A stretch of 64,000 bases of DNA, from positions 4,352,001 through 4,416,000 of the forward strand of contig CP166615.1 of NCBI GenBank assembly GCA_041937175.2, in the 5' to 3' direction. This DNA is from Limnothrix sp. BL-A-16. GTDB taxonomy: Bacteria > Cyanobacteriota > Cyanobacteriia > CACIAM-69d. The notes below the pieces were generated by a model that worked only from the letters and a program-made list of their open reading frames with translations, made no database searches and was not told the DNA's origin. Of the stretch, positions 1 through 64,000 are shown piece by piece (within the stretch, counting starts at the first letter, position 1; the number at the start of each line of letters is the position of its first letter). The position numbers were made by a program, and so were the translations under genes.

Positions 1-148
1 GCGGGGGCCCATCCATCGGGAGCCTTGTCCCCGGATGGCCGATGTACGCCAAAACCATCAACAAGTCTCGCAAATCATTGCAATTCGTAACAATTTGCGA
101 GAAGAGTCGCATGATTCTAGTGAACCCCCCAGTTCTGTGCTAGCCACC

Positions 149-157
149 TGCTACACT
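149..157 (+). promoter_or_regulatory. Candidate extended -10 promoter (TGcTACACT) for the rne-rnhB operon
   Basis: TGn plus TAN3T hexamer ~830 bp upstream of rne, with no credible ORF in between; cyanobacterial rne is known to have a long 5' UTR. Confidence 0.4.
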
Positions 158-993
158 GAAGGGGACTGCTAGGCCATTGTCCCGGTGCGCGACACCACCA
201 AAGACAAAGCCTCAGCAGCCGATCGCCTTCAAAATCAATCGAGCCAGGCATTTACCCAGAACGCGCTTAGTGCCCGTCCTCGATCGAGCGCCTGTGCAGC
301 AGCGAAAATATCCCGAGCCACCGCCAATCCTCAGGAATTGCCTCGGCGATTGAATGCCGCCCACGAATCTAACCCTTTGCGGGCAACCACACCTCGGAGC
401 CAAATTTGCTCTTGATGATGTCGGAAACTCGCAAGATGCAGGGTCAAGCTCGTAACATCTGCTCTGGCCAATCCCTGTTAACAAGTCGCCGGTTCCAGAC
501 TGAGTGAGAGTTGCTCAAGCTGTGCTGGATAGGGGGTTTTTAACAGGCCAACACATCCAACGTGCTTTGATCGAATTGTGTCTGGATCAAGTTGTCGATC
601 GTCATTCAGTCGCAACCCTTTTGGGTCAGGTCTCGATCAAAGCCCCATACCGGGGTCTCTTTGATTGATCGCGAGTTTGTTCGTTGGTTGGGTCATTCGC
701 AGTTTGCCTCAGCCTTGACTCCTGCTTCTGGGCAATTCCCCGGTCGAGGTGAATGTCTCCGGTATTTTGAGCTGCTCGATTGAACCGAGAAATCAATCGA
801 TGCTGTGCTGCTCCTTGATGGATGCAGCCGCACCCCCTGTTTGCTTTTCTCGATCGAACCTGCATGAAGCGGTTGGTCAGCGAGCCTTCGATTAATTACT
901 GTCTTATCCCCGGCGACGGTCGCCCCCTGCATCCTCTCGGCGGTGCAGTAGACCGCATGTGGCGATCGCCCGTGAGTTCCCAGAGGAATCTGC

Positions 994-3075
994 ATGCCCA
1001 AACAAATCATCATCGCCGAACAGCACCGCATTGCTGCCGTTTTTAGCGAAGATCGCGTTCAAGAACTGATCGTGGCCACCGGCAGTCACCAGGTGGGCGA
1101 CATTTACCTCGGGGTGGTGGAGAACGTGCTGCCCGGCATTGACGCGGCCTTTGTCAATATTGGGGACTCCGAACGCAACGGGTTCATCCACGTTTCCGAC
1201 TTGGGCCCACTGCGGTTGCGTAAAACCGCCGGTTCGATTACTGAACTCCTCGCGCCGCAGCAAAAAGTCTTGGTGCAGGTGATGAAAGAACCGACGGGCA
1301 ATAAGGGCCCTCGGTTGACCGGCAAAGTTAGTTTGCCCGGTCGCTATTTAGTGCTGATGCCCTTTGGGTCGGGGGTGAACCTGTCCCGACGGATTGAGCG
1401 CGAGAACGAGCGCCACCGACTCCGGGCCTTGGCAATTTTGATCAAGCCTGCGGGCATGGGGCTGTTGGTGCGCACGGAGGCCGAGGGTGTGGCCGAAGAG
1501 GCGATCATGGAAGATCTTGAAGCCCTGCAACGCCGTTGGGAATCGATCCAACAGGAGGCGGCTTCAACCCGTGCGCCGGCCCTGTTGGAGCGGGACGATG
1601 ATTTTATTCAACGGGTGTTGCGAGAAGCTTATACCCAAGAAGTGAACCGGGTGGTGGTGGATTCCCACTCAGGGATGAAGCGGATTAAGCAGCAGGTGAC
1701 CCTCTGGGCGGGCAGCAAAACCCTGCCGGGCGTGTCGATCGATCATCACCGGGAGCGATCGTCAATTCTGGAATATTTCCGGGTGAACGCGGCGATTCGC
1801 GAAGCCCTGAAACCACGGGTCGATTTACCCTCGGGTGGCTACATCATCATTGAACCCACCGAAGCCCTGACGGTGATTGATGTGAACTCCGGGTCGTTTA
1901 CCCGATCGGCCACGGCCCGCGAAACGGTGCTTTGGACGAACTGCGAGGCGGCCACGGAAATTGCCCGTCAGTTACGCCTGCGAAATTTGGCGGGGGTGAT
2001 TGTGGTGGACTTCATTGATATGGAATCCCACCGCGATCGCCTGCAAGTGTTGGAGCATTTCAGCAAGGCCCTGAAGTCCGACAAGGCCCGGCCCCAAATT
2101 GCCCAGCTTTCCGAGTTGGGTTTGGTGGAACTGACCCGGAAGCGCCAGGGCCAAAACATCTACGAGTTGTTTGGTCGCGCTTGCCCCACCTGTGGTGGTT
2201 TGGGCATGTTGGCCCACCTGCCCGATGAGGCGGAGGATGCGGAACCGGTCAGCCTGTTGCCCAATGTGGAGAGTGGCGATCGCCGCAGTATTCCAATGCT
2301 GCAAAAGAGTCGATCGAGTGTTGGTAGCCGTCGTTCGGTTTCCCGATCGCGCGAACTCCCCCCGGCCGCTGCGATCGTCAGCCTCCCCAGCTTGGAAGAT
2401 CCCTTGCCTAACTTGCAAGATTTGGATCTGAGCAACCACCCCAACTATCAAGAGTCCCTGAATGGCAGCAACAGCCGTCGCCGTCGCCGCCGTCGTGGAG
2501 GGAATGATGAGCCGGTGAGTCGGCGTGGGGCGGCCAGTTTGCCCGTGGCGGCCGAACCGGAGGTGGATGAAGCACCTTTAGATCCGCCCACGGTGACCGC
2601 CGCTGCTGCCCAACCCAGCCCCGCCCCCGCCGCCCAAGGCCGCAATGGCCGACCGGAACGGAGCCGAGGGCGTAGTGCTCGGACTGCGGAACCTCGGGAA
2701 GCGGTGGCCGTGACCATGACTTCGGAGGAGCAAGAAGTTTATGCCTGGATGGGGGTGTCGCCGCTGCTGTTGAGCGATCGGCAGCCGGAAAACCCGGAAA
2801 GCGCGATCGTCTCGGTGCTGTTGCCAGGTCAAACGGCTCCGCCCGTTCCGGCTCCACAACCGGTGGCTGACTCGATCGAGCTGGCCGAAAAGGATAGCCC
2901 TGCCCCAGCCGCTGCGGAACCGGTTCCCACGGAATCGCTGCCTTTGAATATCTCCAATGGGCATGGGGCAGAGGATCCGCCCAGTGGCTTGCCGGAAATT
3001 GTGTCCGTCACGCCCGGCGGGGATGCCAACGGCCGACCGCGCCGCCGTCGCCGCCGATCGAGCACTCGCGCTTAA
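994..3075 (+). CDS. rne: Ribonuclease E (Rne/Rng family)
   Basis: S1 region (GDIYLG...AAFVNIG), catalytic IDVNSG and VDFIDM motifs, CPTCGG zinc link, disordered C-terminus with poly-Arg motifs typical of cyanobacterial RNase E. Confidence 0.97.
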   Translation: MPKQIIIAEQHRIAAVFSEDRVQELIVATGSHQVGDIYLGVVENVLPGIDAAFVNIGDSERNGFIHVSDLGPLRLRKTAGSITELLAPQQKVLVQVMKEPTGNKGPRLTGKVSLPGRYLVLMPFGSGVNLSRRIERENERHRLRALAILIKPAGMGLLVRTEAEGVAEEAIMEDLEALQRRWESIQQEAASTRAPALLERDDDFIQRVLREAYTQEVNRVVVDSHSGMKRIKQQVTLWAGSKTLPGVSIDHHRERSSILEYFRVNAAIREALKPRVDLPSGGYIIIEPTEALTVIDVNSGSFTRSATARETVLWTNCEAATEIARQLRLRNLAGVIVVDFIDMESHRDRLQVLEHFSKALKSDKARPQIAQLSELGLVELTRKRQGQNIYELFGRACPTCGGLGMLAHLPDEAEDAEPVSLLPNVESGDRRSIPMLQKSRSSVGSRRSVSRSRELPPAAAIVSLPSLEDPLPNLQDLDLSNHPNYQESLNGSNSRRRRRRRGGNDEPVSRRGAASLPVAAEPEVDEAPLDPPTVTAAAAQPSPAPAAQGRNGRPERSRGRSARTAEPREAVAVTMTSEEQEVYAWMGVSPLLLSDRQPENPESAIVSVLLPGQTAPPVPAPQPVADSIELAEKDSPAPAAAEPVPTESLPLNISNGHGAEDPPSGLPEIVSVTPGGDANGRPRRRRRRSSTRA

Positions 3076-3079
3076 CCCC

Positions 3080-3775
3080 ATGGGGAGTAAAGCGGTGCGG
3101 TCCAGGGATGAGGCGATCGGGACGGAATCGTTGCCCGATCGCCCCCTGGCCGACTCCATTCCTCCGGCTCCCGATCAATCCCCATGGACTGCGGGGGTGG
3201 ATGAGGTGGGCCGCGGAGCACTGTTTGGGCCCGTGGTGGCGGCGGCTGTGATTTTGACAGCCGAGGCGGAAAGCGACTTGCGAACTTTGGGCGTGCGGGA
3301 TAGCAAGCAACTCTCGGCTCGCCAACGCCAAGCCCTGGTGGAACCGATTCGCGATCGGGCGGTGGCCTGGGCGATCGCGGAAGCTTCCGTGGCCGAAATT
3401 GATCAACTCAATATTTTGCAAGCCACTTTGCTGGCCATGCGGCGGGCCCTGGAGCAATTGCATCCTCGCCCCGATCGCTGCCTGGTGGACGGCAATCGCC
3501 CCATTCCCAACTTGTTTTGCCCCCAAGAAACGCTCATTCAGGGCGATCGACAATCGATCGCGATCGCTGCCGCCAGCATTTTGGCGAAAGTTCACCGCGA
3601 TCAACAGATCATTGACTGCGCGGCACAATACCCGGGCTATGACCTAGCTGCCAACAAGGGCTATGGCACGGCGGCCCATCGGGCAGCCTTACAAACCCTT
3701 GGCCCCACGCCGCTCCATCGACGTTCTTTCGCACCCTGTCAGTTGACCCTAAATCTCAGTGAGCTTCCGAGATAG
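3080..3775 (+). CDS. rnhB: Ribonuclease HII
   Basis: GVDEVGRG, DSK, VDG, AASILAKV and NKGYGT motifs; directly after rne. Start placed at ATG 3080 rather than 2957. Confidence 0.95.
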   Translation: MGSKAVRSRDEAIGTESLPDRPLADSIPPAPDQSPWTAGVDEVGRGALFGPVVAAAVILTAEAESDLRTLGVRDSKQLSARQRQALVEPIRDRAVAWAIAEASVAEIDQLNILQATLLAMRRALEQLHPRPDRCLVDGNRPIPNLFCPQETLIQGDRQSIAIAAASILAKVHRDQQIIDCAAQYPGYDLAANKGYGTAAHRAALQTLGPTPLHRRSFAPCQLTLNLSELPR

Positions 3776-4334
3776 GGTCAGGATCTGCAAAAGCAATCTG
3801 GCGATAAATCGTTTTCACGGATAGGGTTAGATCGATCGCCCCTAGATTGATCGCGTCGTCTAGGCCATAGTCCGACAATACCCACTGGCCCCGATCGTTC
3901 CGTTCAAACACTTCAATGGCCGGGCGATCGACCTGCACCAAAATGTAGGTTTGCAGGGTGTCTAAACGGCGGTAGGCGGCAAACTTTGCCCCGCGATCGA
4001 AGGATTCCGTAGAGGGTGATAGGACTTCGACAATCAAGGATGGAAATTGGATGAAGCGCTCATCTTGGTCGCGATCGTCGCAGGTCACCACCAGATCGGG
4101 ATAGAAATACTTGCGCCCTGGAACTGCCTGCACTTTGATATCGGAAATATAGACCTCACAGGGGCGATCGGCGAGGGCTGCGAAAATGTTACCGGCGATG
4201 CGATTGTGCGATCGGGTGCTGCCGCTCATGGCGATCGGTTCGCCGTCCCAAAATTCGTGGCGTTCCGCTTGGATGGTTTCCCAGGCAAAGTATTCCTCAG
4301 CCGTCAGTAGCGGGCGATCGGGTAAGGCAACCAT
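3756..4334 (-). CDS. Uma2 family endonuclease
   Basis: E-x-x-DG-x4-M, YPDLVVTC, IVEVLSPST...DRGAKF...Y motifs; ATG at 4334. Confidence 0.9.
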   Translation of the reverse strand: MVALPDRPLLTAEEYFAWETIQAERHEFWDGEPIAMSGSTRSHNRIAGNIFAALADRPCEVYISDIKVQAVPGRKYFYPDLVVTCDDRDQDERFIQFPSLIVEVLSPSTESFDRGAKFAAYRRLDTLQTYILVQVDRPAIEVFERNDRGQWVLSDYGLDDAINLGAIDLTLSVKTIYRQIAFADPDPISEAH

Positions 4335-4385
4335 GGGCAGCGATCGGGCGCGATCAGACCAACATCTAACTTCAGGATACAAAAC

Positions 4386-5615
4386 CTAGGGATAGAGAGC
4401 CGTGCCGGTGCTGGGGTCGAATAGATAGAGTTGGTCGCTGGGAATCGATAGCCACAATTCATCACCCAGGGCGATCGGCCGATCGGGCGGCAGGCGCACC
4501 TGCAACGGTTTGGCCGGGGCCTCTTCCAAGGTGCGTACTAATCCCCGGTCGATCGGTTCCACCAGCGCGTAGGTTTCCGACCCCAGCGCCTCCACCTGCA
4601 ACACGCGCACCGGCAAATTTTTCGGCGCAGGTAAACCATCGCTCCAGTGCTCTGGCCGCACCCCCAGCCACAACGCCCGGCCGTCGTAGGGTTCTAGGGT
4701 TTTGTCCCAAATTTCCGGCAGGGTCATCCGAAATTCGCCATTGGTCAGCAACGCTGGCCGCTTCACCCACACGGGCAAAAAATTCATGGTAGGTGAGCCG
4801 ATGAACTCCGCTACAAACCGATTAGCCGGCTGGCGATAGAGTTCCAGCGGTGCGGCGATTTGCTGGATTTGCCCACCGTTGAGCACCGCAATTCGATCGC
4901 CCATGGTCATCGCTTCCACCTGGTCGTGGGTGACATAAACCGTGGTGGTTTTCAGCTTGCGTTGGAGTTGCACAATTTGCGATCGGGTCTCCGTGCGCAA
5001 CTTCGCATCCAAATTACTCAGCGGCTCATCCATCAAAAAGACTTGCGGGTTCCGAGCGATCGCCCGACCCAGAGCCACCCGCTGCTTTTGGCCGCCGGAC
5101 AATTCCTTGGGCAGCCGATCAAGCAAATGATCAATTTGCAGCATTTCCGCCACGTGCCGCACCTGCTGGGCGATCGCTCGCTCCTGCTCCGACTCGTAGC
5201 GCCACGGTTTGGGGAGTCGCCGCGTCAGCCCCACCGCCAGCGGTTCCCATTTTTGCCAACCTTCGGCGGCGGGAGGATTCAACCGCCGTAGACCGAAAGC
5301 GATGTTGTCATAGACATTCAGGTGTGGATAGAGCGCATAGCTTTGGAACACCATGGCCACGTCCCGCGCCTTGGGGGGCAAGGGATCGACGCGCCGATCG
5401 CCCACCCAAATTTCGCCGCCCGTCACGGCTTCCAGCCCCGCAATCGATCGCAGCAGGGTGCTTTTGCCGCAACCGGACGGCCCCACCAGCACCAAAAATT
5501 CGCCATCCTCGATCGTCAGGCTAATCCGCCGCAACACGGCCGTGGGACTGCCACCGGGCGCGCGATCGCGGGGCGGATAGCTTTTGTAGACGTTATCCAA
5601 AACGACACGAGCCAC
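4386..5615 (-). CDS. Sugar/osmolyte ABC transporter ATP-binding protein (MalK/MsmK/GgtA family)
   Basis: Walker A GPSGCGKST, VFQSYALYPH, LSGGQKQR signature, DEPLSNLDA, C-terminal TOBE-like region. Confidence 0.92.
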   Translation of the reverse strand: MARVVLDNVYKSYPPRDRAPGGSPTAVLRRISLTIEDGEFLVLVGPSGCGKSTLLRSIAGLEAVTGGEIWVGDRRVDPLPPKARDVAMVFQSYALYPHLNVYDNIAFGLRRLNPPAAEGWQKWEPLAVGLTRRLPKPWRYESEQERAIAQQVRHVAEMLQIDHLLDRLPKELSGGQKQRVALGRAIARNPQVFLMDEPLSNLDAKLRTETRSQIVQLQRKLKTTTVYVTHDQVEAMTMGDRIAVLNGGQIQQIAAPLELYRQPANRFVAEFIGSPTMNFLPVWVKRPALLTNGEFRMTLPEIWDKTLEPYDGRALWLGVRPEHWSDGLPAPKNLPVRVLQVEALGSETYALVEPIDRGLVRTLEEAPAKPLQVRLPPDRPIALGDELWLSIPSDQLYLFDPSTGTALYP

Positions 5616-5685
5616 GGCAATTCAACTAGAGCGCAGGTCTCGACCATTATATGGATTGGGATATGGATTGATCTGTGGGGATTGG

Positions 5686-6264
5686 TTATTGGGATTCGCT
5701 AAACACGACGCGGCGATAAATTTGGGCGATCGGCAGGGTGACGGGCAAGGTTTTGAGGGCGATCGCCTGGGTGCGATCGCTGTAGTCACAAAATTGCCAA
5801 TTCGAGTCATCCAGCTTCCAAAAATGGGTGATGAAGGATTCATCTTGCCGAACCAACAGATATTCCGCAAACTCAGGAATCGATCGATAAAATCGAAACT
5901 TGTCAGCACGATCAAACAGTTCCGTAGAGGGCGACAACACCTCAACTAAAAAACAGGGATTCAGCACCTCATCATCCCGATCGTCATGCCGTTGGGGCAA
6001 TCCAGCAATCACCATCACATCGGGATAAGTTCCCCGTTGATAGGTCGGAATCCAGAGCCGTAGATCACTGTTAAAAACCTCAAACTGGGTTTGATCCAGT
6101 TGGCTAATCAATAAACTGCAAATCTCCGTTGCAATTCGGCTGTGATTAATTGACCCTCCCGGCATTTCCCAGATGACTCCATTGGCATATTCGTGACGTT
6201 GTTCCGATGTTTCCTCAAGCGATCGGTACTTAGCCAATGAATAGCGTTGTTCAATCGCTAGCAT
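5686..6264 (-). CDS. Uma2 family endonuclease
   Basis: YPDVMVI, LVEVLSPST, DRADKF...YRSIP...EYLLV motifs. Confidence 0.9.
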   Translation of the reverse strand: MLAIEQRYSLAKYRSLEETSEQRHEYANGVIWEMPGGSINHSRIATEICSLLISQLDQTQFEVFNSDLRLWIPTYQRGTYPDVMVIAGLPQRHDDRDDEVLNPCFLVEVLSPSTELFDRADKFRFYRSIPEFAEYLLVRQDESFITHFWKLDDSNWQFCDYSDRTQAIALKTLPVTLPIAQIYRRVVFSESQ

Positions 6265-6271
6265 GATGTTT

Positions 6272-6895
6272 TTACCTCTCTAGATGATCGATAGTCTTCA
6301 AGATCACTTGAAAAATCCCTAGAATCGTTTGGATTTCTTTAAAATAATATTCATCTCGATCAATATAAACCGCGCGATCGCGCAGCTTCAGAAACTTCCA
6401 AGTTGTACCCGTGGTCACTACCCCATAAACCCAAGGCAGAGGACGATTTTCCCGTTCATTAAATAACCAAGCAGCGTACATCGTGGCAATGCATTGGCCC
6501 AAGCCCGCGACGATATCTTCTTTTTTCGCTTCCACAATGGCGATCGCGGGAGCAGCAATATACAGTTGCTCAGGACTCAGGCTCAAGAGGTAGTCACACT
6601 GACCGTATAGACCTCGCTTGCGATCGACCGTGAAACTCCGTCCCGAAAAAAGGCTAATTTGGGCATGAACCTGCTTACGTACCTCGGTCAAAATGGGTGC
6701 AATGATCCATTCTGATCGGGATTTTTCAGTATTAATGGCCAGGGCCATAGAAGTCCCTTCGGCCAGGGTTAATTCTAAATAAGGGCTAATGGTCACGGAT
6801 GGAATTTGGCTGAGATCAAAAAGTGATTGATCTTCAACTAAGGTGATGCCAAATGTTTCCTTGACGGTCTTAAGAGAAAACTTGCTGTAGGCCAT
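6272..6895 (-). CDS. Conserved cyanobacterial PD-(D/E)XK-like protein (HSDR_N-like)
   Basis: EKSRSE, G-x-CDYL, IVEAKK, GQCIA, YGVVTTG-x-x-W-x-F pattern. Confidence 0.7.
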   Translation of the reverse strand: MAYSKFSLKTVKETFGITLVEDQSLFDLSQIPSVTISPYLELTLAEGTSMALAINTEKSRSEWIIAPILTEVRKQVHAQISLFSGRSFTVDRKRGLYGQCDYLLSLSPEQLYIAAPAIAIVEAKKEDIVAGLGQCIATMYAAWLFNERENRPLPWVYGVVTTGTTWKFLKLRDRAVYIDRDEYYFKEIQTILGIFQVILKTIDHLER

Positions 6896-6997
6896 TTTGA
6901 AACGCTGGCTGTCCGCAATTTTGTTGAAGATTGGGCAAGTTCAGACGTACTGAGAAAATCCTGCTCCACCCAAGCTGCGACACAGTGACTGAGGCTA

Positions 6998-7123
6998 GGG
7001 GCTGTCCCCTAATTCTTGTGTTGCGAGATCTCGGGGGCAAGGGGCTTAAGCCCCTTGTCTAGAGCGGTTGCAATCAGCACATCAGTTATCCAGTGTTGAT
7101 CGATCCAATTCGATGGCGTGTCC
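6998..7123. mobile_element. Degenerate copy of the ~140-bp MITE family with central CAAGGGGCTTAAGCCCCTTG palindrome
   Basis: Perfect palindrome at 7038-7057; flanking TA dinucleotides and decayed terminal inverted repeats. Confidence 0.45.
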
Positions 7124-7183
7124 TAACCCTGGCTAAACCTGATTATGGCACTCCCGGACGATCGGCTCGGAGATGAGTGATAA

Positions 7184-7209
7184 TTTACAAAAGTTTACAA
7201 ATTTATAAT
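7184..7209 (+). promoter_or_regulatory. HLR1 (RpaB-binding) site followed by a TATAAT -10 box for crtD
   Basis: TTTACAAA-AG-TTTACAAA (7184-7201) matches (G/T)TTACA(T/A)(T/A)-N2-(G/T)TTACA(T/A)(T/A); TATAAT at 7204-7209. Confidence 0.75.
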
Positions 7210-7231
7210 TCATCCCTGATCGCTCTGTCCT

Positions 7232-8785
7232 ATGACCCAAACCACCGCAACCGACGCAAACCGCCCGATCGTGGTGATTGGGGCGGGAATTGGCGGCCTG
7301 ACCACGGCGGCCCTGCTGGCGCGACGGGGGCGATCGGTCAAGGTGTTTGATTTGGCGATCGTGCCGGGGGGCTGTGCATCCACCTTTCGGCGGCGGGGCT
7401 TCACCTTTGAGGTGGGCGCGACCCAGGTGGCGGGGTTGGAACCGGGCGGCATCCATCACCGGATTTTTGGCGAATTGGGCATCGAGCTGCCGGCCGCCCA
7501 GCCCTGCGATCCGGCCTGTGCGGTGTTTTTGCCGAGGGAAACGGAGCCGATTTCCGTGTGGCGCGACCCCGATCGCTGGCGGGCAGAGCGATCGCGGCAA
7601 TTTCCCGGGAGCGAACCCTTTTGGCGGCTGTTGGCGGATTTATTTCGCTATAGCTGGGAGTTTCAGGCGGGCGATCCGGTGTTGCCGCCGGGAAATGCTT
7701 GGGATGTGGCGCAACTGCTAAAGGCGGTGAAACCTAGCACCCTGCTGACGGCTCCCCATGCTTTTTCGACGGTGGGCGACCTGTTGCGGCGGCTGGGCTT
7801 GGCGGGCGATCGCCGCTTGAAAACCTTTTTGGATATGCAACTGAAGCTCTATTCCCAGGTGGGGGCGGACGAAACGGCCCTGCTCTACGCGGCGACAGCG
7901 CTGGGCCTGTCCCAGGAACCCTTTGGGCTGTACCACCTGGAGGGCAGTATGCAGGTATTGAGCGATCGCCTGTTGGAATCGTTAACCCGGGACGGCGGCC
8001 AGCTCCAGATGCGCCATCGGGTCGAGCGGATCATCACCGAACATGGCCAGACGACGGGTGTACTGGTTCGGAACCTGAAAACCGATGAGACCTGGATTGA
8101 ACCGGCGGCGGTGGTGGTGGCCAATGTGCCGATCCAGAACTTGACGGAGATGGTCAATTGGCCGAGCGATCGCCCCTGGTTCGATCGCCTGGCCACGGAT
8201 TTCTATCGATCGCGCGCCGAAAAACTGCCGGAACCCTCGGGCGCATTCGTGGTCTATTTGGGGGTCGATCGCGCCGCCCTACCCACCGACTGCCCACCCC
8301 ACCTGCAATTCCTCTACGACTGGGACGGCCCCGTGGGCGAAAACAACTCGCTGTTTGTGTCCGTCAGCCGCGAGGGTGATGGACGCGCCCCGGCCGGGAT
8401 GGCGACGATCACGGCTTCTTCCTTTGTGGATCCGCAGCCTTGGTATCGTTGCCGCGATCGGGCGGAGTACGAAGCCCTAAAAACCCGCTACACGGAAGAG
8501 GCGATCGAGAAGCTGGGCCGTTATTTCCAGCTTGATGCCGGGGCGATCGTCCATTGCGAAGCCGCCACCCCCCGCACCTTTGAAGACTTCACGGGCCGCA
8601 AGTTCGGCTACGTGGGCGGTGTGGGAATGCGCGTTTCGACCTTTGGCCCCTTCGCGATCGGGAATCGCACGCCGGTTCCAGGTCTCTGGCTGGTGGGCGA
8701 CTCCACCCACCCGGGCGAAGGCACAGCAGGCACGAGCTATTCCGCCCTCACCACCGTCCGCCAAATGACCGCCGCCGGGTTTTGA
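7232..8785 (+). CDS. crtD: C-3',4' carotenoid desaturase (myxoxanthophyll pathway)
   Basis: GAGIGG FAD motif, PGGCASTF, GATQVAGLEPGGIH, C-terminal GDSTHPGEGTAG of cyanobacterial CrtD. Confidence 0.88.
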   Translation: MTQTTATDANRPIVVIGAGIGGLTTAALLARRGRSVKVFDLAIVPGGCASTFRRRGFTFEVGATQVAGLEPGGIHHRIFGELGIELPAAQPCDPACAVFLPRETEPISVWRDPDRWRAERSRQFPGSEPFWRLLADLFRYSWEFQAGDPVLPPGNAWDVAQLLKAVKPSTLLTAPHAFSTVGDLLRRLGLAGDRRLKTFLDMQLKLYSQVGADETALLYAATALGLSQEPFGLYHLEGSMQVLSDRLLESLTRDGGQLQMRHRVERIITEHGQTTGVLVRNLKTDETWIEPAAVVVANVPIQNLTEMVNWPSDRPWFDRLATDFYRSRAEKLPEPSGAFVVYLGVDRAALPTDCPPHLQFLYDWDGPVGENNSLFVSVSREGDGRAPAGMATITASSFVDPQPWYRCRDRAEYEALKTRYTEEAIEKLGRYFQLDAGAIVHCEAATPRTFEDFTGRKFGYVGGVGMRVSTFGPFAIGNRTPVPGLWLVGDSTHPGEGTAGTSYSALTTVRQMTAAGF

Positions 8786-8808
8786 TGCAGAGTTTAGCTA
8801 GAGCGATC
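8661..8808 (+). repeat. 148-bp direct repeat, copy 1 (crtD 3' end plus downstream sequence)
   Basis: Matches 10084-10231 with 3 mismatches. Confidence 0.95.
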
Positions 8809-9376
8809 GCTCCAAAACTTCGTCAGTAACCTGAACCGATTGAAGAAACTCCATTAGTGCTTGAATCACCTTGGATTCACGCAAAGTTGCAATATCTTGG
8901 TCAGTCAAATTGATTAATAGATGGCTGATTAATAGATGGACTTGATTTTTTACATTTTCAGCCCGAAAAAACAACCGCTCTAAGACCTGTCTAGGCTGAT
9001 AAGTTGCCTGACTTAGGAGATCTGGTGCAGGTGCATAACCTAGCAGGCGCGTCAGCAAAGAAACATCGTGAAAAAAAATGCTTTCTAAAGCTGGAACTGC
9101 TGGAATAACCTTCACAGGCGTGTTGGCGGCAAGACTGTTGAGGAGTTCTTCAATATCTTTCACTCGTTGCTGAATTTGCTCAAGCACTACCGAATCTGAA
9201 TCAACTACAACTGCTACAGGAGATTGGCGGCGCACAACTAAAGAAAGAGCCAAAGACTTGAGAGCATATAGCCCGCCCGCAGCTACAATCTCAACATTTT
9301 TAGTTAACTCCGATGGCAGTACCTTTTTTAGTAATTGAACATCAACTTGCCTTTCACAAACAACATAAGTTTTCAT
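8798..9376 (-). CDS. Hypothetical protein, TOPRIM-like
   Basis: N-terminal YVVCE...D and later VVVDSD, resembling the TOPRIM E and DxD motifs; low GC; overlaps the upstream nuclease by 4 bp. Confidence 0.6.
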   Translation of the reverse strand: MKTYVVCERQVDVQLLKKVLPSELTKNVEIVAAGGLYALKSLALSLVVRRQSPVAVVVDSDSVVLEQIQQRVKDIEELLNSLAANTPVKVIPAVPALESIFFHDVSLLTRLLGYAPAPDLLSQATYQPRQVLERLFFRAENVKNQVHLLISHLLINLTDQDIATLRESKVIQALMEFLQSVQVTDEVLERSL

Positions 9377-9927
9377 GGAATATCCCTCTCTCGAACATCA
9401 TAGTCAGGTAAACCGTCTTCTACGCATACTCGATATTTCAGCATTAGTAATTCGCAAATCGACTCCCTTTCTAATGCATACCTGATTTCTTCTCCGCTCC
9501 ACAACAGAATAGTTTGAGGCAATGAAAAATATGATAAATGCCGAGATGGGTCGGTAAATCCTGTTCTACTAAACACTAAGCCAAGAGTGCTTGCGGGGCG
9601 ACGTAGAAGCTGATTGCGGAGCTTGGCAATGGGTGCAATATCAACGTTAACCCTGTCTGCCAGATCCTTGCTTTCTACTAAGCAAGATAGCCCTGAGTAG
9701 TAAACCACGCCATCGACTTGTTCAAGCTCTTCGCCAAATAATCTGACGCTATAGGGATATTTCACTTCTGCGCCATCAAGTTGAAACGCACGAATAATCA
9801 GATATTCAAAAGCCTTTCCTGCATCCCAGCCTGGTGTTTGGCGAGCTTCGATATCAGCCCACAAGGATCTGAGGTCTTCCCACTCCAAGGATTGCACGAT
9901 CGTTTCGTACTGCTTTGCTGTGGTCAA
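9373..9927 (-). CDS. Mrr-like restriction endonuclease
   Basis: GKAFE, EQVDGV and LVESK PD-(D/E)XK motifs, FSRTGFT; TTG start. Confidence 0.75.
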   Translation of the reverse strand: MTTAKQYETIVQSLEWEDLRSLWADIEARQTPGWDAGKAFEYLIIRAFQLDGAEVKYPYSVRLFGEELEQVDGVVYYSGLSCLVESKDLADRVNVDIAPIAKLRNQLLRRPASTLGLVFSRTGFTDPSRHLSYFSLPQTILLWSGEEIRYALERESICELLMLKYRVCVEDGLPDYDVRERDIP

Positions 9928-10083
9928 TCCTGAGTCTCCAAGGCTTGACTACGGAATTGATGAATTGGGTTTAGGCTAATTATATAGCCAGGAATAATCA
10001 TGCTTTTGGGCTATTCCAGTTCAAGCGGTGTTGTATCAATTTATTGAGTCATCGTTGCGTCTGCATGGGTAGCATGGGAATCA

Positions 10084-10231
10084 GGAATCGCACGCCGGTT
10101 CTGGGTCTCTGGCTGGTGGGCGACTCCACCCACCCGGGCGAAGGCACAGCGGGCACGAGCTATTCCGCCCTCACCACCGTCCGCCAAATGACCGCCGCCG
10201 GGTTTTGATGCAGAGTTTAGCTAGAGCGATC
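10084..10231 (+). repeat. 148-bp direct repeat, copy 2 (duplicated crtD 3' end, gene fragment)
   Basis: Near-identical to 8661-8808, including the crtD stop codon. Confidence 0.95.
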
Positions 10232-10280
10232 ATCATGAACACTAAACCAAGGGCGCTCGCGAGGCGAAGCAACACTACCT

Positions 10281-10328
10281 TTTAAGTGGAAAAGATTTAT
10301 GCAATTTAAGTGGAAAAGATTTATGCAA
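10281..10328. repeat. Perfect 24-bp tandem duplication TTTAAGTGGAAAAGATTTATGCAA x2
   Basis: Read directly from the sequence. Confidence 0.95.
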
Positions 10329-10451
10329 TTCTCGTTGGGGAAGCTGGCACACCTGCGGCATCCAAAGATCAGCCTGAAACGATCCTGAGACGATGACGAT
10401 CGCCCTGTGGATCGATCGCGCCTTTTTAACCCTGAACCGTTACCCAGCGCC

Positions 10452-10922
10452 ATGATTGAGGAATCACAACCCAACACTCCGTTTTGGCAAGGAATTGAGG
10501 AATTTAATCGTGGAGAGTTTTATGCTTGCCATGACACGATCGAGGCGTTGTGGGTGGTGGCAAATGAGCCGGAGCGCACGTTTTATCAAGGAGTTTTGCA
10601 AGTGGCGGTGGCGCTCCATCACCTCAGCAATTTGAATTGGCGTGGAGCGGCTATTTTGTTGGGTGAAGGGTTAAGCCGCTTGAATAAATATGACGATCAC
10701 TACAGTGGAATTGATGTAAACCAGTTCATTGCCCAGGTGGCGGATGTTTTGCACTTCGTGCAAGTGATGGGGCCCGATCGGGTAGAAACTGCCGCGATCG
10801 CCTTGGGATTACGAACTGGGTCGCTTCCTGTGGAGTTGGGAAGTTTGGAATCATTTCCTCAGCAATCTTTGCCGCGTATCCTGCCGGCCGCCCAAGCCTG
10901 CTCGGGAGAAGAAACCCCGTAA
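10452..10922 (+). CDS. DUF309 family protein
   Basis: FNRGEFYACHDTIEALW...FYQGVLQVAVALHH motif. Confidence 0.88.
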   Translation: MIEESQPNTPFWQGIEEFNRGEFYACHDTIEALWVVANEPERTFYQGVLQVAVALHHLSNLNWRGAAILLGEGLSRLNKYDDHYSGIDVNQFIAQVADVLHFVQVMGPDRVETAAIALGLRTGSLPVELGSLESFPQQSLPRILPAAQACSGEETP

Positions 10923-11156
10923 GAAAAGGGCCGGGGCAGCAAGATTCTGTCCACAATTCTCTAAATTTGTCCGATTGATCGGTAAGATTCAAAAACATCC
11001 CCATTGAATTTCAATCGGGCGAAATAGCAATTCAGTAGGACTTGAATAGCCCTTAAATGATCGTCGGCTGGCAGTGAGGCCATTGGCACCCGCCTTCTGA
11101 CTGATCGGATCGTTCGGCGCGATCATGCTGCGTGATCGTTTTCAGGAAGCGCGTTT

Positions 11157-13871
11157 GTGGCAAACGATTGGTATCGCCGCTATAACCCCTTTGGCGAGCA
11201 ATGGCATCCCCTGCGGTGGGTACGGCCATTCATGCGTCCCAAGACCTTGGCCCTGCTGGAGTCTTGCACGATCGGGCTAATTGCTGGACTGGCTGCTGTG
11301 TTGATGAAGTGGGGGGCGGCTTGGGTGGGAACCCAGCGGATCGCGATCGCCACCCGTAGCCCTGTGCCGGCCCTGGCGTTGGCGGCGGTGGGGGTGGTGG
11401 GCTGTTGGCTGGCTGGCTGGTTGGTGCAGCGCTTTTCGCCGGATGCTGGGGGCAGCGGCATTCCGCAGGTCAAGGCCAAGCTGGCCTTTGGGCCGATCCT
11501 GCTGGATTGGCGGGCTGTCTGGGTCAAGTTATTGGCCACCACGCTCACCTTGGGGTCTGGGTTAACCCTGGGTCGCCAGGGGCCCACGGTGCATGTGGGC
11601 GCTTCCATCGCGGCCCAACTCAGTCGCTGGATTCCCACTTCACCGGCCTATCGCCGCCAAACGATTGCCGCCGGGGCTGCCGCTGGTTTGGCGGCTGGGT
11701 TTAATGCCCCGATCGCGGGTGTGCTGTTTGCGGTGGAAGAGCTGCTGCATGATGTGTCGGGTTTGACCCTGGGACCGGCTCTGTTGGCGGCCTTTGTGGG
11801 CGCGGTGGTGGCGCAGTCCTTGGGCGGTGATATTTTGCCCGTGAGCTTGAACCTATCGCGGGTGGCCACGGAATTTACGGCACGGGATATTCCGGCCTAC
11901 CTGTTGTTGGGTTTGCTGGCTGGTTGGTTGGGAGCCAATTTCAATCGGGGGGTGATTGCCAGTTTGGGTCTCTATCGCCGGTTGCAGTGGGGGTTGCCGG
12001 AGCGGATGGCCCTGGCCGGTGGGATTACGGGATTGGGTATGGCCATGCTACCGCCAGCGTTTTGGAACTATAGCTGGCTGCGGGAAGATTTGGTGTTGGG
12101 GGGAACGGCTTGGCAAGGGGCCGCGATCGCCTTTGGGGCCCATTTCCTGTTGACCTTGGTGGCCTTTGGTTCCGGTGCGCCGGGGGGCTTGTTTGGCCCT
12201 TCGCTGATTTTGGGGGCCGCCTTGGGCAGTGTGGTGGGGGCCTTGGTGGGGGCCCCCTCGATCGCCACCTACGCTCTGGCCGGAATGGGAGCCTTTTTTG
12301 CGGCGGTGTCACGGGTGCCAATCACCGCGATCGCGATTGTGTTTGAAATGGCGGCGGATTTTAACTTGGTGTTGCCGCTCACCATTGGCTCCACGGTGGC
12401 CTATTTGGTGGCCGATCGCCTGGATTCTGGCTCTTTATACGATCGACTGTTGGCCCTCAAGGGATTGGAATCGGAACCGATTCCCGATGTGGATTTGCTA
12501 GCGGATTTAACGGCCAAGGATGTGATGAATCATCCGGTGGAAACCCTGCGGGCCAGCCAAACCCTGGAAACGGCCCGCCAACGGTTTGCCGATTCCCACC
12601 ATCGCGGCTTTCCGGTGGTGGACGATCGGGGAAATTTGGTGGGCATTTTGACCCAATCGGACATCACGGACTTGGATGCCCAGGATTTGGCCGCTACCGA
12701 TCGGGTGACGGCGGCCATGACTCCCCAGCCGATCGCGGTGCAAATTGACGATCGACTGTCGGACATTCGCTTTTTGCTCAGTCGCTACAAACTGGGACGA
12801 CTACCCGTTTTGGAAGGACAACGGCTGGTGGGCATTGTCACACGCAGCGATCTGTTGCGGGTTGAATCTAAGCGGCTGGGGGGAGAAATTAATCCCCAGC
12901 AGCCGCGCCGGCCCGCCTATGCCATCTATAAAACTCGGGGACCCAACACAGGGCGATCGCGAATTTTGGTGCCGATCGCCAATCCAGCGGCGGCCTTGGG
13001 GCTGTTGCGGCTGGCGCTGGCCATCGCGCGCGATCGACAGGCCGAGGTGGAATGCTTGCATGTGATGTTGGTTCCTGTGGGGCAGTCTCCGGCGGAAACC
13101 TCGATCGATCCGGCGCTGGTGGCCCCCATGCGCAAATTGTTTGAACGGGCAACCCGTGCCGGTCGCCAATGGCGCATCCCCATCCATAGCCAAATTTGCT
13201 TGGCCCGGGATCCGGCCGAGGCCATTTTGGAAGTGATTCAACGGCGGCGAATCGACTTGGTGATTATGGGCTGGCAAGGGGCGATCGCCCGGCCGGGATT
13301 GCCGGTTTTTGGCGACTCGATCGCGCGGCTGTTGAACGATGCCCCCTGCGAAATCATGTTGGTGAAATGGGGAGAAGACCTGTTCAAACGGCCGCGAATC
13401 CGTCAGCAGGAGGCGGTGCAAGCCATGCTCAGTCTTGATCGCTGGTTAGTGCCGATTAGTGGTGGGCCCAATGTGGAGCGGGCCCTAAACCTGTTGCCGC
13501 CGCTGTTGGGCCTGACCCGATCGGCCGCCGTCACCCTCTGCCAAGTCGTGCCCAAGGTGGCCACCAGCGAGGAACCGGACTTCAGCGAATCGGCGGCGCA
13601 ACCCTGGACAACCGATCTGTTGGATCAGGCCACCGCTCGCCTCATAAAAACCAGCCCCACTTCAGTCACGGCGCTGGCTCTCTGTGCAGATCAGGTGGCT
13701 GAGACCATTTTGCACTTGGCCGAAAGTCTAGATAGCCAAGTAATTGTGTTAGGAGCTAGCCGAGAAAGCCTACTCAAACAGGTAATTCATGGCAATTTGC
13801 CGGCCACGATCGCCCAGCAATTTCAAGGCACAATCCTAGTGGTTCGCGGCCCATTGGCTGGTAATGATTAA
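11157..13871 (+). CDS. ClC chloride channel/transporter with CBS pair and USP-like domains
   Basis: GSGIP, GRQGP, FNAPIAG...EEL and GLFGP ClC motifs; CBS motifs (GFPVVD, RLPVL); USP-like ILVPIAN and LVPISGG regions. Confidence 0.9.
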   Translation: MANDWYRRYNPFGEQWHPLRWVRPFMRPKTLALLESCTIGLIAGLAAVLMKWGAAWVGTQRIAIATRSPVPALALAAVGVVGCWLAGWLVQRFSPDAGGSGIPQVKAKLAFGPILLDWRAVWVKLLATTLTLGSGLTLGRQGPTVHVGASIAAQLSRWIPTSPAYRRQTIAAGAAAGLAAGFNAPIAGVLFAVEELLHDVSGLTLGPALLAAFVGAVVAQSLGGDILPVSLNLSRVATEFTARDIPAYLLLGLLAGWLGANFNRGVIASLGLYRRLQWGLPERMALAGGITGLGMAMLPPAFWNYSWLREDLVLGGTAWQGAAIAFGAHFLLTLVAFGSGAPGGLFGPSLILGAALGSVVGALVGAPSIATYALAGMGAFFAAVSRVPITAIAIVFEMAADFNLVLPLTIGSTVAYLVADRLDSGSLYDRLLALKGLESEPIPDVDLLADLTAKDVMNHPVETLRASQTLETARQRFADSHHRGFPVVDDRGNLVGILTQSDITDLDAQDLAATDRVTAAMTPQPIAVQIDDRLSDIRFLLSRYKLGRLPVLEGQRLVGIVTRSDLLRVESKRLGGEINPQQPRRPAYAIYKTRGPNTGRSRILVPIANPAAALGLLRLALAIARDRQAEVECLHVMLVPVGQSPAETSIDPALVAPMRKLFERATRAGRQWRIPIHSQICLARDPAEAILEVIQRRRIDLVIMGWQGAIARPGLPVFGDSIARLLNDAPCEIMLVKWGEDLFKRPRIRQQEAVQAMLSLDRWLVPISGGPNVERALNLLPPLLGLTRSAAVTLCQVVPKVATSEEPDFSESAAQPWTTDLLDQATARLIKTSPTSVTALALCADQVAETILHLAESLDSQVIVLGASRESLLKQVIHGNLPATIAQQFQGTILVVRGPLAGND

Positions 13872-13886
13872 GGACTCGATCTGGAA

Positions 13887-14336
13887 CTAGTTAAAATCTG
13901 CACTGCTTTGCCGCTTACTTTCATCAATGGGCCAATCTTCATCTTCACCACCGACGCTAATTCGACGAATTGATAGAAATTCTCGACTTAGTTGAGCAAA
14001 GGCATTAATCAACACATCCAGGGCGATCGCATCACTGGTTCCTAAATCAAACCAACAACGGGCGCGGGTTCCTTCAAACTCTACTTCGCCCATGTTGTGC
14101 ATCAGAGCCATCATCGATTGATCCAGCACTTCGCTGTCATATTCCATATAGCTCAAGTCCAAGCCCACTTCTTGAACCTGTGCATTTTCGGCATTAAATC
14201 CGCCCAATTTCCCCAGAAAAAACCAAGAATCAAAAACCTCTTCAATATATTGCTGCTCCATGCGCCCCGGAACGGTTTCCAGTTCCAGCCAAATCCAAAC
14301 ATTAAAGGGGTCAAACTCGCGAAACTGGATGTCCAT
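13887..14336 (-). CDS. DUF3531 family conserved cyanobacterial protein
   Basis: FREFDPFNVWIWLE...SWFFLGKLGGFNAEN...CWFDLGTSD. Confidence 0.75.
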   Translation of the reverse strand: MDIQFREFDPFNVWIWLELETVPGRMEQQYIEEVFDSWFFLGKLGGFNAENAQVQEVGLDLSYMEYDSEVLDQSMMALMHNMGEVEFEGTRARCWFDLGTSDAIALDVLINAFAQLSREFLSIRRISVGGEDEDWPIDESKRQSSADFN

Positions 14337-14390
14337 GAAAAAGAGATGGGAAAGGAATGAATCACAAATTACTGAATCAGGGAAGGCGAC

Positions 14391-15395
14391 CTAAAGCAAC
14401 GCGCCGCCACAACTGGAACCAGCCCCGGCCGTGCATCCGTAGCAGTGGCGATCGGTCTGAACCGTTTGGATTAAATCCAGAGAACCGGCTGCCAACAGAT
14501 CCGCCAGGGTCAGCATTTTACCATCGGGTGATCGGGCTGGGATCTCTTCCATTTGGTTAAAATCGCAGTCGTAGAGATAGCCTCGATAGTCCACCGATAG
14601 CTCATCGCGACACATCAACCCTTCCACGGTGTCGGCATTGAAATTTTGAGCTAAAAACTGACAATAATCGGCTTCCAGTTGGCGAGCTTGCAGGGCTAAT
14701 TTAGTCCGCCCGATCGGGAGATTGGTAATGGTCAGCAAATGATTGAAATCAATGTTGTGATCAGCTTTTAGGCGCTGACGATAGGCCACTTCCAGGCCCG
14801 CTTGGGCCGGCGGCAGTGAAAAATTAGCTCCCGTGGGAACCGGTGGATTATAAACCAAATCGATTTGCAGTTTTGGATCTCGCCCGTAGCCCCGCTGATT
14901 TAAGAGCTTGAGAGCGGCAATGGAGCGATCGAACACACCGCGTCCCCGTTGCCGATCGACATTTTCTGACAAATAACAAGGCAACGAAGCCACAACCCGC
15001 ACATGATAGTTTTGGAAAAAGTCCGGCAAATCTTCAAATCCATCCTCAAAAAAGATGGTTAAATTTGAACGAACAATCACTTCCTTTTTGGCAGCGGCTG
15101 CCGCTTGCACCAAAATCCGAAAGCCGTCGTGCATTTCTGGTGCGCCGCCCGTTAAATCCACCGTTTGAATCTGTGGAAATTGCCGAATGACAGCAATTAA
15201 CTGTTCGCAGACCTCTGGGCTAATGGCTTCAGTGCGTTTTGGCCCCGCTTCCACATGGCAATGGGTGCAAGCCAGGTTGCAACGTTTGCCAAGGTTGATT
15301 TGCAACACACGAATGGTGCGCTTGGTTAAGCCAGTGCCAAGGGCTTCGGAAAAAGAGCGCGGAGAATCAACGGTGGCAATCACAGGACTATGCAT
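14391..15395 (-). CDS. arsS: Arsenosugar biosynthesis radical SAM protein (DUF3641 C-terminus)
   Basis: LQINLGKRCNLACTHCHV (CxxxCxxC), DLTGGAPE, LYDCDFNQ, HCYGCTAGAGSSCGG; start placed at ATG 15395. Confidence 0.82.
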   Translation of the reverse strand: MHSPVIATVDSPRSFSEALGTGLTKRTIRVLQINLGKRCNLACTHCHVEAGPKRTEAISPEVCEQLIAVIRQFPQIQTVDLTGGAPEMHDGFRILVQAAAAAKKEVIVRSNLTIFFEDGFEDLPDFFQNYHVRVVASLPCYLSENVDRQRGRGVFDRSIAALKLLNQRGYGRDPKLQIDLVYNPPVPTGANFSLPPAQAGLEVAYRQRLKADHNIDFNHLLTITNLPIGRTKLALQARQLEADYCQFLAQNFNADTVEGLMCRDELSVDYRGYLYDCDFNQMEEIPARSPDGKMLTLADLLAAGSLDLIQTVQTDRHCYGCTAGAGSSCGGALL

Positions 15396-15421
15396 GAAAT
15401 TTCTAGAACTTCCTAACGATC

Positions 15422-15478
15422 CAACTTGAAACTTGGGACTTGAAACTTGGACTTTGAATCTTGAAACCTGAAACTTGT
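15422..15478. repeat. Heptamer short tandem repeat (AACTTGA-like, ~8 units; STRR type)
   Basis: aacttga aacttgg gacttga aacttgg actttga atcttga aacctga aacttgt between coaE and arsS. Confidence 0.8.
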
Positions 15479-16065
15479 TAACAACTTTCCCAGACGTGAT
15501 CCACTTGCTGAAATAGCTCTGGTAAAGTTCCCTTGTTGTGCAAAACCACGTCGGCCCGTGCCACTTTTTGCGCCAATGGCCATTGGCTGTTGATGCGAGC
15601 TTGGGCCTGCTCAACTGTCAAATGATTGCGGGCCATTAGCCGGTGCAATTGCTGGGTGGGTTCACAGCTAACCACCCAAATTTCCGTGACTAAATCGGTC
15701 ATTTGGGCTTCAAACAGCAGAGGAATAGCTAAGACAATGCTGTTCGATCGCCCTTGATGGGCCGCAATTCCAGCCAGCAGTTGGGCCCGTACGATCGGGT
15801 GAATTTGCGCTTCCAGCCATTGGCGCTCGGCCGGTTGCTGAAACACAATTTCGCCTAAACGGGGTCGATCGAGCGAACCATCAGTCCCAATCACATCAGC
15901 ACCGAAGCGCTGGGCGATCGCCGGCAAAAGGGGTGACCCCGGTTCCACAGCCAATCGCGCCAACTGATCCGCATCCAGCACCGGTAATCCATAGCTTGCT
16001 GCCAAATAGTCTGACACCGTGGTTTTGCCCGTGGCAATGCCGCCCGTAAGTCCAATGATTCGCAC
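15478..16065 (-). CDS. coaE: Dephospho-CoA kinase
   Basis: IGLTGGIATGKT, DAD, IHP, IPLLFE, RINSQ. Confidence 0.95.
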   Translation of the reverse strand: MRIIGLTGGIATGKTTVSDYLAASYGLPVLDADQLARLAVEPGSPLLPAIAQRFGADVIGTDGSLDRPRLGEIVFQQPAERQWLEAQIHPIVRAQLLAGIAAHQGRSNSIVLAIPLLFEAQMTDLVTEIWVVSCEPTQQLHRLMARNHLTVEQAQARINSQWPLAQKVARADVVLHNKGTLPELFQQVDHVWESC

Positions 16066-16189
16066 CTGGGCCCCCTGATTGATTCCGGGACTGAACTCCT
16101 ACAATAATCGTAGGCATGGCATCCCGGTTCTTTGGGGACTGTCGGCTTTGTCCCCTGTCTTCATTCCTTGCCCTATTTTTTGCACCCCC

Positions 16190-16723
16190 ATGTTGAAGGT
16201 TCACCGCGCGATCGGCATTGTTCTTGTGGGCGCTTGGTTGAGTAGCCTGGCCCTGCCGGTGCGGGCCTTCTCGGAAAATGACCTGCTGCGATTGCGGCGC
16301 ACCAATGAGTGCAGCGGTTGCGACCTCAGTGAAGCCGACCTGTCGGGCAACAGCTTCATTGGGGCGCGGTTGGTGGGGGTGAATCTCTCGAAAGCGAAGT
16401 TGGCAAATACGGATTGGTCGGGGGCTGACTTCACTGGCGCAAATTTGGAAGGGGTTGACCTGTCGGGGGCCCGGTTATTTGAGGCCAAGTTTCAGGCGAC
16501 GAATCTGATTGGTGCAACCCTTTCCGGGGCTGATTTGACCAATGCCAATCTATTCCAGGCGTTTTTGCGTGGGGCCAAGCTCGATCGCGCCGTGTTGTTT
16601 TATGCCAACCTCAGCAACGCTGACCTGACCAATGCGGACTTAACCGGCGCAGATTTGACCCTGGCGGAACTGAACGGGGCCAAGTTGAGCGGGGCCCAAC
16701 TGCCACCGGGTTTTCGACTTTAG
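16190..16723 (+). CDS. Pentapeptide repeat protein with signal peptide
   Basis: Hydrophobic leader ending in VRA, CSGCDL, then repeated A(D/N)L-x-x units. Confidence 0.9.
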   Translation: MLKVHRAIGIVLVGAWLSSLALPVRAFSENDLLRLRRTNECSGCDLSEADLSGNSFIGARLVGVNLSKAKLANTDWSGADFTGANLEGVDLSGARLFEAKFQATNLIGATLSGADLTNANLFQAFLRGAKLDRAVLFYANLSNADLTNADLTGADLTLAELNGAKLSGAQLPPGFRL

Positions 16724-16807
16724 GCCTGGGGGCAGCCAAGGCCCCAAGGCTGCCTTGGAACCTTGGCACAAGCTGACCAGCTTTGGCTCCAGTTAGCTCC
16801 AGTTGGC

Positions 16808-17149
16808 TTAACTCAGCAGTGCCTCAAATTCCTGGCGCAACCCATCCGCATTGCCCAACCGCGACACCATTAAGCTGCCTTGGCCTGCATCCGCCAGGCG
16901 ATGTTTCCAAAAGGCGATCGCCTCAGCATTTTGCATCCAAAAATCCACCACCGTGGTGGAAATATCGTTCCAAGACCAGTCATGCCGCCAAATCACCGGT
17001 TCGATCGATTCCAAGGTGGCATCCAGCGTGCATTGAAAACTGCCGATATATTCCACAGGGGGAGCGGGCGATCGCTCAATTAACTGTTGTTGCTCATGAA
17101 AAAAGTGCAGCATTGGAGACACACCCACAATTTCAAATGTGTAATCCAT
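16808..17149 (-). CDS. Conserved cyanobacterial hypothetical protein
   Basis: ATG ORF with YTFEIVGVSP...Y.G...CTLDA...W...FW pattern; function unknown. Confidence 0.7.
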   Translation of the reverse strand: MDYTFEIVGVSPMLHFFHEQQQLIERSPAPPVEYIGSFQCTLDATLESIEPVIWRHDWSWNDISTTVVDFWMQNAEAIAFWKHRLADAGQGSLMVSRLGNADGLRQEFEALLS

Positions 17150-17464
17150 GGCAAACTCCCACAAATTTCAAAGGGCACTTCTGAACAATGGATCCGCAAT
17201 CTTCTCCGAGAGCATGTCTCAAAGACTGAGAGTGTGATTGCAGGTAATGAACGTCATGAAATTGAATGAAAAGGAATTTGTTCTGATTCGTTCTGAGTTA
17301 TGAATGGGGTTGTGAATTGACTCTTGACTTTATGTATTAGCGCAACTCTTTTGTTCCTGGCAATGATTTTTGAGATTTTTGGGTAAATGCAACAACCTTG
17401 TAAAAATCTCAAGTTATAAAAGACTCAATTGATACAAAAACATCGTTTCACTGACTGCAATCTA

Positions 17465-17491
17465 TTAGCACTCTCGGCTTTTTAGTGCTAA
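17465..17491. promoter_or_regulatory. CIRCE-like element (HrcA operator)
   Basis: TTAGCACTC-TCGGCTTTT-TAGTGCTAA versus consensus TTAGCACTC-N9-GAGTGCTAA: 17/18 match with exact N9 spacing. Confidence 0.7.
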
Positions 17492-17550
17492 TTTCTGACG
17501 GCTGATGGGATGTTTGTTCGCTTGCCAGCTTGTCGAAAACTGGGAGCCAT

Positions 17551-17579
17551 AAAAAGCCAGGGATCGATCGACCCCTGGC
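17551..17579 (-). terminator. Intrinsic terminator of the HtrA gene
   Basis: GCCAGGG/CCCTGGC stem followed by a U-tract on the minus strand. Confidence 0.65.
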
Positions 17580-17645
17580 AATTTGTTTCTTGAATTGGAT
17601 AATCAATTGGCGCAGAAGATGGATGGCAACAATTGGGTTTGCATC

Positions 17646-18914
17646 CTAGCGATCGTCCGCAAAATCCTGCATTTGTCCAGTGCGTACCGAGAGCTGTTGA
17701 TTGCCACCCCGATCGCCCCGTCGCACGGTCATGGCCAGGGCTTGACCCACGCGGCTGCGTTCCACCAGTCCTTGCAATTGTTCCGCGCTGGTGACCACCG
17801 CGCCATCAATTTGCACAATCACATCACCCCGCCGCAGGCCACCCCGGGCCGCAGGCGAATCGGGAATCACATTCACCACCAACACTCCCGACACTTCCGG
17901 CAGCATGATGGCGGCGTTGGGGTCGCTGTTGTTTTTGCGGGCCAAGTCGGGAGTCAAGGTGCGCATCTGAATGCCCAGGAACGGATGGGGCACGGCCTGA
18001 CCCTTCGACAGCAGGGGCAAAATGCTCTTCACCTTGTTGATGGGAATGGCGAACCCAATCCCCATCGCATCGGCGCGGATGGCGGTGTTGATGCCAATTA
18101 CCTCGCCCCGATCGTTCAGCAGCGGGCCGCCGGAGTTTCCGGGGTTGATGGCCGCGTCGGTTTGGATGAAGTCTAGGCGCTTGTCGGGAATGCCCACCTG
18201 CACGCTCGATCGCTTCAGAGTGCTGACAATGCCCAGGGTGACCGTGTTGTCCAGCCCCAAGGGGTTCCCCACCGCGATCGCCCAGTCGCCCACTTGCACC
18301 AAATCTGAATCGCCCAGGGGAGCCACCGGCAACCGTTCATTGCCGGGGCTGATTTTCACCACTGCCAAATCGGTGACCTCATCGGCCCCCAGCACGCGCC
18401 CATCAAACTCCCGCCCATCCTTGAGGGTCACGGTTACCCGATCGGCCCGATTCACCACATGGGCATTGGTCAACAACAGACCGTCACTTTCAATGATGAA
18501 GCCGGAGCCTTGCCCCGCAATCCGTTGGCGCTGTTCCCGGGGCATTTGTCGAAAAAACTCATCCCCAAAGAAACGCTCAAACAACGGATCGTTAAAAAAC
18601 GGGTCAACCCGCCGGGTCACGGTGCGTTCTGTGTCGATGCGCACCACGGCCGCGCCCACCCGGTTCACGGCCGCCGTCACAAAACTGTTGCTACGGGGAG
18701 CTGCCACCTCCGCCGGGCGCTGGGCCGTGGCGTTGTCCTCCACCAGGGCAACGGCGGGGGCAATTGGGCCCATCAGGGCGATCGCCCAGAGCAGCACCGC
18801 CAGCCCGATCGCCCCGATCGCCCGTTGCCATGACGCAGGCGGCATCGTTGGTTTCAGGCGTTTCAGTGGGTTTTGTTGATGATTGGCCCCAAGTCCCATA
18901 ACGCTAAATTCCAT
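17646..18914 (-). CDS. HtrA/DegQ family serine protease (HhoA-like) with PDZ domain
   Basis: TNAHVV, DLAVVK and GNSGGPL catalytic triad motifs; C-terminal PDZ. Start uncertain. Confidence 0.93.
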   Translation of the reverse strand: MEFSVMGLGANHQQNPLKRLKPTMPPASWQRAIGAIGLAVLLWAIALMGPIAPAVALVEDNATAQRPAEVAAPRSNSFVTAAVNRVGAAVVRIDTERTVTRRVDPFFNDPLFERFFGDEFFRQMPREQRQRIAGQGSGFIIESDGLLLTNAHVVNRADRVTVTLKDGREFDGRVLGADEVTDLAVVKISPGNERLPVAPLGDSDLVQVGDWAIAVGNPLGLDNTVTLGIVSTLKRSSVQVGIPDKRLDFIQTDAAINPGNSGGPLLNDRGEVIGINTAIRADAMGIGFAIPINKVKSILPLLSKGQAVPHPFLGIQMRTLTPDLARKNNSDPNAAIMLPEVSGVLVVNVIPDSPAARGGLRRGDVIVQIDGAVVTSAEQLQGLVERSRVGQALAMTVRRGDRGGNQQLSVRTGQMQDFADDR

Positions 18915-18926
18915 TGCGGTTGTTTG

Positions 18927-19080
18927 GTTCCAAATGTTCCAAATGTTCCAGAGCTTCCAGGCGTTCCAAATTTTCCGGACACTTCAGGCATTCCAGGTTT
19001 CTTGGCCTCCGGGTTTCTAGGGGTTTTGAGCACAAGCCCCTTGCGAACTGAATGCCAGCCCATACTGAATGCCAGCCCAT
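18927..19080. repeat. 9-bp periodic repeats (TTCCAAATG-like, ~8 units) and a 17-bp tandem duplication (ACTGAATGCCAGCCCAT x2)
   Basis: Read directly in the intergenic region upstream of the HtrA gene. Confidence 0.75.
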
Positions 19081-19205
19081 ATAGACATCAAGACATCAGG
19101 GGAGCCAGAAAGCGAAATCCGAAACAGACTCGCGCCCGCTTCGGATTCAAAATGGCTGGCAAGGGCGGGGCGCTTGGTTCCCCAGAACCATACCGGAGCC
19201 GAACG

Positions 19206-19772
19206 TTAGGTAATTTGAATCAGCCAGGTGCCGATGTAACGCAGCAAGGGCGTGTCACCGGGGGTCAGAATCCGGCAGTTGAAGTAATACATGCCGCCCA
19301 TGTCCGGGTTGCGCACATTGCTGAGCACCACCTCAAGCTGCTTACCCGAGGGAATCGGTTCCTTAGGATAAATCTCGATCGTGTAGTTTTCTGGATTCCA
19401 AACCACCCGATCTAGCTCAATCTTCTCGCCACCGTTCTTGTACCGCACATCAATGCGATCGGTGTCGAAACGTCCCTTGTAATAGTCGGGATAGTCGATC
19501 GCGATTTGGGCGATCGCCAGGTTCTGAGCCGGAATCCGCAGCCGGTAGCGATCCCAGGAGCTTTCACGGCCCCGATCGAGCCGGAAGCTCAGTTGACTTT
19601 CGCGACGGGGGCCACCAAAGAGCGTGAATCCCGGCAACTCCTGCGCCACCACCGCCGGCACAACTGCCAGACTGCAACTCAGTGCGGCCAAGGCTGCCAA
19701 ACCGCGCCGCACCCAACGCTGCGACGGGGTGCGCGGCTGACTCGAAGCCAGGGCAAAAGACTTAAAGGGCAT
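19206..19772 (-). CDS. DUF2808 family exported protein
   Basis: Signal peptide; DRYRL, YPDYY.G.FD, NVRNP..GGMYYFN, RYIGTW. Confidence 0.8.
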   Translation of the reverse strand: MPFKSFALASSQPRTPSQRWVRRGLAALAALSCSLAVVPAVVAQELPGFTLFGGPRRESQLSFRLDRGRESSWDRYRLRIPAQNLAIAQIAIDYPDYYKGRFDTDRIDVRYKNGGEKIELDRVVWNPENYTIEIYPKEPIPSGKQLEVVLSNVRNPDMGGMYYFNCRILTPGDTPLLRYIGTWLIQIT

Positions 19773-20343
19773 GGATGGTGTCTCCCAATTGGAGCCAAAC
19801 AAATGGAGCAATGAAGCGGCGATAAACCTTGGACATCGGGAGCCTTCACCGTGAAAAGCTCACCGAGGCAACTCATCGAGAGTCTTCAGTCCGGAAGACT
19901 CACCGCAGAGGTTGGCCGAGGGAATTTGCCGGTGAAACGCTGTCGATCGCTGATGGTGATTGGGGTTTGGGCCCCATCCCCACGGGTATCGTTGATGATC
20001 ACTAAGGCAGCACAAAAATGGCCAAGATTTACCAATTTTCTAAACAAAGCGTATCAAAACTTTGACCGATTGTGGGAGGCGCGATCGCCCTAACCCAGAC
20101 AGCCAATCAACTGCCCACCATGCCTCCCACCCCCAGTTTTTACCGCCGCCCCACCGCCGCTCGCCAGCCCATCGGCCATCAGCTTCTGTTGGGCCAACGA
20201 TTAGCAGTCCTGTCGCTCCGGTTTGCCAAAAGGGACCACCCCCACGCGACACTAACGAAAGGCAAATTGCACCAGGGTTGGGCCTCAGTCCGCAACGCTT
20301 GCCGTGATTTGCCCCCCAGAATTTGCACCGGGAGCCAGATGAC

Positions 20344-20823
20344 ATGACCATCACCATTTCGATCGCAGCGGATCATCTCCAAAATCTAGACCTCAGCCCC
20401 GTCCACCGGGCGATCGAACCATTCTTAACCAGTGGTATTGCCGCCGCCGAACAGCAAGTGCAACTCACCATTGATCTGCCCCGCGACCCCACCGACCCCC
20501 GCGAGCTGTCGGAAATTCCCGAAGTGCGGCTTTGGTTCCTGCGCACCGATGCGGTTTATCCTTGGTTGCCCTTTGTGTTGGACTGGAAAGCAGGCGAACT
20601 CGGTCGCTATGCCGCCATGCTGGTTCCCCACCAATTTCATCCCACCGATGGCATTCAGTTCAATCCCGAAGCCTTGGAACTGTTCGTGATGGGCAAGATT
20701 TTTGTATTAGCCGATTGGCTGAAAACCCAAGGAATTGGCACGCGATCGCGGCTTCAGGGCATGGCGCAAATGCTGGGCTATGACCTAGACGAGTCCTTCT
20801 TCGACTTGCTGGAATTGAGCTAG
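20344..20823 (+). CDS. CRR6 family NDH-1 (NdhI) maturation factor
   Basis: DPRELSEIPEVRLWF...YPW.P..LDW..GEL.RY.AMLVPHQF...FNPEALE. Confidence 0.85.
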   Translation: MTITISIAADHLQNLDLSPVHRAIEPFLTSGIAAAEQQVQLTIDLPRDPTDPRELSEIPEVRLWFLRTDAVYPWLPFVLDWKAGELGRYAAMLVPHQFHPTDGIQFNPEALELFVMGKIFVLADWLKTQGIGTRSRLQGMAQMLGYDLDESFFDLLELS

Positions 20824-20977
20824 ATCGGAATAATTCAAAATCTAATTCATGTTTATTTTCACGTTCATTCATATCCAATTGATCTGCTTCTTATCAACGG
20901 GGAATGAATGAGGAATATGAATCAAGGGCTGAAGTCAAAGGGCTGAGGCTCAGCGATATCAATGGGATAGTTGATTC

Positions 20978-21424
20978 ATGCGGGTTGTAATTCAGCGGGT
21001 GACGGCTTCTAGGGTGGCGATCGGGGGGGAAACCGTCGGGCAAATTGGCCGAGGGTTGAACCTGTTGGTGGCGATCGCCGCGACCGATACGGAGGCGGAG
21101 TTGCAGTGGATGGCGCGTAAATGCCTGGATTTGCGGTTGTTTCCCGATCCGGCGGCGGCCAATCCTCGGTTTGATTTGTCGGTCACTGAGATTGGCGGCG
21201 AACTGCTGGTGATCAGTCAGTTCACCCTCTATGGCGATGGGCGCAAGGGGCGGCGACCCAGTTTCGATCGCTCTGCTGCGCCCGATCGGGCCGAGGCCCT
21301 GTACGATCGCTTTGTGGAATTGTTGCGGGCCAGTGGATTGCGCGTGGAAACCGGCCGGTTTGGCGCAATGATGCAAGTCCACATCGAGAACGATGGCCCG
21401 GTGACCTTGATTTTGGATGCTTAG
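20978..21424 (+). CDS. dtd: D-aminoacyl-tRNA deacylase
   Basis: [30 protein letters not shown]. Confidence 0.96.
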
Positions 21425-21566
21425 GGGATGTTGTCAAATCGCATGAAGCCCTGATTTTCCCGTTACGTGATCGTTGGGCAGCAAGGGGCTTAAGCCCCTT
21501 GTTACAACGGTTGAGGGATGAACAATCAACCATTTCAGCTTCACGCTAGGTAATGACAACAGGTAT
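21424..21566. mobile_element. MITE-like element (143 bp) flanked by TA
   Basis: TA|GGGGATGTTGTCA...TGACAACAGGTAT|TA with central palindrome at 21482-21501; homologous to the 27.9 kb and 53.6 kb copies. Confidence 0.65.
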
Positions 21567-21596
21567 TAGATCCTGGATTCCTGACGGAGAGAGAAG

Positions 21597-22400
21597 ATGA
21601 CGGTGGTGGTAGCCGCGCTCTATCAGTTTGTGGCGGTGGATGATTGGGCCGATTGGCGATCGCAGTGGCTCGATCGGGCCGAAACCCTGGGCATTCGCGG
21701 CACGTTGCTGCTGGCCCAAGAGGGAATTAACGGCACGATCGCGGGTACTCGCGAGGCGATCGACCAAATGTTGGCGACCCTGCGATCGCACCCGGCCCTC
21801 ACGGATTTGAGCGCCCGCGAGTCGATCGCCCCGGCCATGCCTTTCCAGCGGCTGAAAATCAAACTGAAGCGGGAAATCGTCACCTTCAACCAACCGGTGG
21901 CCCCCACGGAGCGGACGGGAACCCGCGTGGCTCCGAGCGACTGGAACGCGCTGATCGCGGATCCAGAGGTGAAGCTAATCGACACGCGCAACCAATTTGA
22001 AGTGTCGATCGGTTCGTTTCAGGGGGCGATCGACCCGGAAACCCAGACCTTCACGGAATTTCCCGAGGCGGTGGAACGGCTGCTGGATCCCCAGCGCGAT
22101 CGCAAGGTGGCTATGTTCTGTACGGGCGGCATCCGCTGCGAAAAGGCTTCGGCTTACCTGTTGGCCCAAGGGTTCGAGCAGGTCTACCAACTGGAGGGCG
22201 GCATTCTCAATTACTTAGCCACCGTTGACCCGGCGGAAAGCGCCTGGCAGGGCGAATGCTTCGTATTTGACGAGCGGGTGGCGCTGCAACATGGCTTGCA
22301 ACCGGGGACGTATCAAATGTGCCGCGCTTGTGGTCGGCCGGTCGATCGCGATCTCGATACCTGCCCCCACTGCCAATCCAGTTTGGGAGATGCTTCGTGA
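21597..22400 (+). CDS. trhO: tRNA uridine(34) hydroxylase / rhodanese-domain protein (YceA family)
   Basis: EGINGT, DTRN..E...G.F, FCTGGIRCEKA, L.GGIL.Y, CFVFDERV. Confidence 0.88.
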   Translation: MTVVVAALYQFVAVDDWADWRSQWLDRAETLGIRGTLLLAQEGINGTIAGTREAIDQMLATLRSHPALTDLSARESIAPAMPFQRLKIKLKREIVTFNQPVAPTERTGTRVAPSDWNALIADPEVKLIDTRNQFEVSIGSFQGAIDPETQTFTEFPEAVERLLDPQRDRKVAMFCTGGIRCEKASAYLLAQGFEQVYQLEGGILNYLATVDPAESAWQGECFVFDERVALQHGLQPGTYQMCRACGRPVDRDLDTCPHCQSSLGDAS

Positions 22401-22891
22401 GCGATCGGGCGACTGAAATGATTGAAATTTGGCAAGATCCGGCGGTGGTGCGCCATGTCGATCGCCTCTGGGCAAGTTTCCAGCGGGTGGTGGGCCGATC
22501 GCTGGGGGATTTACCGGCGGATCTCGACCCGATCGAGCGATCGCGCCGGATTTTTCATGCACCTTTTGTGGTGGTGTCCCACGGCACGGAAGCTGACCCG
22601 ATTTTTAACTATGCCAACCAAAGGGCGATCGAGTTGTGGGAGCTGAGTTGGGATGAGTTTGTGCAGTTACCTTCTCGGTTGAGCGCTGAGCCGATCGCCC
22701 GAGAAGAGCGCGCCAAAATGTTAGCAGAAGCAGCCGATCGGGGTTATATCAGCAACTATCAAGGGGTGCGAATTTCTAAAACGGGTCGCCGGTTTCGGAT
22801 TCTCGATGGGCTGATTTGGAACTTATTAGATGAGGCCGGTCAACCCTACGGTCAAGCTGCTACCTTTGAACAAATTACCCCGATCAATTAA
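22397..22891 (+). CDS. MEKHLA domain protein
   Basis: APFVVVSHGTEADPIFNYAN...PSRLSAE...Y.GVRISKTGRRF. Confidence 0.9.
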   Translation: MSDRATEMIEIWQDPAVVRHVDRLWASFQRVVGRSLGDLPADLDPIERSRRIFHAPFVVVSHGTEADPIFNYANQRAIELWELSWDEFVQLPSRLSAEPIAREERAKMLAEAADRGYISNYQGVRISKTGRRFRILDGLIWNLLDEAGQPYGQAATFEQITPIN

Positions 22892-22924
22892 TCCAATTTG
22901 ATCATTCACCATCATGCGAACATT

Positions 22925-23097
22925 GTAAGGGCAGGTTTCAAGCTATTGGCTTCAACTTAAGACCGAGAGAATATCCGGGTAGGGGCGTACGGCCGTACGC
23001 CCCTACAGGGTTGACGGGTTTCAATCAACATTGACTGGGATGATTTTGAACATACTAACTGTTAAGTTGAGGCACATGGTTTGAAACCTACCTCTAC
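22925..23097. repeat. REPIN-like element: imperfect ~37-bp inverted arms enclosing a GTAG-type REP palindrome
   Basis: GTAGGGGCGTACGGCCGTACGCCCCTAC at 22979-23006; arms at 22925-22961 and 23061-23097 are reverse-complementary. Confidence 0.7.
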
Positions 23098-23122
23098 CGG
23101 GATTGTTGATAGTTAGGATGAT

Positions 23123-23497
23123 TCAATTGTTGTAATGGGCGATCACTCGGGTAACCTTGCCCCTGTTATTGAGCTTCATAAACTCGCCCGACTGCGTGCC
23201 CTGTTGGTTGATGTAGTAAAGCACCAAACTTTCAATACCCCACATCACATCCAACAGCTCAAACTGGAGATTGGGATAGACCTCTAATCCCTTTTGGAAA
23301 TAGCGACGAAGGGCCGCTTTTCCTTGCACCGTTCCCGTCGGGTCACCCAAGAGCCGAGCCGCGATCGGGGAAATCAACACCACCTCTTCCGCGTAGTGGC
23401 TCAAAATGCGATCGAGATCGTGGCTATTCCAAGCCGCCACCCACTCTTGCGCAAATTCCTGGGCCTGGGATTGAGTCAGCATCGGGTTTTTCCTCAT
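23123..23497 (-). CDS. SnoaL-like / NTF2 family protein
   Basis: W..AWNSHDLDRILSHY...SP...GK..LR.YF. Confidence 0.85.
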   Translation of the reverse strand: MRKNPMLTQSQAQEFAQEWVAAWNSHDLDRILSHYAEEVVLISPIAARLLGDPTGTVQGKAALRRYFQKGLEVYPNLQFELLDVMWGIESLVLYYINQQGTQSGEFMKLNNRGKVTRVIAHYNN

Positions 23498-23527
23498 TGA
23501 GTTGATCGCCTGGAATTTTAGGGGATC

Positions 23528-23998
23528 TCAATAGGGTTGACCATCTCGATGATAGATAGCCCAAGCACCATCTGCTTGTTGACAAACTTTCAAATCATCG
23601 TTCGGATAGGTCACCTCATCGCCCGCCGTGCGATCGCCCACTTCCAAATAAACTGCGTCCTCAGTCGATCGATTAATCAGTTGATGGGCGATGCCAGTTC
23701 CGGCCTTGAAGCCATAGCAATCACCAGAATGCAACTCAAATTCCCGATCGCCCACAATCAGGGTGAGCGTTCCCGCCAAAACAAAAATAAATTCATCTTG
23801 TTTGGAGTGAGAATGGGCAAGGGCCGACGCGGAACCGGGCGCAAGTTCGGTTAAATTCACCCCAAAGTTTGACAATTGAAAATAATCGCCCAATTTTCGC
23901 TTTAATCGACCCTTAACCACCGCGTCATAGGGTGATGGATAGATGGTTTGGCCGCGCTGGGCGGGCACATTGTTGGCCGTAATCGGGTTAGGTTCCAT
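23528..23998 (-). CDS. Cupin domain protein
   Basis: FGVN...L.PG..S...H.HS.QDEF, GF.AG...AH.L.N, YP.DDL. Confidence 0.88.
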   Translation of the reverse strand: MEPNPITANNVPAQRGQTIYPSPYDAVVKGRLKRKLGDYFQLSNFGVNLTELAPGSASALAHSHSKQDEFIFVLAGTLTLIVGDREFELHSGDCYGFKAGTGIAHQLINRSTEDAVYLEVGDRTAGDEVTYPNDDLKVCQQADGAWAIYHRDGQPY

Positions 23999-24186
23999 GA
24001 AGTTGCTGGGCGCGATCGCGCAAGGGATGTGAATCGATCGATTCTCCAGTTTTAGCCTAGAAGTTTAGCGGCCCTTGCTTCACAAAAAATGCCCCATCGC
24101 GATCGCCCGGCCCAAACAGTGGGGGCGGCAATGGCACAATAGAAACCGTTAGAAACCGTTTTCCTTTTTTAGATCGCGGGTGCATT

Positions 24187-25137
24187 ATGGACTCCGTTGC
24201 TCCTCAGCGGGCCTTGCTGCTAGTGAATTCCAAATCGCGCCGAGGGCGGCAACTGCTCGGCCGGGCGATCGCCATTTTGGATGAAATGGGGTTTGAGCTA
24301 ATTTTTCGCAGCACTAAGCGATCGAGCGATTTTCGCGATCTGATTCGGCAATATGCCAGCCGGATCGATTGTGTGATTATTGGCGGCGGTGACGGAACCC
24401 TGAATGCAGCGCTGCCCGCCTTGATCGAAACCCGGTTGCCTCTCGGCATTTTGCCCCTGGGAACCGCCAACGACCTGGCGCGCACCCTGGCGATTCCGGC
24501 AGACTTGAAACAGGCCTGTGCGGTGGTGGCCCAAGGTGTAACCAAGGCGATCGACGTGGGGCAAGTGAACGATCGCTATTTTTTCAATGTGGCCAGTCTG
24601 GGGCTAAGTGTCAGCATCACGCGCCAATTGAGCGGGGAAATCAAAAAGCGGTGGGGTGTGTTGGCCTACGCGATCACGGCAATTCAAGCCCTTTGGAAAT
24701 CGCGTCCTTTTACCGCGAAAATTGAAGTAAACGGCGAACTGCTGACGGTCAAAACCGTGCAAATTGCTGTGGGGAATGGACGCTATTATGGCGGTGGTTT
24801 GAGCGTGGCTTGGGATGCATCTATTGATGATCAGCGGCTGGATTTATACAGCCTGGAAATTGCCCATTGGTGGCAAATGTTGCCGCTTTTACCTGCGATG
24901 CACGCCGGTCGCCTCAATGATTGTGTGAATGTGCGAACGATCGAGGCCACATCCTTAAAAATCACCACCAGTCGCCCCCGATCCATCAACACCGACGGGG
25001 AGCTATCGACCGCCACACCCGCTGAATTTCGAGTGCTGCCCGCTCAACTGAAGGTTTTTGTGCCAGCGGCGCGATCGAACAGTACCCAGGCGAATAGTAC
25101 CCAATCGAATAATGCCCGATCGAACAACTTAGAATGA
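24187..25137 (+). CDS. YegS/diacylglycerol kinase family lipid kinase
   Basis: GGGDGT, PLGTANDLAR, NGRYYGGG, DGE. Confidence 0.92.
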   Translation: MDSVAPQRALLLVNSKSRRGRQLLGRAIAILDEMGFELIFRSTKRSSDFRDLIRQYASRIDCVIIGGGDGTLNAALPALIETRLPLGILPLGTANDLARTLAIPADLKQACAVVAQGVTKAIDVGQVNDRYFFNVASLGLSVSITRQLSGEIKKRWGVLAYAITAIQALWKSRPFTAKIEVNGELLTVKTVQIAVGNGRYYGGGLSVAWDASIDDQRLDLYSLEIAHWWQMLPLLPAMHAGRLNDCVNVRTIEATSLKITTSRPRSINTDGELSTATPAEFRVLPAQLKVFVPAARSNSTQANSTQSNNARSNNLE

Positions 25138-25155
25138 GAATTCATTCAAGCTGGA

Positions 25156-25821
25156 GTGAAGCTCATGAATCAAAAAAACTATCCTCGGGTGATTTTTCTC
25201 GATGCCGTGGGCACACTATTTGGCGTGGCGGAAAGCGTGGGTCAGCAATATGCCCAAATGGCGAGTCAGCTCTTTAGGTTGCAATTAGATGATCAAGTCT
25301 TAGATCAAGCTTTTTATGATTGCTTTAAGGCGGCGGATCCTTGTGTTTTTCCAGGGGTTGATCGCGATCAATTACCCCACCTGGAATATCAATGGTGGGA
25401 AAGTCTGGCAGAACAAACGTTTACGCAGGCTGGATTATTTTCCGAAATTCCGGATTTCGCGACCTATTTCGCAGCCCTTTATGATCGCTTTGCCACGGCG
25501 GCCCCTTGGTCTGTGTATCCGGAAGTGCAGGACACCTTAGCCAATTGGCAGCGGCTGGGCATTGAGCTGGGAATTCTCTCAAATTTCGATACGCGGCTTT
25601 ATCGCGTGTTGGATGTGTTGGATTTGACGCGCTATTTCAAGAGTTTCACCCTTTCGACGGAAGTGGGAGCCGCCAAGCCCGATCGCGCTGTGTTTGCCGC
25701 GGCCTTGGCCCAGCATGGCTGTGAACCAGCGGCCGCTTGGCACATTGGCGACAGCCTGGAGGATGACTACCAAGGGGCCACAGCGGCGGGGCTGCGGGCC
25801 CTGTGGCTAAACCGGCGGTAA
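25156..25821 (+). CDS. HAD-IA family hydrolase
   Basis: [23 protein letters not shown]. Confidence 0.9.
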
Positions 25822-25889
25822 AGTGTAGTGGCTCTGGGCGCGATCGACCGCAGCCGCGATCGTCGCCCGCCGATTGCCATTCTTTAGCC

Positions 25890-26804
25890 ATGACCTCCTT
25901 GAACGCCGTTACCGTCACCGTTCCTGCCACCACCGCCAACTTGGGCCCCGGCTTTGACTGTTTGGGGGCTTCGTTGGCGTTGTACAACGAATTTCGCTTC
26001 ACCCGAATTGAGTCGGGCCTAGAAATTATCCCCACCGGCACGGAGGCGGATCGCGTCTCGCGGGATGAAACCAACCTGGTTTACCGTTCCTATGCCAAGG
26101 TGTTTGAACTGGCGCAGGAAACGCCCTATCCGGTGCGGATTGAGATTGGCTTGGGTGTGCCCTTGGCCCGGGGATTGGGCAGCTCGGCCACGGCGATCGC
26201 GGCGGGCATTGCTGGCGCAAACTATTTGTTAGGGGGGGCGCTGTCACCGGCCCAGGTGTTGGCCCTGGCGATCGAAACGGAGGGCCATCCCGATAACATC
26301 GTGCCGGCCCTGTTGGGGGGCTGTCGCTTGGCGGCCGATCGCGAAGGGGTTTGGACCCAATGCGAAGTGCCCTGGCATTCCTCGATTCAACCGGTGATTG
26401 CGGTTCCCAACTTTGAGCTATCCACCGAAGCGGCTCGCAGCGTGTTGCCCCCCAGCTATTCCCGGGCCGATGCCATTTTTAATGCAGCTCACTTAGGTCT
26501 CTTGTTGCGGGGCATCAACGAAGGGCGCGGCGATTGGCTGACCACCGCCATGCAGGATCGGATCCACCAACCCTATCGGATGACCCTGATTCCCGGTTTT
26601 GAGGCGGTACGGCAGGCGGCGATCGAGGCGGGAGCCTATGAATTAGTGATTAGTGGTGCGGGGCCAACCCTGCTGGCCCTGGCCCACCGAGACAAGGCGG
26701 CGGCCGTGGGTGAAGCCATGCAAACGGCTTGGACGGCAACGGGCATTGGAGCCGTAGCGGGGCCGGTGGAGTTGGATGTGTATGGAACCCGAGTCCAGCC
26801 GTAA
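25890..26804 (+). CDS. thrB: Homoserine kinase
   Basis: [40 protein letters not shown]. Confidence 0.96.
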
Positions 26805-26866
26805 ACTGGCCCCAAATCGGGGGAATTTGCCCATGGAATTTCCCGGTTATCCATCAGGGGCAGACT

Positions 26867-27805
26867 ATGGCACAGGTTTGGGTTTTGGGGAGCATCAATG
26901 CCGATCGCACGGTGACAGTGGCCCAGTTGCCACGGCCGGGAGAAACGGTGCTGGCTGGGGCGATCGGGGAGGCCAGCGGCGGCAAAGGGGCCAATCAGGC
27001 CGTTGCGGCGGCCAAGTTGGGGGTGGCCACGGCCCTGATTGGCCGCGTGGGTGAAGACGCGATCGGGGAAACCCTGCTGCAAGATCTGCAAGCCAGCGGG
27101 GTTGATATCAGTCGGGTGGCGATCGACTCCTTGGCCCCCACGGGCCAGGCCTGGATTGCGGTGGATGGCCGGGGCCAAAACCAAATCATCGTGTTGCCCG
27201 GTGCTAACCAGGCGGTGGGCGGCGCTGAGGTCGATCGCCTCCAACGCTCCTTGGGCAGTGCCCCACGCCCGATCGCCCTGTTGCTGCAACTGGAAGTGCC
27301 CTTGGCGGCCGTGGTGGCCGCGGCCCAAGCGGGCCAAGCGGCCGGGGCGATCGTCCTTTTGGATCCGGCCCCGGCTCCCGAGCACCTCCCCCCGGAACTG
27401 TGGGCCGCGATCGATTGGATCACCCCCAACGCCACGGAAGCGGCCCAACTGGTGGGCTTCCCGGTGCAAACCCCCGAGGATGCGGCCCGCGCGGCCACCA
27501 GGCTTCAGGAGTTGGGAGCCGAGGGGGCCATTGTGACCTTGGGCGAGCAGGGGGCTTGGGTGGCTGGGCCGACGGATTGTTTTTGGCAACCGGCCTTCCC
27601 GGTCAGGGCGATCGACGCTGTGGCGGCGGGGGATGGGTTCAATGGAGCGTTGGCGGCGGCGTTGGTGGCGGGGCAACCCCTCCCGGAGGCCGTGCGGCGA
27701 GCAGCAGCGGCGGGCGCACTCACAACCACCCGATCGGGGGCCCAATCCGCCCTGCCCAATGCCGGAGAGCTGACGGCTTTTCTGGCCCAAAACGCATCAA
27801 ATTAA
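26867..27805 (+). CDS. rbsK: Ribokinase
   Basis: GSINAD, GGKGANQA, LQLE, PN.TE, D..AAGDGF. Confidence 0.9.
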   Translation: MAQVWVLGSINADRTVTVAQLPRPGETVLAGAIGEASGGKGANQAVAAAKLGVATALIGRVGEDAIGETLLQDLQASGVDISRVAIDSLAPTGQAWIAVDGRGQNQIIVLPGANQAVGGAEVDRLQRSLGSAPRPIALLLQLEVPLAAVVAAAQAGQAAGAIVLLDPAPAPEHLPPELWAAIDWITPNATEAAQLVGFPVQTPEDAARAATRLQELGAEGAIVTLGEQGAWVAGPTDCFWQPAFPVRAIDAVAAGDGFNGALAAALVAGQPLPEAVRRAAAAGALTTTRSGAQSALPNAGELTAFLAQNASN

Positions 27806-27902
27806 TTCCGATTAATTCCGAGCATCTAGACCTGAGAAGCTGTCTCCACGACCAAAACTGCTATGCAACTGGCCCGATCGATCCACGAAGCCAAGGGGCT
27901 TC

Positions 27903-28066
27903 AGGCCTGTCGTCAAGTCGCCTGAAACCCTGATTCCACCGTTGGCAGATCGTGGGGGACTCGTGGGGGACTCGTGGGGGACAAGGGGCTTAAGCCCCTT
28001 GTTACGACGATTAGGGCACGGAAGGTCAATCGTTTCAGCATCACCTCGAAAAATGACGACACCCCC
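27903..28066. mobile_element. MITE-like element inserted into a CAAGGGGCT/AGCCCCTTG palindrome
   Basis: Ends AGGCCTGTCGTCA...TGACGACACCCCC|TA; internal palindrome at 27982-28001; internal (TCGTGGGGGAC)x3. Confidence 0.7.
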
Positions 28067-28144
28067 TAAGCCCCTTGCCCCAACGACGATCGGTGCTTGA
28101 CCTATGCCAACAAGTCCTTTTTCGGCATCCGCTCAGCCCCGCGC

Positions 28145-28726
28145 TTAGCCGGCCCCCAGATCGAAGCGATCGCCCAAAGAACTGAGTCGCACCGAGCTAG
28201 GTTCGTCTGCCAAGGAAGTGGGATGGCAGGCACAATCCACCTTGGGCAAGTTGGTTTCTGGTTGACTTTCTGGGTGATTCTCTGGGTGATTGGTGCGATC
28301 GCCATGGGCCGAATCACCACTAACCCGATCGCCCGTTCCCTCCTCCCGCGCACTACAGCGATCGCACAGGCCGTAAAACTCCAACGTGTGATAAAACACC
28401 CGAAACCGGTGCTCCCTGCTCAATCGCTGGGTCAAATCCTGCACGGGACATTCATGGATCGGTTGCGATCGCCCACATTGGATGCAGTTCAAATGGTGGC
28501 GGTCTTTTTTGATAAAGCTGTAGAGCGATTCACCGCTGGCCAACATCCGCACCTGCACCGCCCCATTCAGCTTCAGGGTTTCCAGGGCCCGATAAACCGT
28601 GGCTAGCCCCATGCCTTGCCCCACATCGCGCAGTTTGATGTAGAGCGCCTGGGCGGAAATTTCGCCTTCAATGGTTTGCAGCACCTGCAAAACACGCTCT
28701 TGGTTTCGGGTCAGGGGTCGTTTCAT
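28145..28726 (-). CDS. zur: Fur family regulator, zinc-uptake (Zur/FurB) type
   Basis: TR.QER, SAQ.LY..LR, MGLATVYR.LE.LK, D.HHL.C.QCG, YHTLEFYGLC..C. Confidence 0.8.
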   Translation of the reverse strand: MKRPLTRNQERVLQVLQTIEGEISAQALYIKLRDVGQGMGLATVYRALETLKLNGAVQVRMLASGESLYSFIKKDRHHLNCIQCGRSQPIHECPVQDLTQRLSREHRFRVFYHTLEFYGLCDRCSAREEGTGDRVSGDSAHGDRTNHPENHPESQPETNLPKVDCACHPTSLADEPSSVRLSSLGDRFDLGAG

Positions 28727-28982
28727 GGCGATCTCAGACCCCGAAGAATGCTGGCTCGATCGGGGTGGTTCTGTTCCTATTCAATCAGGTTTTTCAGCCG
28801 GTTCCTGGCGGAATCTGGCTCCCGGGGGAACTCCCAGCGCCGGGCCGCTGGAACCGGCCCCCCTCGCCTTAAGATAGTGTCTTGATCGTTGGATTGCCGT
28901 GGTTGCTCAATCCCAACCCAAACGTTAGCATCACCCTTGGTTCCCCAACTCGATCGTCGCCATCCCAGAGGTTTCTAGCCCC

Positions 28983-29237
28983 GTGAGTACCCAGCAATAT
29001 CGCGCCAAAATCCACGTTACCTTGCGTCCCTCGGTGCTCGATCCGGCCGGTGTGGCGGTGCAGTCCGGCCTGAAGCAGTTGGGCTATGAAGGGGTGGATT
29101 CCGTGCGCATTGGCAAATACATTGAGCTGACCGTGGCGGCGACGGATCCAGACGCGGCCCGCAGCCAAGTGGATGAAATGTGCGATCGCCTGTTGGCCAA
29201 CCCCACCATCGAAAACTACTCGATCGAAATTGCCTAA
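28983..29237 (+). CDS. purS: Phosphoribosylformylglycinamidine synthase subunit PurS
   Basis: LRPSVLDPAG, VRIGKYIEL, LLANP.IENY. Confidence 0.95.
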   Translation: MSTQQYRAKIHVTLRPSVLDPAGVAVQSGLKQLGYEGVDSVRIGKYIELTVAATDPDAARSQVDEMCDRLLANPTIENYSIEIA

Positions 29238-29261
29238 ACGCACCCATCCCCACATTCACCC

Positions 29262-30137
29262 ATGGGCAACCTTCAGCAAACAGGGCGGGCGATCGTGCGG
29301 TTGCTGCGCTGGGACAAACCGGCGGGGCGGCTGATTCTGCTGATTCCGGCCCTGTGGGCCTTGGTGTTGGCCAGTGATGGCCGGCCCCATCCCCTGTTGG
29401 TGCTGGTGGTGGTGGTGGGCACGATCGCCACCAGTGCCGCCGGTTGTGTGGTGAATGACCTGTGGGATCGCAACATTGACCCCAAGGTGGAGCGCACCAA
29501 ACAACGGCCCCTGGCCGCCCGATCGCTCTCGGTGAAAGTGGGCGTGGGGGTGATGCTGGTGGCGGCCCTCTGTGCGGCCGGGCTGTTGCCCTTTTTGAAT
29601 GGTTTAAGCGTGCTGCTTTGCGTGGCGGCCGTGCCGGTAATTGCGCTCTATCCGGCGGCCAAGCGGGTGTTTCCGGTTCCGCAACTGGTGCTGGCGATCG
29701 CCTGGGGGTTTGCGGTGCTGATTCCTTGGAGCGCGGCGATCAACCCGCCCAGTTTGGACTTGCCGGCCTGGTTGCTCTGGGGCGCGGTGGTGCTCTGGAC
29801 GCTGGGCTTTGATACGGTCTATGCCTTGGCCGATCGGGAGGATGATCGCCGGTTGGGCATCCATTCCAGCGCCCTCTTCTTTGGCGATTTGGCTCCCCAG
29901 GCGATCGGGGCATTTTATGCGGGCACGGCTCTGTTGTTGGCCTACACGGCTTTGGCCCTGGAGCTAAACATTGGGTTCTGGCTCACCCTGTTCGGGGCGA
30001 TCGGCCTTTGGGTGCGGCAATACCTGCGCCTGAGCGATCGACAACTATCGCGGGCGGCCTACGGCAAAATGTTCGCGGAAAACGTGACGATCGGCTTTGT
30101 GCTGTTGGCCGGAATGCTGGTCGGCTGCTGGTTCTAA
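29262..30137 (+). CDS. plqA: 4-hydroxybenzoate solanesyltransferase (UbiA family)
   Basis: LLRWDKPAG, NDLWDR.ID..VERT..RPL, DTVYA..DREDD. Confidence 0.9.
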   Translation: MGNLQQTGRAIVRLLRWDKPAGRLILLIPALWALVLASDGRPHPLLVLVVVVGTIATSAAGCVVNDLWDRNIDPKVERTKQRPLAARSLSVKVGVGVMLVAALCAAGLLPFLNGLSVLLCVAAVPVIALYPAAKRVFPVPQLVLAIAWGFAVLIPWSAAINPPSLDLPAWLLWGAVVLWTLGFDTVYALADREDDRRLGIHSSALFFGDLAPQAIGAFYAGTALLLAYTALALELNIGFWLTLFGAIGLWVRQYLRLSDRQLSRAAYGKMFAENVTIGFVLLAGMLVGCWF

Positions 30138-30242
30138 ACATTTCCCGTCGTTTACAGGCTGGGTGGGATGTCAAACAGCCCTGCCGGATGGCGTTCCAGA
30201 CGAAGCGATCTAGATTGGAAATGCTGGTTGGGGAACAACACC

Positions 30243-33020
30243 ATGGGCGATCGCGCGAGATGGGGACTGCTGGCGGTGCTGGTGGGTTGCGGGCTGGGGA
30301 TGGCGGTTCCTCCGGCGATCGCCCAAGACTACCGATCGCACCAAGGGCTAGTGAATTTTGCCGATTGGTGTCGGCAGCGCGATCGACTGGATCCGGCGGC
30401 GCGGCATACGGTGGGAGCTTTGTTGCGGGTGGCCAAAACCCAGGACTGTGAGCAGGCTTGGCGAAATTTGGTGGCCCTGCCGGTGTTGGATTTGTCCAAC
30501 CAAAATATTCAGGATGTCAGCCCGATCGCCGCCTTTAACCATTGGCGGGCCCTGTCGCTGCCGGGGAACCAAATTCGGGATTTGCGGCCCTTGGCGGGGA
30601 TGTCGTCCTTGCGCCAATTAATTTTGGGGTTCAATCAGGTGCAGGATCTCTCGCCCCTGAAAGACCTGAACCAGTTGGAAATGCTGGATTTGACCCGTAA
30701 TCAGATCACCGCTTTGCCCCAGGAGCCGGGGTTGGCGCGGTTGCGATCGCTGATTTTGTTGGGTAACCCCCTGCGGCAACATACCTGCCCCTTTCGGCCG
30801 ATTACGATTTGTCTGTTTGATGATCCGGGGGCCCCGTTGACGGCGCGGGCCCAGGCGGCGATCGACCAGGGCAATTGGCCCGAGGCGATCGCCCAGCTAC
30901 AACAGGCCCGCGACCAATATCAGGCCTTGGGCGATCGCTCGCGGCTCGCCAAAACTCAGGTGCAGTTGGGCAATGTGTATTTGCAATTGGGAGAATTTGC
31001 CCGAGCTTTGGAGGTGCAGCAAGCGGCCCATGGGGTAATTGCGGAAACGGGCGATCGGCCCACGATCGGGCTGGTGATGGCGAGTTTGACGGAAACCTAT
31101 GAGCGTTTGGGCCAATATCACCAGGCGGAGGCTTGGCTCGATCGGGCGATCGCCAATGCGGCTGAACAGGCCACCGCCGCGATTCCCCTGGATGGGGGGC
31201 TGTATGAACTGCCCAAACAACAGGGCTATTTAGCGGCTTGGTTATCCCAAGTGCAGTTGCGCCAGGGCAAGGCGGCCCAAGCGGTGGTTATCGCCCAGCA
31301 AGGGGTGCAATTTTATAACCTGCTACCGGAGGATTATCCCGGCAAAGCAGTGGGGATGACCAAGGCTCAGTTGATGTTGGGGGAGGCGCTGCGGGCGGTG
31401 GGTCGCCGCTCGGAGGCCCGCAACGCCCTGGAGCAGGTGCGACAGTTGGCCCAAACCCACGGCGATCGGCCCGGCGAGGCCCAAGCCTGGGAACAGTTGG
31501 CCCTGTTGGCCAATGATGCGGGCGATCGCGAGCAAGCAAGGGCTAATTTCGAGGCCGCCTTGGCCATCCATCGCGCCACGGGGGCCCGGGCCGAAGAGGG
31601 GCGGTTGTTAACCCGTTTGGGGGAATTTTATTTGGGGCAGGGGGCGGCTCCTCGGGCGATCGAGCATCTGTTTCAGGCGATCGAGCGGTGGGAATCGGTG
31701 CGGCCAGGCCTGAGCGATGACAACAAAATTGCCCTCGCCGACACCCAAGCCCAAACCTATCGCCTGTTGCAAGAGGCCTTGATTGCCCAAGGCCAGGCGG
31801 GGCAAGCCTTGGAGGTGGCGGAACGGGCCCGGGCCCGGGCCTTTGTGGAGCTGTTGGCTGCCCGATCGGGCCATTTGGCGAACCAACCCAACCCAGCGGC
31901 TAGCCCACCGCCCACCCTCAGCCAAATTCAGCAGTTAGCGCGCGATCGCCGCTTAACCTTGGTGGAATACACGATCGGCCAGCGATCGCTCCACATTTGG
32001 GTGGTCAATCCCCAAGGAGATGTGACCCTCCGCACGGTGTCTGTGGCGGGCGACTCGGCCGAAGCCACCCTGGCCACCCAAATTCAAGAGCTGCGGCGAA
32101 CCCTGCCCCAAGGGCAACTGTTGGCGGCAGAGTTGCGCCGTCAACTGAACGGGTTGCATCGGCAATTGATCGCCCCGATCGCGGACTTGTTGCCCACGGA
32201 TCCCCAGGAACCGGTGGCGATCGTGCCCCAGGGGCTGCTGTTTTTAGTGCCCTTTGCCGCCCTGCAAGCGGACGATGGGCAGATGCTCATCGATCGCCAC
32301 AGTTTGTTCCTCACCCCCGCGATTGATGTGTTGCGGTTGCAATTTGCGGAAAATCCGCCCGATCGCCCCCTAGTTTCCGATGTGGTGGTGGGGATCGATC
32401 GCGCGGCCCTGGTGGTGGGCAATCCGGTGATGCCCGCCGTGCCCCCCGTTTGGGGAGCGGCCCCCAGCCCCCTGAGCAACTTACCCGGAGCCGAATCGGA
32501 AGCGCGCCAAGTGGCCCAACTGCTTCAGGTCAAGCCGCTGTTGGGGGCCCAGGCCACCAAGGGCGAGATTCTGAATCGAATTACCCAGGCGCGTCGAATT
32601 CACCTAGCCACCCATGGGTTATTAGATGACTTGGGTAATTCGGGAATGCCGGGGGCGATTGCCCTTGCACCGGCTGCCGGTGATGACGGCCTGCTCAGTG
32701 CCGGTGAAATTATGGAATTGCGGTTGGCGGCGGAGCTGGTGGTGCTCAGTGCCTGTGATACGGGTCGCGGCCGGATTACCGGTGATGGGGTGTTGGGGTT
32801 GTCCCGTTCTTTCTTGGCGGCGGGAGCCGATCGGGTGGTGGTGACCCTTTGGAAAATTCCTGATCAACCCACCGCGATCCTGATGGGCTATTTTTACGCA
32901 GCCCTTCAGCAGGGTCGTTCGCCCGTGGCGGCCCTGCGCCAAGCCATGATCCAAACCCGCGATCGCTACCCCAACCCGTTCCAGTGGGCTGCTTTCACGG
33001 CCGTGGGTCGGCCCGACTGA
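30243..33020 (+). CDS. Signal peptide-LRR-TPR-CHAT (caspase-like peptidase) protein
   Basis: Hydrophobic leader ending in AIA; internalin-like LRRs; TPR helices; CHAT motifs HLATHG, LVVLSACDTG, WAAF. Confidence 0.88.
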   Translation: MGDRARWGLLAVLVGCGLGMAVPPAIAQDYRSHQGLVNFADWCRQRDRLDPAARHTVGALLRVAKTQDCEQAWRNLVALPVLDLSNQNIQDVSPIAAFNHWRALSLPGNQIRDLRPLAGMSSLRQLILGFNQVQDLSPLKDLNQLEMLDLTRNQITALPQEPGLARLRSLILLGNPLRQHTCPFRPITICLFDDPGAPLTARAQAAIDQGNWPEAIAQLQQARDQYQALGDRSRLAKTQVQLGNVYLQLGEFARALEVQQAAHGVIAETGDRPTIGLVMASLTETYERLGQYHQAEAWLDRAIANAAEQATAAIPLDGGLYELPKQQGYLAAWLSQVQLRQGKAAQAVVIAQQGVQFYNLLPEDYPGKAVGMTKAQLMLGEALRAVGRRSEARNALEQVRQLAQTHGDRPGEAQAWEQLALLANDAGDREQARANFEAALAIHRATGARAEEGRLLTRLGEFYLGQGAAPRAIEHLFQAIERWESVRPGLSDDNKIALADTQAQTYRLLQEALIAQGQAGQALEVAERARARAFVELLAARSGHLANQPNPAASPPPTLSQIQQLARDRRLTLVEYTIGQRSLHIWVVNPQGDVTLRTVSVAGDSAEATLATQIQELRRTLPQGQLLAAELRRQLNGLHRQLIAPIADLLPTDPQEPVAIVPQGLLFLVPFAALQADDGQMLIDRHSLFLTPAIDVLRLQFAENPPDRPLVSDVVVGIDRAALVVGNPVMPAVPPVWGAAPSPLSNLPGAESEARQVAQLLQVKPLLGAQATKGEILNRITQARRIHLATHGLLDDLGNSGMPGAIALAPAAGDDGLLSAGEIMELRLAAELVVLSACDTGRGRITGDGVLGLSRSFLAAGADRVVVTLWKIPDQPTAILMGYFYAALQQGRSPVAALRQAMIQTRDRYPNPFQWAAFTAVGRPD

Positions 33021-33040
33021 GGATTGAGAATGGGCCCGCC

Positions 33041-36000
33041 CTAGCCTTCCAGGTTGAGATTGACCGAGAAGGTCAACACCGTTTCATCAACGCCCTTCAG
33101 TTCCAGGGGCCCCACTTTTTCGATGTCATTTTCATCCAAATAGTCCGCCACGGCCGCCGACACCAAAACCGTGCCCGGCCGGGCCGCCTGCTGAATTCGG
33201 GAAGCGATGTTCACGCAGGGGCCAATGGCCGTGTAGTCCGATCGCTCCGCACTGCCGAACATGCCCACCACGGCCGTGCCCTGATGAATGCCGCAGCGGA
33301 ACCGGACGGGGGGAATGGCCTGCTCGCCCCAAACCTGGTTCAGTTGGTGCAGTCGTTCGGACATTTGACGCGCGGTGCGCACGGCCCGCTGTACCTGCTC
33401 GTTGGGGGTGGCTTCCTCGGGCGCACCGAACAGCACCAAAATCGCATCGCCCATGAACTTGTCGATCGTGCCGCCGTTGGCAAAGGCAATGTGGGTCATT
33501 TCCGACAGGTATTCATTCAGCAACTCGGCCACCTTGCGCGATCGCACCGTGTTCGAGAGCTGCGTGAAGCCCACAATATCGCTGAACAGCACCGTAATCA
33601 GCCGAGGCTCCGGTTGCAGATCCAACATCAACTCGCCCGCGGCCGCCTTGGTAACCAATGATCCCGGCAAAAAGCGCCGCAACACCGATTCGGTCAGGTA
33701 GGCGTTGAGTTCCGAAACCTTGCGCTCATTGGCCTTCAAGGCGATCAGATTATGGACTTCCGCCAACAATTCCCGATCGTCAAAGGGCTTGGCCAGATAA
33801 GCATCTGCGCCAATTTCCACCCCTTCAACCCGGGTGTCGGCATCGGCTTTGGCCGTCAACAAGATAATGGGCGTGCCTTGGAGGGCTTTGTCTTGGCGGA
33901 CTTGCCGAATTAGGTCTAACCCGGAAACCCCCGGCATCATCAGATCGGTCAGGATCAGATGGGGCTGGTATTGTTCGGCGGCGGCGATCCCTTCGGCTCC
34001 GTTGCGGGCCACAATCACCCCGTATTGATTCCGGCGCAAAATGCTGCTGACATAGCTCCGCAGGTCGGGGTTGTCGTCCACCACCAGCACCAACGGTCGA
34101 TCGCCCAAGTCCTGCGGTTCTGGATCCGGCAAGGGATCGTTGGCGTGGGTGGCGGCATCATGCTCCAGCAATTCGGCGGCCAGGTCTGCCAGCTCGATCG
34201 CGGCGCGGCTGCCTTCGATCGCCACCGGTTGCTCGATCGTTCGATCGGGCGGCAAGTGGGTGGAACCCCGGTCTAACCAAACGGAGAACGTTGCCCCCTG
34301 GCCATAGTCCGACTCCACCGTCACCCGCCCGCCATGGAGTTCCACCAACTCCTTCACCAGGGCCAGGCCCAGACCCGTGCCCTCGTAACCCCGACTCACG
34401 GAACCTTCGGCCTGGCGGAACCGTTCAAAGAGGTGGGGAATTTGGTCGGCCCGAATCCCGATCCCCGTGTCGCTCACTTGCAGCAGATAATGCTGCCCCG
34501 TGGCTTCCACCGTGACCGTGATTGTTCCGCCGCGCGGCGTGAACTTCATGGCATTGGAGAGCAGGTTATAGAGCACCTTATCGAAGCGCTCGCTGTCCAA
34601 ATAGGTATCGGGACAAGGGGTGAGGTTGGCCACCAGGGCGATCCCCTTGCGATCGCAGTAGGGGCGGAAGGATTCCAAAATGTAGCGGGCAAACTCCGCC
34701 AAATCGCAGGGGCGGAAGGTGGGCTGCATTCGGCCCGCATCCACCCGCTGCAAGTCCAGCAGTTGATTCACCAACCGCAACAGCCGCCGCGAGTTCCGTA
34801 GGGCCACATCGGCCTGCTCGTAGGGCAAGCCTTGTTTTTGATTCACCGCCGCTTCCAGGGGCCCGATCATCAGGGTCAGGGGCGTGCGGAACTCGTGGGA
34901 GATGTTTTGGAAAAATTCGGTCTTTTGCCGATCGAGTGCCAGCAGTTGTTCCGCCTGTTGGCGAGTGGTTTGGTATAGGCGCGACTGTTGCACCGCGATC
35001 GCCGCTTGGACGGCCACCGCCTGCACCAGCTTGATTTCCGTCCGTTTCCAGGGGCGGGGGCTGGCCTGGCGCAGGGAAATGCTGCCGATGATGTTCCCTT
35101 CTGAGAGCAGGGGAACCACCAACAGGGCCCGGGCCTGCTGCTTCAGGGGCAAGCTGGCGGAGAGGCTGCTTTCGTGCAGATCATCAAGGGCGATCGGCTG
35201 TTGGGTGTCGATCAGTTGTTGCAGAACGGGGTTGCTGACGATCGGGGCGATCGAGCGGGGCAGGGGTTCATGTTGCCGGGCCGCCGCCACCGGATCCACC
35301 TGCTGGGGACTCCAGGACCAATCGTGATGATCGCCGCCCAAGGGCGAGGCCTCATCAAACCCCACACACTGCACATACTCATCGTCCTTGGTCCAAAGGG
35401 AGAGGGCGCAACCGTCGGACTTCAGGGCCTGGCGTAGCTGCTGGGTGATGGTGGCAAAGATGGTTTTCGGCTCCAGGCTCGATCGAATGGCCGTGGCGAT
35501 CGCGTTCACCAGGGCTTCGCGATCGGCCAGGGCCCGCACCCGATCGTAGGCCCGCGCCTGGGCCAGGGCCAAAGCCGCCTGATCCGCCACGGCCACGGCC
35601 AATTGCAGATCTTCCTCGCTCCAGGGCTGCACCGTTTCGCAGCGATGGAGGGCCATGACCGCCAGGGCTTCCCCGCGATAGACCATGGGCACGATCGCGC
35701 TTGATCGAATGCCCAACCGCTCAAAGGCCGATTGCCGCCCTTGCCAAACCGGTTCCGGAGTTTGCAGCCGCTGATCCGTGGCCGCATCGTCCACCGACGT
35801 GGCCGACTCCACCAGCCAAACCGTTTCCCGCAAACTTTCAAAAATCGTTTCGATCGACTGCTGCGTCACCACCGTGGGATCGCTCGACCAATGGACAAAC
35901 TGTTCATGGGTCAGGTGGCCATCTTCCACGGGCCGCAACAAACAGCAGTTTGACTGCAAGGCCTGGCCCACCGCCTCCACGATCGTTTGCAGCATTGTGC

Positions 36001-36568
36001 GCGAGTCCAGGACACTGCGCACCGTGGTGGAGACCTCGTTCAGCAACGACTCCCGCCGCAGGGCCTGGCGCAACTCCCAAGTGCGCGATCGCAACACATT
36101 GTGGGTTTCCACCGCCTTGCGCACCGAGGCTTTCAAATCCTCGTCGTCCCAAGGCTTCGTCACATACTTGAACACCTTGCCGGAGTTGATGGCCTCCACC
36201 AGGTCATCCACATCCGTGTAGCCGGTGACAATAATCCGCATCACGTCCGGATATTGCTCGGCCGTCAAACTCAAAAATTCCGTCCCACTCATCAGCGGCA
36301 TTCGCTGATCCGAGATGATGACGGCCACGTTGGGATCTTTGGCTAAGATGTCCAGGGCTTCTGGGCCATTGTTGGCCCGCAAAACCTGGAACTCTCGATG
36401 CAGCGTTCGGTAGAGCAAATCGAGAATATCGGCTTCGTCGTCAATGACCAGAACTGTGGGCTTGGTCATCATGGGGCTTGCCCCCCAGCCCCGATCGGGT
36501 TGCAACCCAGGCTGTGGTGCTGGAGAAACTGCGGGCCAAGTTGCCGTTGGGAGTGAAGAAGCATCCAT
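33041..36568 (-). CDS. cyaC: Hybrid histidine kinase-adenylate cyclase (REC-GAF-GAF-HisKA-HATPase-REC-cyclase)
   Basis: SDQRMP, SHEFRTPL, GTGLGL, TDLMMP, FSDIVGFT, DKFMGDA, VNIASR; CyaC domain architecture. Start 36568 or 36472. Confidence 0.88.
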   Translation of the reverse strand: MDASSLPTATWPAVSPAPQPGLQPDRGWGASPMMTKPTVLVIDDEADILDLLYRTLHREFQVLRANNGPEALDILAKDPNVAVIISDQRMPLMSGTEFLSLTAEQYPDVMRIIVTGYTDVDDLVEAINSGKVFKYVTKPWDDEDLKASVRKAVETHNVLRSRTWELRQALRRESLLNEVSTTVRSVLDSRTMLQTIVEAVGQALQSNCCLLRPVEDGHLTHEQFVHWSSDPTVVTQQSIETIFESLRETVWLVESATSVDDAATDQRLQTPEPVWQGRQSAFERLGIRSSAIVPMVYRGEALAVMALHRCETVQPWSEEDLQLAVAVADQAALALAQARAYDRVRALADREALVNAIATAIRSSLEPKTIFATITQQLRQALKSDGCALSLWTKDDEYVQCVGFDEASPLGGDHHDWSWSPQQVDPVAAARQHEPLPRSIAPIVSNPVLQQLIDTQQPIALDDLHESSLSASLPLKQQARALLVVPLLSEGNIIGSISLRQASPRPWKRTEIKLVQAVAVQAAIAVQQSRLYQTTRQQAEQLLALDRQKTEFFQNISHEFRTPLTLMIGPLEAAVNQKQGLPYEQADVALRNSRRLLRLVNQLLDLQRVDAGRMQPTFRPCDLAEFARYILESFRPYCDRKGIALVANLTPCPDTYLDSERFDKVLYNLLSNAMKFTPRGGTITVTVEATGQHYLLQVSDTGIGIRADQIPHLFERFRQAEGSVSRGYEGTGLGLALVKELVELHGGRVTVESDYGQGATFSVWLDRGSTHLPPDRTIEQPVAIEGSRAAIELADLAAELLEHDAATHANDPLPDPEPQDLGDRPLVLVVDDNPDLRSYVSSILRRNQYGVIVARNGAEGIAAAEQYQPHLILTDLMMPGVSGLDLIRQVRQDKALQGTPIILLTAKADADTRVEGVEIGADAYLAKPFDDRELLAEVHNLIALKANERKVSELNAYLTESVLRRFLPGSLVTKAAAGELMLDLQPEPRLITVLFSDIVGFTQLSNTVRSRKVAELLNEYLSEMTHIAFANGGTIDKFMGDAILVLFGAPEEATPNEQVQRAVRTARQMSERLHQLNQVWGEQAIPPVRFRCGIHQGTAVVGMFGSAERSDYTAIGPCVNIASRIQQAARPGTVLVSAAVADYLDENDIEKVGPLELKGVDETVLTFSVNLNLEG

Positions 36569-37085
36569 TGTGGGAGCAAAGAGCCGGCCATAGCGCCCTA
36601 GCGCGGGATGATGGGGAGTTGAAATGCCAAAGGGCAACGAACAACTGGTCGATCGCTTCAGCCAACGAATGGTAAGGGTTTAGGGCATTGGCGACTGCGA
36701 ATTTTCAGAACAGGTTACCCAGGGACTGATGCCGGATGGAGTAGGACTCAGACCACCGATCAGGCCCTTGGCGAATTTTGATGACCTATTGTAGTTCGGA
36801 GCGCCGCTGACTGGCTTCCTTCCCACTCGGCCTCGATCGGCTTTGTTCCGTTACCCAGTAAGGACTCAATGTTCCTTACGCCCTTTGCGGAACGAACTCC
36901 GGATGCGACTGTGGGAGGTTCACCGGGCGCAGGGAGATGGTGAGTCCCGATCGCCCTTCAAAAGTCCCCGAAAACAGCCCTTAACCCCCACTGATCCGAA
37001 AGTTACGCCGGAATGCACCCTAAATTCTCAAGCTTTGAACCATCTTGCAAGGGGTTGGCTCCCATGGGGCCCCGGGTCGATCGCC

Positions 37086-38897
37086 CTATTCCCGATCGAT
37101 TTTTAACACGGCCATGAACGCCGACTGGGGCACATCCACCGTGCCGATCGCCTTCATCCGCTTTTTCCCTTCCGCTTGCTTCTTCAGCAATTTCTTCTTC
37201 CGGGAAATATCACCGCCATAGCACTTGGCCAACACATCCTTGCGCAGGGCAGGGATCGCTTCACTGGCCACGACCCGTGAGCCGATCGTAGCTTGAATCG
37301 GCACTTTGAACTGATGGCGCGGGATCAGCTCCTTCAGCTTTTCCACCAGGGCCCGGCCCACGTAGTAGGCCTTATCCCGGTGGACGATCGCGGAGAGGGA
37401 ATCCACCCGATCGCCATTAATCAGCACATCCAGCCGCACCAGCGGATTTTCCCGGTAGCCAATCAGCGAATATTCCATGCTGGCATAACCGCGCGATCGG
37501 GACTTCATTTGATCAAAAAAGTCTGTTACTACCTCCGCCAGTGGAATTTCATAGATCAACGTTGTCCGGCCCTGGGTCAGGTAGCGCATATCCACAAACA
37601 CCCCGCGCCGCGTTTGCGATAGCTCCATCAACGTCCCGACAAAGCTTTCGGGCGTGATCATCTCCACCTTTACGTAGGGTTCTTCGATGGTTTCGCGGTA
37701 TTGCGGTTCCGGCAGCTCGCTGGGATTGTCAATCATCACCACCTCACCATCAATCTTGGTGACGCGGTAAACCACCGAAGGCGCGGTGGCGATCAAGTCC
37801 AGGTTATATTCCCGCTCCAGCCGCTCTTGCACAATTTCCATGTGCAGCAGCCCCAGGAAGCCACAGCGGAAGCCAAACCCCATGGCGCTGGAGGTTTCTG
37901 GCTCGTAGCTGAGGGCCGCATCGTTCAAACGCAGGCGATCGAGCGCTTCCCGCAGTTCCCCAAACTGGTCGGAATCCGTCGGAAACAGCCCACAAAACAC
38001 CATCGGCTTGGCTTCCGTGTAGCCGGGCCAAGGTTCCGTCGCCGGTTTGCTGACCAGGGTGATCGTGTCGCCGACCCGCGCATCGCCCACGGCCTTAATC
38101 GAAGCGGCCAGGTAGCCCACTTCGCCCGCGTGCAGCTCACCGATCGGGCATTGATTCGGGGCCAACACGCCCAATTCATCAATTTCGTACTCTTTCCCGG
38201 AGGCCATTAGGCGCACCTTGTCGCCTTTTTTCACCCGGCCATCCATGACGCGGAAATACACAATCACACCCCGATAGCTGTCGTAATAGCTATCAAAAAT
38301 CAACGCCCGCAGGGGTTTGTCTACGGTGTCCGCTGGCGGGGGCACTTTTTGGACGATCGCTTCCAAAATCTCGCGGATGCCGATCCCTTCCTTGGCTGAA
38401 GCGTGAATCGCATCGCTGCAATCGAGGCCGATCGTGTCTTCAATTTCGCCGGCCACCCGATCGGGTTCTGCGCCGGGCAGGTCGATCTTGTTCAAGACCG
38501 GCACAATTTCCAAGTTATTTTCCAAGGCCAAATAAACGTTGGCCAAGGTTTGGGCTTCCACCCCCTGGGACGCATCCACCACCAGCAGGGCCCCTTCGCA
38601 AGCGGCCAAGCTGCGGGACACTTCATAGGAAAAGTCCACGTGACCGGGTGTATCAATCAGGTTGATCACGTAGTCGTTGCCGTCTTTGGCCCGGTAATTC
38701 ATCCGCGCCGCTTGCAATTTGATGGTGATTCCCCGTTCCCGTTCTAGTTCCATGTTGTCGAGGAACTGTTCTTTCATGTCGCGCGCGGCCACTGTGCCCG
38801 TATCTTGCAGCAGGCGATCGGCCAGGGTCGATTTACCGTGGTCGATGTGCGCCACGATCGAGAAGTTACGGATGCGCGAAACGGGAACGTCGGTCAT
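37086..38897 (-). CDS. lepA: Translation elongation factor 4
   Basis: [52 protein letters not shown]. Confidence 0.98.
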
Positions 38898-38989
38898 AGG
38901 AGCGGAACGGTAGGGCAAACGGGGAAAGGAAGCCAACCGCATTGTAACGAATTCCATAGCGCCTAATTCGCCTGGGTGCTCTGGATTGT

Positions 38990-39302
38990 TTGGGGCCAAT
39001 GGGGCGATCGCCTTTTGGGGATGGGTTGCGATCGGGTGGGGGCGTTGCCCAAAAACAAGCACCTGGGGCGGGGGCGGCGGGGCGAGGGTCTGCAAGGGCG
39101 AAAAGGCTGATGGGGGCTTGGTTTGGTGATTTTTGGGGGATTTGGAGATGCTTGTAAGTGGCTGAAAGGGAGATGGGGCAAGGGTTGGGCGATCGGCAAA
39201 CGGTCGATCGGGGGTGATTTTTTGGCAGATGCGGGGTGATCGGCTAAGATGCTTGTAAGGTTCCATTTCGGCGCTTGTCCCGTAAGGGTTTCAGGCGGCG
39301 GG
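38990..39302 (+). promoter_or_regulatory. CRISPR leader, divergent from lepA
   Basis: Non-coding region next to repeat 1; duplicated AGATGCTTGTAAG (39146, 39247) and CTTGTCCCGTAAGGGTTTCAG motif just before the array. Confidence 0.65.
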
Positions 39303-42165
39303 GTGATCAAACCTCTGATGCCGTAAGGCGTTGAGCACCCCATCCTGGTCAACACCGCTCGCGAAGTGGACACCGGTGATCAAACCTCTGATGCCGTAAG
39401 GCGTTGAGCACTAAAAGTGCCAAAAGAGTACGTGCAATCGATTAAGTGATCAAACCTCTGATGCCGTAAGGCGTTGAGCACTAAAATTCCCGGCGTGGCT
39501 ATCAGCAACTCACAACCGTGATCAAACCTCTGATGCCGTAAGGCGTTGAGCACGTTAGTTGGGGTTGTCGGGTTGCGTGAGTTGCATCGGTGATCAAACC
39601 TCTGATGCCGTAAGGCGTTGAGCACCTGCACCCGATCGTCCTCCAACCCAAACCGCAAGGCGTGATCAAACCTCTGATGCCGTAAGGCGTTGAGCACCTG
39701 ATCAACGATTCCACGGGCGCGTTGGGGTCAGCCTTGTGATCAAACCTCTGATGCCGTAAGGCGTTGAGCACCGTCGCCAAATTGAGATCGCTGTGCGGGC
39801 CCTCCAGCGGGTGATCAAACCTCTGATGCCGTAAGGCGTTGAGCACCAAGACTCGATCAAATCAAGACGGGTATCAAGTCCAGTGATCAAACCTCTGATG
39901 CCGTAAGGCGTTGAGCACGGGCGGCTGGGCGATCGGGAAGTGGTTGGGATTTATGTGATCAAACCTCTGATGCCGTAAGGCGTTGAGCACACTTTGATCC
40001 TTTTGGGTGAGACTGAAGCGGCCCCTTGTGATCAAACCTCTGATGCCGTAAGGCGTTGAGCACGCAAACAAGGGCGGGCGATCCAAGAAAGGTTGTGAGT
40101 GTGATCAAACCTCTGATGCCGTAAGGCGTTGAGCACCAATTGCTCAACCATCTGCTTTTCCCAGTCCTGCCGTGATCAAACCTCTGATGCCGTAAGGCGT
40201 TGAGCACACCGACCACGGAAGGCCCGATCGCAAAACTTCACGAGTGATCAAACCTCTGATGCCGTAAGGCGTTGAGCACTTCTCAGGGGGACGGTTTGAT
40301 CAATTGACCTAGCGCAGTGATCAAACCTCTGATGCCGTAAGGCGTTGAGCACCTCATTTGCCTGGAAACATTTAGAGTTTTGCGAGAATTTGTGATCAAA
40401 CCTCTGATGCCGTAAGGCGTTGAGCACGCGACACGGTGCGAATCACCAACGGGCAGACCACGTGATCAAACCTCTGATGCCGTAAGGCGTTGAGCACATG
40501 ATCCGCCGCTTGCGCTCTTGAGGTACACCAAGTGATCAAACCTCTGATGCCGTAAGGCGTTGAGCACTGCCCAAGGTCGAGGGCGGAGCCTACGGACTGC
40601 CGCCGGTGATCAAACCTCTGATGCCGTAAGGCGTTGAGCACCTCCCAATAAGTGGGAGCGTCTTGCTTTCTGAGGATCGTGATCAAACCTCTGATGCCGT
40701 AAGGCGTTGAGCACTGAGCTGAAACCCTTTAGCTGTAAGGACTCTAGGGTGATCAAACCTCTGATGCCGTAAGGCGTTGAGCACTTCGGGCGTTAAACTT
40801 TCCCCGATCGGCTTGGGTTCGTGATCAAACCTCTGATGCCGTAAGGCGTTGAGCACTAACTAATCACTCAACCTTAGATCGGCGGGACTCAGCGTGATCA
40901 AACCTCTGATGCCGTAAGGCGTTGAGCACTCAATAGGTGATGCAAACAAAAATAACTTGTATCTCGGTGATCAAACCTCTGATGCCGTAAGGCGTTGAGC
41001 ACCGTCCCTCCTGGAGGAATCTGGGCTGAAAAATCGGCTGTGATCAAACCTCTGATGCCGTAAGGCGTTGAGCACCCCCAAGTAGGGGTTCCGCCAACAA
41101 TTTGGAGCGCCTGGTGATCAAACCTCTGATGCCGTAAGGCGTTGAGCACCTTTGAACCGGCTTCAGTTCGAGCGGAATCAGATCCGCCGTGATCAAACCT
41201 CTGATGCCGTAAGGCGTTGAGCACATGCCCGCGTCCTCCTTAACGGTCAGCCCCCTGGCTTGTGATCAAACCTCTGATGCCGTAAGGCGTTGAGCACGCA
41301 GCATTCGCGATGTGCTAGGCGATTTCTACCGAAGTGATCAAACCTCTGATGCCGTAAGGCGTTGAGCACGTCGTTTTTTCCTTCGGAAAAATTTTCTGCA
41401 ACTGGGGTGATCAAACCTCTGATGCCGTAAGGCGTTGAGCACACAGAATTAAGGTCGTCAACGAAACTCCAGACCGTGATCAAACCTCTGATGCCGTAAG
41501 GCGTTGAGCACACTTTCTTTCGCAATAATCCAGACTACGACAGTTTGGAGTGATCAAACCTCTGATGCCGTAAGGCGTTGAGCACCCCAAAGCATCTGGT
41601 CGGTCACAGCATCCCAGCCGATCGTGATCAAACCTCTGATGCCGTAAGGCGTTGAGCACGGGATAAAGTTCATGAATTGGGAACCCCCCGGTAACTGTGA
41701 TCAAACCTCTGATGCCGTAAGGCGTTGAGCACATCTAACCCAGTAACTAACTAAGTAAGGCAGTTAGTGATCAAACCTCTGATGCCGTAAGGCGTTGAGC
41801 ACTCTACTACCTGGACAACAGGCGAGATCCCTACCCTCAGTGATCAAACCTCTGATGCCGTAAGGCGTTGAGCACTGGTCATCGATCTGAAAGCTGACCA
41901 CGTATCCCGCGTGTGATCAAACCTCTGATGCCGTAAGGCGTTGAGCACAACCAAGGCATCCTCGGGCAAGCACCGCCGAATGTTGGTGATCAAACCTCTG
42001 ATGCCGTAAGGCGTTGAGCACATTTTGTCCGTGGCTGCGGTGGCGAGGGCCACCGTGTGATCAAACCTCTGATGCCGTAAGGCGTTGAGCACCCTCCGTC
42101 CGCCGAAGACTACGAGCGCCGAATGGCTGGTGATCAAACCTCTGATGCCGTAAGGCGTTGAGCAC
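39303..42165 (+). CRISPR. CRISPR array: 40 identical 36-bp repeats GTGATCAAACCTCTGATGCCGTAAGGCGTTGAGCAC and 39 spacers (33-39 bp); type I-B (MYXAN-like) repeat family
   Basis: Counted by eye; hairpin ATGCC-GTAA-GGCGT plus 8-nt TTGAGCAC handle; leader on the left and terminator on the right give + orientation. Subtype is inferred from resemblance to cyanobacterial I-B repeats. Confidence 0.97.
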
Positions 42166-42210
42166 ATCGCCAGCACAGCAAAACACTCGTTCCAGTCCTG
42201 TTCCAATCCC

Positions 42211-42254
42211 GTGAGGTGGTGAGTCTGTCATCAGATTCGCCACCTCACCTTTTT
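42211..42254 (+). terminator. Intrinsic terminator of the pre-crRNA
   Basis: GTGAGGTGGTGAGTCTG-TCAT-CAGATTCGCCACCTCAC 17-bp stem (2 G-U pairs) followed by CTTTTT. Confidence 0.75.
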
Positions 42255-42923
42255 AATTGCCTCCACCTCCTTCAAATCCTTTTGCATCAGTAGAAACCCG
42301 TACTCCCCAAAATCGGAGCTTTAACCCGCCGATTCATACCTGGCTTACTCTCCGCCGCTCTCCGCCTCCGCTTCGTCACCCCCCGATCGCCTGTGATCTG
42401 TCACCACGTCACCAATTGATTCAGAAAACGCCCATCTTTCGCGTTCATTAGAGAGCGGAAATCAGCCGAAAGATAATCTTTGCATTTTTGTCTATTCCTC
42501 AATTCTGAAGCCTATTCCGTAACCTTCATCTGGAAAGCCTTGTCCCAATCGATCGACGGCGGTTGGCTGTCTCTTGGGTTTAATGAAACTAATTAGGAAA
42601 GCTTGCGACAATCATAGGTTGCTGAAATATTTGATTGCTTTGCATTCATATTGTTTTTATGTGCTTAACGATACCTAAAGGCAGGAAAATCGAGATTTTT
42701 CAAGTATAAAAACATTCATCAAACGCTAAGAACGATCAAATGTGCAAAGACTGAAAAATTGTATATTTGAATACGGTTTAAGATAAAATTAAAGAATTTC
42801 AAAAACTTGTAAAAAAATAATTCATGGTGACTTTTCCAAAAAAATTGGAGTACACTACCTGGGGAGTGCAGGCGTGCAAATACAGAGCGTCGCCGACCGT
42901 TAGCAACGTAAACAGTGACAGTC

Positions 42924-43130
42924 ATGGGAAATAGCACAAAGTCCTCGAAATTTCCGATTGTTATTGAAATGGAGCCACAGGCAAACTCTGACATCGAAGA
43001 ATTGGTGAACTCCGGCAAAGGTCTCATTTGTGACAACGTGTCCGTTGCCCTAGAACAACTGAAAGCCCAAGGAATTTTGCCCGAAAGCGTCATCCCCGTA
43101 TTTGTTGTTGTTGCATCCTCCGACGACTAG
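42924..43130 (+). CDS. Small (68 aa) hypothetical protein, first gene of the PKS cluster
   Basis: ATG ORF; homologous to the C-terminal domain of 45212-46150, which supports it being a real gene. Confidence 0.75.
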   Translation: MGNSTKSSKFPIVIEMEPQANSDIEELVNSGKGLICDNVSVALEQLKAQGILPESVIPVFVVVASSDD

Positions 43131-43246
43131 TGAAGAACTGATGTGCAATCATCCCCAAAGGCCGCTGAGCTGAAGCTTGAGCTGAAGTTTTGGGGACAGA
43201 TTTCGCAAGTGTCCGATCGTCCCGTGTAAGCATCAGCACAAATTTA

Positions 43247-44971
43247 ATGATTCAGCCCGATCTGATCCCGATCCCACTGGAATTGCCGCCAGAGCAAAGA
43301 TTGCTCCCGGTTAATGACTTAAGCTTCCTGAAGAACCGAATCGTTTTGGTGTTGTACGAGGTTTCTCGGCTGACCCTCAAGTACTCCCTCAAGAATGCGA
43401 TGGGTGCAGCCAACCTCAAAGCAGAGCTGGCTCGGGATATTCGGTTCTCCATCGAAAAGCTGGGGGGATTGCTGATTAAGGTGGGTCAGCTCCTGTCGCT
43501 TCGTCTGGATCTCTTCCCCGCCGAAATTTGCCAAGAACTCTCCAAGCTTCAGGATCGATCCTATGGGTTTTCCCTGGACTATGTTCGGCAAATTATCCAA
43601 GAGGAATTAGGTCTCCCTCTGGAAAGGATATTCGTTGAGTTTGAAGAGCGGCCCTTTGCGGCTGCGTCAATCTCGCAAGTCCACAGGGCCCGAATCCCGT
43701 CCTTTCCTGGTGTGGTTGCCGTTAAGGTTCAGCGCCCAGATGTCGAAGAAAAGTTTAGCCAAGATCTACAGCTCATCCGCTTCCTGCTCTCCCTCATCAA
43801 AAAGCTGAAGCTACAGAGCTATGTGGATTGGGACAGCATCAGCCTAGAGCTGGATCAAATGATTCAGGAGGAAATTGATTATCGCTACGAAGCATCCAAT
43901 CTAGAGCAGATGGCAGCAACGCTCAGGGAACATAACATCTATGTTCCTGCTTTGATTGCTGACTACAGCACCAAAAAAGTCCTGACCACGGAATATATTC
44001 CCGGCATTTTGATGTCAGATTATATCCGCGCCGCCAGCACTGATCCCGAATATCTAGAAAAGATTCTTCGACTCAATAATATTGACCCGGAGTTGGTGGG
44101 CAAGCGTCTTTTTGAAAGTTTCTTCCGTCAAATGCTGGAAGATAACCTATTCCATGGGGACTTGCATCCTGGCAACATCATGCTGCTGCGGGATAGTCAC
44201 ATTTGCCTCATTGATTTGGGGGCGATCGGCAGTCTCGATTCCCACTTTCTGCGCTACTACCGGCGCAGTATGCAGGCCCTTGGAGAACGGGACTACGATC
44301 GAGCACTGGATTACAGTTTGATGTTGTGCGATTCCCTACCCGCAGGAGACATTGAAAACGTCAAAACGCAGCTCACCCAGTGCTATCGTCAGTGGGATGC
44401 CAAAATGAACATCCGCAGTCTTTCATACAATGAGAAGTCGATCGGCTCGATCGGTGTTCAAATTGGAACAGTCATGCGCAAGAACCGCATTTCCTCCAGT
44501 TGGCAATTGCTGCGAGTCTTCCGCACCTGGGGATTGATGGATGCTTCCTTGAACTATCTAATTCCCAACGCAGATTACATGAGTCTCGTTGGCGGATATT
44601 TTCGAGGTGCCGTTAAGCGCAGTCAGCTTCAGCTTAAGCAACTTGGCATCAATGGCATTGTGATGCAACTCACAGAAAAAGTTGCCGAACTTTCCGATCT
44701 GACAACGATCGAGCTTCGTAGTAAAGCAGTTCGCAAAAAAACAGTTGTTGATCAGAAAACCTCGTCAAAGCTCGCTGACAAAGCTAAAAAACTAATCTGG
44801 CTAGCGATCATCGTTCTGGCTTGGGTTTTCCTGCACCAACACCTCGAAATAGCCGTGAACTGGCTACCACCTAATCAATACTCGGCTTGGGCTGAAAGCA
44901 TCCCAGATCTCGCTATTGAAGTTTGGGTTGGGATCCTAATCTTCTGGGTCTACCTACTCAAAATTCTCTAG
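43247..44971 (+). CDS. AarF/UbiB/ABC1 family atypical kinase with C-terminal TM helices
   Basis: IKVGQLLS (KxGQ), AAASISQVH, VAVKVQRP, FHGDLHPGN, IDLG. Confidence 0.92.
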   Translation: MIQPDLIPIPLELPPEQRLLPVNDLSFLKNRIVLVLYEVSRLTLKYSLKNAMGAANLKAELARDIRFSIEKLGGLLIKVGQLLSLRLDLFPAEICQELSKLQDRSYGFSLDYVRQIIQEELGLPLERIFVEFEERPFAAASISQVHRARIPSFPGVVAVKVQRPDVEEKFSQDLQLIRFLLSLIKKLKLQSYVDWDSISLELDQMIQEEIDYRYEASNLEQMAATLREHNIYVPALIADYSTKKVLTTEYIPGILMSDYIRAASTDPEYLEKILRLNNIDPELVGKRLFESFFRQMLEDNLFHGDLHPGNIMLLRDSHICLIDLGAIGSLDSHFLRYYRRSMQALGERDYDRALDYSLMLCDSLPAGDIENVKTQLTQCYRQWDAKMNIRSLSYNEKSIGSIGVQIGTVMRKNRISSSWQLLRVFRTWGLMDASLNYLIPNADYMSLVGGYFRGAVKRSQLQLKQLGINGIVMQLTEKVAELSDLTTIELRSKAVRKKTVVDQKTSSKLADKAKKLIWLAIIVLAWVFLHQHLEIAVNWLPPNQYSAWAESIPDLAIEVWVGILIFWVYLLKIL

Positions 44972-45211
44972 TTTTGATGACATTTTTTCTTGGAGGTCAA
45001 TCCGATTCATGTAGAATATTAAGAAAGTCGAACATGCTTATTCGGCTATCAGGAAATATTCTAAAATTCGCGAGAGATGGTTGTTTTGTGAATTAAATTC
45101 AGGTCAGCATTAATACTTCAGTATTTAACACTCCAGTATTAATGAGCATGTCTGTTTTTATTCAATAGTTTGGTTTGGAAATGACACCAATCATCCAAGG
45201 TTCTAATCGCC

Positions 45212-46150
45212 ATGACTTCAGTACTGCATTTTGATGGTCAGTCGAATTACATCCGAATTCCCCATCAAGAGTCTCTCTCCCCCGTTAATAACTTCACCTT
45301 CGAAGCTTGGCTGAACGCTGGGCAAATTGGCGGTTACCTACGCTTATTCTCTAAATTTCCAGGCTTTGGCTTTGGCCTCATCAACGAAGCACTACTTTTT
45401 ACGGAATATTGGATTGTTGACTATGCAGCCCCCGTCGCGATCGAAGCGGGCACTTGGTATCACGTCGCCATCGTCTTCAACGCTGACAACGATGTGCTCT
45501 TCTATCTCGATGGAGAGCTAATCCAGACCATCCTAGGCGACACCCCCGCCTCCGCCACCCAAAGCCCCCTCGAAATTGGCCGCAAAGCAGAGGGCCACGG
45601 CGAATATTTCCAAGGCGATTTGACCGAAGTTCGGTTCTGGGGCACTGCTCGCACTCAAGAGCAAATCCAAGCCTATAAGTCCTATCGATTGCTCGGATCT
45701 GAGGAAAATCTATTGGGCTATTGGCCTTTAAACGAAGGCAGCGGAGATGTCATCCACGACAAGAGCACCGCTGCTAACCACGGCACTTTGCAAGGCTCCC
45801 CCATTTGGAAGAGTGCTGCACTGGAACTCCCAGAAATTCTTCCTCACATCCCGCTGCCCGCTGAGGTTCAAGAAGCCGAAGCCGCTGCCGCCGAAGCCGC
45901 TGCCGCAACCGACACCATCCCTAGCCCTGGTTCCTTCCCCATCATTGTTGAACTGGAATCCGATGAAGCAACGCCCGATCGGTGCTTCGAAGAGTTGCTG
46001 ACCAAAGGAAATGGTGTGATTTACAACGGAGTCACCCAAACCCTCGTCGCCATGCGGGAGCAAGGACAAATCACCAAAGCAACAACCCCCGTTTTTGTCA
46101 TTATTCGGCGCACTCCTGAAGCCAAGAGCCTACTGCCATTTTCTCTGTAG
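45212..46150 (+). CDS. LamG-like jellyroll (ConA/pentraxin-like) protein fused to the small cluster domain
   Basis: L.FDG...Y, FTFEAW, W.HVA, FQG.L.EVRFW..AR, GYWPLNEG.G; Ala/Glu linker; C-terminal FPIIVE...PVFVII domain. Confidence 0.82.
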   Translation: MTSVLHFDGQSNYIRIPHQESLSPVNNFTFEAWLNAGQIGGYLRLFSKFPGFGFGLINEALLFTEYWIVDYAAPVAIEAGTWYHVAIVFNADNDVLFYLDGELIQTILGDTPASATQSPLEIGRKAEGHGEYFQGDLTEVRFWGTARTQEQIQAYKSYRLLGSEENLLGYWPLNEGSGDVIHDKSTAANHGTLQGSPIWKSAALELPEILPHIPLPAEVQEAEAAAAEAAAATDTIPSPGSFPIIVELESDEATPDRCFEELLTKGNGVIYNGVTQTLVAMREQGQITKATTPVFVIIRRTPEAKSLLPFSL

Positions 46151-46316
46151 CATCCCCGAGAGCCAAGGCTAGTTGTCCAAGCCAAGGGTTGGAAAATTCA
46201 ACAACCCTGAGCCTAAGCTTCTATGCCCCTCACCGCCTCGCCTCAGAGCGTTTCAGAACGAGTTTCACAGGTCAATCAATTCTAGTTACGAGTTCTAGTT
46301 ACAAGGAGTTTGATTC

Positions 46317-47213
46317 ATGAGCAGCGGTAACTACAAAAACCTGGCACTGCAAGCAGGAGGCGTGTTAGGAACAGCCTACGTAGGGGTTGTGCAAGCCCTG
46401 AGTGAGCGCGGTCTTCTCTCCAAATTTGAGCGAGTTGCCGGGGCCTCCGCAGGAGCCATTATGGGAACCTTAATTGCCCTGAGGTTCTCGGCAGCAGAGA
46501 TCGAAGAAATTATGGTGAACCTGAACCTATCAGAGTTCACCGATCCCACCAGCCCGATTAATCTCGTCCAGAATTATGGTTACTACGCCGGGGATGTTTT
46601 CTATAAGTGGATTCAAGACATCATCGCGCGCAAACTAACAACAACCGCCACCTTTGCAGATCTCGTAGATGCTGGATTTGCCGATCTGTATATCTTCGGC
46701 ACAGACTTGACCGCTCGAGGATTGCGGGAGTTTTCCTGCCGCTCCACTCCTGACGCACAAGTTGCGGGCGCAGTGCGCGCTTCCATGTCTATTCCCTTCT
46801 TTTTCCAAGCTTGGCAATTTCCTGGTGGCATTCCCGATAACCACTACTATGTCGATGGTGGCTTGATCTTGCCCTACCCCCTGTGGACATTTGATTATCC
46901 GCCCTTCATCAGCGAAGATGGCTACAACGAAGAAACCTTGGGCGTGAGCTTAAGAACCGGCTTCAGCCCCTCCGGTCTAGAAAAAAGCTTTGACCTGAAG
47001 GAGTATTTTGAAAGCCTATTTGAGGCTGCATCCTCCATCCGAATCAGCTCTAGGAACCAAGAGCGGACGATCACCGTTGACACCTTGAATCTCTCGCCCA
47101 CTGATTTCAACATGAGCGACGAGAATAAGATGCGGCTAGTGAAAAGTGGTTATGATGCCACCGTAGAATTCTTCAAACTCAAGGATGAACTGGCAGTGCT
47201 CTCTGCTGCTTAA
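46317..47213 (+). CDS. Patatin-like phospholipase/acyl hydrolase
   Basis: AGGVLG oxyanion loop, GASAG nucleophile, ASMSIP, DGG; RBS AAGGAG. Confidence 0.92.
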   Translation: MSSGNYKNLALQAGGVLGTAYVGVVQALSERGLLSKFERVAGASAGAIMGTLIALRFSAAEIEEIMVNLNLSEFTDPTSPINLVQNYGYYAGDVFYKWIQDIIARKLTTTATFADLVDAGFADLYIFGTDLTARGLREFSCRSTPDAQVAGAVRASMSIPFFFQAWQFPGGIPDNHYYVDGGLILPYPLWTFDYPPFISEDGYNEETLGVSLRTGFSPSGLEKSFDLKEYFESLFEAASSIRISSRNQERTITVDTLNLSPTDFNMSDENKMRLVKSGYDATVEFFKLKDELAVLSAA

Positions 47214-47403
47214 GTGAGTGATGAATTCATGGGAGCAATGTCATTTCCCCATCTAAATTGGTCATGATATCGCGTTGACTAACTTGGGTATCTGTTCCCA
47301 ATCTGACAAGCATAATCAGTGCTAGCAAAGGCACTTTATGCAAAATTTTCTTAATTGGTCAGTTAGCTTCTCTCTGTCCTGCCACAAAGGGATGATTGCT
47401 CCC

Positions 47404-48678
47404 ATGAAATTTGGAATTGTCTGCCCACCTGTTCCAGGACATCTCTACGGGATGATGACCATTGGGCGGGAGCTAGAAAGGCGTGGGCACTCCGTTTACT
47501 TATTAGGAATCGGAGATGTTGAACCCTACGCTCGAAAGGGAGGGGTTGGTTTTGTTGAAATTGGAAAAGAGGAGTTTCCACCTGGAGCCTTAGACCAATA
47601 CCTCGACCTCATTCGTAATGTGACAATTTCCACAATTCGTAAGGGCGTTGCCTGGGCAGAGGTCATGTGTCAAGCCCTCTGCCGTGACGGGGCAACGGCT
47701 GCTCGTGAACTTGGTTTAGATGGTCTGTTGGTCGATCAAAGCCAAACGGAGGGAAAGACCATTTCCGACTTAACAGGGATTCCCTTCCTATCCATTTGCA
47801 ATGCTCTCAATCTGGAGGGCGATGCTTCTGGTGAGGCTCCGCCGCCCTTTGTTTCTTGGTATCCTGCACAAGGAAAAGCCCTATTTCGCCTCAGAAACCG
47901 TCTGGGCAATTGGGCTTTTTCTGCTGTTTTGAATCCCATCATCGCCACCACTAATAAGCTCAGAAAAGCTCACAGTTTGCCGTTACTTCAAAATTGGGAA
48001 AATTGTATTTCGCCCTTGGGTGTCATTAGTAATTTTCCATCGAAGCTAGATTTTTCCAGGGGCTTGAATCAGCGTCCCATTTTTTATACGGGGCCCTACC
48101 TGGATGAGCGGCCTAATGATGTGGCCTTTGATTGGAGCCTGTTAGATGGACGGCCTTTGGTCTATGCATCCATGGGCACGTTGCACACAGCTAAAAAGGA
48201 GATTTTGAGCGCCATTGTGGCTGCCTGCTCCACATTGCCTGTGCAGTTGGTTCTGAGTTTGGGGCAATGGACTTTGGAACAAGCTGATCAGTCTTTTCCT
48301 GCTGGCACGATCGCCGTACCCTATGCGCCTCAGCTTGCTCTGCTCCGGCGAGCATCCTTGGCAATCACGCATGGGGGTGCGAATACGGTTTTGGAAGCGC
48401 TTTCTTTTGGCTGTCCCTTGATTACGATTCCGCTGGCTAGCGATCAGCCTGCTGTTTCTGCTCGTGTCACTTGGGCGGGTGCAGGGACAACCATCGCTCA
48501 AAAGCAAGTGGATGCAGTACGGCTACGTCAATTGATTGTTCAGGTTTTGGAGAACCCCGATTTCAAAAATTGTGCTGGAGTTATGAAGACAGAAATTGAG
48601 AATTCCGGAGGTGTGAAAGCAGCGGTCAATGTAATTGAATCAGTCTTTAGTTCTGCTACTATTTCTGCTGCCCGTTAG
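47404..48678 (+). CDS. GT1 (MGT/CrtX-like) glycosyltransferase
   Basis: PPVPGH, LVYASMGT, APQLALL, ITHGGANT.LE, DQP. Confidence 0.9.
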   Translation: MKFGIVCPPVPGHLYGMMTIGRELERRGHSVYLLGIGDVEPYARKGGVGFVEIGKEEFPPGALDQYLDLIRNVTISTIRKGVAWAEVMCQALCRDGATAARELGLDGLLVDQSQTEGKTISDLTGIPFLSICNALNLEGDASGEAPPPFVSWYPAQGKALFRLRNRLGNWAFSAVLNPIIATTNKLRKAHSLPLLQNWENCISPLGVISNFPSKLDFSRGLNQRPIFYTGPYLDERPNDVAFDWSLLDGRPLVYASMGTLHTAKKEILSAIVAACSTLPVQLVLSLGQWTLEQADQSFPAGTIAVPYAPQLALLRRASLAITHGGANTVLEALSFGCPLITIPLASDQPAVSARVTWAGAGTTIAQKQVDAVRLRQLIVQVLENPDFKNCAGVMKTEIENSGGVKAAVNVIESVFSSATISAAR

Positions 48679-49271
48679 GCAATAAAAATCTGAAATAATT
48701 GAAACAATAAACAAAATTGATCAATAAAAAGCAACTAAATTAAACCAAATTCAAGCTCAAATTACAGTCATGCCGTAATTCAATATTAGTAATTCAATAT
48801 TGATGAACTAGCGAAAGTCTTGCAATGTCAGCAATTAGTCACCACAAATCATTACCTCATAAATATAGCCTTTACCTCAAACGATTGGTACGTCAGATCG
48901 CAGATGATTACGAAGCTGTTAGTCGGTGGGTATTGCTCACCCTACAGTTCGCTGTACTTATTAAGTGAGGTAAGGACTGTATCACCTAAATTGTTTTGTT
49001 GATTATTTCAATATTATTTTTCAAGTATGATTTGAAAATTTCCATATCTACTCAATTAAATTTTTCGCCACGGGGTTGTGCTCAAAGTGCCCTGCTCAAA
49101 CTTCATTGCTAGGAAATTGTTGTTTAAAAAAGGACGATTTTTTGGCAACTGAAATTGATTTCTGCGTTTTTAAGAAATGATTTTTAAAAATCTACTTGAT
49201 ATTCTGATTTGGCTTGACATTTAATGAGGATATAAATTAATCTGGATGAGGATTGAGTTTGATTTTGAGGA

Positions 49272-49589
49272 ATGCCAGAAGCCATGCGAACTCCCATTCA
49301 GGTTGGATCAGAAATCAAGCGAATCATCACATTTGAGGTTAACTCAATTGGTGAAGCCATGCCGGTTGTGATTTATAAAAAGAAGGTCGTTGACCCTGCT
49401 GCCCAACCAGGTGCGATCGAGGTTGCTCCAGTTTCTGCTAAGGGAATTTTGGAAAAGATTGTCGATTCGCAAATTCAGGCTGCCAGTGAGTTCAAAGTTC
49501 TCAATGAGCAATCAGGGGAGAAGTGGCTTAAAGACCTGGCCAAGAACATCTCACTCGCCATTGTTAAAGGCGGAGATGCACTTGCTTAA
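49272..49589 (+). CDS. Small hypothetical protein (105 aa)
   Basis: ATG ORF with GAGG RBS in AT-rich DNA, followed by a terminator; PVVIYKK...WLKDL pattern. Confidence 0.65.
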   Translation: MPEAMRTPIQVGSEIKRIITFEVNSIGEAMPVVIYKKKVVDPAAQPGAIEVAPVSAKGILEKIVDSQIQAASEFKVLNEQSGEKWLKDLAKNISLAIVKGGDALA

Positions 49590-49611
49590 ATGGCGAGTTT
49601 TTCAGTCGGAC

Positions 49612-49650
49612 TAAACAAGGATGCTGGCTTGTTTGGCATCCTTGTTTAAT
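49612..49650 (+). terminator. Hairpin/terminator after the 105-aa gene
   Basis: TAAACAAGGATGC...GCATCCTTGTTTA 13-bp perfect stem. Confidence 0.65.
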
Positions 49651-49929
49651 TATGATCTCAATCTGCAAAAAGTTCAAATCGGTGAAAACTTAGACATCAT
49701 ACTAAATATCATCAACTTTTTTGCCTTGAGTATAGAGTTCCTCTGAGAGATTTTAATTGAAAGCTTTTAATAGAAGGCTTTTGATTGAAAGCTTTCTTCA
49801 GAAATTGATGATATCTTTGTCGAGAATTTTTCAAAAAGATTGTCGAAAAATTGTTTATCAACAAACACTAAAAATTTCCAGGGCCAACAGTAGCTATAAT
49901 TTGCCCTTGAAGCGATAAAGGATAAAAGC

Positions 49930-51228
49930 ATGTTTTCGTCTTCAGAATTTCCTGCTTCAGCGCAAGATAAAATTCAATACATCAGTTTGGCAACTTGCAA
50001 TGGCATTATCCAATGCATTTTTGCGCTAGATAGTTGTCTTAATGAGGAGCTTTTTTTCAAGAGCTTTGACTTGGTTTTAGAGTCAGAAGTGATTCTGCAA
50101 TGCCAGTGGGTAAACAATAGCGTATCACCCTACTGGTCGTTACCTGAAGAAAAACACAAAGACCGATTTAAACTACTTCAAGTGGTTGATGTGCAACAGG
50201 CGGTTGAAGAGTTTATATCTTGTTCGATCGATCCAACAACAGATAGTTTAGTTCAATTGAGAATTTTTCGACATCAAGACGAAAACGCGTTTCAAGATAC
50301 GTTTTGCCTCAAGATGTCACACATTGTTTCTGATCTCAGTGGACTCCGGTTTTTTCTTCAGTCCCTTGCTGAAACTTACGGGGTACTGCAAACCGGCCAA
50401 GAATGTGCCCCGAGTCCTGTGACCATTCGGCGCGATGGATGGCAAGTTTTTAGCAAGCTACCTCCAAAAAAAAGATGGCAATTGCTGCAAAAGGGTAAGA
50501 AAAACTTCTTAAAGCCAGGGCAATGGAAAATCCCATTTGATAACTATAATTACGAGGCTCCGACTTATACCACCTACCAATTGGGTCAGGAACAAATTGA
50601 AAGGCTGACTGAGTATGCCAAAGGGCGCGGGGCTACCTTGAATCAAGTTATGTTGACAGGTTTTTTGCGTGCCCTGCATCGATTCACGGACGCAGAACCC
50701 GATTCGTCGCTTCCGATTATCAACACCCTCGACCTTCGCCATTATCTCCGGCATGGGGATCTGCCTAAAATTTGCAATCTTTCGGTTCCGTTAGTTTCCA
50801 ACATTGATTTCAATCGAAAAGACTCTTTTGAAGACACATTATCTGGAATCAAATCAGATCTCATGAGTCAAAAAAGAACAATGCCTGGCATTTTGCCAGC
50901 AGTTTCGATGGAAGTTTTATTTCTTGCTCCGTTTTCGTGGATTAGTTGGTTATTTAATCAGGCATTTTCTCAGTTTGCTGAATCAGGAATTTGCACACCC
51001 TTATTTTCAGATGGTGGCAATGCTGACATCAGTATTCCAGGGCATCAAGTGGTTTATGCCTACGGTTTGGGGCCCATTGCTTATGCTCCAGCTTTTATGA
51101 TGACGGCTTCTACCTTTAGAAGTACTGTCACGTTTGCTGTGGGCTTCTGCGAATCTTCCATTAGTCGCAGTAATATGAACAAAATATTTGACTTGATGGC
51201 GGAGGAGTTTGCAAGCTGCACTGTCTGA
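49930..51228 (+). CDS. Stand-alone condensation-domain-like acyltransferase (HxxxD fold)
   Basis: SHIVSDLSG (HHxxxDG-like), ATLNQVML, LDLRHYL, CNLS. Confidence 0.75.
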   Translation: MFSSSEFPASAQDKIQYISLATCNGIIQCIFALDSCLNEELFFKSFDLVLESEVILQCQWVNNSVSPYWSLPEEKHKDRFKLLQVVDVQQAVEEFISCSIDPTTDSLVQLRIFRHQDENAFQDTFCLKMSHIVSDLSGLRFFLQSLAETYGVLQTGQECAPSPVTIRRDGWQVFSKLPPKKRWQLLQKGKKNFLKPGQWKIPFDNYNYEAPTYTTYQLGQEQIERLTEYAKGRGATLNQVMLTGFLRALHRFTDAEPDSSLPIINTLDLRHYLRHGDLPKICNLSVPLVSNIDFNRKDSFEDTLSGIKSDLMSQKRTMPGILPAVSMEVLFLAPFSWISWLFNQAFSQFAESGICTPLFSDGGNADISIPGHQVVYAYGLGPIAYAPAFMMTASTFRSTVTFAVGFCESSISRSNMNKIFDLMAEEFASCTV

Positions 51229-51453
51229 TTTAAACCTTTAATTTCAAGAGTTGGAATTTTTGAATTAGAGCTGTTAATGATTAGCTTGGGTCTTAATTTT
51301 ATGAATTTGACAAAATAAGAATTGTTGAGCTTTTTTAGATTCCTAATTTTAGAAATCTGTCGCTACGGACTTGTTTCTCAGATTGCTGAACTTGCTTCGT
51401 TGAACTTCCTCCATGTTACCTAAACGTCCTGATTGGCACACTGAAGGAGCGGC

Positions 51454-52326
51454 ATGATGAATTTAAATGTTGTTCTCTTTCCGGGTCAAGGATCCCAATT
51501 TTGTGGAATGGGGAGTGAACTATTTCCTCATTATCCGCAGCTTTTGCAGCAGGCAGACAATGTTCTTGGCTTTTCAGTGAAAGAGTTGTGCTTGCATGAT
51601 CCCAATGGTGATTTGAGCCGGACGGAATTTACCCAAATTGCCTTATTTGTTGTGAATGCATTGGCTTGGCAGTTCCATATTGATTCGGGTGAATTTTGGC
51701 CTAGCGCGGCTTGCGGGCATTCTTTGGGCGAATATAATGCATTATTTGCAGCGGGAGTGTTTGATTTTGAAACGGGGCTAAATTTAATTCGATATCGAGG
51801 GCAATTGATGGGCCGTCAGCAGGGCGGTGGCATGGCGGCAGTGATTGGCAGCAATGCGGAGAAAATTCGCAAAATTCTAGATGATTTTGCATTTGATACA
51901 GTTGATATTGCGAACTATAATTCGCCTCGGCAAGTGGTCATTTCAGGGCCCAAGCGCGATATTGATGATTTGGCGGCTGTGTTTGAGGAAATCCCAGACA
52001 CGAGATATGTGGTGTTGAATGTTAGCGGGGCTTTTCACTCGCGTTACATGCAAGAAGCGGCGCGGGAGTTTGGAGAATTTATCCGAACCATGAATTTTCG
52101 TGCTCCGCGATTTTCGGTGATTGCTAACACTTCAGCGCAGCCGTATACGCTGGAGAATGTGGTTGAGAATTTAACGCAACAAATTGCAAGTCCGGTGCGC
52201 TGGACAGAGACGATCGCCCATTTGTGCGATCGGGGAAAATGCACGTTTCAAGAATTAGGAGTGGGCAACACACTAACCCGATTGCTATATCAAATCTCTC
52301 CAGATTTGGTTCCCGAAAAGGTTTAA
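51454..52326 (+). CDS. Trans-acting malonyl-CoA:ACP acyltransferase (FabD/PksC-like)
   Basis: FPGQGSQ, GHSLGEY, R in RYRG, ANYN, SGAFHS (malonyl-type), PVRW. Confidence 0.92.
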   Translation: MMNLNVVLFPGQGSQFCGMGSELFPHYPQLLQQADNVLGFSVKELCLHDPNGDLSRTEFTQIALFVVNALAWQFHIDSGEFWPSAACGHSLGEYNALFAAGVFDFETGLNLIRYRGQLMGRQQGGGMAAVIGSNAEKIRKILDDFAFDTVDIANYNSPRQVVISGPKRDIDDLAAVFEEIPDTRYVVLNVSGAFHSRYMQEAAREFGEFIRTMNFRAPRFSVIANTSAQPYTLENVVENLTQQIASPVRWTETIAHLCDRGKCTFQELGVGNTLTRLLYQISPDLVPEKV

Positions 52327-52380
52327 GAGAAATTTAAAAGCGCAAGTTGCAAGCTCAGTTGAAGACTAGGAGTTGAAGCC

Positions 52381-53370
52381 ATGGCTGCGAAGGTTGTCTT
52401 CATGTTTCCTGGTCAGGGATCGCAGTATATGGAAATGGGACAGGAGCTATATCGCTGTAATCCTGTTTTCCAGAACTGCATGAATGAATTTTCTGAAGCA
52501 GCGTTGCCGCTTTTGGGCATTCATTTGGCCGCTGAGCTGTTTGCTGACTCGCAAACGGCGCTGACAGAAGATTCAAAACTACTTTTGTATACGCGATACA
52601 GTAATCCGCTGCTATTTACGTTTAACTATGCGGTGGCAGCGACGATCGAGTCGATGGGTGTTATTCCTGACTTGGTTTTGGGATATAGCCTCGGAGAGTT
52701 GACGGCAGCAGCCTACAGCGGTGTGGTGGATCGCTTTCAATTGCTGGTTACTTTAATTCGCGCGTCCTTCGCCTTTGAATCCTACACACCGGTTGGGGGA
52801 ATGCTAGCCATTTTGGATGGGTTAAATCTCTGGCATCAACATCCCGATTGGTTTCAAGATACTGCTTTGGCTAGTATTAATTGCAGCCAAAGTTTTGTGG
52901 TCAGTGGTCGATCGAGCAGCCTCGATCGGCTAGAGCAAATTTTGCAGAGTCAATCGGTGTTGTTTCAGCGCTTGCCGGTGATCCAAGCATTTCATTCCCC
53001 TTGGATTGATTCAGCCCAAGAGATTATTTCTCGAGAATTCGATCGCTTACCCCAGCTCCAAACCGGTCGCTTTTGGCGTTATGGGTGTGGCGATCGCGCT
53101 GATGATCCGCAACCAGCTCAGTCGGTGCGTACTTTCTGGGAGGCATTCCGTAATCCCATTAACTTTGAAAAGGCGTTGCGAGGCTTGGAATCAATGGGAA
53201 CCAATCTTTATCTAGATGTGGGATCAAATGGCACTTTGGCTGGGTTTGTGCGGGTAATTTTGAACTCATCTTCTCCCTCAAAAGGTGTTGCAGTGATGGA
53301 TCGCTTTGGACAAAATGTGCAATCGCTTGAGCGAGCCATAAATTTAGCGAAAAAATGGCATTCAGATTAA
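52381..53370 (+). CDS. Second AT-fold enzyme, probable proofreading acyl hydrolase (PksD/PedC-like)
   Basis: FPGQGSQY, GYSLGE, QAFHS; appears to lack the malonyl-binding Arg context; paired with the AT as in trans-AT clusters. Confidence 0.75.
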   Translation: MAAKVVFMFPGQGSQYMEMGQELYRCNPVFQNCMNEFSEAALPLLGIHLAAELFADSQTALTEDSKLLLYTRYSNPLLFTFNYAVAATIESMGVIPDLVLGYSLGELTAAAYSGVVDRFQLLVTLIRASFAFESYTPVGGMLAILDGLNLWHQHPDWFQDTALASINCSQSFVVSGRSSSLDRLEQILQSQSVLFQRLPVIQAFHSPWIDSAQEIISREFDRLPQLQTGRFWRYGCGDRADDPQPAQSVRTFWEAFRNPINFEKALRGLESMGTNLYLDVGSNGTLAGFVRVILNSSSPSKGVAVMDRFGQNVQSLERAINLAKKWHSD

Positions 53371-53636
53371 GTGCTCAATTGGTCTTTAATTAGGCTTTGA
53401 AATTCAGGACTCTAAATCCAACATCAAATTCAGCACCTCGATCAAGCTCTCCGGTTCAATCAAATTCTCAAGTTGATTGTTCTAAGTTAAGCTTCCAAGT
53501 TGAACTACCAAATTAGGTTTCTAGTTTCAGATTAAATCAATGAGCAAACGGAATCTAGAAATTAGGTTAGAGAATGTCTAAAAAGCGAGAACTACTACCT
53601 TTTGGGTTACACCGATCGACAAAGACAAGGGGCTTA

Positions 53637-53774
53637 GGGCTTGTCGTCGTTGAACCCGAAACCCTAGATCTGCCGTGGATCGTGGGGGACAAGGGGCTTG
53701 AGCATCTTGTTACGACGATTAGGGTACGGAAGATCAGCCGTTTCAGTATCACCTCGAAAAATGACGACACCCCC
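53637..53774. mobile_element. MITE-like element (138 bp) with TA duplication, inside the PKS cluster
   Basis: CAAGGGGCT|TA|GGGCTTGTCGTC...GACGACACCCCC|TA|AGCCCCT; close to the 27.9 kb copy. Confidence 0.75.
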
Positions 53775-53938
53775 TAAGCCCCTCGCCCCTAAGGCTACTA
53801 GCACCTTTTCAACTAGCCCAAGTTACTTTTCAAGCATCTTCTTAGGTCAATCAAATTAGATCAATCGAAATAATTTCATGAAAATTCTGGGCAAACGAAA
53901 CGCTGAATCAAAGCCGAATTAAAACAGGGGCTGGCACC

Positions 53939-54688
53939 ATGCGATCGATTACTTGCCGATTTGAGTGTGTGAACATTGCCAACTACGTTGACGTTGCACC
54001 CTATCGATCGCAACTGCTCTCGCCTGCGGAGTTGGACTATTTTGAAAAGCTGCCTGTTTTGAGGCGGCGGATGTCGTACTTGATGGGGCGAATGGCGGCC
54101 AAAGGGGCTTTGGTTCAATTAATTGGGGATTGTGACTATCGATCGATCTCCATCGAACCAGGTAGCTTTGGGCAGCCGGTGGTGCGGTATGGAGGGCAGG
54201 AGCCGTTTGAAGTGAGCATCGCCCACGATTCTGGCCAGGCCGTCGCGGTGGCTTTTGAGGCGGGCTACCCCGTGGGCATTGATGTGGAGACCTTTAATCC
54301 CGCGCTTTATCAAACTTTGATTGATGCGGTTCCAGATTCCGAAAAAAGCTGGTGTGACAGAACCTTTCATCAATATCCTCAATATCCCCAGCGGCTATTG
54401 GCCCTTTGGACTTTAAAAGAAGCCCTATCAAAAGTGTTGCGCTGCGGCATGACTGTGCCGATGGAGCTGTTGTCGATCGCGGATTTGCAATGCATTTTCC
54501 CCAATCACTATCGAGCCAGCTTTCGGCACTTTGCCCAATATCAAGCTCACCTGTGGATTGCTGATCAAACCGTGCTTTCGGTGGTCTTTCCGCGACAAAC
54601 GGAAATTAATTTCGATCCTTTTCAACAATCATGGTTTAGCCAAAATGCTCTCCATCCAATGGTTGACTCATTCGACTTGGCGGGATGA
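53939..54688 (+). CDS. Sfp-type 4'-phosphopantetheinyl transferase
   Basis: GRMAAK, FGQP, VSIAH, VGIDVE, WTLKEALSK. Confidence 0.9.
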   Translation: MRSITCRFECVNIANYVDVAPYRSQLLSPAELDYFEKLPVLRRRMSYLMGRMAAKGALVQLIGDCDYRSISIEPGSFGQPVVRYGGQEPFEVSIAHDSGQAVAVAFEAGYPVGIDVETFNPALYQTLIDAVPDSEKSWCDRTFHQYPQYPQRLLALWTLKEALSKVLRCGMTVPMELLSIADLQCIFPNHYRASFRHFAQYQAHLWIADQTVLSVVFPRQTEINFDPFQQSWFSQNALHPMVDSFDLAG

Positions 54689-54772
54689 GTTGGCAGCCTC
54701 ATCCCAATCGCCCTAATCGCTTCAGTAATGACTGCCTCACGAAAAATTAAAGCTGATTTGAGATACCCCACC

Positions 54773-57700
54773 ATGACTCAAGATATCGCTGTAATTGGTT
54801 TGGCTGGTCGCTTTCCTGGGGCGGCGGATATTGATGAATTTTGGGGCAATTTGGCGGCAGGGGTGAACTCGATCGGGGAAATTCCGCCCGATCGCTGGGA
54901 TCACCAAGCCTACCGCGAACAAACGGGCAATAAATGGGGCGGTTTCCTAAAGGATTGGCGATCGTTTGATGCGGGATTTTTTGCCATTTCCCCCCGAGAA
55001 GCCAAGTACATGGATCCTCAACAGCGGTTGCTATTGGAGGTGGCTTGGCATTGCGTGGAAGAAGCCGGCCTGTCCTTAGCCTCGCTCCGTCAGCAGCCAA
55101 CAGGGGTCTATCTGGGTGCGATGACCATGGACTATTGGCAAGTCACGACGGATCCTCAGGTGGAAATTGATGGGTTTTCGGGGCTAGGCAGCTACAGTTG
55201 CATTCTGTCGAATCGGCTGTCCCATGTGTTGGGTCTCAGCGGCCCGAGCTTGACCCTGGACACGGCCTGCTCTTCGTCTTTGGTGGCCATCCATTTGGCT
55301 CGGCAGGCGTTGCTATCGGGTGAATGTGAATTGGCCTTTGCGGGTGGGGTGACCCTCAACCATCGTCCTTGGAAGCATCTGTCATTTTCCCGCGCAAGGA
55401 TGCTGAGTCCAACGGGTCAATGCCGCACGTTTGATGCTCAGGCCGATGGCTATGTGCCCGGCGAAGGCTGTGGGGTGCTGTTGCTTCAGCCCCTGGAACG
55501 GGCGATCGCCCAGAATCGCCGGATCTTTGGGGTGATTCGGGGCAGCGCCGTGAACCATTCGGCGGTGGGTGAGTCGATCACAGCCCCCAACGTGGGACGA
55601 CAGGCCCGACTGTTGAAGGCGGCCTACGCCGATGCCCAAGTGGATCCGGCCACGGTGACCTATGTGGAAGCCCATGGCACGGGAACTTCCCTGGGTGACC
55701 CGATCGAGATGGAGGCCCTTTCCCAGGCCTTCCGCACCACGGCCAAGGCGATCGGCTATTGCCAGGTGGGTTCCGTGAAAACCAACATCGGCCATTTGGA
55801 AGCGGCGGCGGGAATTGCCGGGGTGATCAAGGTCTTGATGATGTTGCAGCATCGCCAGATTCCCGCCAGCTTGAACTTAACGACTCCCAACCCGCTCATC
55901 GACTTCACCACCTCTCCCTTTGTGCCAGCGGTGGCGCTTGGTTCCTGGGAACCGGCGGCGGTGGATTTGCCGTTGCGAGCGGGGGTGAGTTCCTTCGGCT
56001 TTGGGGGCAGCAATGCCCACTTGGTGTTGGAAGAGCCGCCCCGGTTGCCCGTTGTGGCCGAGGGCGCTGGATCGCCGTTGGCGTTGGCGACAGGGGATCC
56101 GGGCCAAGGGGCCCCGGAGATGGGCGATCGGGCAACGGCCGTGATTCCCTTCCTGTTGTCTGCCAAATCAGCACGTAGCTTGGCCGCCTTGGTGGCTCAG
56201 TGGGGCCAGGAAGGGGCGCAACGGGTGGCCGCAGCCGACTTGGGGACGATCGCGGCGAACCTGGCCCTGGGGCGCGAGAGTTTGCCTTGGCGATTTGGTT
56301 GTTTGGCCAGCAGTTGGGCCGATGTGCAGCGGGCGTTGGCGCAATTTGAGCTGCCGTCTCAACCCGTGGCGGCGACGGTGGAAACGCCTTCGGAGGCGCG
56401 ATCGACCTTGGGCCGGCTGGTGCAAGATCCCGAGGCGTTCAAGGCCCTTTGGGCATCGGTGGCGTTGCCGGAGGCCGATTGGGAATCGGTGTTGCAGGTG
56501 GCCCGCACCCTGTGGCGACGGCAAATGACCTTTACGCGCTTTGTGGAAACCTGGCGGCAACCGTTGGCGCAGGCGGGCATTGACCTTGATTCAGTGTTGC
56601 AAGCTCCATTGCAATCAGAATCCTCATCCCCATTGCGATCGGCGGTACTGCAATCGGACTCACTGCGATCGAACGCACCTCACCCAGAGCATCGAATTTT
56701 GGTGTTTGTGGCAATTCGCAGCAGCTTGGCTCGCCTGTGCCAAAAGTGGGATTTGACCGATCGCTATCCCACGGGGTCGGCGGCCTTGGCGGAATTGGCG
56801 CGGGCCTTCACGGTGGGGGTGCTGGATCCGGCCATGGATTGGCCGGTTTTGCTGTCGGGATTGCTGCCCGATCGCCCGCGATCGGTGGCAGAGTTGCCCG
56901 AGGCGCTGGCTCCCGAGGATGGGGGAAGTTCGGTGCAGTCGGCCCTGGCGGCCTGGCTGGCGGGCCGCCCGGTGGATTGGTCAGCCCATTTCCCGGCCAC
57001 CTATCCCAAATTGTCCCTGCCGCGCTATCCCTTCGATCGCCAGTTGTATTGGCTCTTTCCCAAAACATCCGAGGGCGATCGGCCGGCTCCGTTGCCCGCT
57101 GCCACGGCGGCCCGTGAGGTGCTGCCCTCCTCCGGGGCCTCGTCGGAGCGCTGGGAACAGGTGTTTCCCGAAACAGATTTGGTGCTGCGATCGCACTTTT
57201 TAAATGGGCGCTGGATTTTGCCCGCCGCCAGCTTCATTGGCTTGGCCTGGGATGCGGTGACCCGATCGCTGGGGCGATCGCCCGGATTGCTAACAGAGAT
57301 TACCTTGCACCAGGCCGTGGCCTTGGGGGTGGGGGATGCGGAGGCCGTGACCTTGGGGGCCCAGGTGGAGTTGCCGAATCGGGTTCAGGTTTGGCAGCGC
57401 GATCGCCTGATTTTGAGCGCCACCTTTACGGATTCATCCTCAGAGTTGCCCCTCGATCAAGTGGCCGGGCGATCGCCGGATTCCCACGCGGTGGGCCGTG
57501 ATGGGGTGGGCGAGATTTCGGGAACGGCCATTTATGCCGCCTTGCGATCGCGCGGCTATCAGTATGGAAGAGCCTTGCAGGTGATCCATCAGGCCCAAAT
57601 CACCGATGAAGTAGCTACCTTCCAACTGCAAGCCCCCAATCGCACCGCCTTCTTGGATGGGATTTTGCAAGCGGCCGTGTATTTACACCAGCAATGGTTT

Positions 57701-60700
57701 GCGGAACGGGGCGGCGATCCTCGAGATTTTGTTGTGCCGGGGCAAGTGGTGGGCTGTTGGTGGGGATCCCAGTTGCAAGCCCAGTGGGAATCGTCATCCG
57801 CTTCAGCAATTTCCCCCACAGCATCGCCCGATCGATCCGCCGATCTGGAGACTGGCGAGCCTTCATCCTGGGTCACCGTGCGGTTTGAGCGCCAACAATG
57901 CCGGGCCCAGGCCACCGAAAGCCAGTTTTCGGCGATCGCGATCGGGACGGATGGCCGCCCCCTGGCCATGATTCGGGAGTTAACCCTGGCGGCGGCCCCC
58001 TTGCTTGCGCCGGAGGTGTCCTACTTTGAAACCGACTGGACTGTTTTGCCCGCCGCCACTGCATCCCCAACTCAGGCCACTGCCGCGCCGACGATCATCT
58101 TTGCCCAGGGGGCTGCTTGGGGCTTGGCCTTACGCCAACGGCTGCGATCGCAGGGAATTGAGGCTCAGTTGTGCCTAGCCGGTTCAACCTTTGAGGTTTT
58201 GGGCGATCGGGTTTGCCAGTGGGATTGGACAGATCCAGACCAAGTGCGCCAGGGCCTGACGCATCTGTTGGCTCCCGAGCAATTCCGGGCGATCGCAGGG
58301 GCCGACGCGATCGACTCGCCTCTTTCTCCAACCCTGGTCTATTGGGTCACGGCTCCCCCGGCGGCGGGGTCAGGTCATGGACTCCGGGGCGATCGGGATT
58401 GGGTCACCCAAGCCGAAGCCGATTTGAACCAGGGCGTGCGTGGTTGTTTTCTGTTCTTGCAGCGGTGGGCGAAAGTGCGCCCCGCCGATCCGCTCCAGCT
58501 TTTGGCCGTGACCTTTGATGCCCAAGCTGTGACCCCGAGCGATCGGGTTTTGGGGTTTGCCACGGCGGGGATTGATGCCTTGGGGCGCACGGTGGCCCTG
58601 GAGTTGCCCCAAATCCGCCTGAAATCCCTGGACTTGGCGTTGGGACTAACCGTTGGGGAAGCCAGCGCCATGATCGCGGCGGAAGCGGCGACCCCTTGGG
58701 AGCATGATCGCGTGGCCTATCGCGGGGGCGATCGCTATGGGGCCGAGTTGCGGGCAGTGGCCCCCGGATCTGCGCCTCCCTTGCCGGTTTCAGTCCTGGA
58801 GCCGGGATCTTGCATTTTAATCACCGGTGGGAGTGGGGCCTTGGCCGCAGAGGTGGCCGAGGCGATCGCGCTGCAAACGGCCGTTCATTTTCTGCTGGTG
58901 GGTCGATCACCCCGCCGGGCCCAAACTGACCAACTGATCGCCCTGCTGGAATCCTTGGGATCCACGGCGGATTATTTGCAAGTAGACCTGTGCCAAGAAG
59001 CCGACCTCGATCGACTCACAGAGACCCTGAAAACCACCCACCGCGCCATTCACGGCGTGATTCATACGGCTGGGCAATTAGACGATCGGCTGTTCCATGC
59101 CCAAACCCTCGCCTCCCTCGATCGGCTGATTGCTCCCAAGTTCCTTGGGGCCTTGCGCTTGGAACAACGGTTGCAGGATCAGCCCGTGGCCTTTTGGTTG
59201 GGATTTTCCTCAATCACCGTGGCGGCCGGCAACCCTGGACAGGCGAACTACGTGGTGGCGAATCGGCTGCTGGAAGCCTTTTGTGCTTACCGCGATCGCC
59301 ATTGGCCCGGACGCGCCGGGGCGATTCAGTGGGGCCTGTGGCGATCGCGCGGCATGGGAGCCACCGACATGCTGGCCGAGCGGTTCCAGCGATCGGGCAT
59401 GGAACCCTTTAGCGCGGCAGCCGGTCGGTTTGCCTTCCTTGATGTGCTGACCAGCGATCGCCCTCAGCCCGTCCTGGTCACCGGTAAAGGCACGGACGCA
59501 ACCATCTTTGAGCGCTTCTCCCGATCGCGCCCCGCTCCGAATGTGGCCCCAGCCTTGCCTGCTCCCCTGACCCCGGCGGCGATCGCCCCATCTGCTCCGC
59601 CGCCCCAGCCCACCCCCTCGATCGCCACCATCGAGCAAGAATTGGCCGCCCTGGTTGCCCGCACCCTGAACACCGATCCCCAATCCGTGCCCCGTCAGGA
59701 AGGGTTTTTCAGCCTGGGTCTGGAGTCCTTGATGATTGAGGAAATTGTGGCAACCCTCGAAAAGCAATATTCCGGCCTGCGGCCCACCGTCCTGTTTGAC
59801 TATCCGAACATCAAAGTGCTGGCCACCCACCTGGCCCAGCTAACCGCGCCCGCTGGATCCACCACCGCGCCGGCCACTCCATCTCCGGCGGCCCCCTCTC
59901 CATTGGCCTCAGTTCCTAGCCCGGTCGCGCCAGCCCCAACCCAGGTCACCCGATCGCCCAATCCTGTACCCTTCCTGGGGCCGCAAGCTTTGGCCGCCAA
60001 AGCTCCCGATCTCAAGACTTCCGATATTCAAGCTCCTGAGGTGAAGGCCCCTGAGGCGAAGGTTCCTGACACCGGAGCCACCAACACTCAGGCCCCCATC
60101 CCCCAAACCCAGAGCCTGGAGTTGCCCGATCGGCAGCGGCCCCCCGGTGGCTATGACATCGCGATTATTGGGATCGATGGTTGCTATCCCCAGTCTCCTG
60201 ACCTGGAGACCTTTTGGCAAAACCTGTATCAAGGGCGATCGTGCGTCACGGAAGTGCCCGCCAACCGTTGGGATTACCAGCCGTACTTTGCGGAAACCAA
60301 ACAGCCCAATCGCACCTATGGCAAGTGGGGCGGCTTTATCCCGGGGGTTGAAGAATTTGACCCGCTGTTTTTTAACATTGCGCCCAAGGAAGCCAAGCAA
60401 ATTGACCCCCAAGCGCGGCTGTTTCTCCAGTCGGTTTGGCACACGATGGAAAATGCGGGCTATGGCAGCCGTCAATCGCGCCGGGGAGAACGGGTTGGCC
60501 TCTTTGTTGGGGCCATGTGGCACGACTATTCCCACGTGGCGCGGGATTTAAGTTGGAGTGCCGATCAGCCCAGTGGCGCTGGGGCCTTGTTTTGGATTAT
60601 TGCCAACCGGGTTTCCCATTTCCTGGATTTCACGGGGCCCAGTTTGGCGATCGATACCGCTTGTTCTTCGTCCCTGACGGCGATTCACTTGGCTTGCCAG

Positions 60701-63418
60701 AGTTTGCTGGCCGGCGACTGCACGATGGCGGTGGCCGGGGGCGTGAGCCTCACCTTGCACCCATTCCGCTATCTCTACCTCAGTCAATGGGGCTTTTTAT
60801 CCCGCGATGGCCGTTGCCGCAGTTTTGGGGAGGGAGGCGATGGCTATGTGCCGGGCGAGGGCGTGGGGGCCGTGTTGCTCAAGCCCTTGGCCCAGGCCCG
60901 GGCAGATGGTGACTTCATTTGGGGCGTAATCCGGGGCAGTGGCATTAACCACGGCGGCCGGGTGAATGGCTTTACGGTTCCCAGCGGGCCGGCCCAAACG
61001 GAGTCGATCGAGCGATCGCTGGCGGCGGCGGGCATCCAGTTTGGAGACTTGCAGTATGTGGAATGTCACGGCACGGGCACGGCCCTGGGCGATCCGATCG
61101 AAGTGGGTGGGCTGGCCACCGTGGCCCAACGGCAGGGATATCAGGGCGATCAAATTCCCCTGGGTTCCGTCAAGTCCAACATTGGGCATTTGGAAGCCGC
61201 GTCGGGTATCGCGGGCCTAACCAAGGTTTTGCTGGCCATGCGCCATGACACCATCCCCGGCACGCTGCATTGCAACCCGCCGAATCCCAATATTGCCTTT
61301 TCGGAACTGCCTTTTCGGGTTCTGGCCCAAGCGCAACCTTGGCCCAAGGGCGATCGCCCCCGGTTTTCCTGCGTGAATAGCTTTGGAGCCGGTGGATCCA
61401 ATGCCCATTTAATTGTGGAAGATTGGCCAACCCTACAGCCAAAACCCAGCAGCGCCGGCCCCTGGTTAATTGTCCTGAGTGCCCGCACGGTCAATCAACT
61501 CACGCAACAGGCCAGCCAACTGCATCGCCATCTGCGCACCGAGCGGCCGAACCTGGATGATGTGGCTTGGACGCTGCAAGGGGGGCGCGAACCCCTCGCG
61601 GAACGCCTGGCCCTGGTGGCCGATCGGCTGGACACCCTGTTAGAGCAGCTTGCAACGTTTCGCCAAGGCCAGCTCCCCGCTGGCGGATGGCGAGGCCAGG
61701 TGCTGGCGGGGGCCGACCCCATTCCCGCGCCCGTCCTGCCCGAATCTGGGATGCCCACGGCTGCCACGCTGGCATTGCTCGCCCAGGCCTGGACTCAGGG
61801 GGCTGAAATTGACTGGCAACGGCTGCGATCGCCCGGGAGTCAACGGATTCCCCTGCCGGGCTATCCCTTTGCCAAGGATGCCTATTGGCTCACCAGCGCC
61901 GCGCCGCCGCCGTTCCCCCCGCAAGGGTCATCCCCAGTTCAAGCCCAAGTTCAAGCCCAAACTGCGTCTCCAACCAACTCGCAGCCCATGCCCCCAGCGG
62001 CAGCGCCTTCGCCTACTGGGCGATCGACCGTTTCCGGCGATGACGGGGCGATCGCGATTATTGGCATGGGCTGCCACTTTCCCAACGCCCACAACCCCGC
62101 CGAATTTTGGGCCAACCTGCTAGCGGGCCGCAGCAGCATTGAGGAATTGCCGCCCGATTTTTGGCATCGGCCCGCATCATCGGAAATGTCATCGTTTTCT
62201 GACTTGCAAGGCGCGATCGATCCCAACGCCACCGGCACGCCCCCGCGCTGGGCTGGCCGGATCACCCCCCGTTCCCTTTCTCAGTTTTCGGATCTCTGGC
62301 CCGATGGTATGACCCAGACTTTGGATCCGGGCAGCGCGGAACTGCTCAGTATTTTTGCGGAGACGCTCCAGGATGCTGGCTATGGCGTGGGAGATTGGCG
62401 GGGCGAGTCCGTGGGTTTATTTGTGAGCACAGGGGTCACTTTTGCTCCCGGTTTGACCGCCCAATTGTTGGGTTGGCGCGGCCCCAGTCTGGTATTGAAC
62501 GCTACGGATTCCGCATCCCTTGGGGCCTTGCATCTCGCCTGTCAAAGCCTGCGCAGCGGAGAATGCCACGTTGCCATGGTGGCCGGTTTGCATCTGCTGG
62601 AATCGGGCCAGCTCCCTGCCAGTTGGGCGGCGGCCAAGCTTCTGTCCCTTGACGGCCAACATCGGGCCTTTGATGCAGCGGCCAAGGGCGCGGTGCTCGG
62701 AGAAGGAGGCGGGGCCCTGTTGCTCCGGCCCCTGAGCCAGGCGATCGCGGAGGGCGATCGAATCTATGCGGTCATTGAAAGTTCTGCGATCGCCCAAGAT
62801 AGCCCTCCCTTTGGACTGCCCCTGCCCACCGTCACCGGCCAGCAACGGGTGATTGAACAGGCTTGGGCCCGATCGGGTCTGGATCCAGCCGCCTTGGGCT
62901 ACCTCGAAGCGCACGGTTTAGCCACCCCCCTAAGCGACCCCGTGGAACTGAAGGCCCTTTCCCAGGCTATTCGCCAACACACCGCCGCTACCCAGTTCTG
63001 TGCGATCGGCTGCGTGAAAAGCAATATTGGCCACCTGCTCAGCGCGGCGGGTATTGCCAGCCTGATCAAAACCGCCCTGATTTTGCATCACGGCCAAATT
63101 CCACCCACCTTGCACTGTGACCAACCTCACCCGCGCCTGAACCTGGAACAATCTCCATTCTTTTTGGCGCGTCAGGCTCAGCCCTGGCCATCTCAGCACC
63201 CCATCCGTCGAGCAGCGGTTAGCTCCTTTGGCCTGGATGGCAGCAATAGCCACGCGATCCTGCGGGACTTTTCCCCCATGGCCGCCATGGCTTCCGAATT
63301 CCGAACTCCCCAGGAATCCCAGTCCCGATCGGCCCCAGTGGCCGCCGGGCGATCGGCCGCCTCGCCTTCCTATCCTGCCCTGCTGAGTTTTCAGGAACTA
63401 ACCGTCAGCAAGGCTTGA
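54773..63418 (+). CDS. AT-less (trans-AT) type I polyketide synthase: KS-DH-KR-ACP-KS-KS*(Cys>Asp)
   Basis: KS1 and KS2 have DTACSSS/HGTGT/GHL; DH H(FLNG...P) and LDG..Q; KR GGSGALA/LDD/YVVAN; ACP LGLESL; KS3 NATDSAS/HGLAT; no GHSxG AT, ER or TE. Start 54773 or 54728. Confidence 0.92.
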   Translation: MTQDIAVIGLAGRFPGAADIDEFWGNLAAGVNSIGEIPPDRWDHQAYREQTGNKWGGFLKDWRSFDAGFFAISPREAKYMDPQQRLLLEVAWHCVEEAGLSLASLRQQPTGVYLGAMTMDYWQVTTDPQVEIDGFSGLGSYSCILSNRLSHVLGLSGPSLTLDTACSSSLVAIHLARQALLSGECELAFAGGVTLNHRPWKHLSFSRARMLSPTGQCRTFDAQADGYVPGEGCGVLLLQPLERAIAQNRRIFGVIRGSAVNHSAVGESITAPNVGRQARLLKAAYADAQVDPATVTYVEAHGTGTSLGDPIEMEALSQAFRTTAKAIGYCQVGSVKTNIGHLEAAAGIAGVIKVLMMLQHRQIPASLNLTTPNPLIDFTTSPFVPAVALGSWEPAAVDLPLRAGVSSFGFGGSNAHLVLEEPPRLPVVAEGAGSPLALATGDPGQGAPEMGDRATAVIPFLLSAKSARSLAALVAQWGQEGAQRVAAADLGTIAANLALGRESLPWRFGCLASSWADVQRALAQFELPSQPVAATVETPSEARSTLGRLVQDPEAFKALWASVALPEADWESVLQVARTLWRRQMTFTRFVETWRQPLAQAGIDLDSVLQAPLQSESSSPLRSAVLQSDSLRSNAPHPEHRILVFVAIRSSLARLCQKWDLTDRYPTGSAALAELARAFTVGVLDPAMDWPVLLSGLLPDRPRSVAELPEALAPEDGGSSVQSALAAWLAGRPVDWSAHFPATYPKLSLPRYPFDRQLYWLFPKTSEGDRPAPLPAATAAREVLPSSGASSERWEQVFPETDLVLRSHFLNGRWILPAASFIGLAWDAVTRSLGRSPGLLTEITLHQAVALGVGDAEAVTLGAQVELPNRVQVWQRDRLILSATFTDSSSELPLDQVAGRSPDSHAVGRDGVGEISGTAIYAALRSRGYQYGRALQVIHQAQITDEVATFQLQAPNRTAFLDGILQAAVYLHQQWFAERGGDPRDFVVPGQVVGCWWGSQLQAQWESSSASAISPTASPDRSADLETGEPSSWVTVRFERQQCRAQATESQFSAIAIGTDGRPLAMIRELTLAAAPLLAPEVSYFETDWTVLPAATASPTQATAAPTIIFAQGAAWGLALRQRLRSQGIEAQLCLAGSTFEVLGDRVCQWDWTDPDQVRQGLTHLLAPEQFRAIAGADAIDSPLSPTLVYWVTAPPAAGSGHGLRGDRDWVTQAEADLNQGVRGCFLFLQRWAKVRPADPLQLLAVTFDAQAVTPSDRVLGFATAGIDALGRTVALELPQIRLKSLDLALGLTVGEASAMIAAEAATPWEHDRVAYRGGDRYGAELRAVAPGSAPPLPVSVLEPGSCILITGGSGALAAEVAEAIALQTAVHFLLVGRSPRRAQTDQLIALLESLGSTADYLQVDLCQEADLDRLTETLKTTHRAIHGVIHTAGQLDDRLFHAQTLASLDRLIAPKFLGALRLEQRLQDQPVAFWLGFSSITVAAGNPGQANYVVANRLLEAFCAYRDRHWPGRAGAIQWGLWRSRGMGATDMLAERFQRSGMEPFSAAAGRFAFLDVLTSDRPQPVLVTGKGTDATIFERFSRSRPAPNVAPALPAPLTPAAIAPSAPPPQPTPSIATIEQELAALVARTLNTDPQSVPRQEGFFSLGLESLMIEEIVATLEKQYSGLRPTVLFDYPNIKVLATHLAQLTAPAGSTTAPATPSPAAPSPLASVPSPVAPAPTQVTRSPNPVPFLGPQALAAKAPDLKTSDIQAPEVKAPEAKVPDTGATNTQAPIPQTQSLELPDRQRPPGGYDIAIIGIDGCYPQSPDLETFWQNLYQGRSCVTEVPANRWDYQPYFAETKQPNRTYGKWGGFIPGVEEFDPLFFNIAPKEAKQIDPQARLFLQSVWHTMENAGYGSRQSRRGERVGLFVGAMWHDYSHVARDLSWSADQPSGAGALFWIIANRVSHFLDFTGPSLAIDTACSSSLTAIHLACQSLLAGDCTMAVAGGVSLTLHPFRYLYLSQWGFLSRDGRCRSFGEGGDGYVPGEGVGAVLLKPLAQARADGDFIWGVIRGSGINHGGRVNGFTVPSGPAQTESIERSLAAAGIQFGDLQYVECHGTGTALGDPIEVGGLATVAQRQGYQGDQIPLGSVKSNIGHLEAASGIAGLTKVLLAMRHDTIPGTLHCNPPNPNIAFSELPFRVLAQAQPWPKGDRPRFSCVNSFGAGGSNAHLIVEDWPTLQPKPSSAGPWLIVLSARTVNQLTQQASQLHRHLRTERPNLDDVAWTLQGGREPLAERLALVADRLDTLLEQLATFRQGQLPAGGWRGQVLAGADPIPAPVLPESGMPTAATLALLAQAWTQGAEIDWQRLRSPGSQRIPLPGYPFAKDAYWLTSAAPPPFPPQGSSPVQAQVQAQTASPTNSQPMPPAAAPSPTGRSTVSGDDGAIAIIGMGCHFPNAHNPAEFWANLLAGRSSIEELPPDFWHRPASSEMSSFSDLQGAIDPNATGTPPRWAGRITPRSLSQFSDLWPDGMTQTLDPGSAELLSIFAETLQDAGYGVGDWRGESVGLFVSTGVTFAPGLTAQLLGWRGPSLVLNATDSASLGALHLACQSLRSGECHVAMVAGLHLLESGQLPASWAAAKLLSLDGQHRAFDAAAKGAVLGEGGGALLLRPLSQAIAEGDRIYAVIESSAIAQDSPPFGLPLPTVTGQQRVIEQAWARSGLDPAALGYLEAHGLATPLSDPVELKALSQAIRQHTAATQFCAIGCVKSNIGHLLSAAGIASLIKTALILHHGQIPPTLHCDQPHPRLNLEQSPFFLARQAQPWPSQHPIRRAAVSSFGLDGSNSHAILRDFSPMAAMASEFRTPQESQSRSAPVAAGRSAASPSYPALLSFQELTVSKA

Positions 63419-64000
63419 GCGATCGGGACAGCAGCCAGTGGCCTTGGTTCGATCGTGGGGCGATGTTTAACCGCAGATCGCTAGGGGCCAGAATTCGCCA
63501 GCAGCGGGCCCGCATCTCCGGCCATGCCGATCCGATCGTGCTCGCCAGGCCGCAGCCATTCAAGTTGGGGCTTGGAAGATGGCTATTCAGACCCTCCAAA
63601 GGTCTCCATTCAAACAGGATCACAAATAGCCCTCCACTTTTTCCTCCTTTAAACATTCTTGCGATCGCAAAATTAGGCCCCAAGAAATCCGGTGAGCCTC
63701 CCTTGAACCTCCTTGCCATCTTGGAGCCATCCAGATTCTGAAGGAGATTGTATTGAAATTAACAAATCAAGGAACCCCAACGCCCAATGAAAATATTTGA
63801 GACTCATCCTATGTAACTTTCAATACTTGCTATTTCCTTGGAGTTGCTCTTTAAAAATTCAAGTTAAGAACCGTAAACAAAACTAAGTTTTAGAGATGCT
63901 GAAATCCTGTAAAGCGAGCAATGCTTAGGTTTTGTCCTTTACTTCCGCATAGTCAACCAAGGAGTATCATCTCCATAAACCGATCCATAAACATAATTTT

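Follow-up and report, generated by a model that had tools for sequence, protein, structure and literature searches.

In Limnothrix sp. BL-A-16, a polyketide synthase (PKS) is preceded by an odd group of helper genes, which encode a kinase-like ATPase, a lectin-like protein, a lipase and two very small proteins. The window (the whole stretch of 64,000 nucleotides under analysis) had been described in an earlier note as carrying eleven co-oriented genes of a trans-AT system, and all eleven open reading frames were recovered on the plus strand at the positions given there, with the families it had named. Gene assignments were based on Pfam, NCBIfam and PDB comparisons. It is fairly probable that the locus is the front end of an orphan trans-AT polyketide cluster, with the accessory genes as part of it and a trio of them as their core.

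The eleven genes proved to be the first 20 kb of a trans-AT PKS cluster of about 70 kb. Beyond the window, after position 63418, three more AT-less PKS genes are followed by three FkbM methyltransferase genes. The four PKS proteins, 17,612 aa in sum, form a colinear modular line that contains 12 KS, 12 ACP and five C-methyltransferase domains and ends in a TE. By domain search, the AT-less PKS1 (54728..63418, plus strand, 2896 aa) reads KS1-DH-KR-ACP-KS2-KS3, PKS2 reads DH-DH-KR-MT-ACP-ACP-ER, PKS3 reads KS-ACP-KS-KR-ACP-KS-DH, and PKS4 reads KR-MT-ACP-KS-KR-MT-ACP-KS-MT-ACP-KS-DH-KR-MT-ACP-KS-KR-ACP-KS-KR-ACP-KS-ACP-TE. PKS1 and PKS2 are separated by a 1.2-kb AT-rich spacer, also kept in congener G002, of which the start lies in the window (63419..64000, no strand); PKS2 begins outside it, at window-equivalent position 64652.

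Catalytic residues were found in 11 of the 12 KS domains, from which up to 11 modules may be working. KS3 of PKS1 (62039..63346, plus strand) is without the catalytic Cys: an Asp stands in that place (NATDSAS), and HGTGT has become HGLAT; its Nostoc and Microcoleus counterparts have DSACSSS and HGTGT intact. None of the 48 PKS tiles matched an AT family, and no loading module was found, PKS1 opening with a KS. Neither these tiles nor the 13 other genes contained an NRPS module, an HMG-CoA-synthase beta-branching cassette or an O-MT domain.

The earlier note had proposed a compact, possibly iterative pathway, and the single PKS gene visible inside the window would fit an AT-less PKS of that kind making a small glycolipid. 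With three further PKS genes directly downstream, which bring the colinear line to 12 KS and 12 ACP before a terminal TE, this reading is scarcely credible, and the compact pathway was ruled out by the downstream PKS sequence. The contrast drawn with the large characterised cyanobacterial lines fell with it, the present line being likewise large and multimodular.

The trans-AT assignment itself was borne out by a free AT, a PksD-like AT and the AT-less PKS. The free-standing FabD-type AT (51454..52326, plus strand; motifs GHSLGE and GAFHS) scored 307.5 bits with TIGR00128 (cut-off 260.9). For the second AT, of the PksD-like acyl-hydrolase type (52381..53370, plus strand), the best solved relative was PksD (8avz, E 2.1e-49), and the next best after PksD (bacillaene AT homologue) had E 1.8e-26; its role is presumably that of a hydrolase. 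An Sfp-type phosphopantetheinyl transferase is encoded at 53939..54688 on the plus strand (PF01648, 47.9 bits). The two ATs and this transferase serve the four AT-less PKS proteins, and the line would build a reduced, five-fold C-methylated chain, released by the terminal TE.

The glycosyl- and acyl-transfer genes reported earlier were present, as were genes for methyl transfer. The GT1-family glycosyltransferase (47338..48678, plus strand; Pfam UDPGT and EryCIII-like_C) appears closest to macrolide and natural-product glycosyltransferases, with OleD, OleI, YjiC and CalG among its PDB relatives; with the MGT model TIGR01426 it scored 128 bits, below the cut-off of 260. The stand-alone Condensation/WS-DGAT/PapA5-like acyltransferase (49930..51228, plus strand; Pfam and motif) carries SHxxSD at His131, a motif invariant in 10 of 10 relatives. 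Only nine relatives were found, one of them named as a WS/DGAT domain protein; no solved relative was obtained at E ≤ 0.001, and the PapA_C match (E 7.5e-4) was below the family cut-off. After release, GT1 would glycosylate the chain, the three FkbM enzymes would O-methylate it and the SHxxSD enzyme would O-acylate it, and family membership points to a glycosylated, acylated product class.

Mycobacterial PDIM and phenolic glycolipids follow a logic of PKS plus PapA5 acyltransferase, glycosyltransferases and O-methyltransferases. The present locus resembles that gene set: next to a PKS of the reducing, C-methylating kind lie a PapA5/WS-DGAT-like acyltransferase, a glycosyltransferase and several methyltransferases. 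The likeness suggests a polyketide lipid that is acylated, glycosylated and O-methylated. It differs in having a trans-AT instead of a cis-AT PKS and a weak PapA_C match, and neither a FAAL loading enzyme nor an MmpL/Drr exporter was seen. The conserved gene set described below contains neither an exporter nor a sugar-pathway gene.

Nosperin, tolytoxin/luminaolide, phormidolide, swinholide and cusperin are made by large multimodular PKS that lack AT domains and rely on discrete AT or AH enzymes. The present line is alike in these features, and it is set apart from them by the lack of an NRPS module, HMG-CoA-synthase cassette and O-MT domain and, from characterised cyanobacterial trans-AT lines generally, by the extra ABC1/DUF6200/DUF6312/LamG/patatin set. 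Within the collections searched, no characterised cluster matching the locus was found. Lima et al. (2018; PMC6256058) put forward an orphan trans-AT PKS cluster in Limnothrix sp. CACIAM 69d and P13C2 as a candidate for 'limnothrixin', which is itself uncharacterised. That cluster shares with the present one the genus, the trans-AT PKS, the orphan status and the domain types ACP, AT, C, DH, ER, KR, KS, MT and TE, a likeness seen at the level of domain types; the kinase, small proteins, LamG, patatin and GT found here are not discussed in its passages on trans-AT and polyketide (PMC6256058). The description of the system as undescribed calls for qualification: the helper set was not found in the literature searched, and a trans-AT PKS with the same domain types was already known in 2018 as a Limnothrix orphan (PMC6256058). 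No paper naming DUF6200 or DUF6312 was found in that literature.

The first accessory gene encodes a small DUF6200 protein (42924..43130, plus strand; PF19702, 29.5 bits, cut-off 26.9) of 68 aa from the ATG at 42924, in an open reading frame that opens with GTG at 42915 (71 aa). DUF6200 matched only twice in the genome, in this gene and in the tail of the LamG protein, and orthologues of the small protein adjoin ABC1 in Nostoc, Microcoleus and L083. The ABC1/UbiB-family kinase-like ATPase (43190..44971, plus strand; PF03109, 207.8 bits) carries the motifs KxGQ, AAAS, VAVKV, DLHPGN and IDLG. It scored 257 bits with the UbiB model (cut-off 487.55) and 124 bits with the MABP-1 model (cut-off 800, E 6.5e-36), and its solved relatives were 7cy2 and 5yjz (E ~5e-30). 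Judged by eye, the C-terminal end of the ABC1 protein appears hydrophobic and resembles membrane helices.

The next gene (45212..46150, plus strand; Laminin_G_3) encodes a concanavalin-like LamG protein, with the LamG domain at aa 8-153 and a C-terminal DUF6200-like tag at aa ~238-304 (22.8 bits, below cut-off). In its orthologues the same tag is present, the LamG domains number two to three, and a jacalin domain may be added. An N-terminal signal peptide was not apparent by eye in the LamG protein. The patatin-like lipase (46317..47213, plus strand; PF01734, 101.5 bits), with GASAG (Ser 44) and DGG (Asp 180), is untagged here; it was 65-73% identical to its Nostoc and Microcoleus counterparts, and its nearest solved relatives were VipD, PlpD and ExoU. 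The PKS operon opens with orf105 (49272..49589, plus strand), which probably encodes 101 aa from the second Met and matched no Pfam family. Its alignment with DUF6312 (hhalign) had a probability of 96.2% (E 2.2e-9, 97 columns), compared to 0.5% for the DUF6200 control, and orf105 was the sole match of the DUF6312 profile in a six-frame search of the genome (E 1e-3). It thus appears to be a remote DUF6312-like protein; a search of 5.8 billion proteins yielded only eight relatives.

The whole locus was syntenic in congener G002 at 88-94% nucleotide identity, and dN/dS between the two genomes ranged from 0.05 to 0.44 over all 17 genes. All 16-17 genes were also present in a Nostoc and a Microcoleus record (47-73% identity), the set occurring in three different orders and orientations across the three genera, in each of which orf105 opens the PKS operon. 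In a second congener, the DUF6200, acyltransferase and LamG-DUF6200 genes were all not found. Because the set keeps its synteny in G002 and returns in two other genera, with dN/dS in the range given, the accessory genes are, as far as sequence conservation demonstrates, a conserved part of this cluster family. The co-occurrence check set in advance by the earlier note found the kinase, both small proteins, LamG and patatin with the PKS in other genomes.

Among 400 other cyanobacterial genomes sampled, strong DUF6200 matches occurred in only three (G192, G303 and G372), and Pfam DUF6312 matched exactly the same three. In all of them the DUF6200 and DUF6312 genes adjoin PKS/NRPS genes and an ABC1 gene (33-39% identity). 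LamG-repeat proteins are encoded nearby in G192 and G372, and class-3 lipases tagged with DUF6200 in G303 and G372. The six PKS-linked ABC1 proteins formed one clade (support 100/100), apart from the four other ABC1 proteins of this genome, which served as the only outgroup of the trees and whose genes are without any accompanying DUF6200. Among the best 80 of 207 metagenome relatives of the ABC1 clade, DUF6200 was found in 39, DUF6312 in 40 and both in 32; at the 16 loci whose flanks reach 4 kb or more on each side, the counts were 12, 10 and 9, with neither at three and a KS at seven. PKS clusters are not the trio's only setting, a KS being present at only 12 of the 80 metagenome loci, a figure that is a lower bound since the flanks were short. 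Judged by gene content, the comparisons establish DUF6200, DUF6312 (orf105) and the distinct-clade ABC1 protein as a recurring trio and as the core of the accessory set. This trio, and its recurrence beside different PKS clusters, are what is new here.

Neighbouring genes encode proteins that carry the same small domains as C-terminal tags, DUF6200 and DUF6312 on LamG-repeat proteins and DUF6200 on class-3 lipases as well. In a library of 1.84 billion proteins, the domain was C-terminal in 13 of 13 larger DUF6200 proteins, its partners being Lipase_3 (4), LamG (5, one with jacalin), beta-trefoil-like or other (2) and none (2). The predicted DUF6200 model (pLDDT 81) is beta-alpha-alpha-beta, with two strands only. 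A predicted complex of the DUF6200 tag with free DUF6200 scored 0.47 ('weak support') compared to 0.01 for the best control. In the calibration of the tool, the mark was reached by 116 of 157 solved pairs and by 2 of 215 mismatches; both of these mismatches, and only 18 of the 157 pairs, did so at ≤0.60. At least 85% of the contacts were shared between runs, with partner pLDDT of at least 64.

A tentative but possible reading is that the ABC1 ATPase, apparently membrane-anchored, would form a complex with the two small proteins, and that cargo tagged with the same domains, here the LamG-DUF6200 protein, would be recruited to it, the untagged patatin acting alongside. Acting jointly at a lipid or membrane surface, these proteins would bind the hydrophobic glycosylated polyketide, remodel it or sequester it, and in this way protect the producer and store or traffic the product. 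The glycolipid product and the scaffold role suggested in the earlier note are likewise conjectural.

Several known systems offer partial parallels. MbtH-like proteins of NRPS clusters, of about 70 aa, are free-standing or fused and travel with biosynthetic clusters. DUF6200 is alike in size, in its free and fused forms and in cluster association, with no relation in sequence or fold; unlike MbtH-like proteins, it appears to partner not the synthase but ABC1 and the lectins or lipases that bear the tag. In plastoglobules and lipid droplets, ABC1K kinases lie at the neutral-lipid surface with lipases and structural coat proteins. An ABC1 gene together with a lipase gene is present here as well, but this ABC1 belongs to a clade separate from the genome's four others and a fibrillin-type protein is absent. 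A Nostoc punctiforme ABC1K has been proposed as droplet-associated (PMC7660261). The ABC1-family ATPase MABP-1 (Rv3197) binds macrolides and gives resistance (PMC6208485); with MSMEG_1954, it belongs to the same superfamily as the present protein, supplies its best solved relatives (5yjz, 7cy2) and is a precedent for a macrolide-binding ABC1 protein (PMC6208485; PMC8696161). Unlike the trio, MABP-1 is not described with small-protein partners in the relevant passages, and it is without transmembrane regions (PMC6208485).

That precedent leads to self-resistance as a sole function, in which ABC1 would bind or modify the cell's own macrolide, as MABP-1, and GT1 would inactivate the product, as OleI/OleD, with lipase and lectin-like protein peripheral. 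The MABP-1 match (E 6.5e-36) and solved MABP-1-type structures, the matches of GT1 to OleI self-immunity and macrolide-inactivating models and to OleD/OleI structures, and a conserved gene set without exporter agree with this; all those model scores were, however, far under the curated cut-offs, and three FkbM methyltransferases beside the GT suit a permanent decorated sugar at least equally. As it also leaves the small proteins, the lectin and lipase tags and the trio at loci without visible PKS unaccounted for, self-resistance alone is unlikely. A regulatory module, with ABC1 as a protein or lipid kinase switching the pathway and the small proteins as substrates or regulators, is rather less likely still. 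ABC1K proteins have been reported as regulators of plastoglobule enzymes, and KxGQ, the catalytic Lys, DLHPGN and DLG are intact here; the proposed lipid-droplet association of the Nostoc kinase (PMC7660261) also counts for it. No invariant Ser, Thr or Tyr was present in the DUF6200 family, and none was identified at a shared position in the orf105 family, which for DUF6200 speaks against a kinase substrate and is neutral on binding. The tagged proteins, moreover, are lectin-like proteins and lipases, not PKS or regulatory proteins.

The preferred reading, a complex recruiting tagged cargo, has also to be set against the view that lectin and lipase form a system of their own, such as a set of secreted or contact toxins, which would merely travel with PKS islands and use DUF6200 and DUF6312 as export signals. 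Lectin-like domains, patatins and class-3 lipases are frequent in secreted effectors, VipD, PlpD and ExoU are the nearest solved patatins, the C-terminal tags look like export signals, and HlyD, AcrB and ABC-ATPase genes were found at 5, 4 and 9 of the 80 metagenome loci. Such independence is nevertheless very improbable: the linkage to one PKS family outlasts three rearrangements over three genera, with orf105 heading the PKS operon in each, the trio adjoins four different PKS clusters, signal peptides are absent by eye, the conserved cyanobacterial set is without secretion genes, and free-standing copies would be odd for a mere export signal.

Both orf105 and the accessory genes were covered, at 95-100% likeness, by contigs of RNA libraries from three studies, which does not amount to proof of transcription.

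All eleven plus-strand ORFs described in the earlier note were recovered at their positions, and every family assigned to them was upheld by family models and solved relatives. The compact, possibly iterative pathway proposed there was not borne out, as the downstream sequence revealed a large modular line of 17,612 aa. Its domain order was determined by comparing 48 overlapping 700-aa tiles with Pfam. The AT-less PKS1 (2896 aa, plus strand, ending at 63418) reads KS-DH-KR-ACP-KS-KS. Three further plus-strand genes lie downstream of the window: PKS2 (2048 aa; DH-DH-KR-MT-ACP-ACP-ER), PKS3 (3068 aa; KS-ACP-KS-KR-ACP-KS-DH) and PKS4 (9600 aa; KR-MT-ACP-KS-KR-MT-ACP-KS-MT-ACP-KS-DH-KR-MT-ACP-KS-KR-ACP-KS-KR-ACP-KS-ACP-TE), with three plus-strand FkbM-family methyltransferases, recognized by family models, downstream of PKS4.

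None of the 48 tiles matched an integrated AT domain (PF00698), nor did any match an adenylation, condensation or HMG-CoA-synthase family, which marks the line as a large, modular PKS of purely trans-AT type. RhiE-like and CurL-like linkers flanked the KS domains in the same tiles. No loading module was found, PKS1 opening directly with a KS. The Cys/His/His residues were kept in eleven KS domains; KS3 carries Asp for Cys and HGLAT for HGTGT.

The free-standing AT encoded at 51454-52326 (plus strand) is FabD-type (TIGR00128 fabD, 307.5 bits against a cut-off of 260.9) and represents the malonyl-type AT by which trans-AT systems are recognized. For the second AT, the best solved relative by a wide margin was the acyl-hydrolase PksD (E = 2e-49, the next being 1.8e-26). 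Proofreading ATs of the acyl-hydrolase type are common in trans-AT systems and are not obligatory. A plus-strand PPTase gene was recognized in the cluster by family match. As a PKS, the line is a fresh member of an already known class, and the interest of the cluster lies in its accessory system. A heterocyst-glycolipid or PDIM-type cis-AT pathway was also considered and rejected, as integrated ATs and FAAL are both absent.

The line differs in length from its relatives in Nostoc and Microcoleus. In those two, 13 KS domains were counted, all with the Cys, compared to 12 in Limnothrix, one of them without it. Alignment showed about 610 aa after KS2 to be missing in Limnothrix, where Nostoc has a KR-like region, as well as a second stretch of about 1,240 aa comprising a KR-like region and a KS. 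In Limnothrix the Cys-less KS3 thus comes immediately after KS2, and a spacer and the DH-DH-KR-MT-ACP-ACP-ER of PKS2 come next. The spacer is a 1.2-kb AT-rich, non-coding stretch (63419-64000, continuing to window-equivalent position 64651; L001:5419-6651 in the extracted locus) that separates KS3 from the DH of PKS2 and is kept in the congener G002. It coincides in position with about 1,800 additional aa in the Nostoc and Microcoleus lines. From these alignments, the Limnothrix product would be two extensions shorter than that of the other two genera. The Limnothrix line can be regarded as a natural module-deletion variant, and the pairing of 11 with 13 active KS domains lends itself readily to testing how chain length evolves in trans-AT systems.

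Conservation of the locus was followed in related genomes. The congener G002 holds it entirely, at 88-94% nucleotide identity. The congener G001 yielded neither DUF6200 nor the acyltransferase nor LamG-DUF6200; of the two flanks, lepA lies there on one small contig and the downstream side on another. Close relatives of the ABC1 protein occurred in only four genome records, one Limnothrix (97%) and two Microcoleus and one Nostoc (65-66%). Every cluster gene was present in the Nostoc and Microcoleus genomes at 47-73% identity, save an FkbM gene that went undetected in the Microcoleus contig.

Gene order differed among the three genera. The Limnothrix genes all point the same way. In Microcoleus, the accessory operon is convergent with the PKS, meeting it at its end, and the Nostoc cluster has DUF6200-ABC1 divergent from orf105 at one end and LamG-patatin-GT convergent at the other. 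A further layout was observed in a metagenome contig (L083), where DUF6200-ABC1 adjoins a PKS1 homologue. The earlier note had named lack of co-occurrence with the PKS as the outcome that would count against its reading; the accessory genes did accompany the PKS in other genera, the related genomes compared not being independent of one another.

Comparison with G002 indicated purifying selection on all 17 genes (dN/dS 0.05-0.44). In RNA libraries of three studies, contigs were found across the accessory genes and orf105, those of one run extending over all 30 bins of 42500-62400; such cover is compatible with expression and is not proof of it. Contigs were absent, or nearly so, from the intergenic bin 48476-49139, which is not evidence either way.

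Among the accessory proteins, the ABC1 protein (43190-44971, 593 aa) is a superfamily member by PF03109 (207.8 bits) and falls below the UbiB equivalog TIGR01982 (257 against a cut-off of 487.55). The glycosyltransferase belongs to the GT1/UDPGT superfamily, and its solved relatives are macrolide and natural-product glycosyltransferases; it remained below the macrolide subfamily cut-offs (TIGR01426 MGT, 128.3 against 260; OleI, 74.6 against 700). The hallmark of patatin-like phospholipases is a GxSxG nucleophile with a DGG aspartate, forming a Ser-Asp dyad, and both were found in the patatin (GASAG at 42, DGG at 180; PF01734, 101.5 bits).

The acyltransferase (432 aa) is condensation/WS-DGAT/PapA-like (PF00668, 34.9 bits, cut-off 30.6). 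The catalytic motif of the condensation/WS-DGAT/PapA5 superfamily is HHxxxDG; here it reads SHxxSD, with the second His and the Asp retained and the first His replaced by Ser, and this form was invariant in all ten relatives compared. A PDB sequence search with this protein gave nothing at E ≤ 0.001. The LamG protein (45212-46150, 312 aa) consists of a LamG domain and a C-terminal DUF6200-like tail, its sole PDB match being pappalysin-2 (E = 6.8e-4). Protein look-ups returned only relatives that were unnamed or carried the names "hypothetical" or "WS/DGAT domain".

The small protein (68/71 aa) was assigned to DUF6200 (PF19702) at 29.5 bits, above the curated cut-off of 26.9. The LamG tail scored 22.8 bits, below that cut-off, and could be aligned from end to end with 15 further DUF6200 sequences. 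These two copies, both inside the cluster, are the only ones in the source genome. Among 40 relatives the domain was found only in G002, and among 400 other cyanobacterial genomes sampled it was strong in only three (G192, G303 and G372). Against 1.84 billion representative proteins, the DUF6200 profile gave 656 matches at E ≤ 1e-3, of which 156 reached E ≤ 1e-10; most were 70-110 aa long. In all 13 larger matches scanned, DUF6200 was C-terminal, as a tag. The N-terminal partners were class-3 lipases in four cases, LamG repeats in five (one with a jacalin domain) and beta-trefoil-like or other domains in two; the remaining two had no recognized family.

A structure model of DUF6200 built from a 104-sequence alignment (pLDDT 81) showed a beta-alpha-alpha-beta unit with only two strands. 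It gave no significant fold match, with no PDB entry at E ≤ 0.001 in Foldseek and a best Z of 3.7 in the wide VIA-align search. The rows at Z 2.5-3.6 were repeatedly 4-oxalocrotonate-tautomerase beta-alpha-beta units, which points to a common arrangement at most. Such a two-stranded unit would probably need a partner to complete its sheet.

Complex prediction for the free DUF6200 protein and the tag on the LamG tail gave "weak support" (0.47, the best control reaching 0.01); contacts agreed between runs to 85% or more, with a partner pLDDT of 64 or higher. The calibration set comprised 157 solved pairs, of which 116 reached the mark, only 18 of them at 0.60 or under, and 215 mismatches, of which 2 reached it, both at 0.60 or under. 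By this calibration, so low a pass would be more often wrong than right unless the pairing was likely beforehand.

The 105-aa protein orf105 matched no Pfam family at E ≤ 0.01, including DUF6312 (PF19831), which was silent throughout the source genome. When compared with the DUF6312 alignment by hhalign, however, it reached 96.2% (E = 2.2e-9 over 97 columns), compared to 0.5% for the DUF6200 control. A custom profile built from metagenome DUF6312 sequences matched the Nostoc (E = 4.6e-4) and Microcoleus (E = 4.5e-6) orthologues, and in six frames of the source genome its sole match was orf105 (E = 1e-3). The protein is a remote relative of DUF6312. An assignment as ACP was rejected, as no PP-binding match was found and the kinship lies with DUF6312 instead. 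The structure model of orf105 was poor (pLDDT 61.5), and no usable Atlas match was obtained.

In the 401-genome sample, PF19831 matched exactly the three genomes in which DUF6200 was strong (G192, G303 and G372), and in G372 it formed the C-terminal end of one 8-LamG protein and one single-LamG protein. In all three, DUF6200 adjoins an ABC1 gene (33-39% identical), glycosyltransferases and PKS/NRPS genes of differing kinds, one cluster having an HMGS cassette and one an NRPS module. LamG-repeat proteins occur at the loci in G192 and G372, and DUF6200-tagged class-3 lipases at those in G303 and G372. The six PKS-linked ABC1 proteins formed one clade with 100/100 support, apart from the four other ABC1 genes of the source genome, in trees rooted on these paralogues alone.

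Metagenomes were scanned with an alignment of this clade, and the best 80 of 207 relatives, which are not a random sample, were inspected. A DUF6200 ORF was present in 39 of these 80 loci, mostly a few hundred bases from the ABC1 gene, and a small DUF6312 ORF in 40, often between the two; both occurred together in 32. These counts are lower bounds, since the flanks are short. Where both flanks reached 4 kb or more (16 loci), DUF6200 was found in 12, DUF6312 in 10, both in 9 and neither in 3. The ABC1 proteins of the metagenome loci all fell on the cluster side of the tree. Recurrent neighbours among the best 80 included PKS genes (16), type II thioesterase (9), ABC-ATPase-GAF (9) and Lipase_3-DUF6200 (8); phmmer, run with the LamG domain, detected no LamG protein there. 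The kinship of orf105 with DUF6312, together with this co-occurrence, places both small proteins flagged in the earlier note in one conserved trio with the kinase. Orphan trans-AT clusters are common; a helper set that stays with one PKS through three genome rearrangements, and whose core trio turns up again next to unrelated PKS clusters and across many environmental contigs, is uncommon.

Some further features of these loci were noted. A protein of about 725 aa without a Pfam family adjoins ABC1/DUF6200/DUF6312 in 13 of the 80 loci (e.g., L101:1576-3750) and could be a further component of the system. Five metagenome loci (L098, L106, L138, L145 and L153) hold two full-length ABC1 ORFs of the clade, in two separate sub-clades. 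A second locus in G303 (G303:C1:2645830-2647127; L042, L051) contains two small DUF6200 frames, one match with an internal TAG, and a partial DUF6312 match, with no PKS within about 15 kb; it may be a decayed copy.

Gene content, domain order, co-occurrence and selection are established, and a working of the cluster can be proposed around them. From family knowledge, the PKS would build a reduced chain with 11 extensions and five C-methyl branches, to be released by the TE. GT1 would add a sugar, the donor probably being a common one because no sugar-pathway genes are present; the FkbM enzymes would O-methylate and the SHxxSD enzyme would O-acylate. Judging from context, the ABC1 ATPase, DUF6200 and DUF6312 may form a platform, apparently membrane-anchored to judge from the sequence by eye; on the same kind of reading, the LamG protein lacks an N-terminal signal peptide. 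The platform would recruit tagged lectin-like proteins in Limnothrix and tagged lipases at other loci, and would bind, remodel or sequester the hydrophobic glycosylated product.

MABP-1, an ATPase of the ABC1 family, binds macrolides and has a protective effect on the cell (PMC6208485). This precedent, together with the lack of an exporter in the conserved gene set, argues for a product-handling or self-protection role. Pure self-resistance is one rival account and would draw on the same precedent; the ABC1 protein scored below the MABP-1 equivalog (NF050082, 124.1 against a cut-off of 800). A regulatory kinase is another, and every kinase-like motif sought is present in the protein. The third is that the tagged LamG proteins and lipases belong to an unrelated lectin/lipase export system. 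The product-handling reading can be carried considerably further, into a speculation that we consider improbable as a whole: the trio would be an undescribed, widespread three-protein membrane machine, on which proteins with a C-terminal DUF6200 or DUF6312 tag, such as LamG arrays and lipases, dock by small-subunit mimicry, and which coats, remodels or sequesters hydrophobic polyketide/lipid products. It would then be a bacterial counterpart, for specialized metabolites, of the ABC1K-controlled lipid body, and the glycosylated, acylated polyketide of the cluster would be stored there.

If the trio handles the product, this would explain how producers tolerate membrane-active polyketides without an encoded exporter, provide a new genome-mining marker for lipid-like products, and give a role to two domains of unknown function missing from the literature searched. 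In that literature, with subscription journals and supplements outside its scope, no paper was found for DUF6200, DUF6312, DUF6208, PF19702 or PF19831, for a cyanobacterial trans-AT cluster with glycosyltransferase and patatin, or for a Microcoleus trans-AT PKS. Within the same scope, no published account was found of the trio, of the use of its small domains as tags, or of how these recur next to PKS clusters. An orphan Limnothrix trans-AT cluster with the same domain types has been noted before as a candidate for "limnothrixin" (PMC6256058) and is likely the present locus. Two papers in the literature searched name limnothrixin, and their listings give no structure. As the published candidate for the Limnothrix toxin, the cluster needs its true size and full gene set to be considered in compound linking.

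Base composition varied strongly within the cluster. For the four PKS genes GC3 was 0.66-0.70; the accessory and FkbM genes and those for the ATs and the PPTase had 0.41-0.57. GC content is 55% in the genome, and lepA has a GC3 of 0.69. The same contrast was present in the Nostoc cluster, where it was weaker. Either a mosaic origin or a bias in amino acids may lie behind it.

A CRISPR array and lepA delimit the cluster on its upstream side. The array (39303-42165, between lepA and the DUF6200 gene) contains 40 repeats of 36 nt, all identical, separated by spacers of about 34-39 nt, and the same repeat occupies the same place in G002; no cas families were found among the window ORFs scanned. 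Further upstream of lepA lies a minus-strand gene (33041-36637) for a 1198-aa signalling protein with two GAF, HisKA, HATPase, two receiver and adenylate/guanylate cyclase domains, adjoined by a 950-aa LRR-TPR-CHAT protein (30168-33020). Beyond the window, the last FkbM gene is closely followed by a dispersed repeat (about 180 nt; L007:4565-4747; G000:C1:4464565-4464747), which may mark the downstream edge of the island; more than 30 copies with 71-91% identity are spread across the contigs of G001.

Follow-up and report, generated by a model that had tools for sequence, protein, structure and literature searches.

The locus analysed here raises the question why one small domain should be encoded twice around a single kinase-like gene, once as a free-standing protein and once as the tail of a lectin-like protein. 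It lies within a stretch of 64,000 nucleotides from Limnothrix sp. BL-A-16 (hereafter the window). As judged from their sequences, both segments genuinely belong to the Pfam family DUF6200 (PF19702), as divergent members, and are arranged as follows:

42924..43130, forward strand: free-standing DUF6200 protein (68 aa from ATG 42924; 71 aa from GTG 42915)
43190..44971, forward strand: dedicated ABC1/UbiB-family atypical kinase/ATPase with C-terminal hydrophobic segments (PF03109, 207.8 bits; cut-off 22.9)
45212..46150, forward strand: LamG-DUF6200 fusion protein, 312 aa (PF13385, 88.3 bits; PF19702, 22.8 bits)

Two copies of one domain

The domain core of the free copy spans nt 42951-43112, and its ATG start at 42924 matches that of a 99%-identical 68-aa database protein. 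In the fusion protein a Laminin_G_3 domain (PF13385, residues 8-153, nt 45233-45670, above the cut-off at 88.3 bits) is followed by an Ala/Glu linker (residues 221-232, nt 45872-45907) and by the 57-residue DUF6200 tail (residues 242-298, nt 45935-46105). No N-terminal signal peptide was recognized by eye in this protein. The original prediction, made from the DNA sequence, held that one domain is present both free and fused to LamG, behind a linker in the second instance, and that the two copies flank the ABC1 kinase. All of this is borne out, as are the positions of the two copies (ORF 42915/42924-43130 and nt 45935-46105). The significance of the pairwise similarity, named beforehand as a possible point of failure, lies far beyond chance, with 37% identity over 57 residues and a BLASTP E-value of 8e-11 (single comparison).

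A resemblance to DUF6200 that had been put forward also proves correct. The free copy matches PF19702 with 29.5 bits (E 6.1e-7; 28.3 bits in the genome scan), above the cut-off of 26.9 bits. With 22.8 bits (E 7.3e-5; 25.8 bits in the genome scan) the fused copy stays under this cut-off, which is cleared at 27.9 bits by the orthologous tail in another cyanobacterial genome (L030). A six-frame search of the whole genome with the Pfam model gave no third copy, and an HMM of 143 DUF6200 members, including both window copies, found no third copy below E 0.19 among the 74,773 genome ORFs.

Fold and family traits of DUF6200

DUF6200 is a domain of ~60 residues with a strand-helix-helix-strand layout, found free and as a C-terminal tail. 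The AlphaFold2 model of the free copy (mean pLDDT 83.5) consists of a strand (residues 15-18), two helices (24-33 and 37-51) and a second strand (62-65), in the same order as had been predicted. G34, G36 and P61 are invariant in an alignment of 11 DUF6200 sequences; among 143 sequences G36 is invariant, and L30, G34, G53 and P61 are conserved in at least 90%. The window copies share this core with the Pfam family, including the hydrophobic first strand, the Gly-x-Gly turn between the helices and the Pro preceding the hydrophobic last strand. They differ from the rest of DUF6200 as a small acidic subfamily without a basic tail: the family is for the most part strongly basic (median net charge +6), but both window copies are acidic, with a net charge of about -6 for the free copy. 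In a phylogenetic tree this subfamily clusters with P0108, P0140 and P0020 at 100/100 support. The Pfam model, which at E≤1e-3 matches 603 representative clusters, barely detects or misses the subfamily, and the free copies of L029 and L030 surfaced only with a custom HMM. Signal-peptide-like N-termini are present in three of 141 free representatives, plus one judged by eye.

A Foldseek search with the DUF6200 model reveals no fold relative in the PDB (best E 1.6), and a wide VIA-align search reached a Z-score of only 3.3; as the fold has no solved relative, the fold search gives no functional lead. The best full-length match of a sequence profile against the PDB, 4l3u (E 0.058), has an unconvincing alignment. 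Searches with the free copy returned DUF6200 clusters only (Protein Atlas) and nothing beyond its own cluster (word-based protein search). The 4-oxalocrotonate tautomerase fold, which requires a catalytic N-terminal proline, was considered and rejected: VIA-align Z-scores are 2.3-3.0, Foldseek E-values lie above 3, and the window protein begins with Met-Gly-Asn, ~10 residues ahead of the first strand. A literature search found no paper naming DUF6200, and none naming DUF6312, the family introduced below.

The ABC1 protein between the copies

The free DUF6200 gene lies directly 5' of the ABC1 gene, with a gap of 59 nt. Motifs that we take to be KxGQ, the Ala-rich loop, HxDxHPGN and DLG can be read in the ABC1 translation. 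The four other ABC1 paralogues of the genome score at most 153 bits, and full-length orthologues are present in DUF6200-bearing genomes. The protein matches the UbiB models, but UbiB proper is rejected as its identity, both equivalog cut-offs being missed (257 versus 487.55 bits for TIGR01982 and 202 versus 667 bits for NF003404).

Three characterized systems offer a comparison. According to a preprint (bioRxiv 10.64898/2026.03.05.709815), UbiB works with UbiJ and UbiK on a hydrophobic product embedded in the membrane; it needs small accessory factors, and a role in extracting membrane intermediates has been proposed for it. Here, too, an ABC1/UbiB-family protein is encoded with small proteins. 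Unlike the UbiB system, the window context comprises PKS genes rather than quinone genes, and no Pfam match to UbiJ or UbiK was detected in DUF6200 or DUF6312. The best solved relative of the window protein is MABP-1 (Rv3197; 7cy2, 107.8 bits; 5yjz, 104.6 bits), a mycobacterial ABC1-type ATPase that binds macrolides (PMC8696161, PMC6208485; no DUF6200-like partner is named in the opening lines of the abstracts). The similarity is at family level (124 bits versus an 800-bit cut-off); a parallel to the polyketide link of MABP-1 is that the glycosyltransferase (GT) near the window ABC1 gene belongs to the macrolide-GT family. Finally, a lipid-droplet association and an effect on alkane trafficking have been proposed for a cyanobacterial ABC1 kinase (PMC7660261), but this is a different paralogue from the window gene. 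Plastoglobule and lipid-droplet ABC1 kinases associate with neutral-lipid bodies; for the window ABC1 protein such a body would be hypothetical.

Organization of the gene cluster

DUF6200, ABC1 and LamG-DUF6200 are followed co-directionally by genes for a patatin and a macrolide-type GT, together a five-gene cassette, and 3' of the GT by a DUF6312-like ORF, acyltransferases, a phosphopantetheinyl transferase (PPTase) and a trans-AT PKS:

46317..47213, forward strand: patatin-like phospholipase, cassette gene 4 (PF01734, 101.5 bits)
47338..48678, forward strand: GT1 glycosyltransferase of the macrolide-GT (MGT) type, cassette gene 5 (PF00201, PF06722)
49272..49589, forward strand: 105-aa ORF, probable divergent DUF6312 relative (custom-HMM match)
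49930..51228, forward strand: condensation-domain-like acyltransferase (PF00668, 34.9 bits)
51454..53370, forward strand: two discrete acyltransferases (trans-AT), 51454-52326 and 52381-53370 (PF00698, 123.7 and 104.6 bits)
53939..54688, forward strand: 4'-phosphopantetheinyl transferase (PF01648, 47.9 bits)
54728..63418, forward strand: AT-less multimodular PKS with three KS, DH, KR and ACP (Pfam domains)

The GT scores 128 bits against the MGT model TIGR01426, short of the model cut-off, and Pfam reports no Acyl_transf_1 domain in the PKS. A PapA_C/condensation protein is also present in a related cluster (G344).

The 105-aa ORF is probably a divergent relative of DUF6312 (PF19831), a weak candidate as judged from profile comparisons. 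With an HMM of eight non-window DUF6312 sequences it ranks first among the 74,773 genome ORFs (E 0.0043, 19.3 bits), the match covering the full model length (HMM positions 3-94) and the runner-up reaching only E 7.2, and hhalign aligns it to DUF6312 with E 4e-4 at a probability of only 34%. An earlier five-sequence HMM gave no match at default filters and E 1.8 unfiltered. Pfam returns no match for this ORF at E≤0.01, the genome scan shows no PF19831 either, and the Protein Atlas gave no usable match; a search for longer DUF6312 relatives found none, these probably being crowded out by lysine-rich words. A terminator-like hairpin is located at 49580-49598, at the end of the ORF.

Metatranscriptome contigs cover the free DUF6200 gene and extend into ABC1, a single contig spanning both genes in two studies, and the deepest RNA-library contig of run X9 is that of the 105-aa ORF. 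Such contigs indicate presence in RNA libraries only, and uncovered stretches (e.g. 48525-49235) are uninformative.

Conservation in other genomes

The five-gene cassette recurs, with PKS genes following, in another cyanobacterial family (L029, L030 and L031). The identities are 56% for free DUF6200, 65% for ABC1 (871-873 bits), 65-74% for the patatin, which occupies the equivalent position, and 60-62% for the GT; the LamG-DUF6200 protein shares 46% identity with the last ~315 aa of the multi-lectin proteins from L029 and L030. The order free copy, ABC1, lectin-fused copy is thereby repeated in two cyanobacterial genomes besides that of the window, and DUF6200 adjoins ABC1 orthologues and/or PKS genes in G160, G274, G344, L023, L025 and L026, in agreement with the predicted link to ABC1 and PKS loci.

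Within a phylum sample of 401 genomes, DUF6200 above the cut-off and the ABC1 orthologue (E≤1e-60; three first-look candidates scored per genome) are present in the same four genomes, three of which also contain DUF6312. The orthologue was seen in DUF6200-positive genomes only, both among these 401 (4/4) and among another 151 (1/1), and each of five further DUF6200-positive genomes has exactly one full-length orthologue (336-355 bits; paralogues at most 157 bits).

Seven loci from Cyanobacteriota, Acidobacteriota and Planctomycetota were found with a narrower DUF6200 alignment. DUF6312 adjoins DUF6200 in all seven and is divergently transcribed from it in L023-L026. An ABC1 orthologue lies within the flanks of three, and L025 and L026 share with the window its position directly 3' of DUF6200; none is present within the fetched flanks of L022, L024, L027 and L028. 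A PKS, PPTase or RND transporter is found near these loci; PPTases flank DUF6200 in L022 and L023. Two of three positive Acidobacteriota genomes contain DUF6200 without the ABC1 orthologue, and a second G274 locus consists of tandem DUF6200 and a glycosyltransferase only, with no PKS within 20 kb. Weak DUF6200-like matches (E about 1e-3) occur in G148, G330 and G223, and the ABC1 orthologue is absent from G148 and G330. Literature searches on ABC1, cyanobacteria, PKS and laminin G found nothing on the cassette, and no paper was found that unites four of the terms patatin, trans-AT, cyanobacteria, lectin and ABC1.

DUF6200 and DUF6312 as C-terminal tails

DUF6200 and DUF6312 are each also found at the very C-terminus of LamG or jacalin lectins and of class-3 lipases, the DUF6200 tails behind a low-complexity linker. 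Among the best 150 representatives, the DUF6200 domain ends 0-10 residues before the C-terminus in all nine proteins longer than 130 aa, and 19 longer relatives include 12 with Lipase_3 and three with LamG. LamG proteins bear either a DUF6200 or a DUF6312 tail, as expected if both tails share one destination. In the tree the fused copy of the window pairs with its own free copy (support 98/82), and other LamG-fused and lipase-fused copies form separate clades (100/99 and 99/97), which points to repeated acquisition of the tail from local free copies; the LamG-DUF6200 fusion originated at least twice. A free copy is present in 10 of the 11 genomes with a fused copy, and in one survey 11 genomes contain copies of free size only. 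The DUF6312 partnership, the class-3 lipase and jacalin tails and the dedicated ABC1 paralogue go beyond what the original prediction had observed.

Proposed function

The set of DUF6200, ABC1 and lectin-DUF6200, recurrent near PKS genes across several bacterial groups, looks like an undescribed helper module, and the full cassette (DUF6200, ABC1, lectin-DUF6200, patatin and macrolide-type GT) marks one class of cyanobacterial PKS clusters. Its composition suggests that the product is a glycosylated, lipid-like polyketide requiring dedicated handling. As a tentative best explanation of all observations, DUF6200 and DUF6312 may constitute a portable assembly or address module that, together with ABC1, handles this polyketide lipid. 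Free DUF6200 copies, with their usual neighbour DUF6312, would form a small core, probably held by edge-strand pairing of the free copies, which C-terminally tagged lectins and lipases could join via the same domain. In the original prediction, free and fused copies would co-assemble as oligomers, for example into a coat on a lipid body or PKS complex. The unit would act at the membrane, beside the anchored ABC1 protein, and may hold, extract or deliver the hydrophobic glycosylated polyketide of the neighbouring PKS, with the lectin domains binding the sugar head group and the patatin or lipase remodelling acyl chains. Precedents are provided by ABC1 proteins with small factors (UbiB with UbiJ and UbiK) and by the macrolide-binding MABP-1. 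Counting against the proposal are the occurrence of DUF6200 without the ABC1 orthologue or without PKS (the second G274 locus), the 11 genomes with free-size copies only and the weakness of the DUF6312 candidate. The signal-peptide-like N-termini of a few free members fit poorly with a cytoplasmic assembly, and the contrast between the basic family and the acidic window copy implies that the family may lack one uniform partner.

A wider proposal, which we regard as distinctly unlikely, is that DUF6200, DUF6312 and the dedicated ABC1 protein represent an unrecognized bacterial protein-targeting and lipid-handling system. The two small proteins would assemble into a scaffold, located on a patch of membrane or a lipid body in which a polyketide glycolipid is stored, with their domains doubling as C-terminal address tags for lectin, lipase and phospholipase partners: a prokaryotic counterpart of the ABC1-kinase-bearing plastoglobule, spread horizontally with PKS clusters. 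Adaptor domains that exist both free and fused to enzymes are known from the mycobacterial PE/PPE pairs and the PE-lipase LipY. As in PE/PPE, two small neighbouring families are each also fused to lipases and other cargo. However, PE/PPE domains lie at the N-terminus, consist of helices and belong to ESX secretion, whereas DUF6200 and DUF6312 lie at the C-terminus and have no linked secretion system; neither Foldseek nor VIA-align detected a relation of DUF6200 to PE/PPE.

Irrespective of mechanism, two catalogued Pfam families without a function gain a concrete, testable context: in at least three phyla, DUF6200 and DUF6312 accompany a dedicated protein of the ABC1/UbiB type as well as polyketide or lipid genes. 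Even in ubiquinone synthesis ABC1/UbiB proteins are little understood, and natural small partners and tagged clients would provide a handle on how they treat hydrophobic products.

Alternative explanations

The extreme C-terminal position of the tail is also what a sorting signal would show. DUF6200 and DUF6312 may direct lectins and lipases without signal peptide to the envelope or the outside, the free copies being small co-exported proteins or pilots, a reading that we consider improbable. The LamG, jacalin, pentaxin-like and class-3 lipase domains are of a kind usually met in secreted proteins, and no N-terminal signal peptide was seen in any of the six fusion proteins examined; an RND/MMPL-type transporter adjoins the DUF6200/DUF6312 pair in L022, and the signal-peptide-like N-termini of a few free members indicate that the domain is apparently workable outside the cytoplasm. 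Against export, the constant partner is the ABC1 protein and not a transporter, and neither the window cassette nor the annotated clusters of L029, L030, G160, G274 and G344 contain an ABC exporter, HlyD or other secretion gene. At E≤1 the 312-aa protein matches Laminin_G_3, DUF6200 and two weak unrelated families, but no secretion-tail family of Pfam (e.g. type IX CTD). To our knowledge, known C-terminal signals do not have free-standing homologues encoded alongside.

DUF6200 might instead be a regulatory or ligand-presenting subunit of ABC1, acting as activator, as substrate or as adaptor for small molecules or lipids, comparable to UbiJ/UbiK for UbiB. Fused copies would then subject lectins and lipases to this control too, with no contact between DUF6200 domains. 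This would suit the position of DUF6200 immediately 5' of ABC1 in the window, L025, L026, L029 and L030, the RNA-library contigs across both genes, the confinement of the orthologue to DUF6200-positive genomes and the small factors required by UbiB (bioRxiv 10.64898/2026.03.05.709815). It is nevertheless rather unlikely: DUF6200 is also found without the ABC1 orthologue, the (near-)invariant positions are Gly, Gly, Leu and Pro, with no invariant Ser/Thr as phospho-acceptor, and ~60 residues offer little room for a lipid pocket.

A small nucleic-acid-binding regulator of the cluster, resembling ribbon-helix-helix (RHH) proteins, is very improbable. The strand-helix-helix order with the invariant Gly-x-Gly between the helices, the very basic nature of most members and the divergent transcription from DUF6312 in L023-L026 would fit such a role, but the acidic window copies do not, it would be hard to see why lipases and multi-lectin proteins should end in a DNA-binding domain, and no RHH protein appears among the Foldseek and VIA-align matches listed, although short folds can escape such searches. 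A chance or compositional resemblance of the two copies with no shared function, for which only the Pfam score of the fused copy speaks (22.8 versus 26.9 bits), is refuted by the pairwise E-value, by the two copies being the sole matches in the genome, by the retention of the free-plus-fused arrangement in other genomes and by the L030 tail passing the cut-off, and is given virtually no weight. A defence system was likewise rejected as an identity for the cluster, as PADLOC gave only weak patatin-effector matches and none for DUF6200, LamG or the 105-aa ORF. A CRISPR array adjoins the cluster.

Two DUF6200 domains in one gene series

The ORFs from 42.9 kb onwards form a co-directional series on the + strand.

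Genes of the DUF6200 region (coordinates within the window, strand, description)
42915–43130, +, free DUF6200 ORF, 71 aa; start probably ATG 42924
43190–44971, +, ABC1 atypical kinase ORF, 593 aa; ABC1 Pfam match of 207.8 bits
45212–46150, +, LamG-DUF6200 ORF, 312 aa; N-terminal Laminin_G_3, 88.3 bits
46317–47213, +, patatin-like phospholipase
47338–48678, +, GT1 glycosyltransferase (GT) of the macrolide-GT type
49272–49589, +, 105-aa ORF
3′ of the 105-aa ORF, +, condensation-like protein
3′ of the condensation-like protein, +, two discrete acyltransferases
3′ of the two acyltransferases, +, PPTase
3′ of the PPTase, up to 63418, +, AT-less PKS, 2,896 aa

The start of the small ORF is indicated by a 99%-identical database protein of 68 aa. 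Residues 13–66 of this ORF align with residues 242–298 of the 312-aa ORF at 37% identity (E 8e-11, BLASTP, single comparison), confirming the original prediction that one domain occurs both free-standing and fused to a LamG protein. The family name suggested with it, DUF6200, is also correct, as Pfam entry PF19702 matches both copies, the free copy with 29.5 bits, above the cut-off of 26.9 bits, and the fused copy with 22.8 bits, below it. An Ala/Glu linker occupies residues 221–232 of the fused protein. A genome-wide search revealed no third copy in the 4.56-Mb genome. Both domains are new and divergent representatives of a family that is catalogued but uncharacterised.

Size, domain placement and fold of the family

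A search of 1.84 billion representatives with a profile of 11 DUF6200 domains matches 603 clusters at E≤1e-3, 101 of them at E≤1e-10; in the Atlas clusters the family is found mainly in Cyanobacteriota, Acidobacteriota and Myxococcota. Free proteins of at most 120 aa account for 141 of the 150 best representatives, and in the nine longer proteins the domain lies 0–10 residues from the C-terminus. Among 19 longer relatives retrieved by a word search, 12 are Lipase_3-DUF6200 proteins and three carry LamG, including a 312-aa LamG-DUF6200 protein with the source name Limnothrix sp. FACHB-708. In the proteins compared, the placement of fused DUF6200 is exclusively C-terminal, and its fusion to lectins and lipases is a repeated event.

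The strand-helix-helix-strand layout that had been predicted is reproduced by an AlphaFold2 model based on a 143-sequence alignment (pLDDT 83.5), with strands at 15–18 and 62–65 and helices at 24–33 and 37–51. The inter-helix turn consists of an invariant Gly-x-Gly, and the last strand is preceded by a conserved Pro. No solved structure resembling the model was found by Foldseek (best E 1.6) or VIA-align (best Z 3.3), and a profile search of the PDB gave no convincing match.

Signal-peptide-like N-termini were detected in three of the 141 free representatives (P0024, P0026 and P0045) by a crude hydrophobic-window test, and in a further free protein, P0039, by eye. They may reflect mis-called starts, or may mark a subgroup acting outside the cytoplasm.

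A dedicated ABC1 paralogue and DUF6312 in Cyanobacteriota

DUF6200 exceeds the Pfam cut-off in four of 401 sampled genomes of the phylum (G000, G160, G274 and G344), and the window's ABC1 gene has a full-length orthologue at E≤1e-60 in exactly these four, with three first-look candidates scored per genome. The four other ABC1 paralogues of the window's genome score at most 153 bits each. All five further DUF6200-positive genomes possess one full-length orthologue (336–355 bits), with paralogues at or below 157 bits. The window's ABC1 gene is a dedicated paralogue with a tight genomic link to DUF6200.

DUF6312 (PF19831) is present only in G160, G274 and G344 of the 401-genome sample. The recurring set at the loci of these three genomes comprises free DUF6200, free DUF6312, the ABC1 orthologue, LamG-repeat proteins ending in DUF6200 or DUF6312, Lipase_3-DUF6200, a PapA/condensation acyltransferase, lipocalin-like proteins, a glycosyltransferase and modular PKSs. 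At one exceptional locus in G274, tandem DUF6200 genes are accompanied by a GT, with PKS and ABC1 absent within 20 kb. The G344 locus L015 encodes a 1,916-aa protein (600–7567) with eight LamG domains, pentaxin-like matches and DUF6312 at its end, a 377-aa LamG protein that likewise terminates in DUF6312, not DUF6200, and a class-3 lipase with a DUF6200 end.

The 105-aa ORF of the window gave no match in a Pfam search. With an HMM built from eight DUF6312 sequences of three phyla, window sequences excluded, it ranks first among 74,773 genome ORFs (E 0.0043, model positions 3–94), the runner-up having an E of 7.2; hhalign against DUF6312 gives an E of 4e-4 at a probability of just 34%. The ORF is probably a divergent DUF6312. 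The structural model of the DUF6312 family (pLDDT 64.5) shows two short N-terminal strands, a basic disordered stretch and long helices.

The same cassette in another cyanobacterial family

Three genomes of another cyanobacterial family, G477, G462 and G487, show weak Pfam DUF6200 matches within long ORFs. Their loci (L029–L031) carry the window's acidic DUF6200 subfamily, with a consensus of roughly PIIIEME...GKG.IYD...QMKAQG...VPVF, in the order DUF6200, ABC1, multi-lectin-DUF6200, patatin, GT, followed by FkbM methyltransferases and PKS.

Cassette proteins of L029–L031 and their identity to the window proteins
free DUF6200, 81–83 aa: 56% identical to the window copy
ABC1 orthologue: 65% identity, 871–873 bits
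multi-lectin protein(s), one or two: LamG x2–3, one also with jacalin; DUF6200 end
patatin: 65–74% identity
GT: 60–62% identity

The last ~315 residues of the multi-lectin proteins align with the whole window LamG-DUF6200 protein at 46% identity. Given the same gene order and identities of 46–74%, the five genes of the window therefore constitute a conserved unit, which is probably mobile; the acidic subfamily is under-detected by the Pfam model. In L029, two paralogous LamG-repeat proteins of 613 and 942 aa (7481–9319 and 11117–13942, minus strand) have a near-identical linker and DUF6200 tail, with an FkbM-type methyltransferase between them. The 1,333-aa counterpart in L030 contains an additional jacalin lectin domain.

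Origin of the fusion

In a domain tree of 47 sequences, built on a short alignment and with many unresolved forks, the window's fused copy pairs with its own free copy (support 98/82), nested together with P0108, P0140 and the Limnothrix protein in a clade supported at 100/100. The remaining LamG-fused copies cluster apart from these, next to a free copy (100/99), and the lipase-fused copies form their own clade (99/97). As the LamG-fused copies fall in separate supported clades, the tail was therefore joined to LamG at least twice, on this phylogeny with the free copy of the same lineage as its source on each occasion. Ten of 11 genomes with a fused copy also have a free one; the exception is a 670-contig assembly with the fused gene at a contig end.

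Neighbourhoods in other phyla

A narrow alignment yielded seven further loci, from a Planctomycetota genome, two Acidobacteriota, two unclassified MAGs and two Trichodesmium records. In all seven a DUF6312 gene adjoins DUF6200; the pair is divergent in L023–L026, and in L022 DUF6312 makes up the C-terminal portion of a 348-aa protein. L023, L025 and L026 have the ABC1 orthologue in their flanks, and in L025 and L026 it follows DUF6200 directly, as it does in the window. PKS genes occur at L023 and L024 and PPTases at L022 and L023; L022 also encodes an RND/MMPL-type transporter. Three of 151 sampled Acidobacteriota genomes contain DUF6200; the ABC1 orthologue (E≤1e-60) is present in one of these three and absent from the remaining 148. 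The neighbourhood is not uniform.

Possible role of DUF6200

Across the genomes compared, DUF6200 is tightly associated with DUF6312, the dedicated ABC1 paralogue, and PKS or lipid genes. We infer that DUF6200 may be a portable assembly or address module. Free DUF6200 and DUF6312 would form a core, which tagged lectins and lipases would join via their DUF6200 domain, and the core would act on a glycosylated, hydrophobic polyketide together with the membrane-anchored ABC1 protein. In our literature search, no paper mentioned DUF6200 or DUF6312 by name, and none described the cassette's gene combination.

Alternatively, DUF6200 could be an export or sorting tail, a reading favoured by fusion cargo of a secreted type that lacks a signal peptide and by the signal-like N-termini of a few free members. 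Another possibility is that it serves the ABC1 protein as a regulatory or ligand-presenting subunit. A role as a small DNA-binding regulator is unlikely.

For the assembly-module reading, analogues exist. UbiB has the small accessory factors UbiJ and UbiK (bioRxiv 10.64898/2026.03.05.709815) and may parallel an ABC1 protein with small DUF6200/DUF6312 partners. MABP-1, described in PMC8696161 and PMC6208485 as a macrolide-binding ABC1 ATPase, is a possible analogue of the window's ABC1 protein, encoded beside PKS genes. One cyanobacterial ABC1 kinase, a paralogue other than that of the window, was proposed to have a lipid-droplet role (PMC7660261).

Composition and surroundings of the cluster

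The G+C content of the accessory block (42.9–54.7 kb) is 46%, compared with 57% for the 39 kb that precede it and 62% for the PKS gene. The low G+C of the block, together with the 46–74% identity of the five-gene cassette to one in a different cyanobacterial family, suggests that the cluster was horizontally acquired and is mosaic.

Directly upstream of the cassette lies a CRISPR array (39303–42166; repeat ~36 nt, spacers ~35 nt), and the artificial minus-strand ORFs in this stretch are CRISPR repeats read through. Further upstream, a 950-aa CHAT-TPR-LRR protein (30168–33020, +) is encoded convergently with a 1,198-aa GAF-histidine kinase-receiver-adenylate/guanylate cyclase protein (33041–36637, −); these genes have no relation to the DUF6200 finding.

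RNA-library contigs

The cassette is covered at 95–100% identity by contigs of three RNA libraries from three studies, a coverage by which transcription cannot be proven. Twice, DUF6200 and the start of ABC1 are joined in a single contig. In RNA library X9 the deepest contig corresponds to the 105-aa DUF6312-like ORF, with a depth of 158.5 versus at most 28.3 for the other cassette genes. This contig (49266–49474) covers the ORF start, begins 6 nt before the ATG and carries adapter-like loose letters; its start cannot be taken as a transcript start. In the X1 contig 12 nt are missing at 43166, within the 59-nt DUF6200-ABC1 spacer. The relatives in X2 and X9 have one listed difference in the 207-nt DUF6200 gene, versus about 20 across the initial ~800 nt of ABC1.
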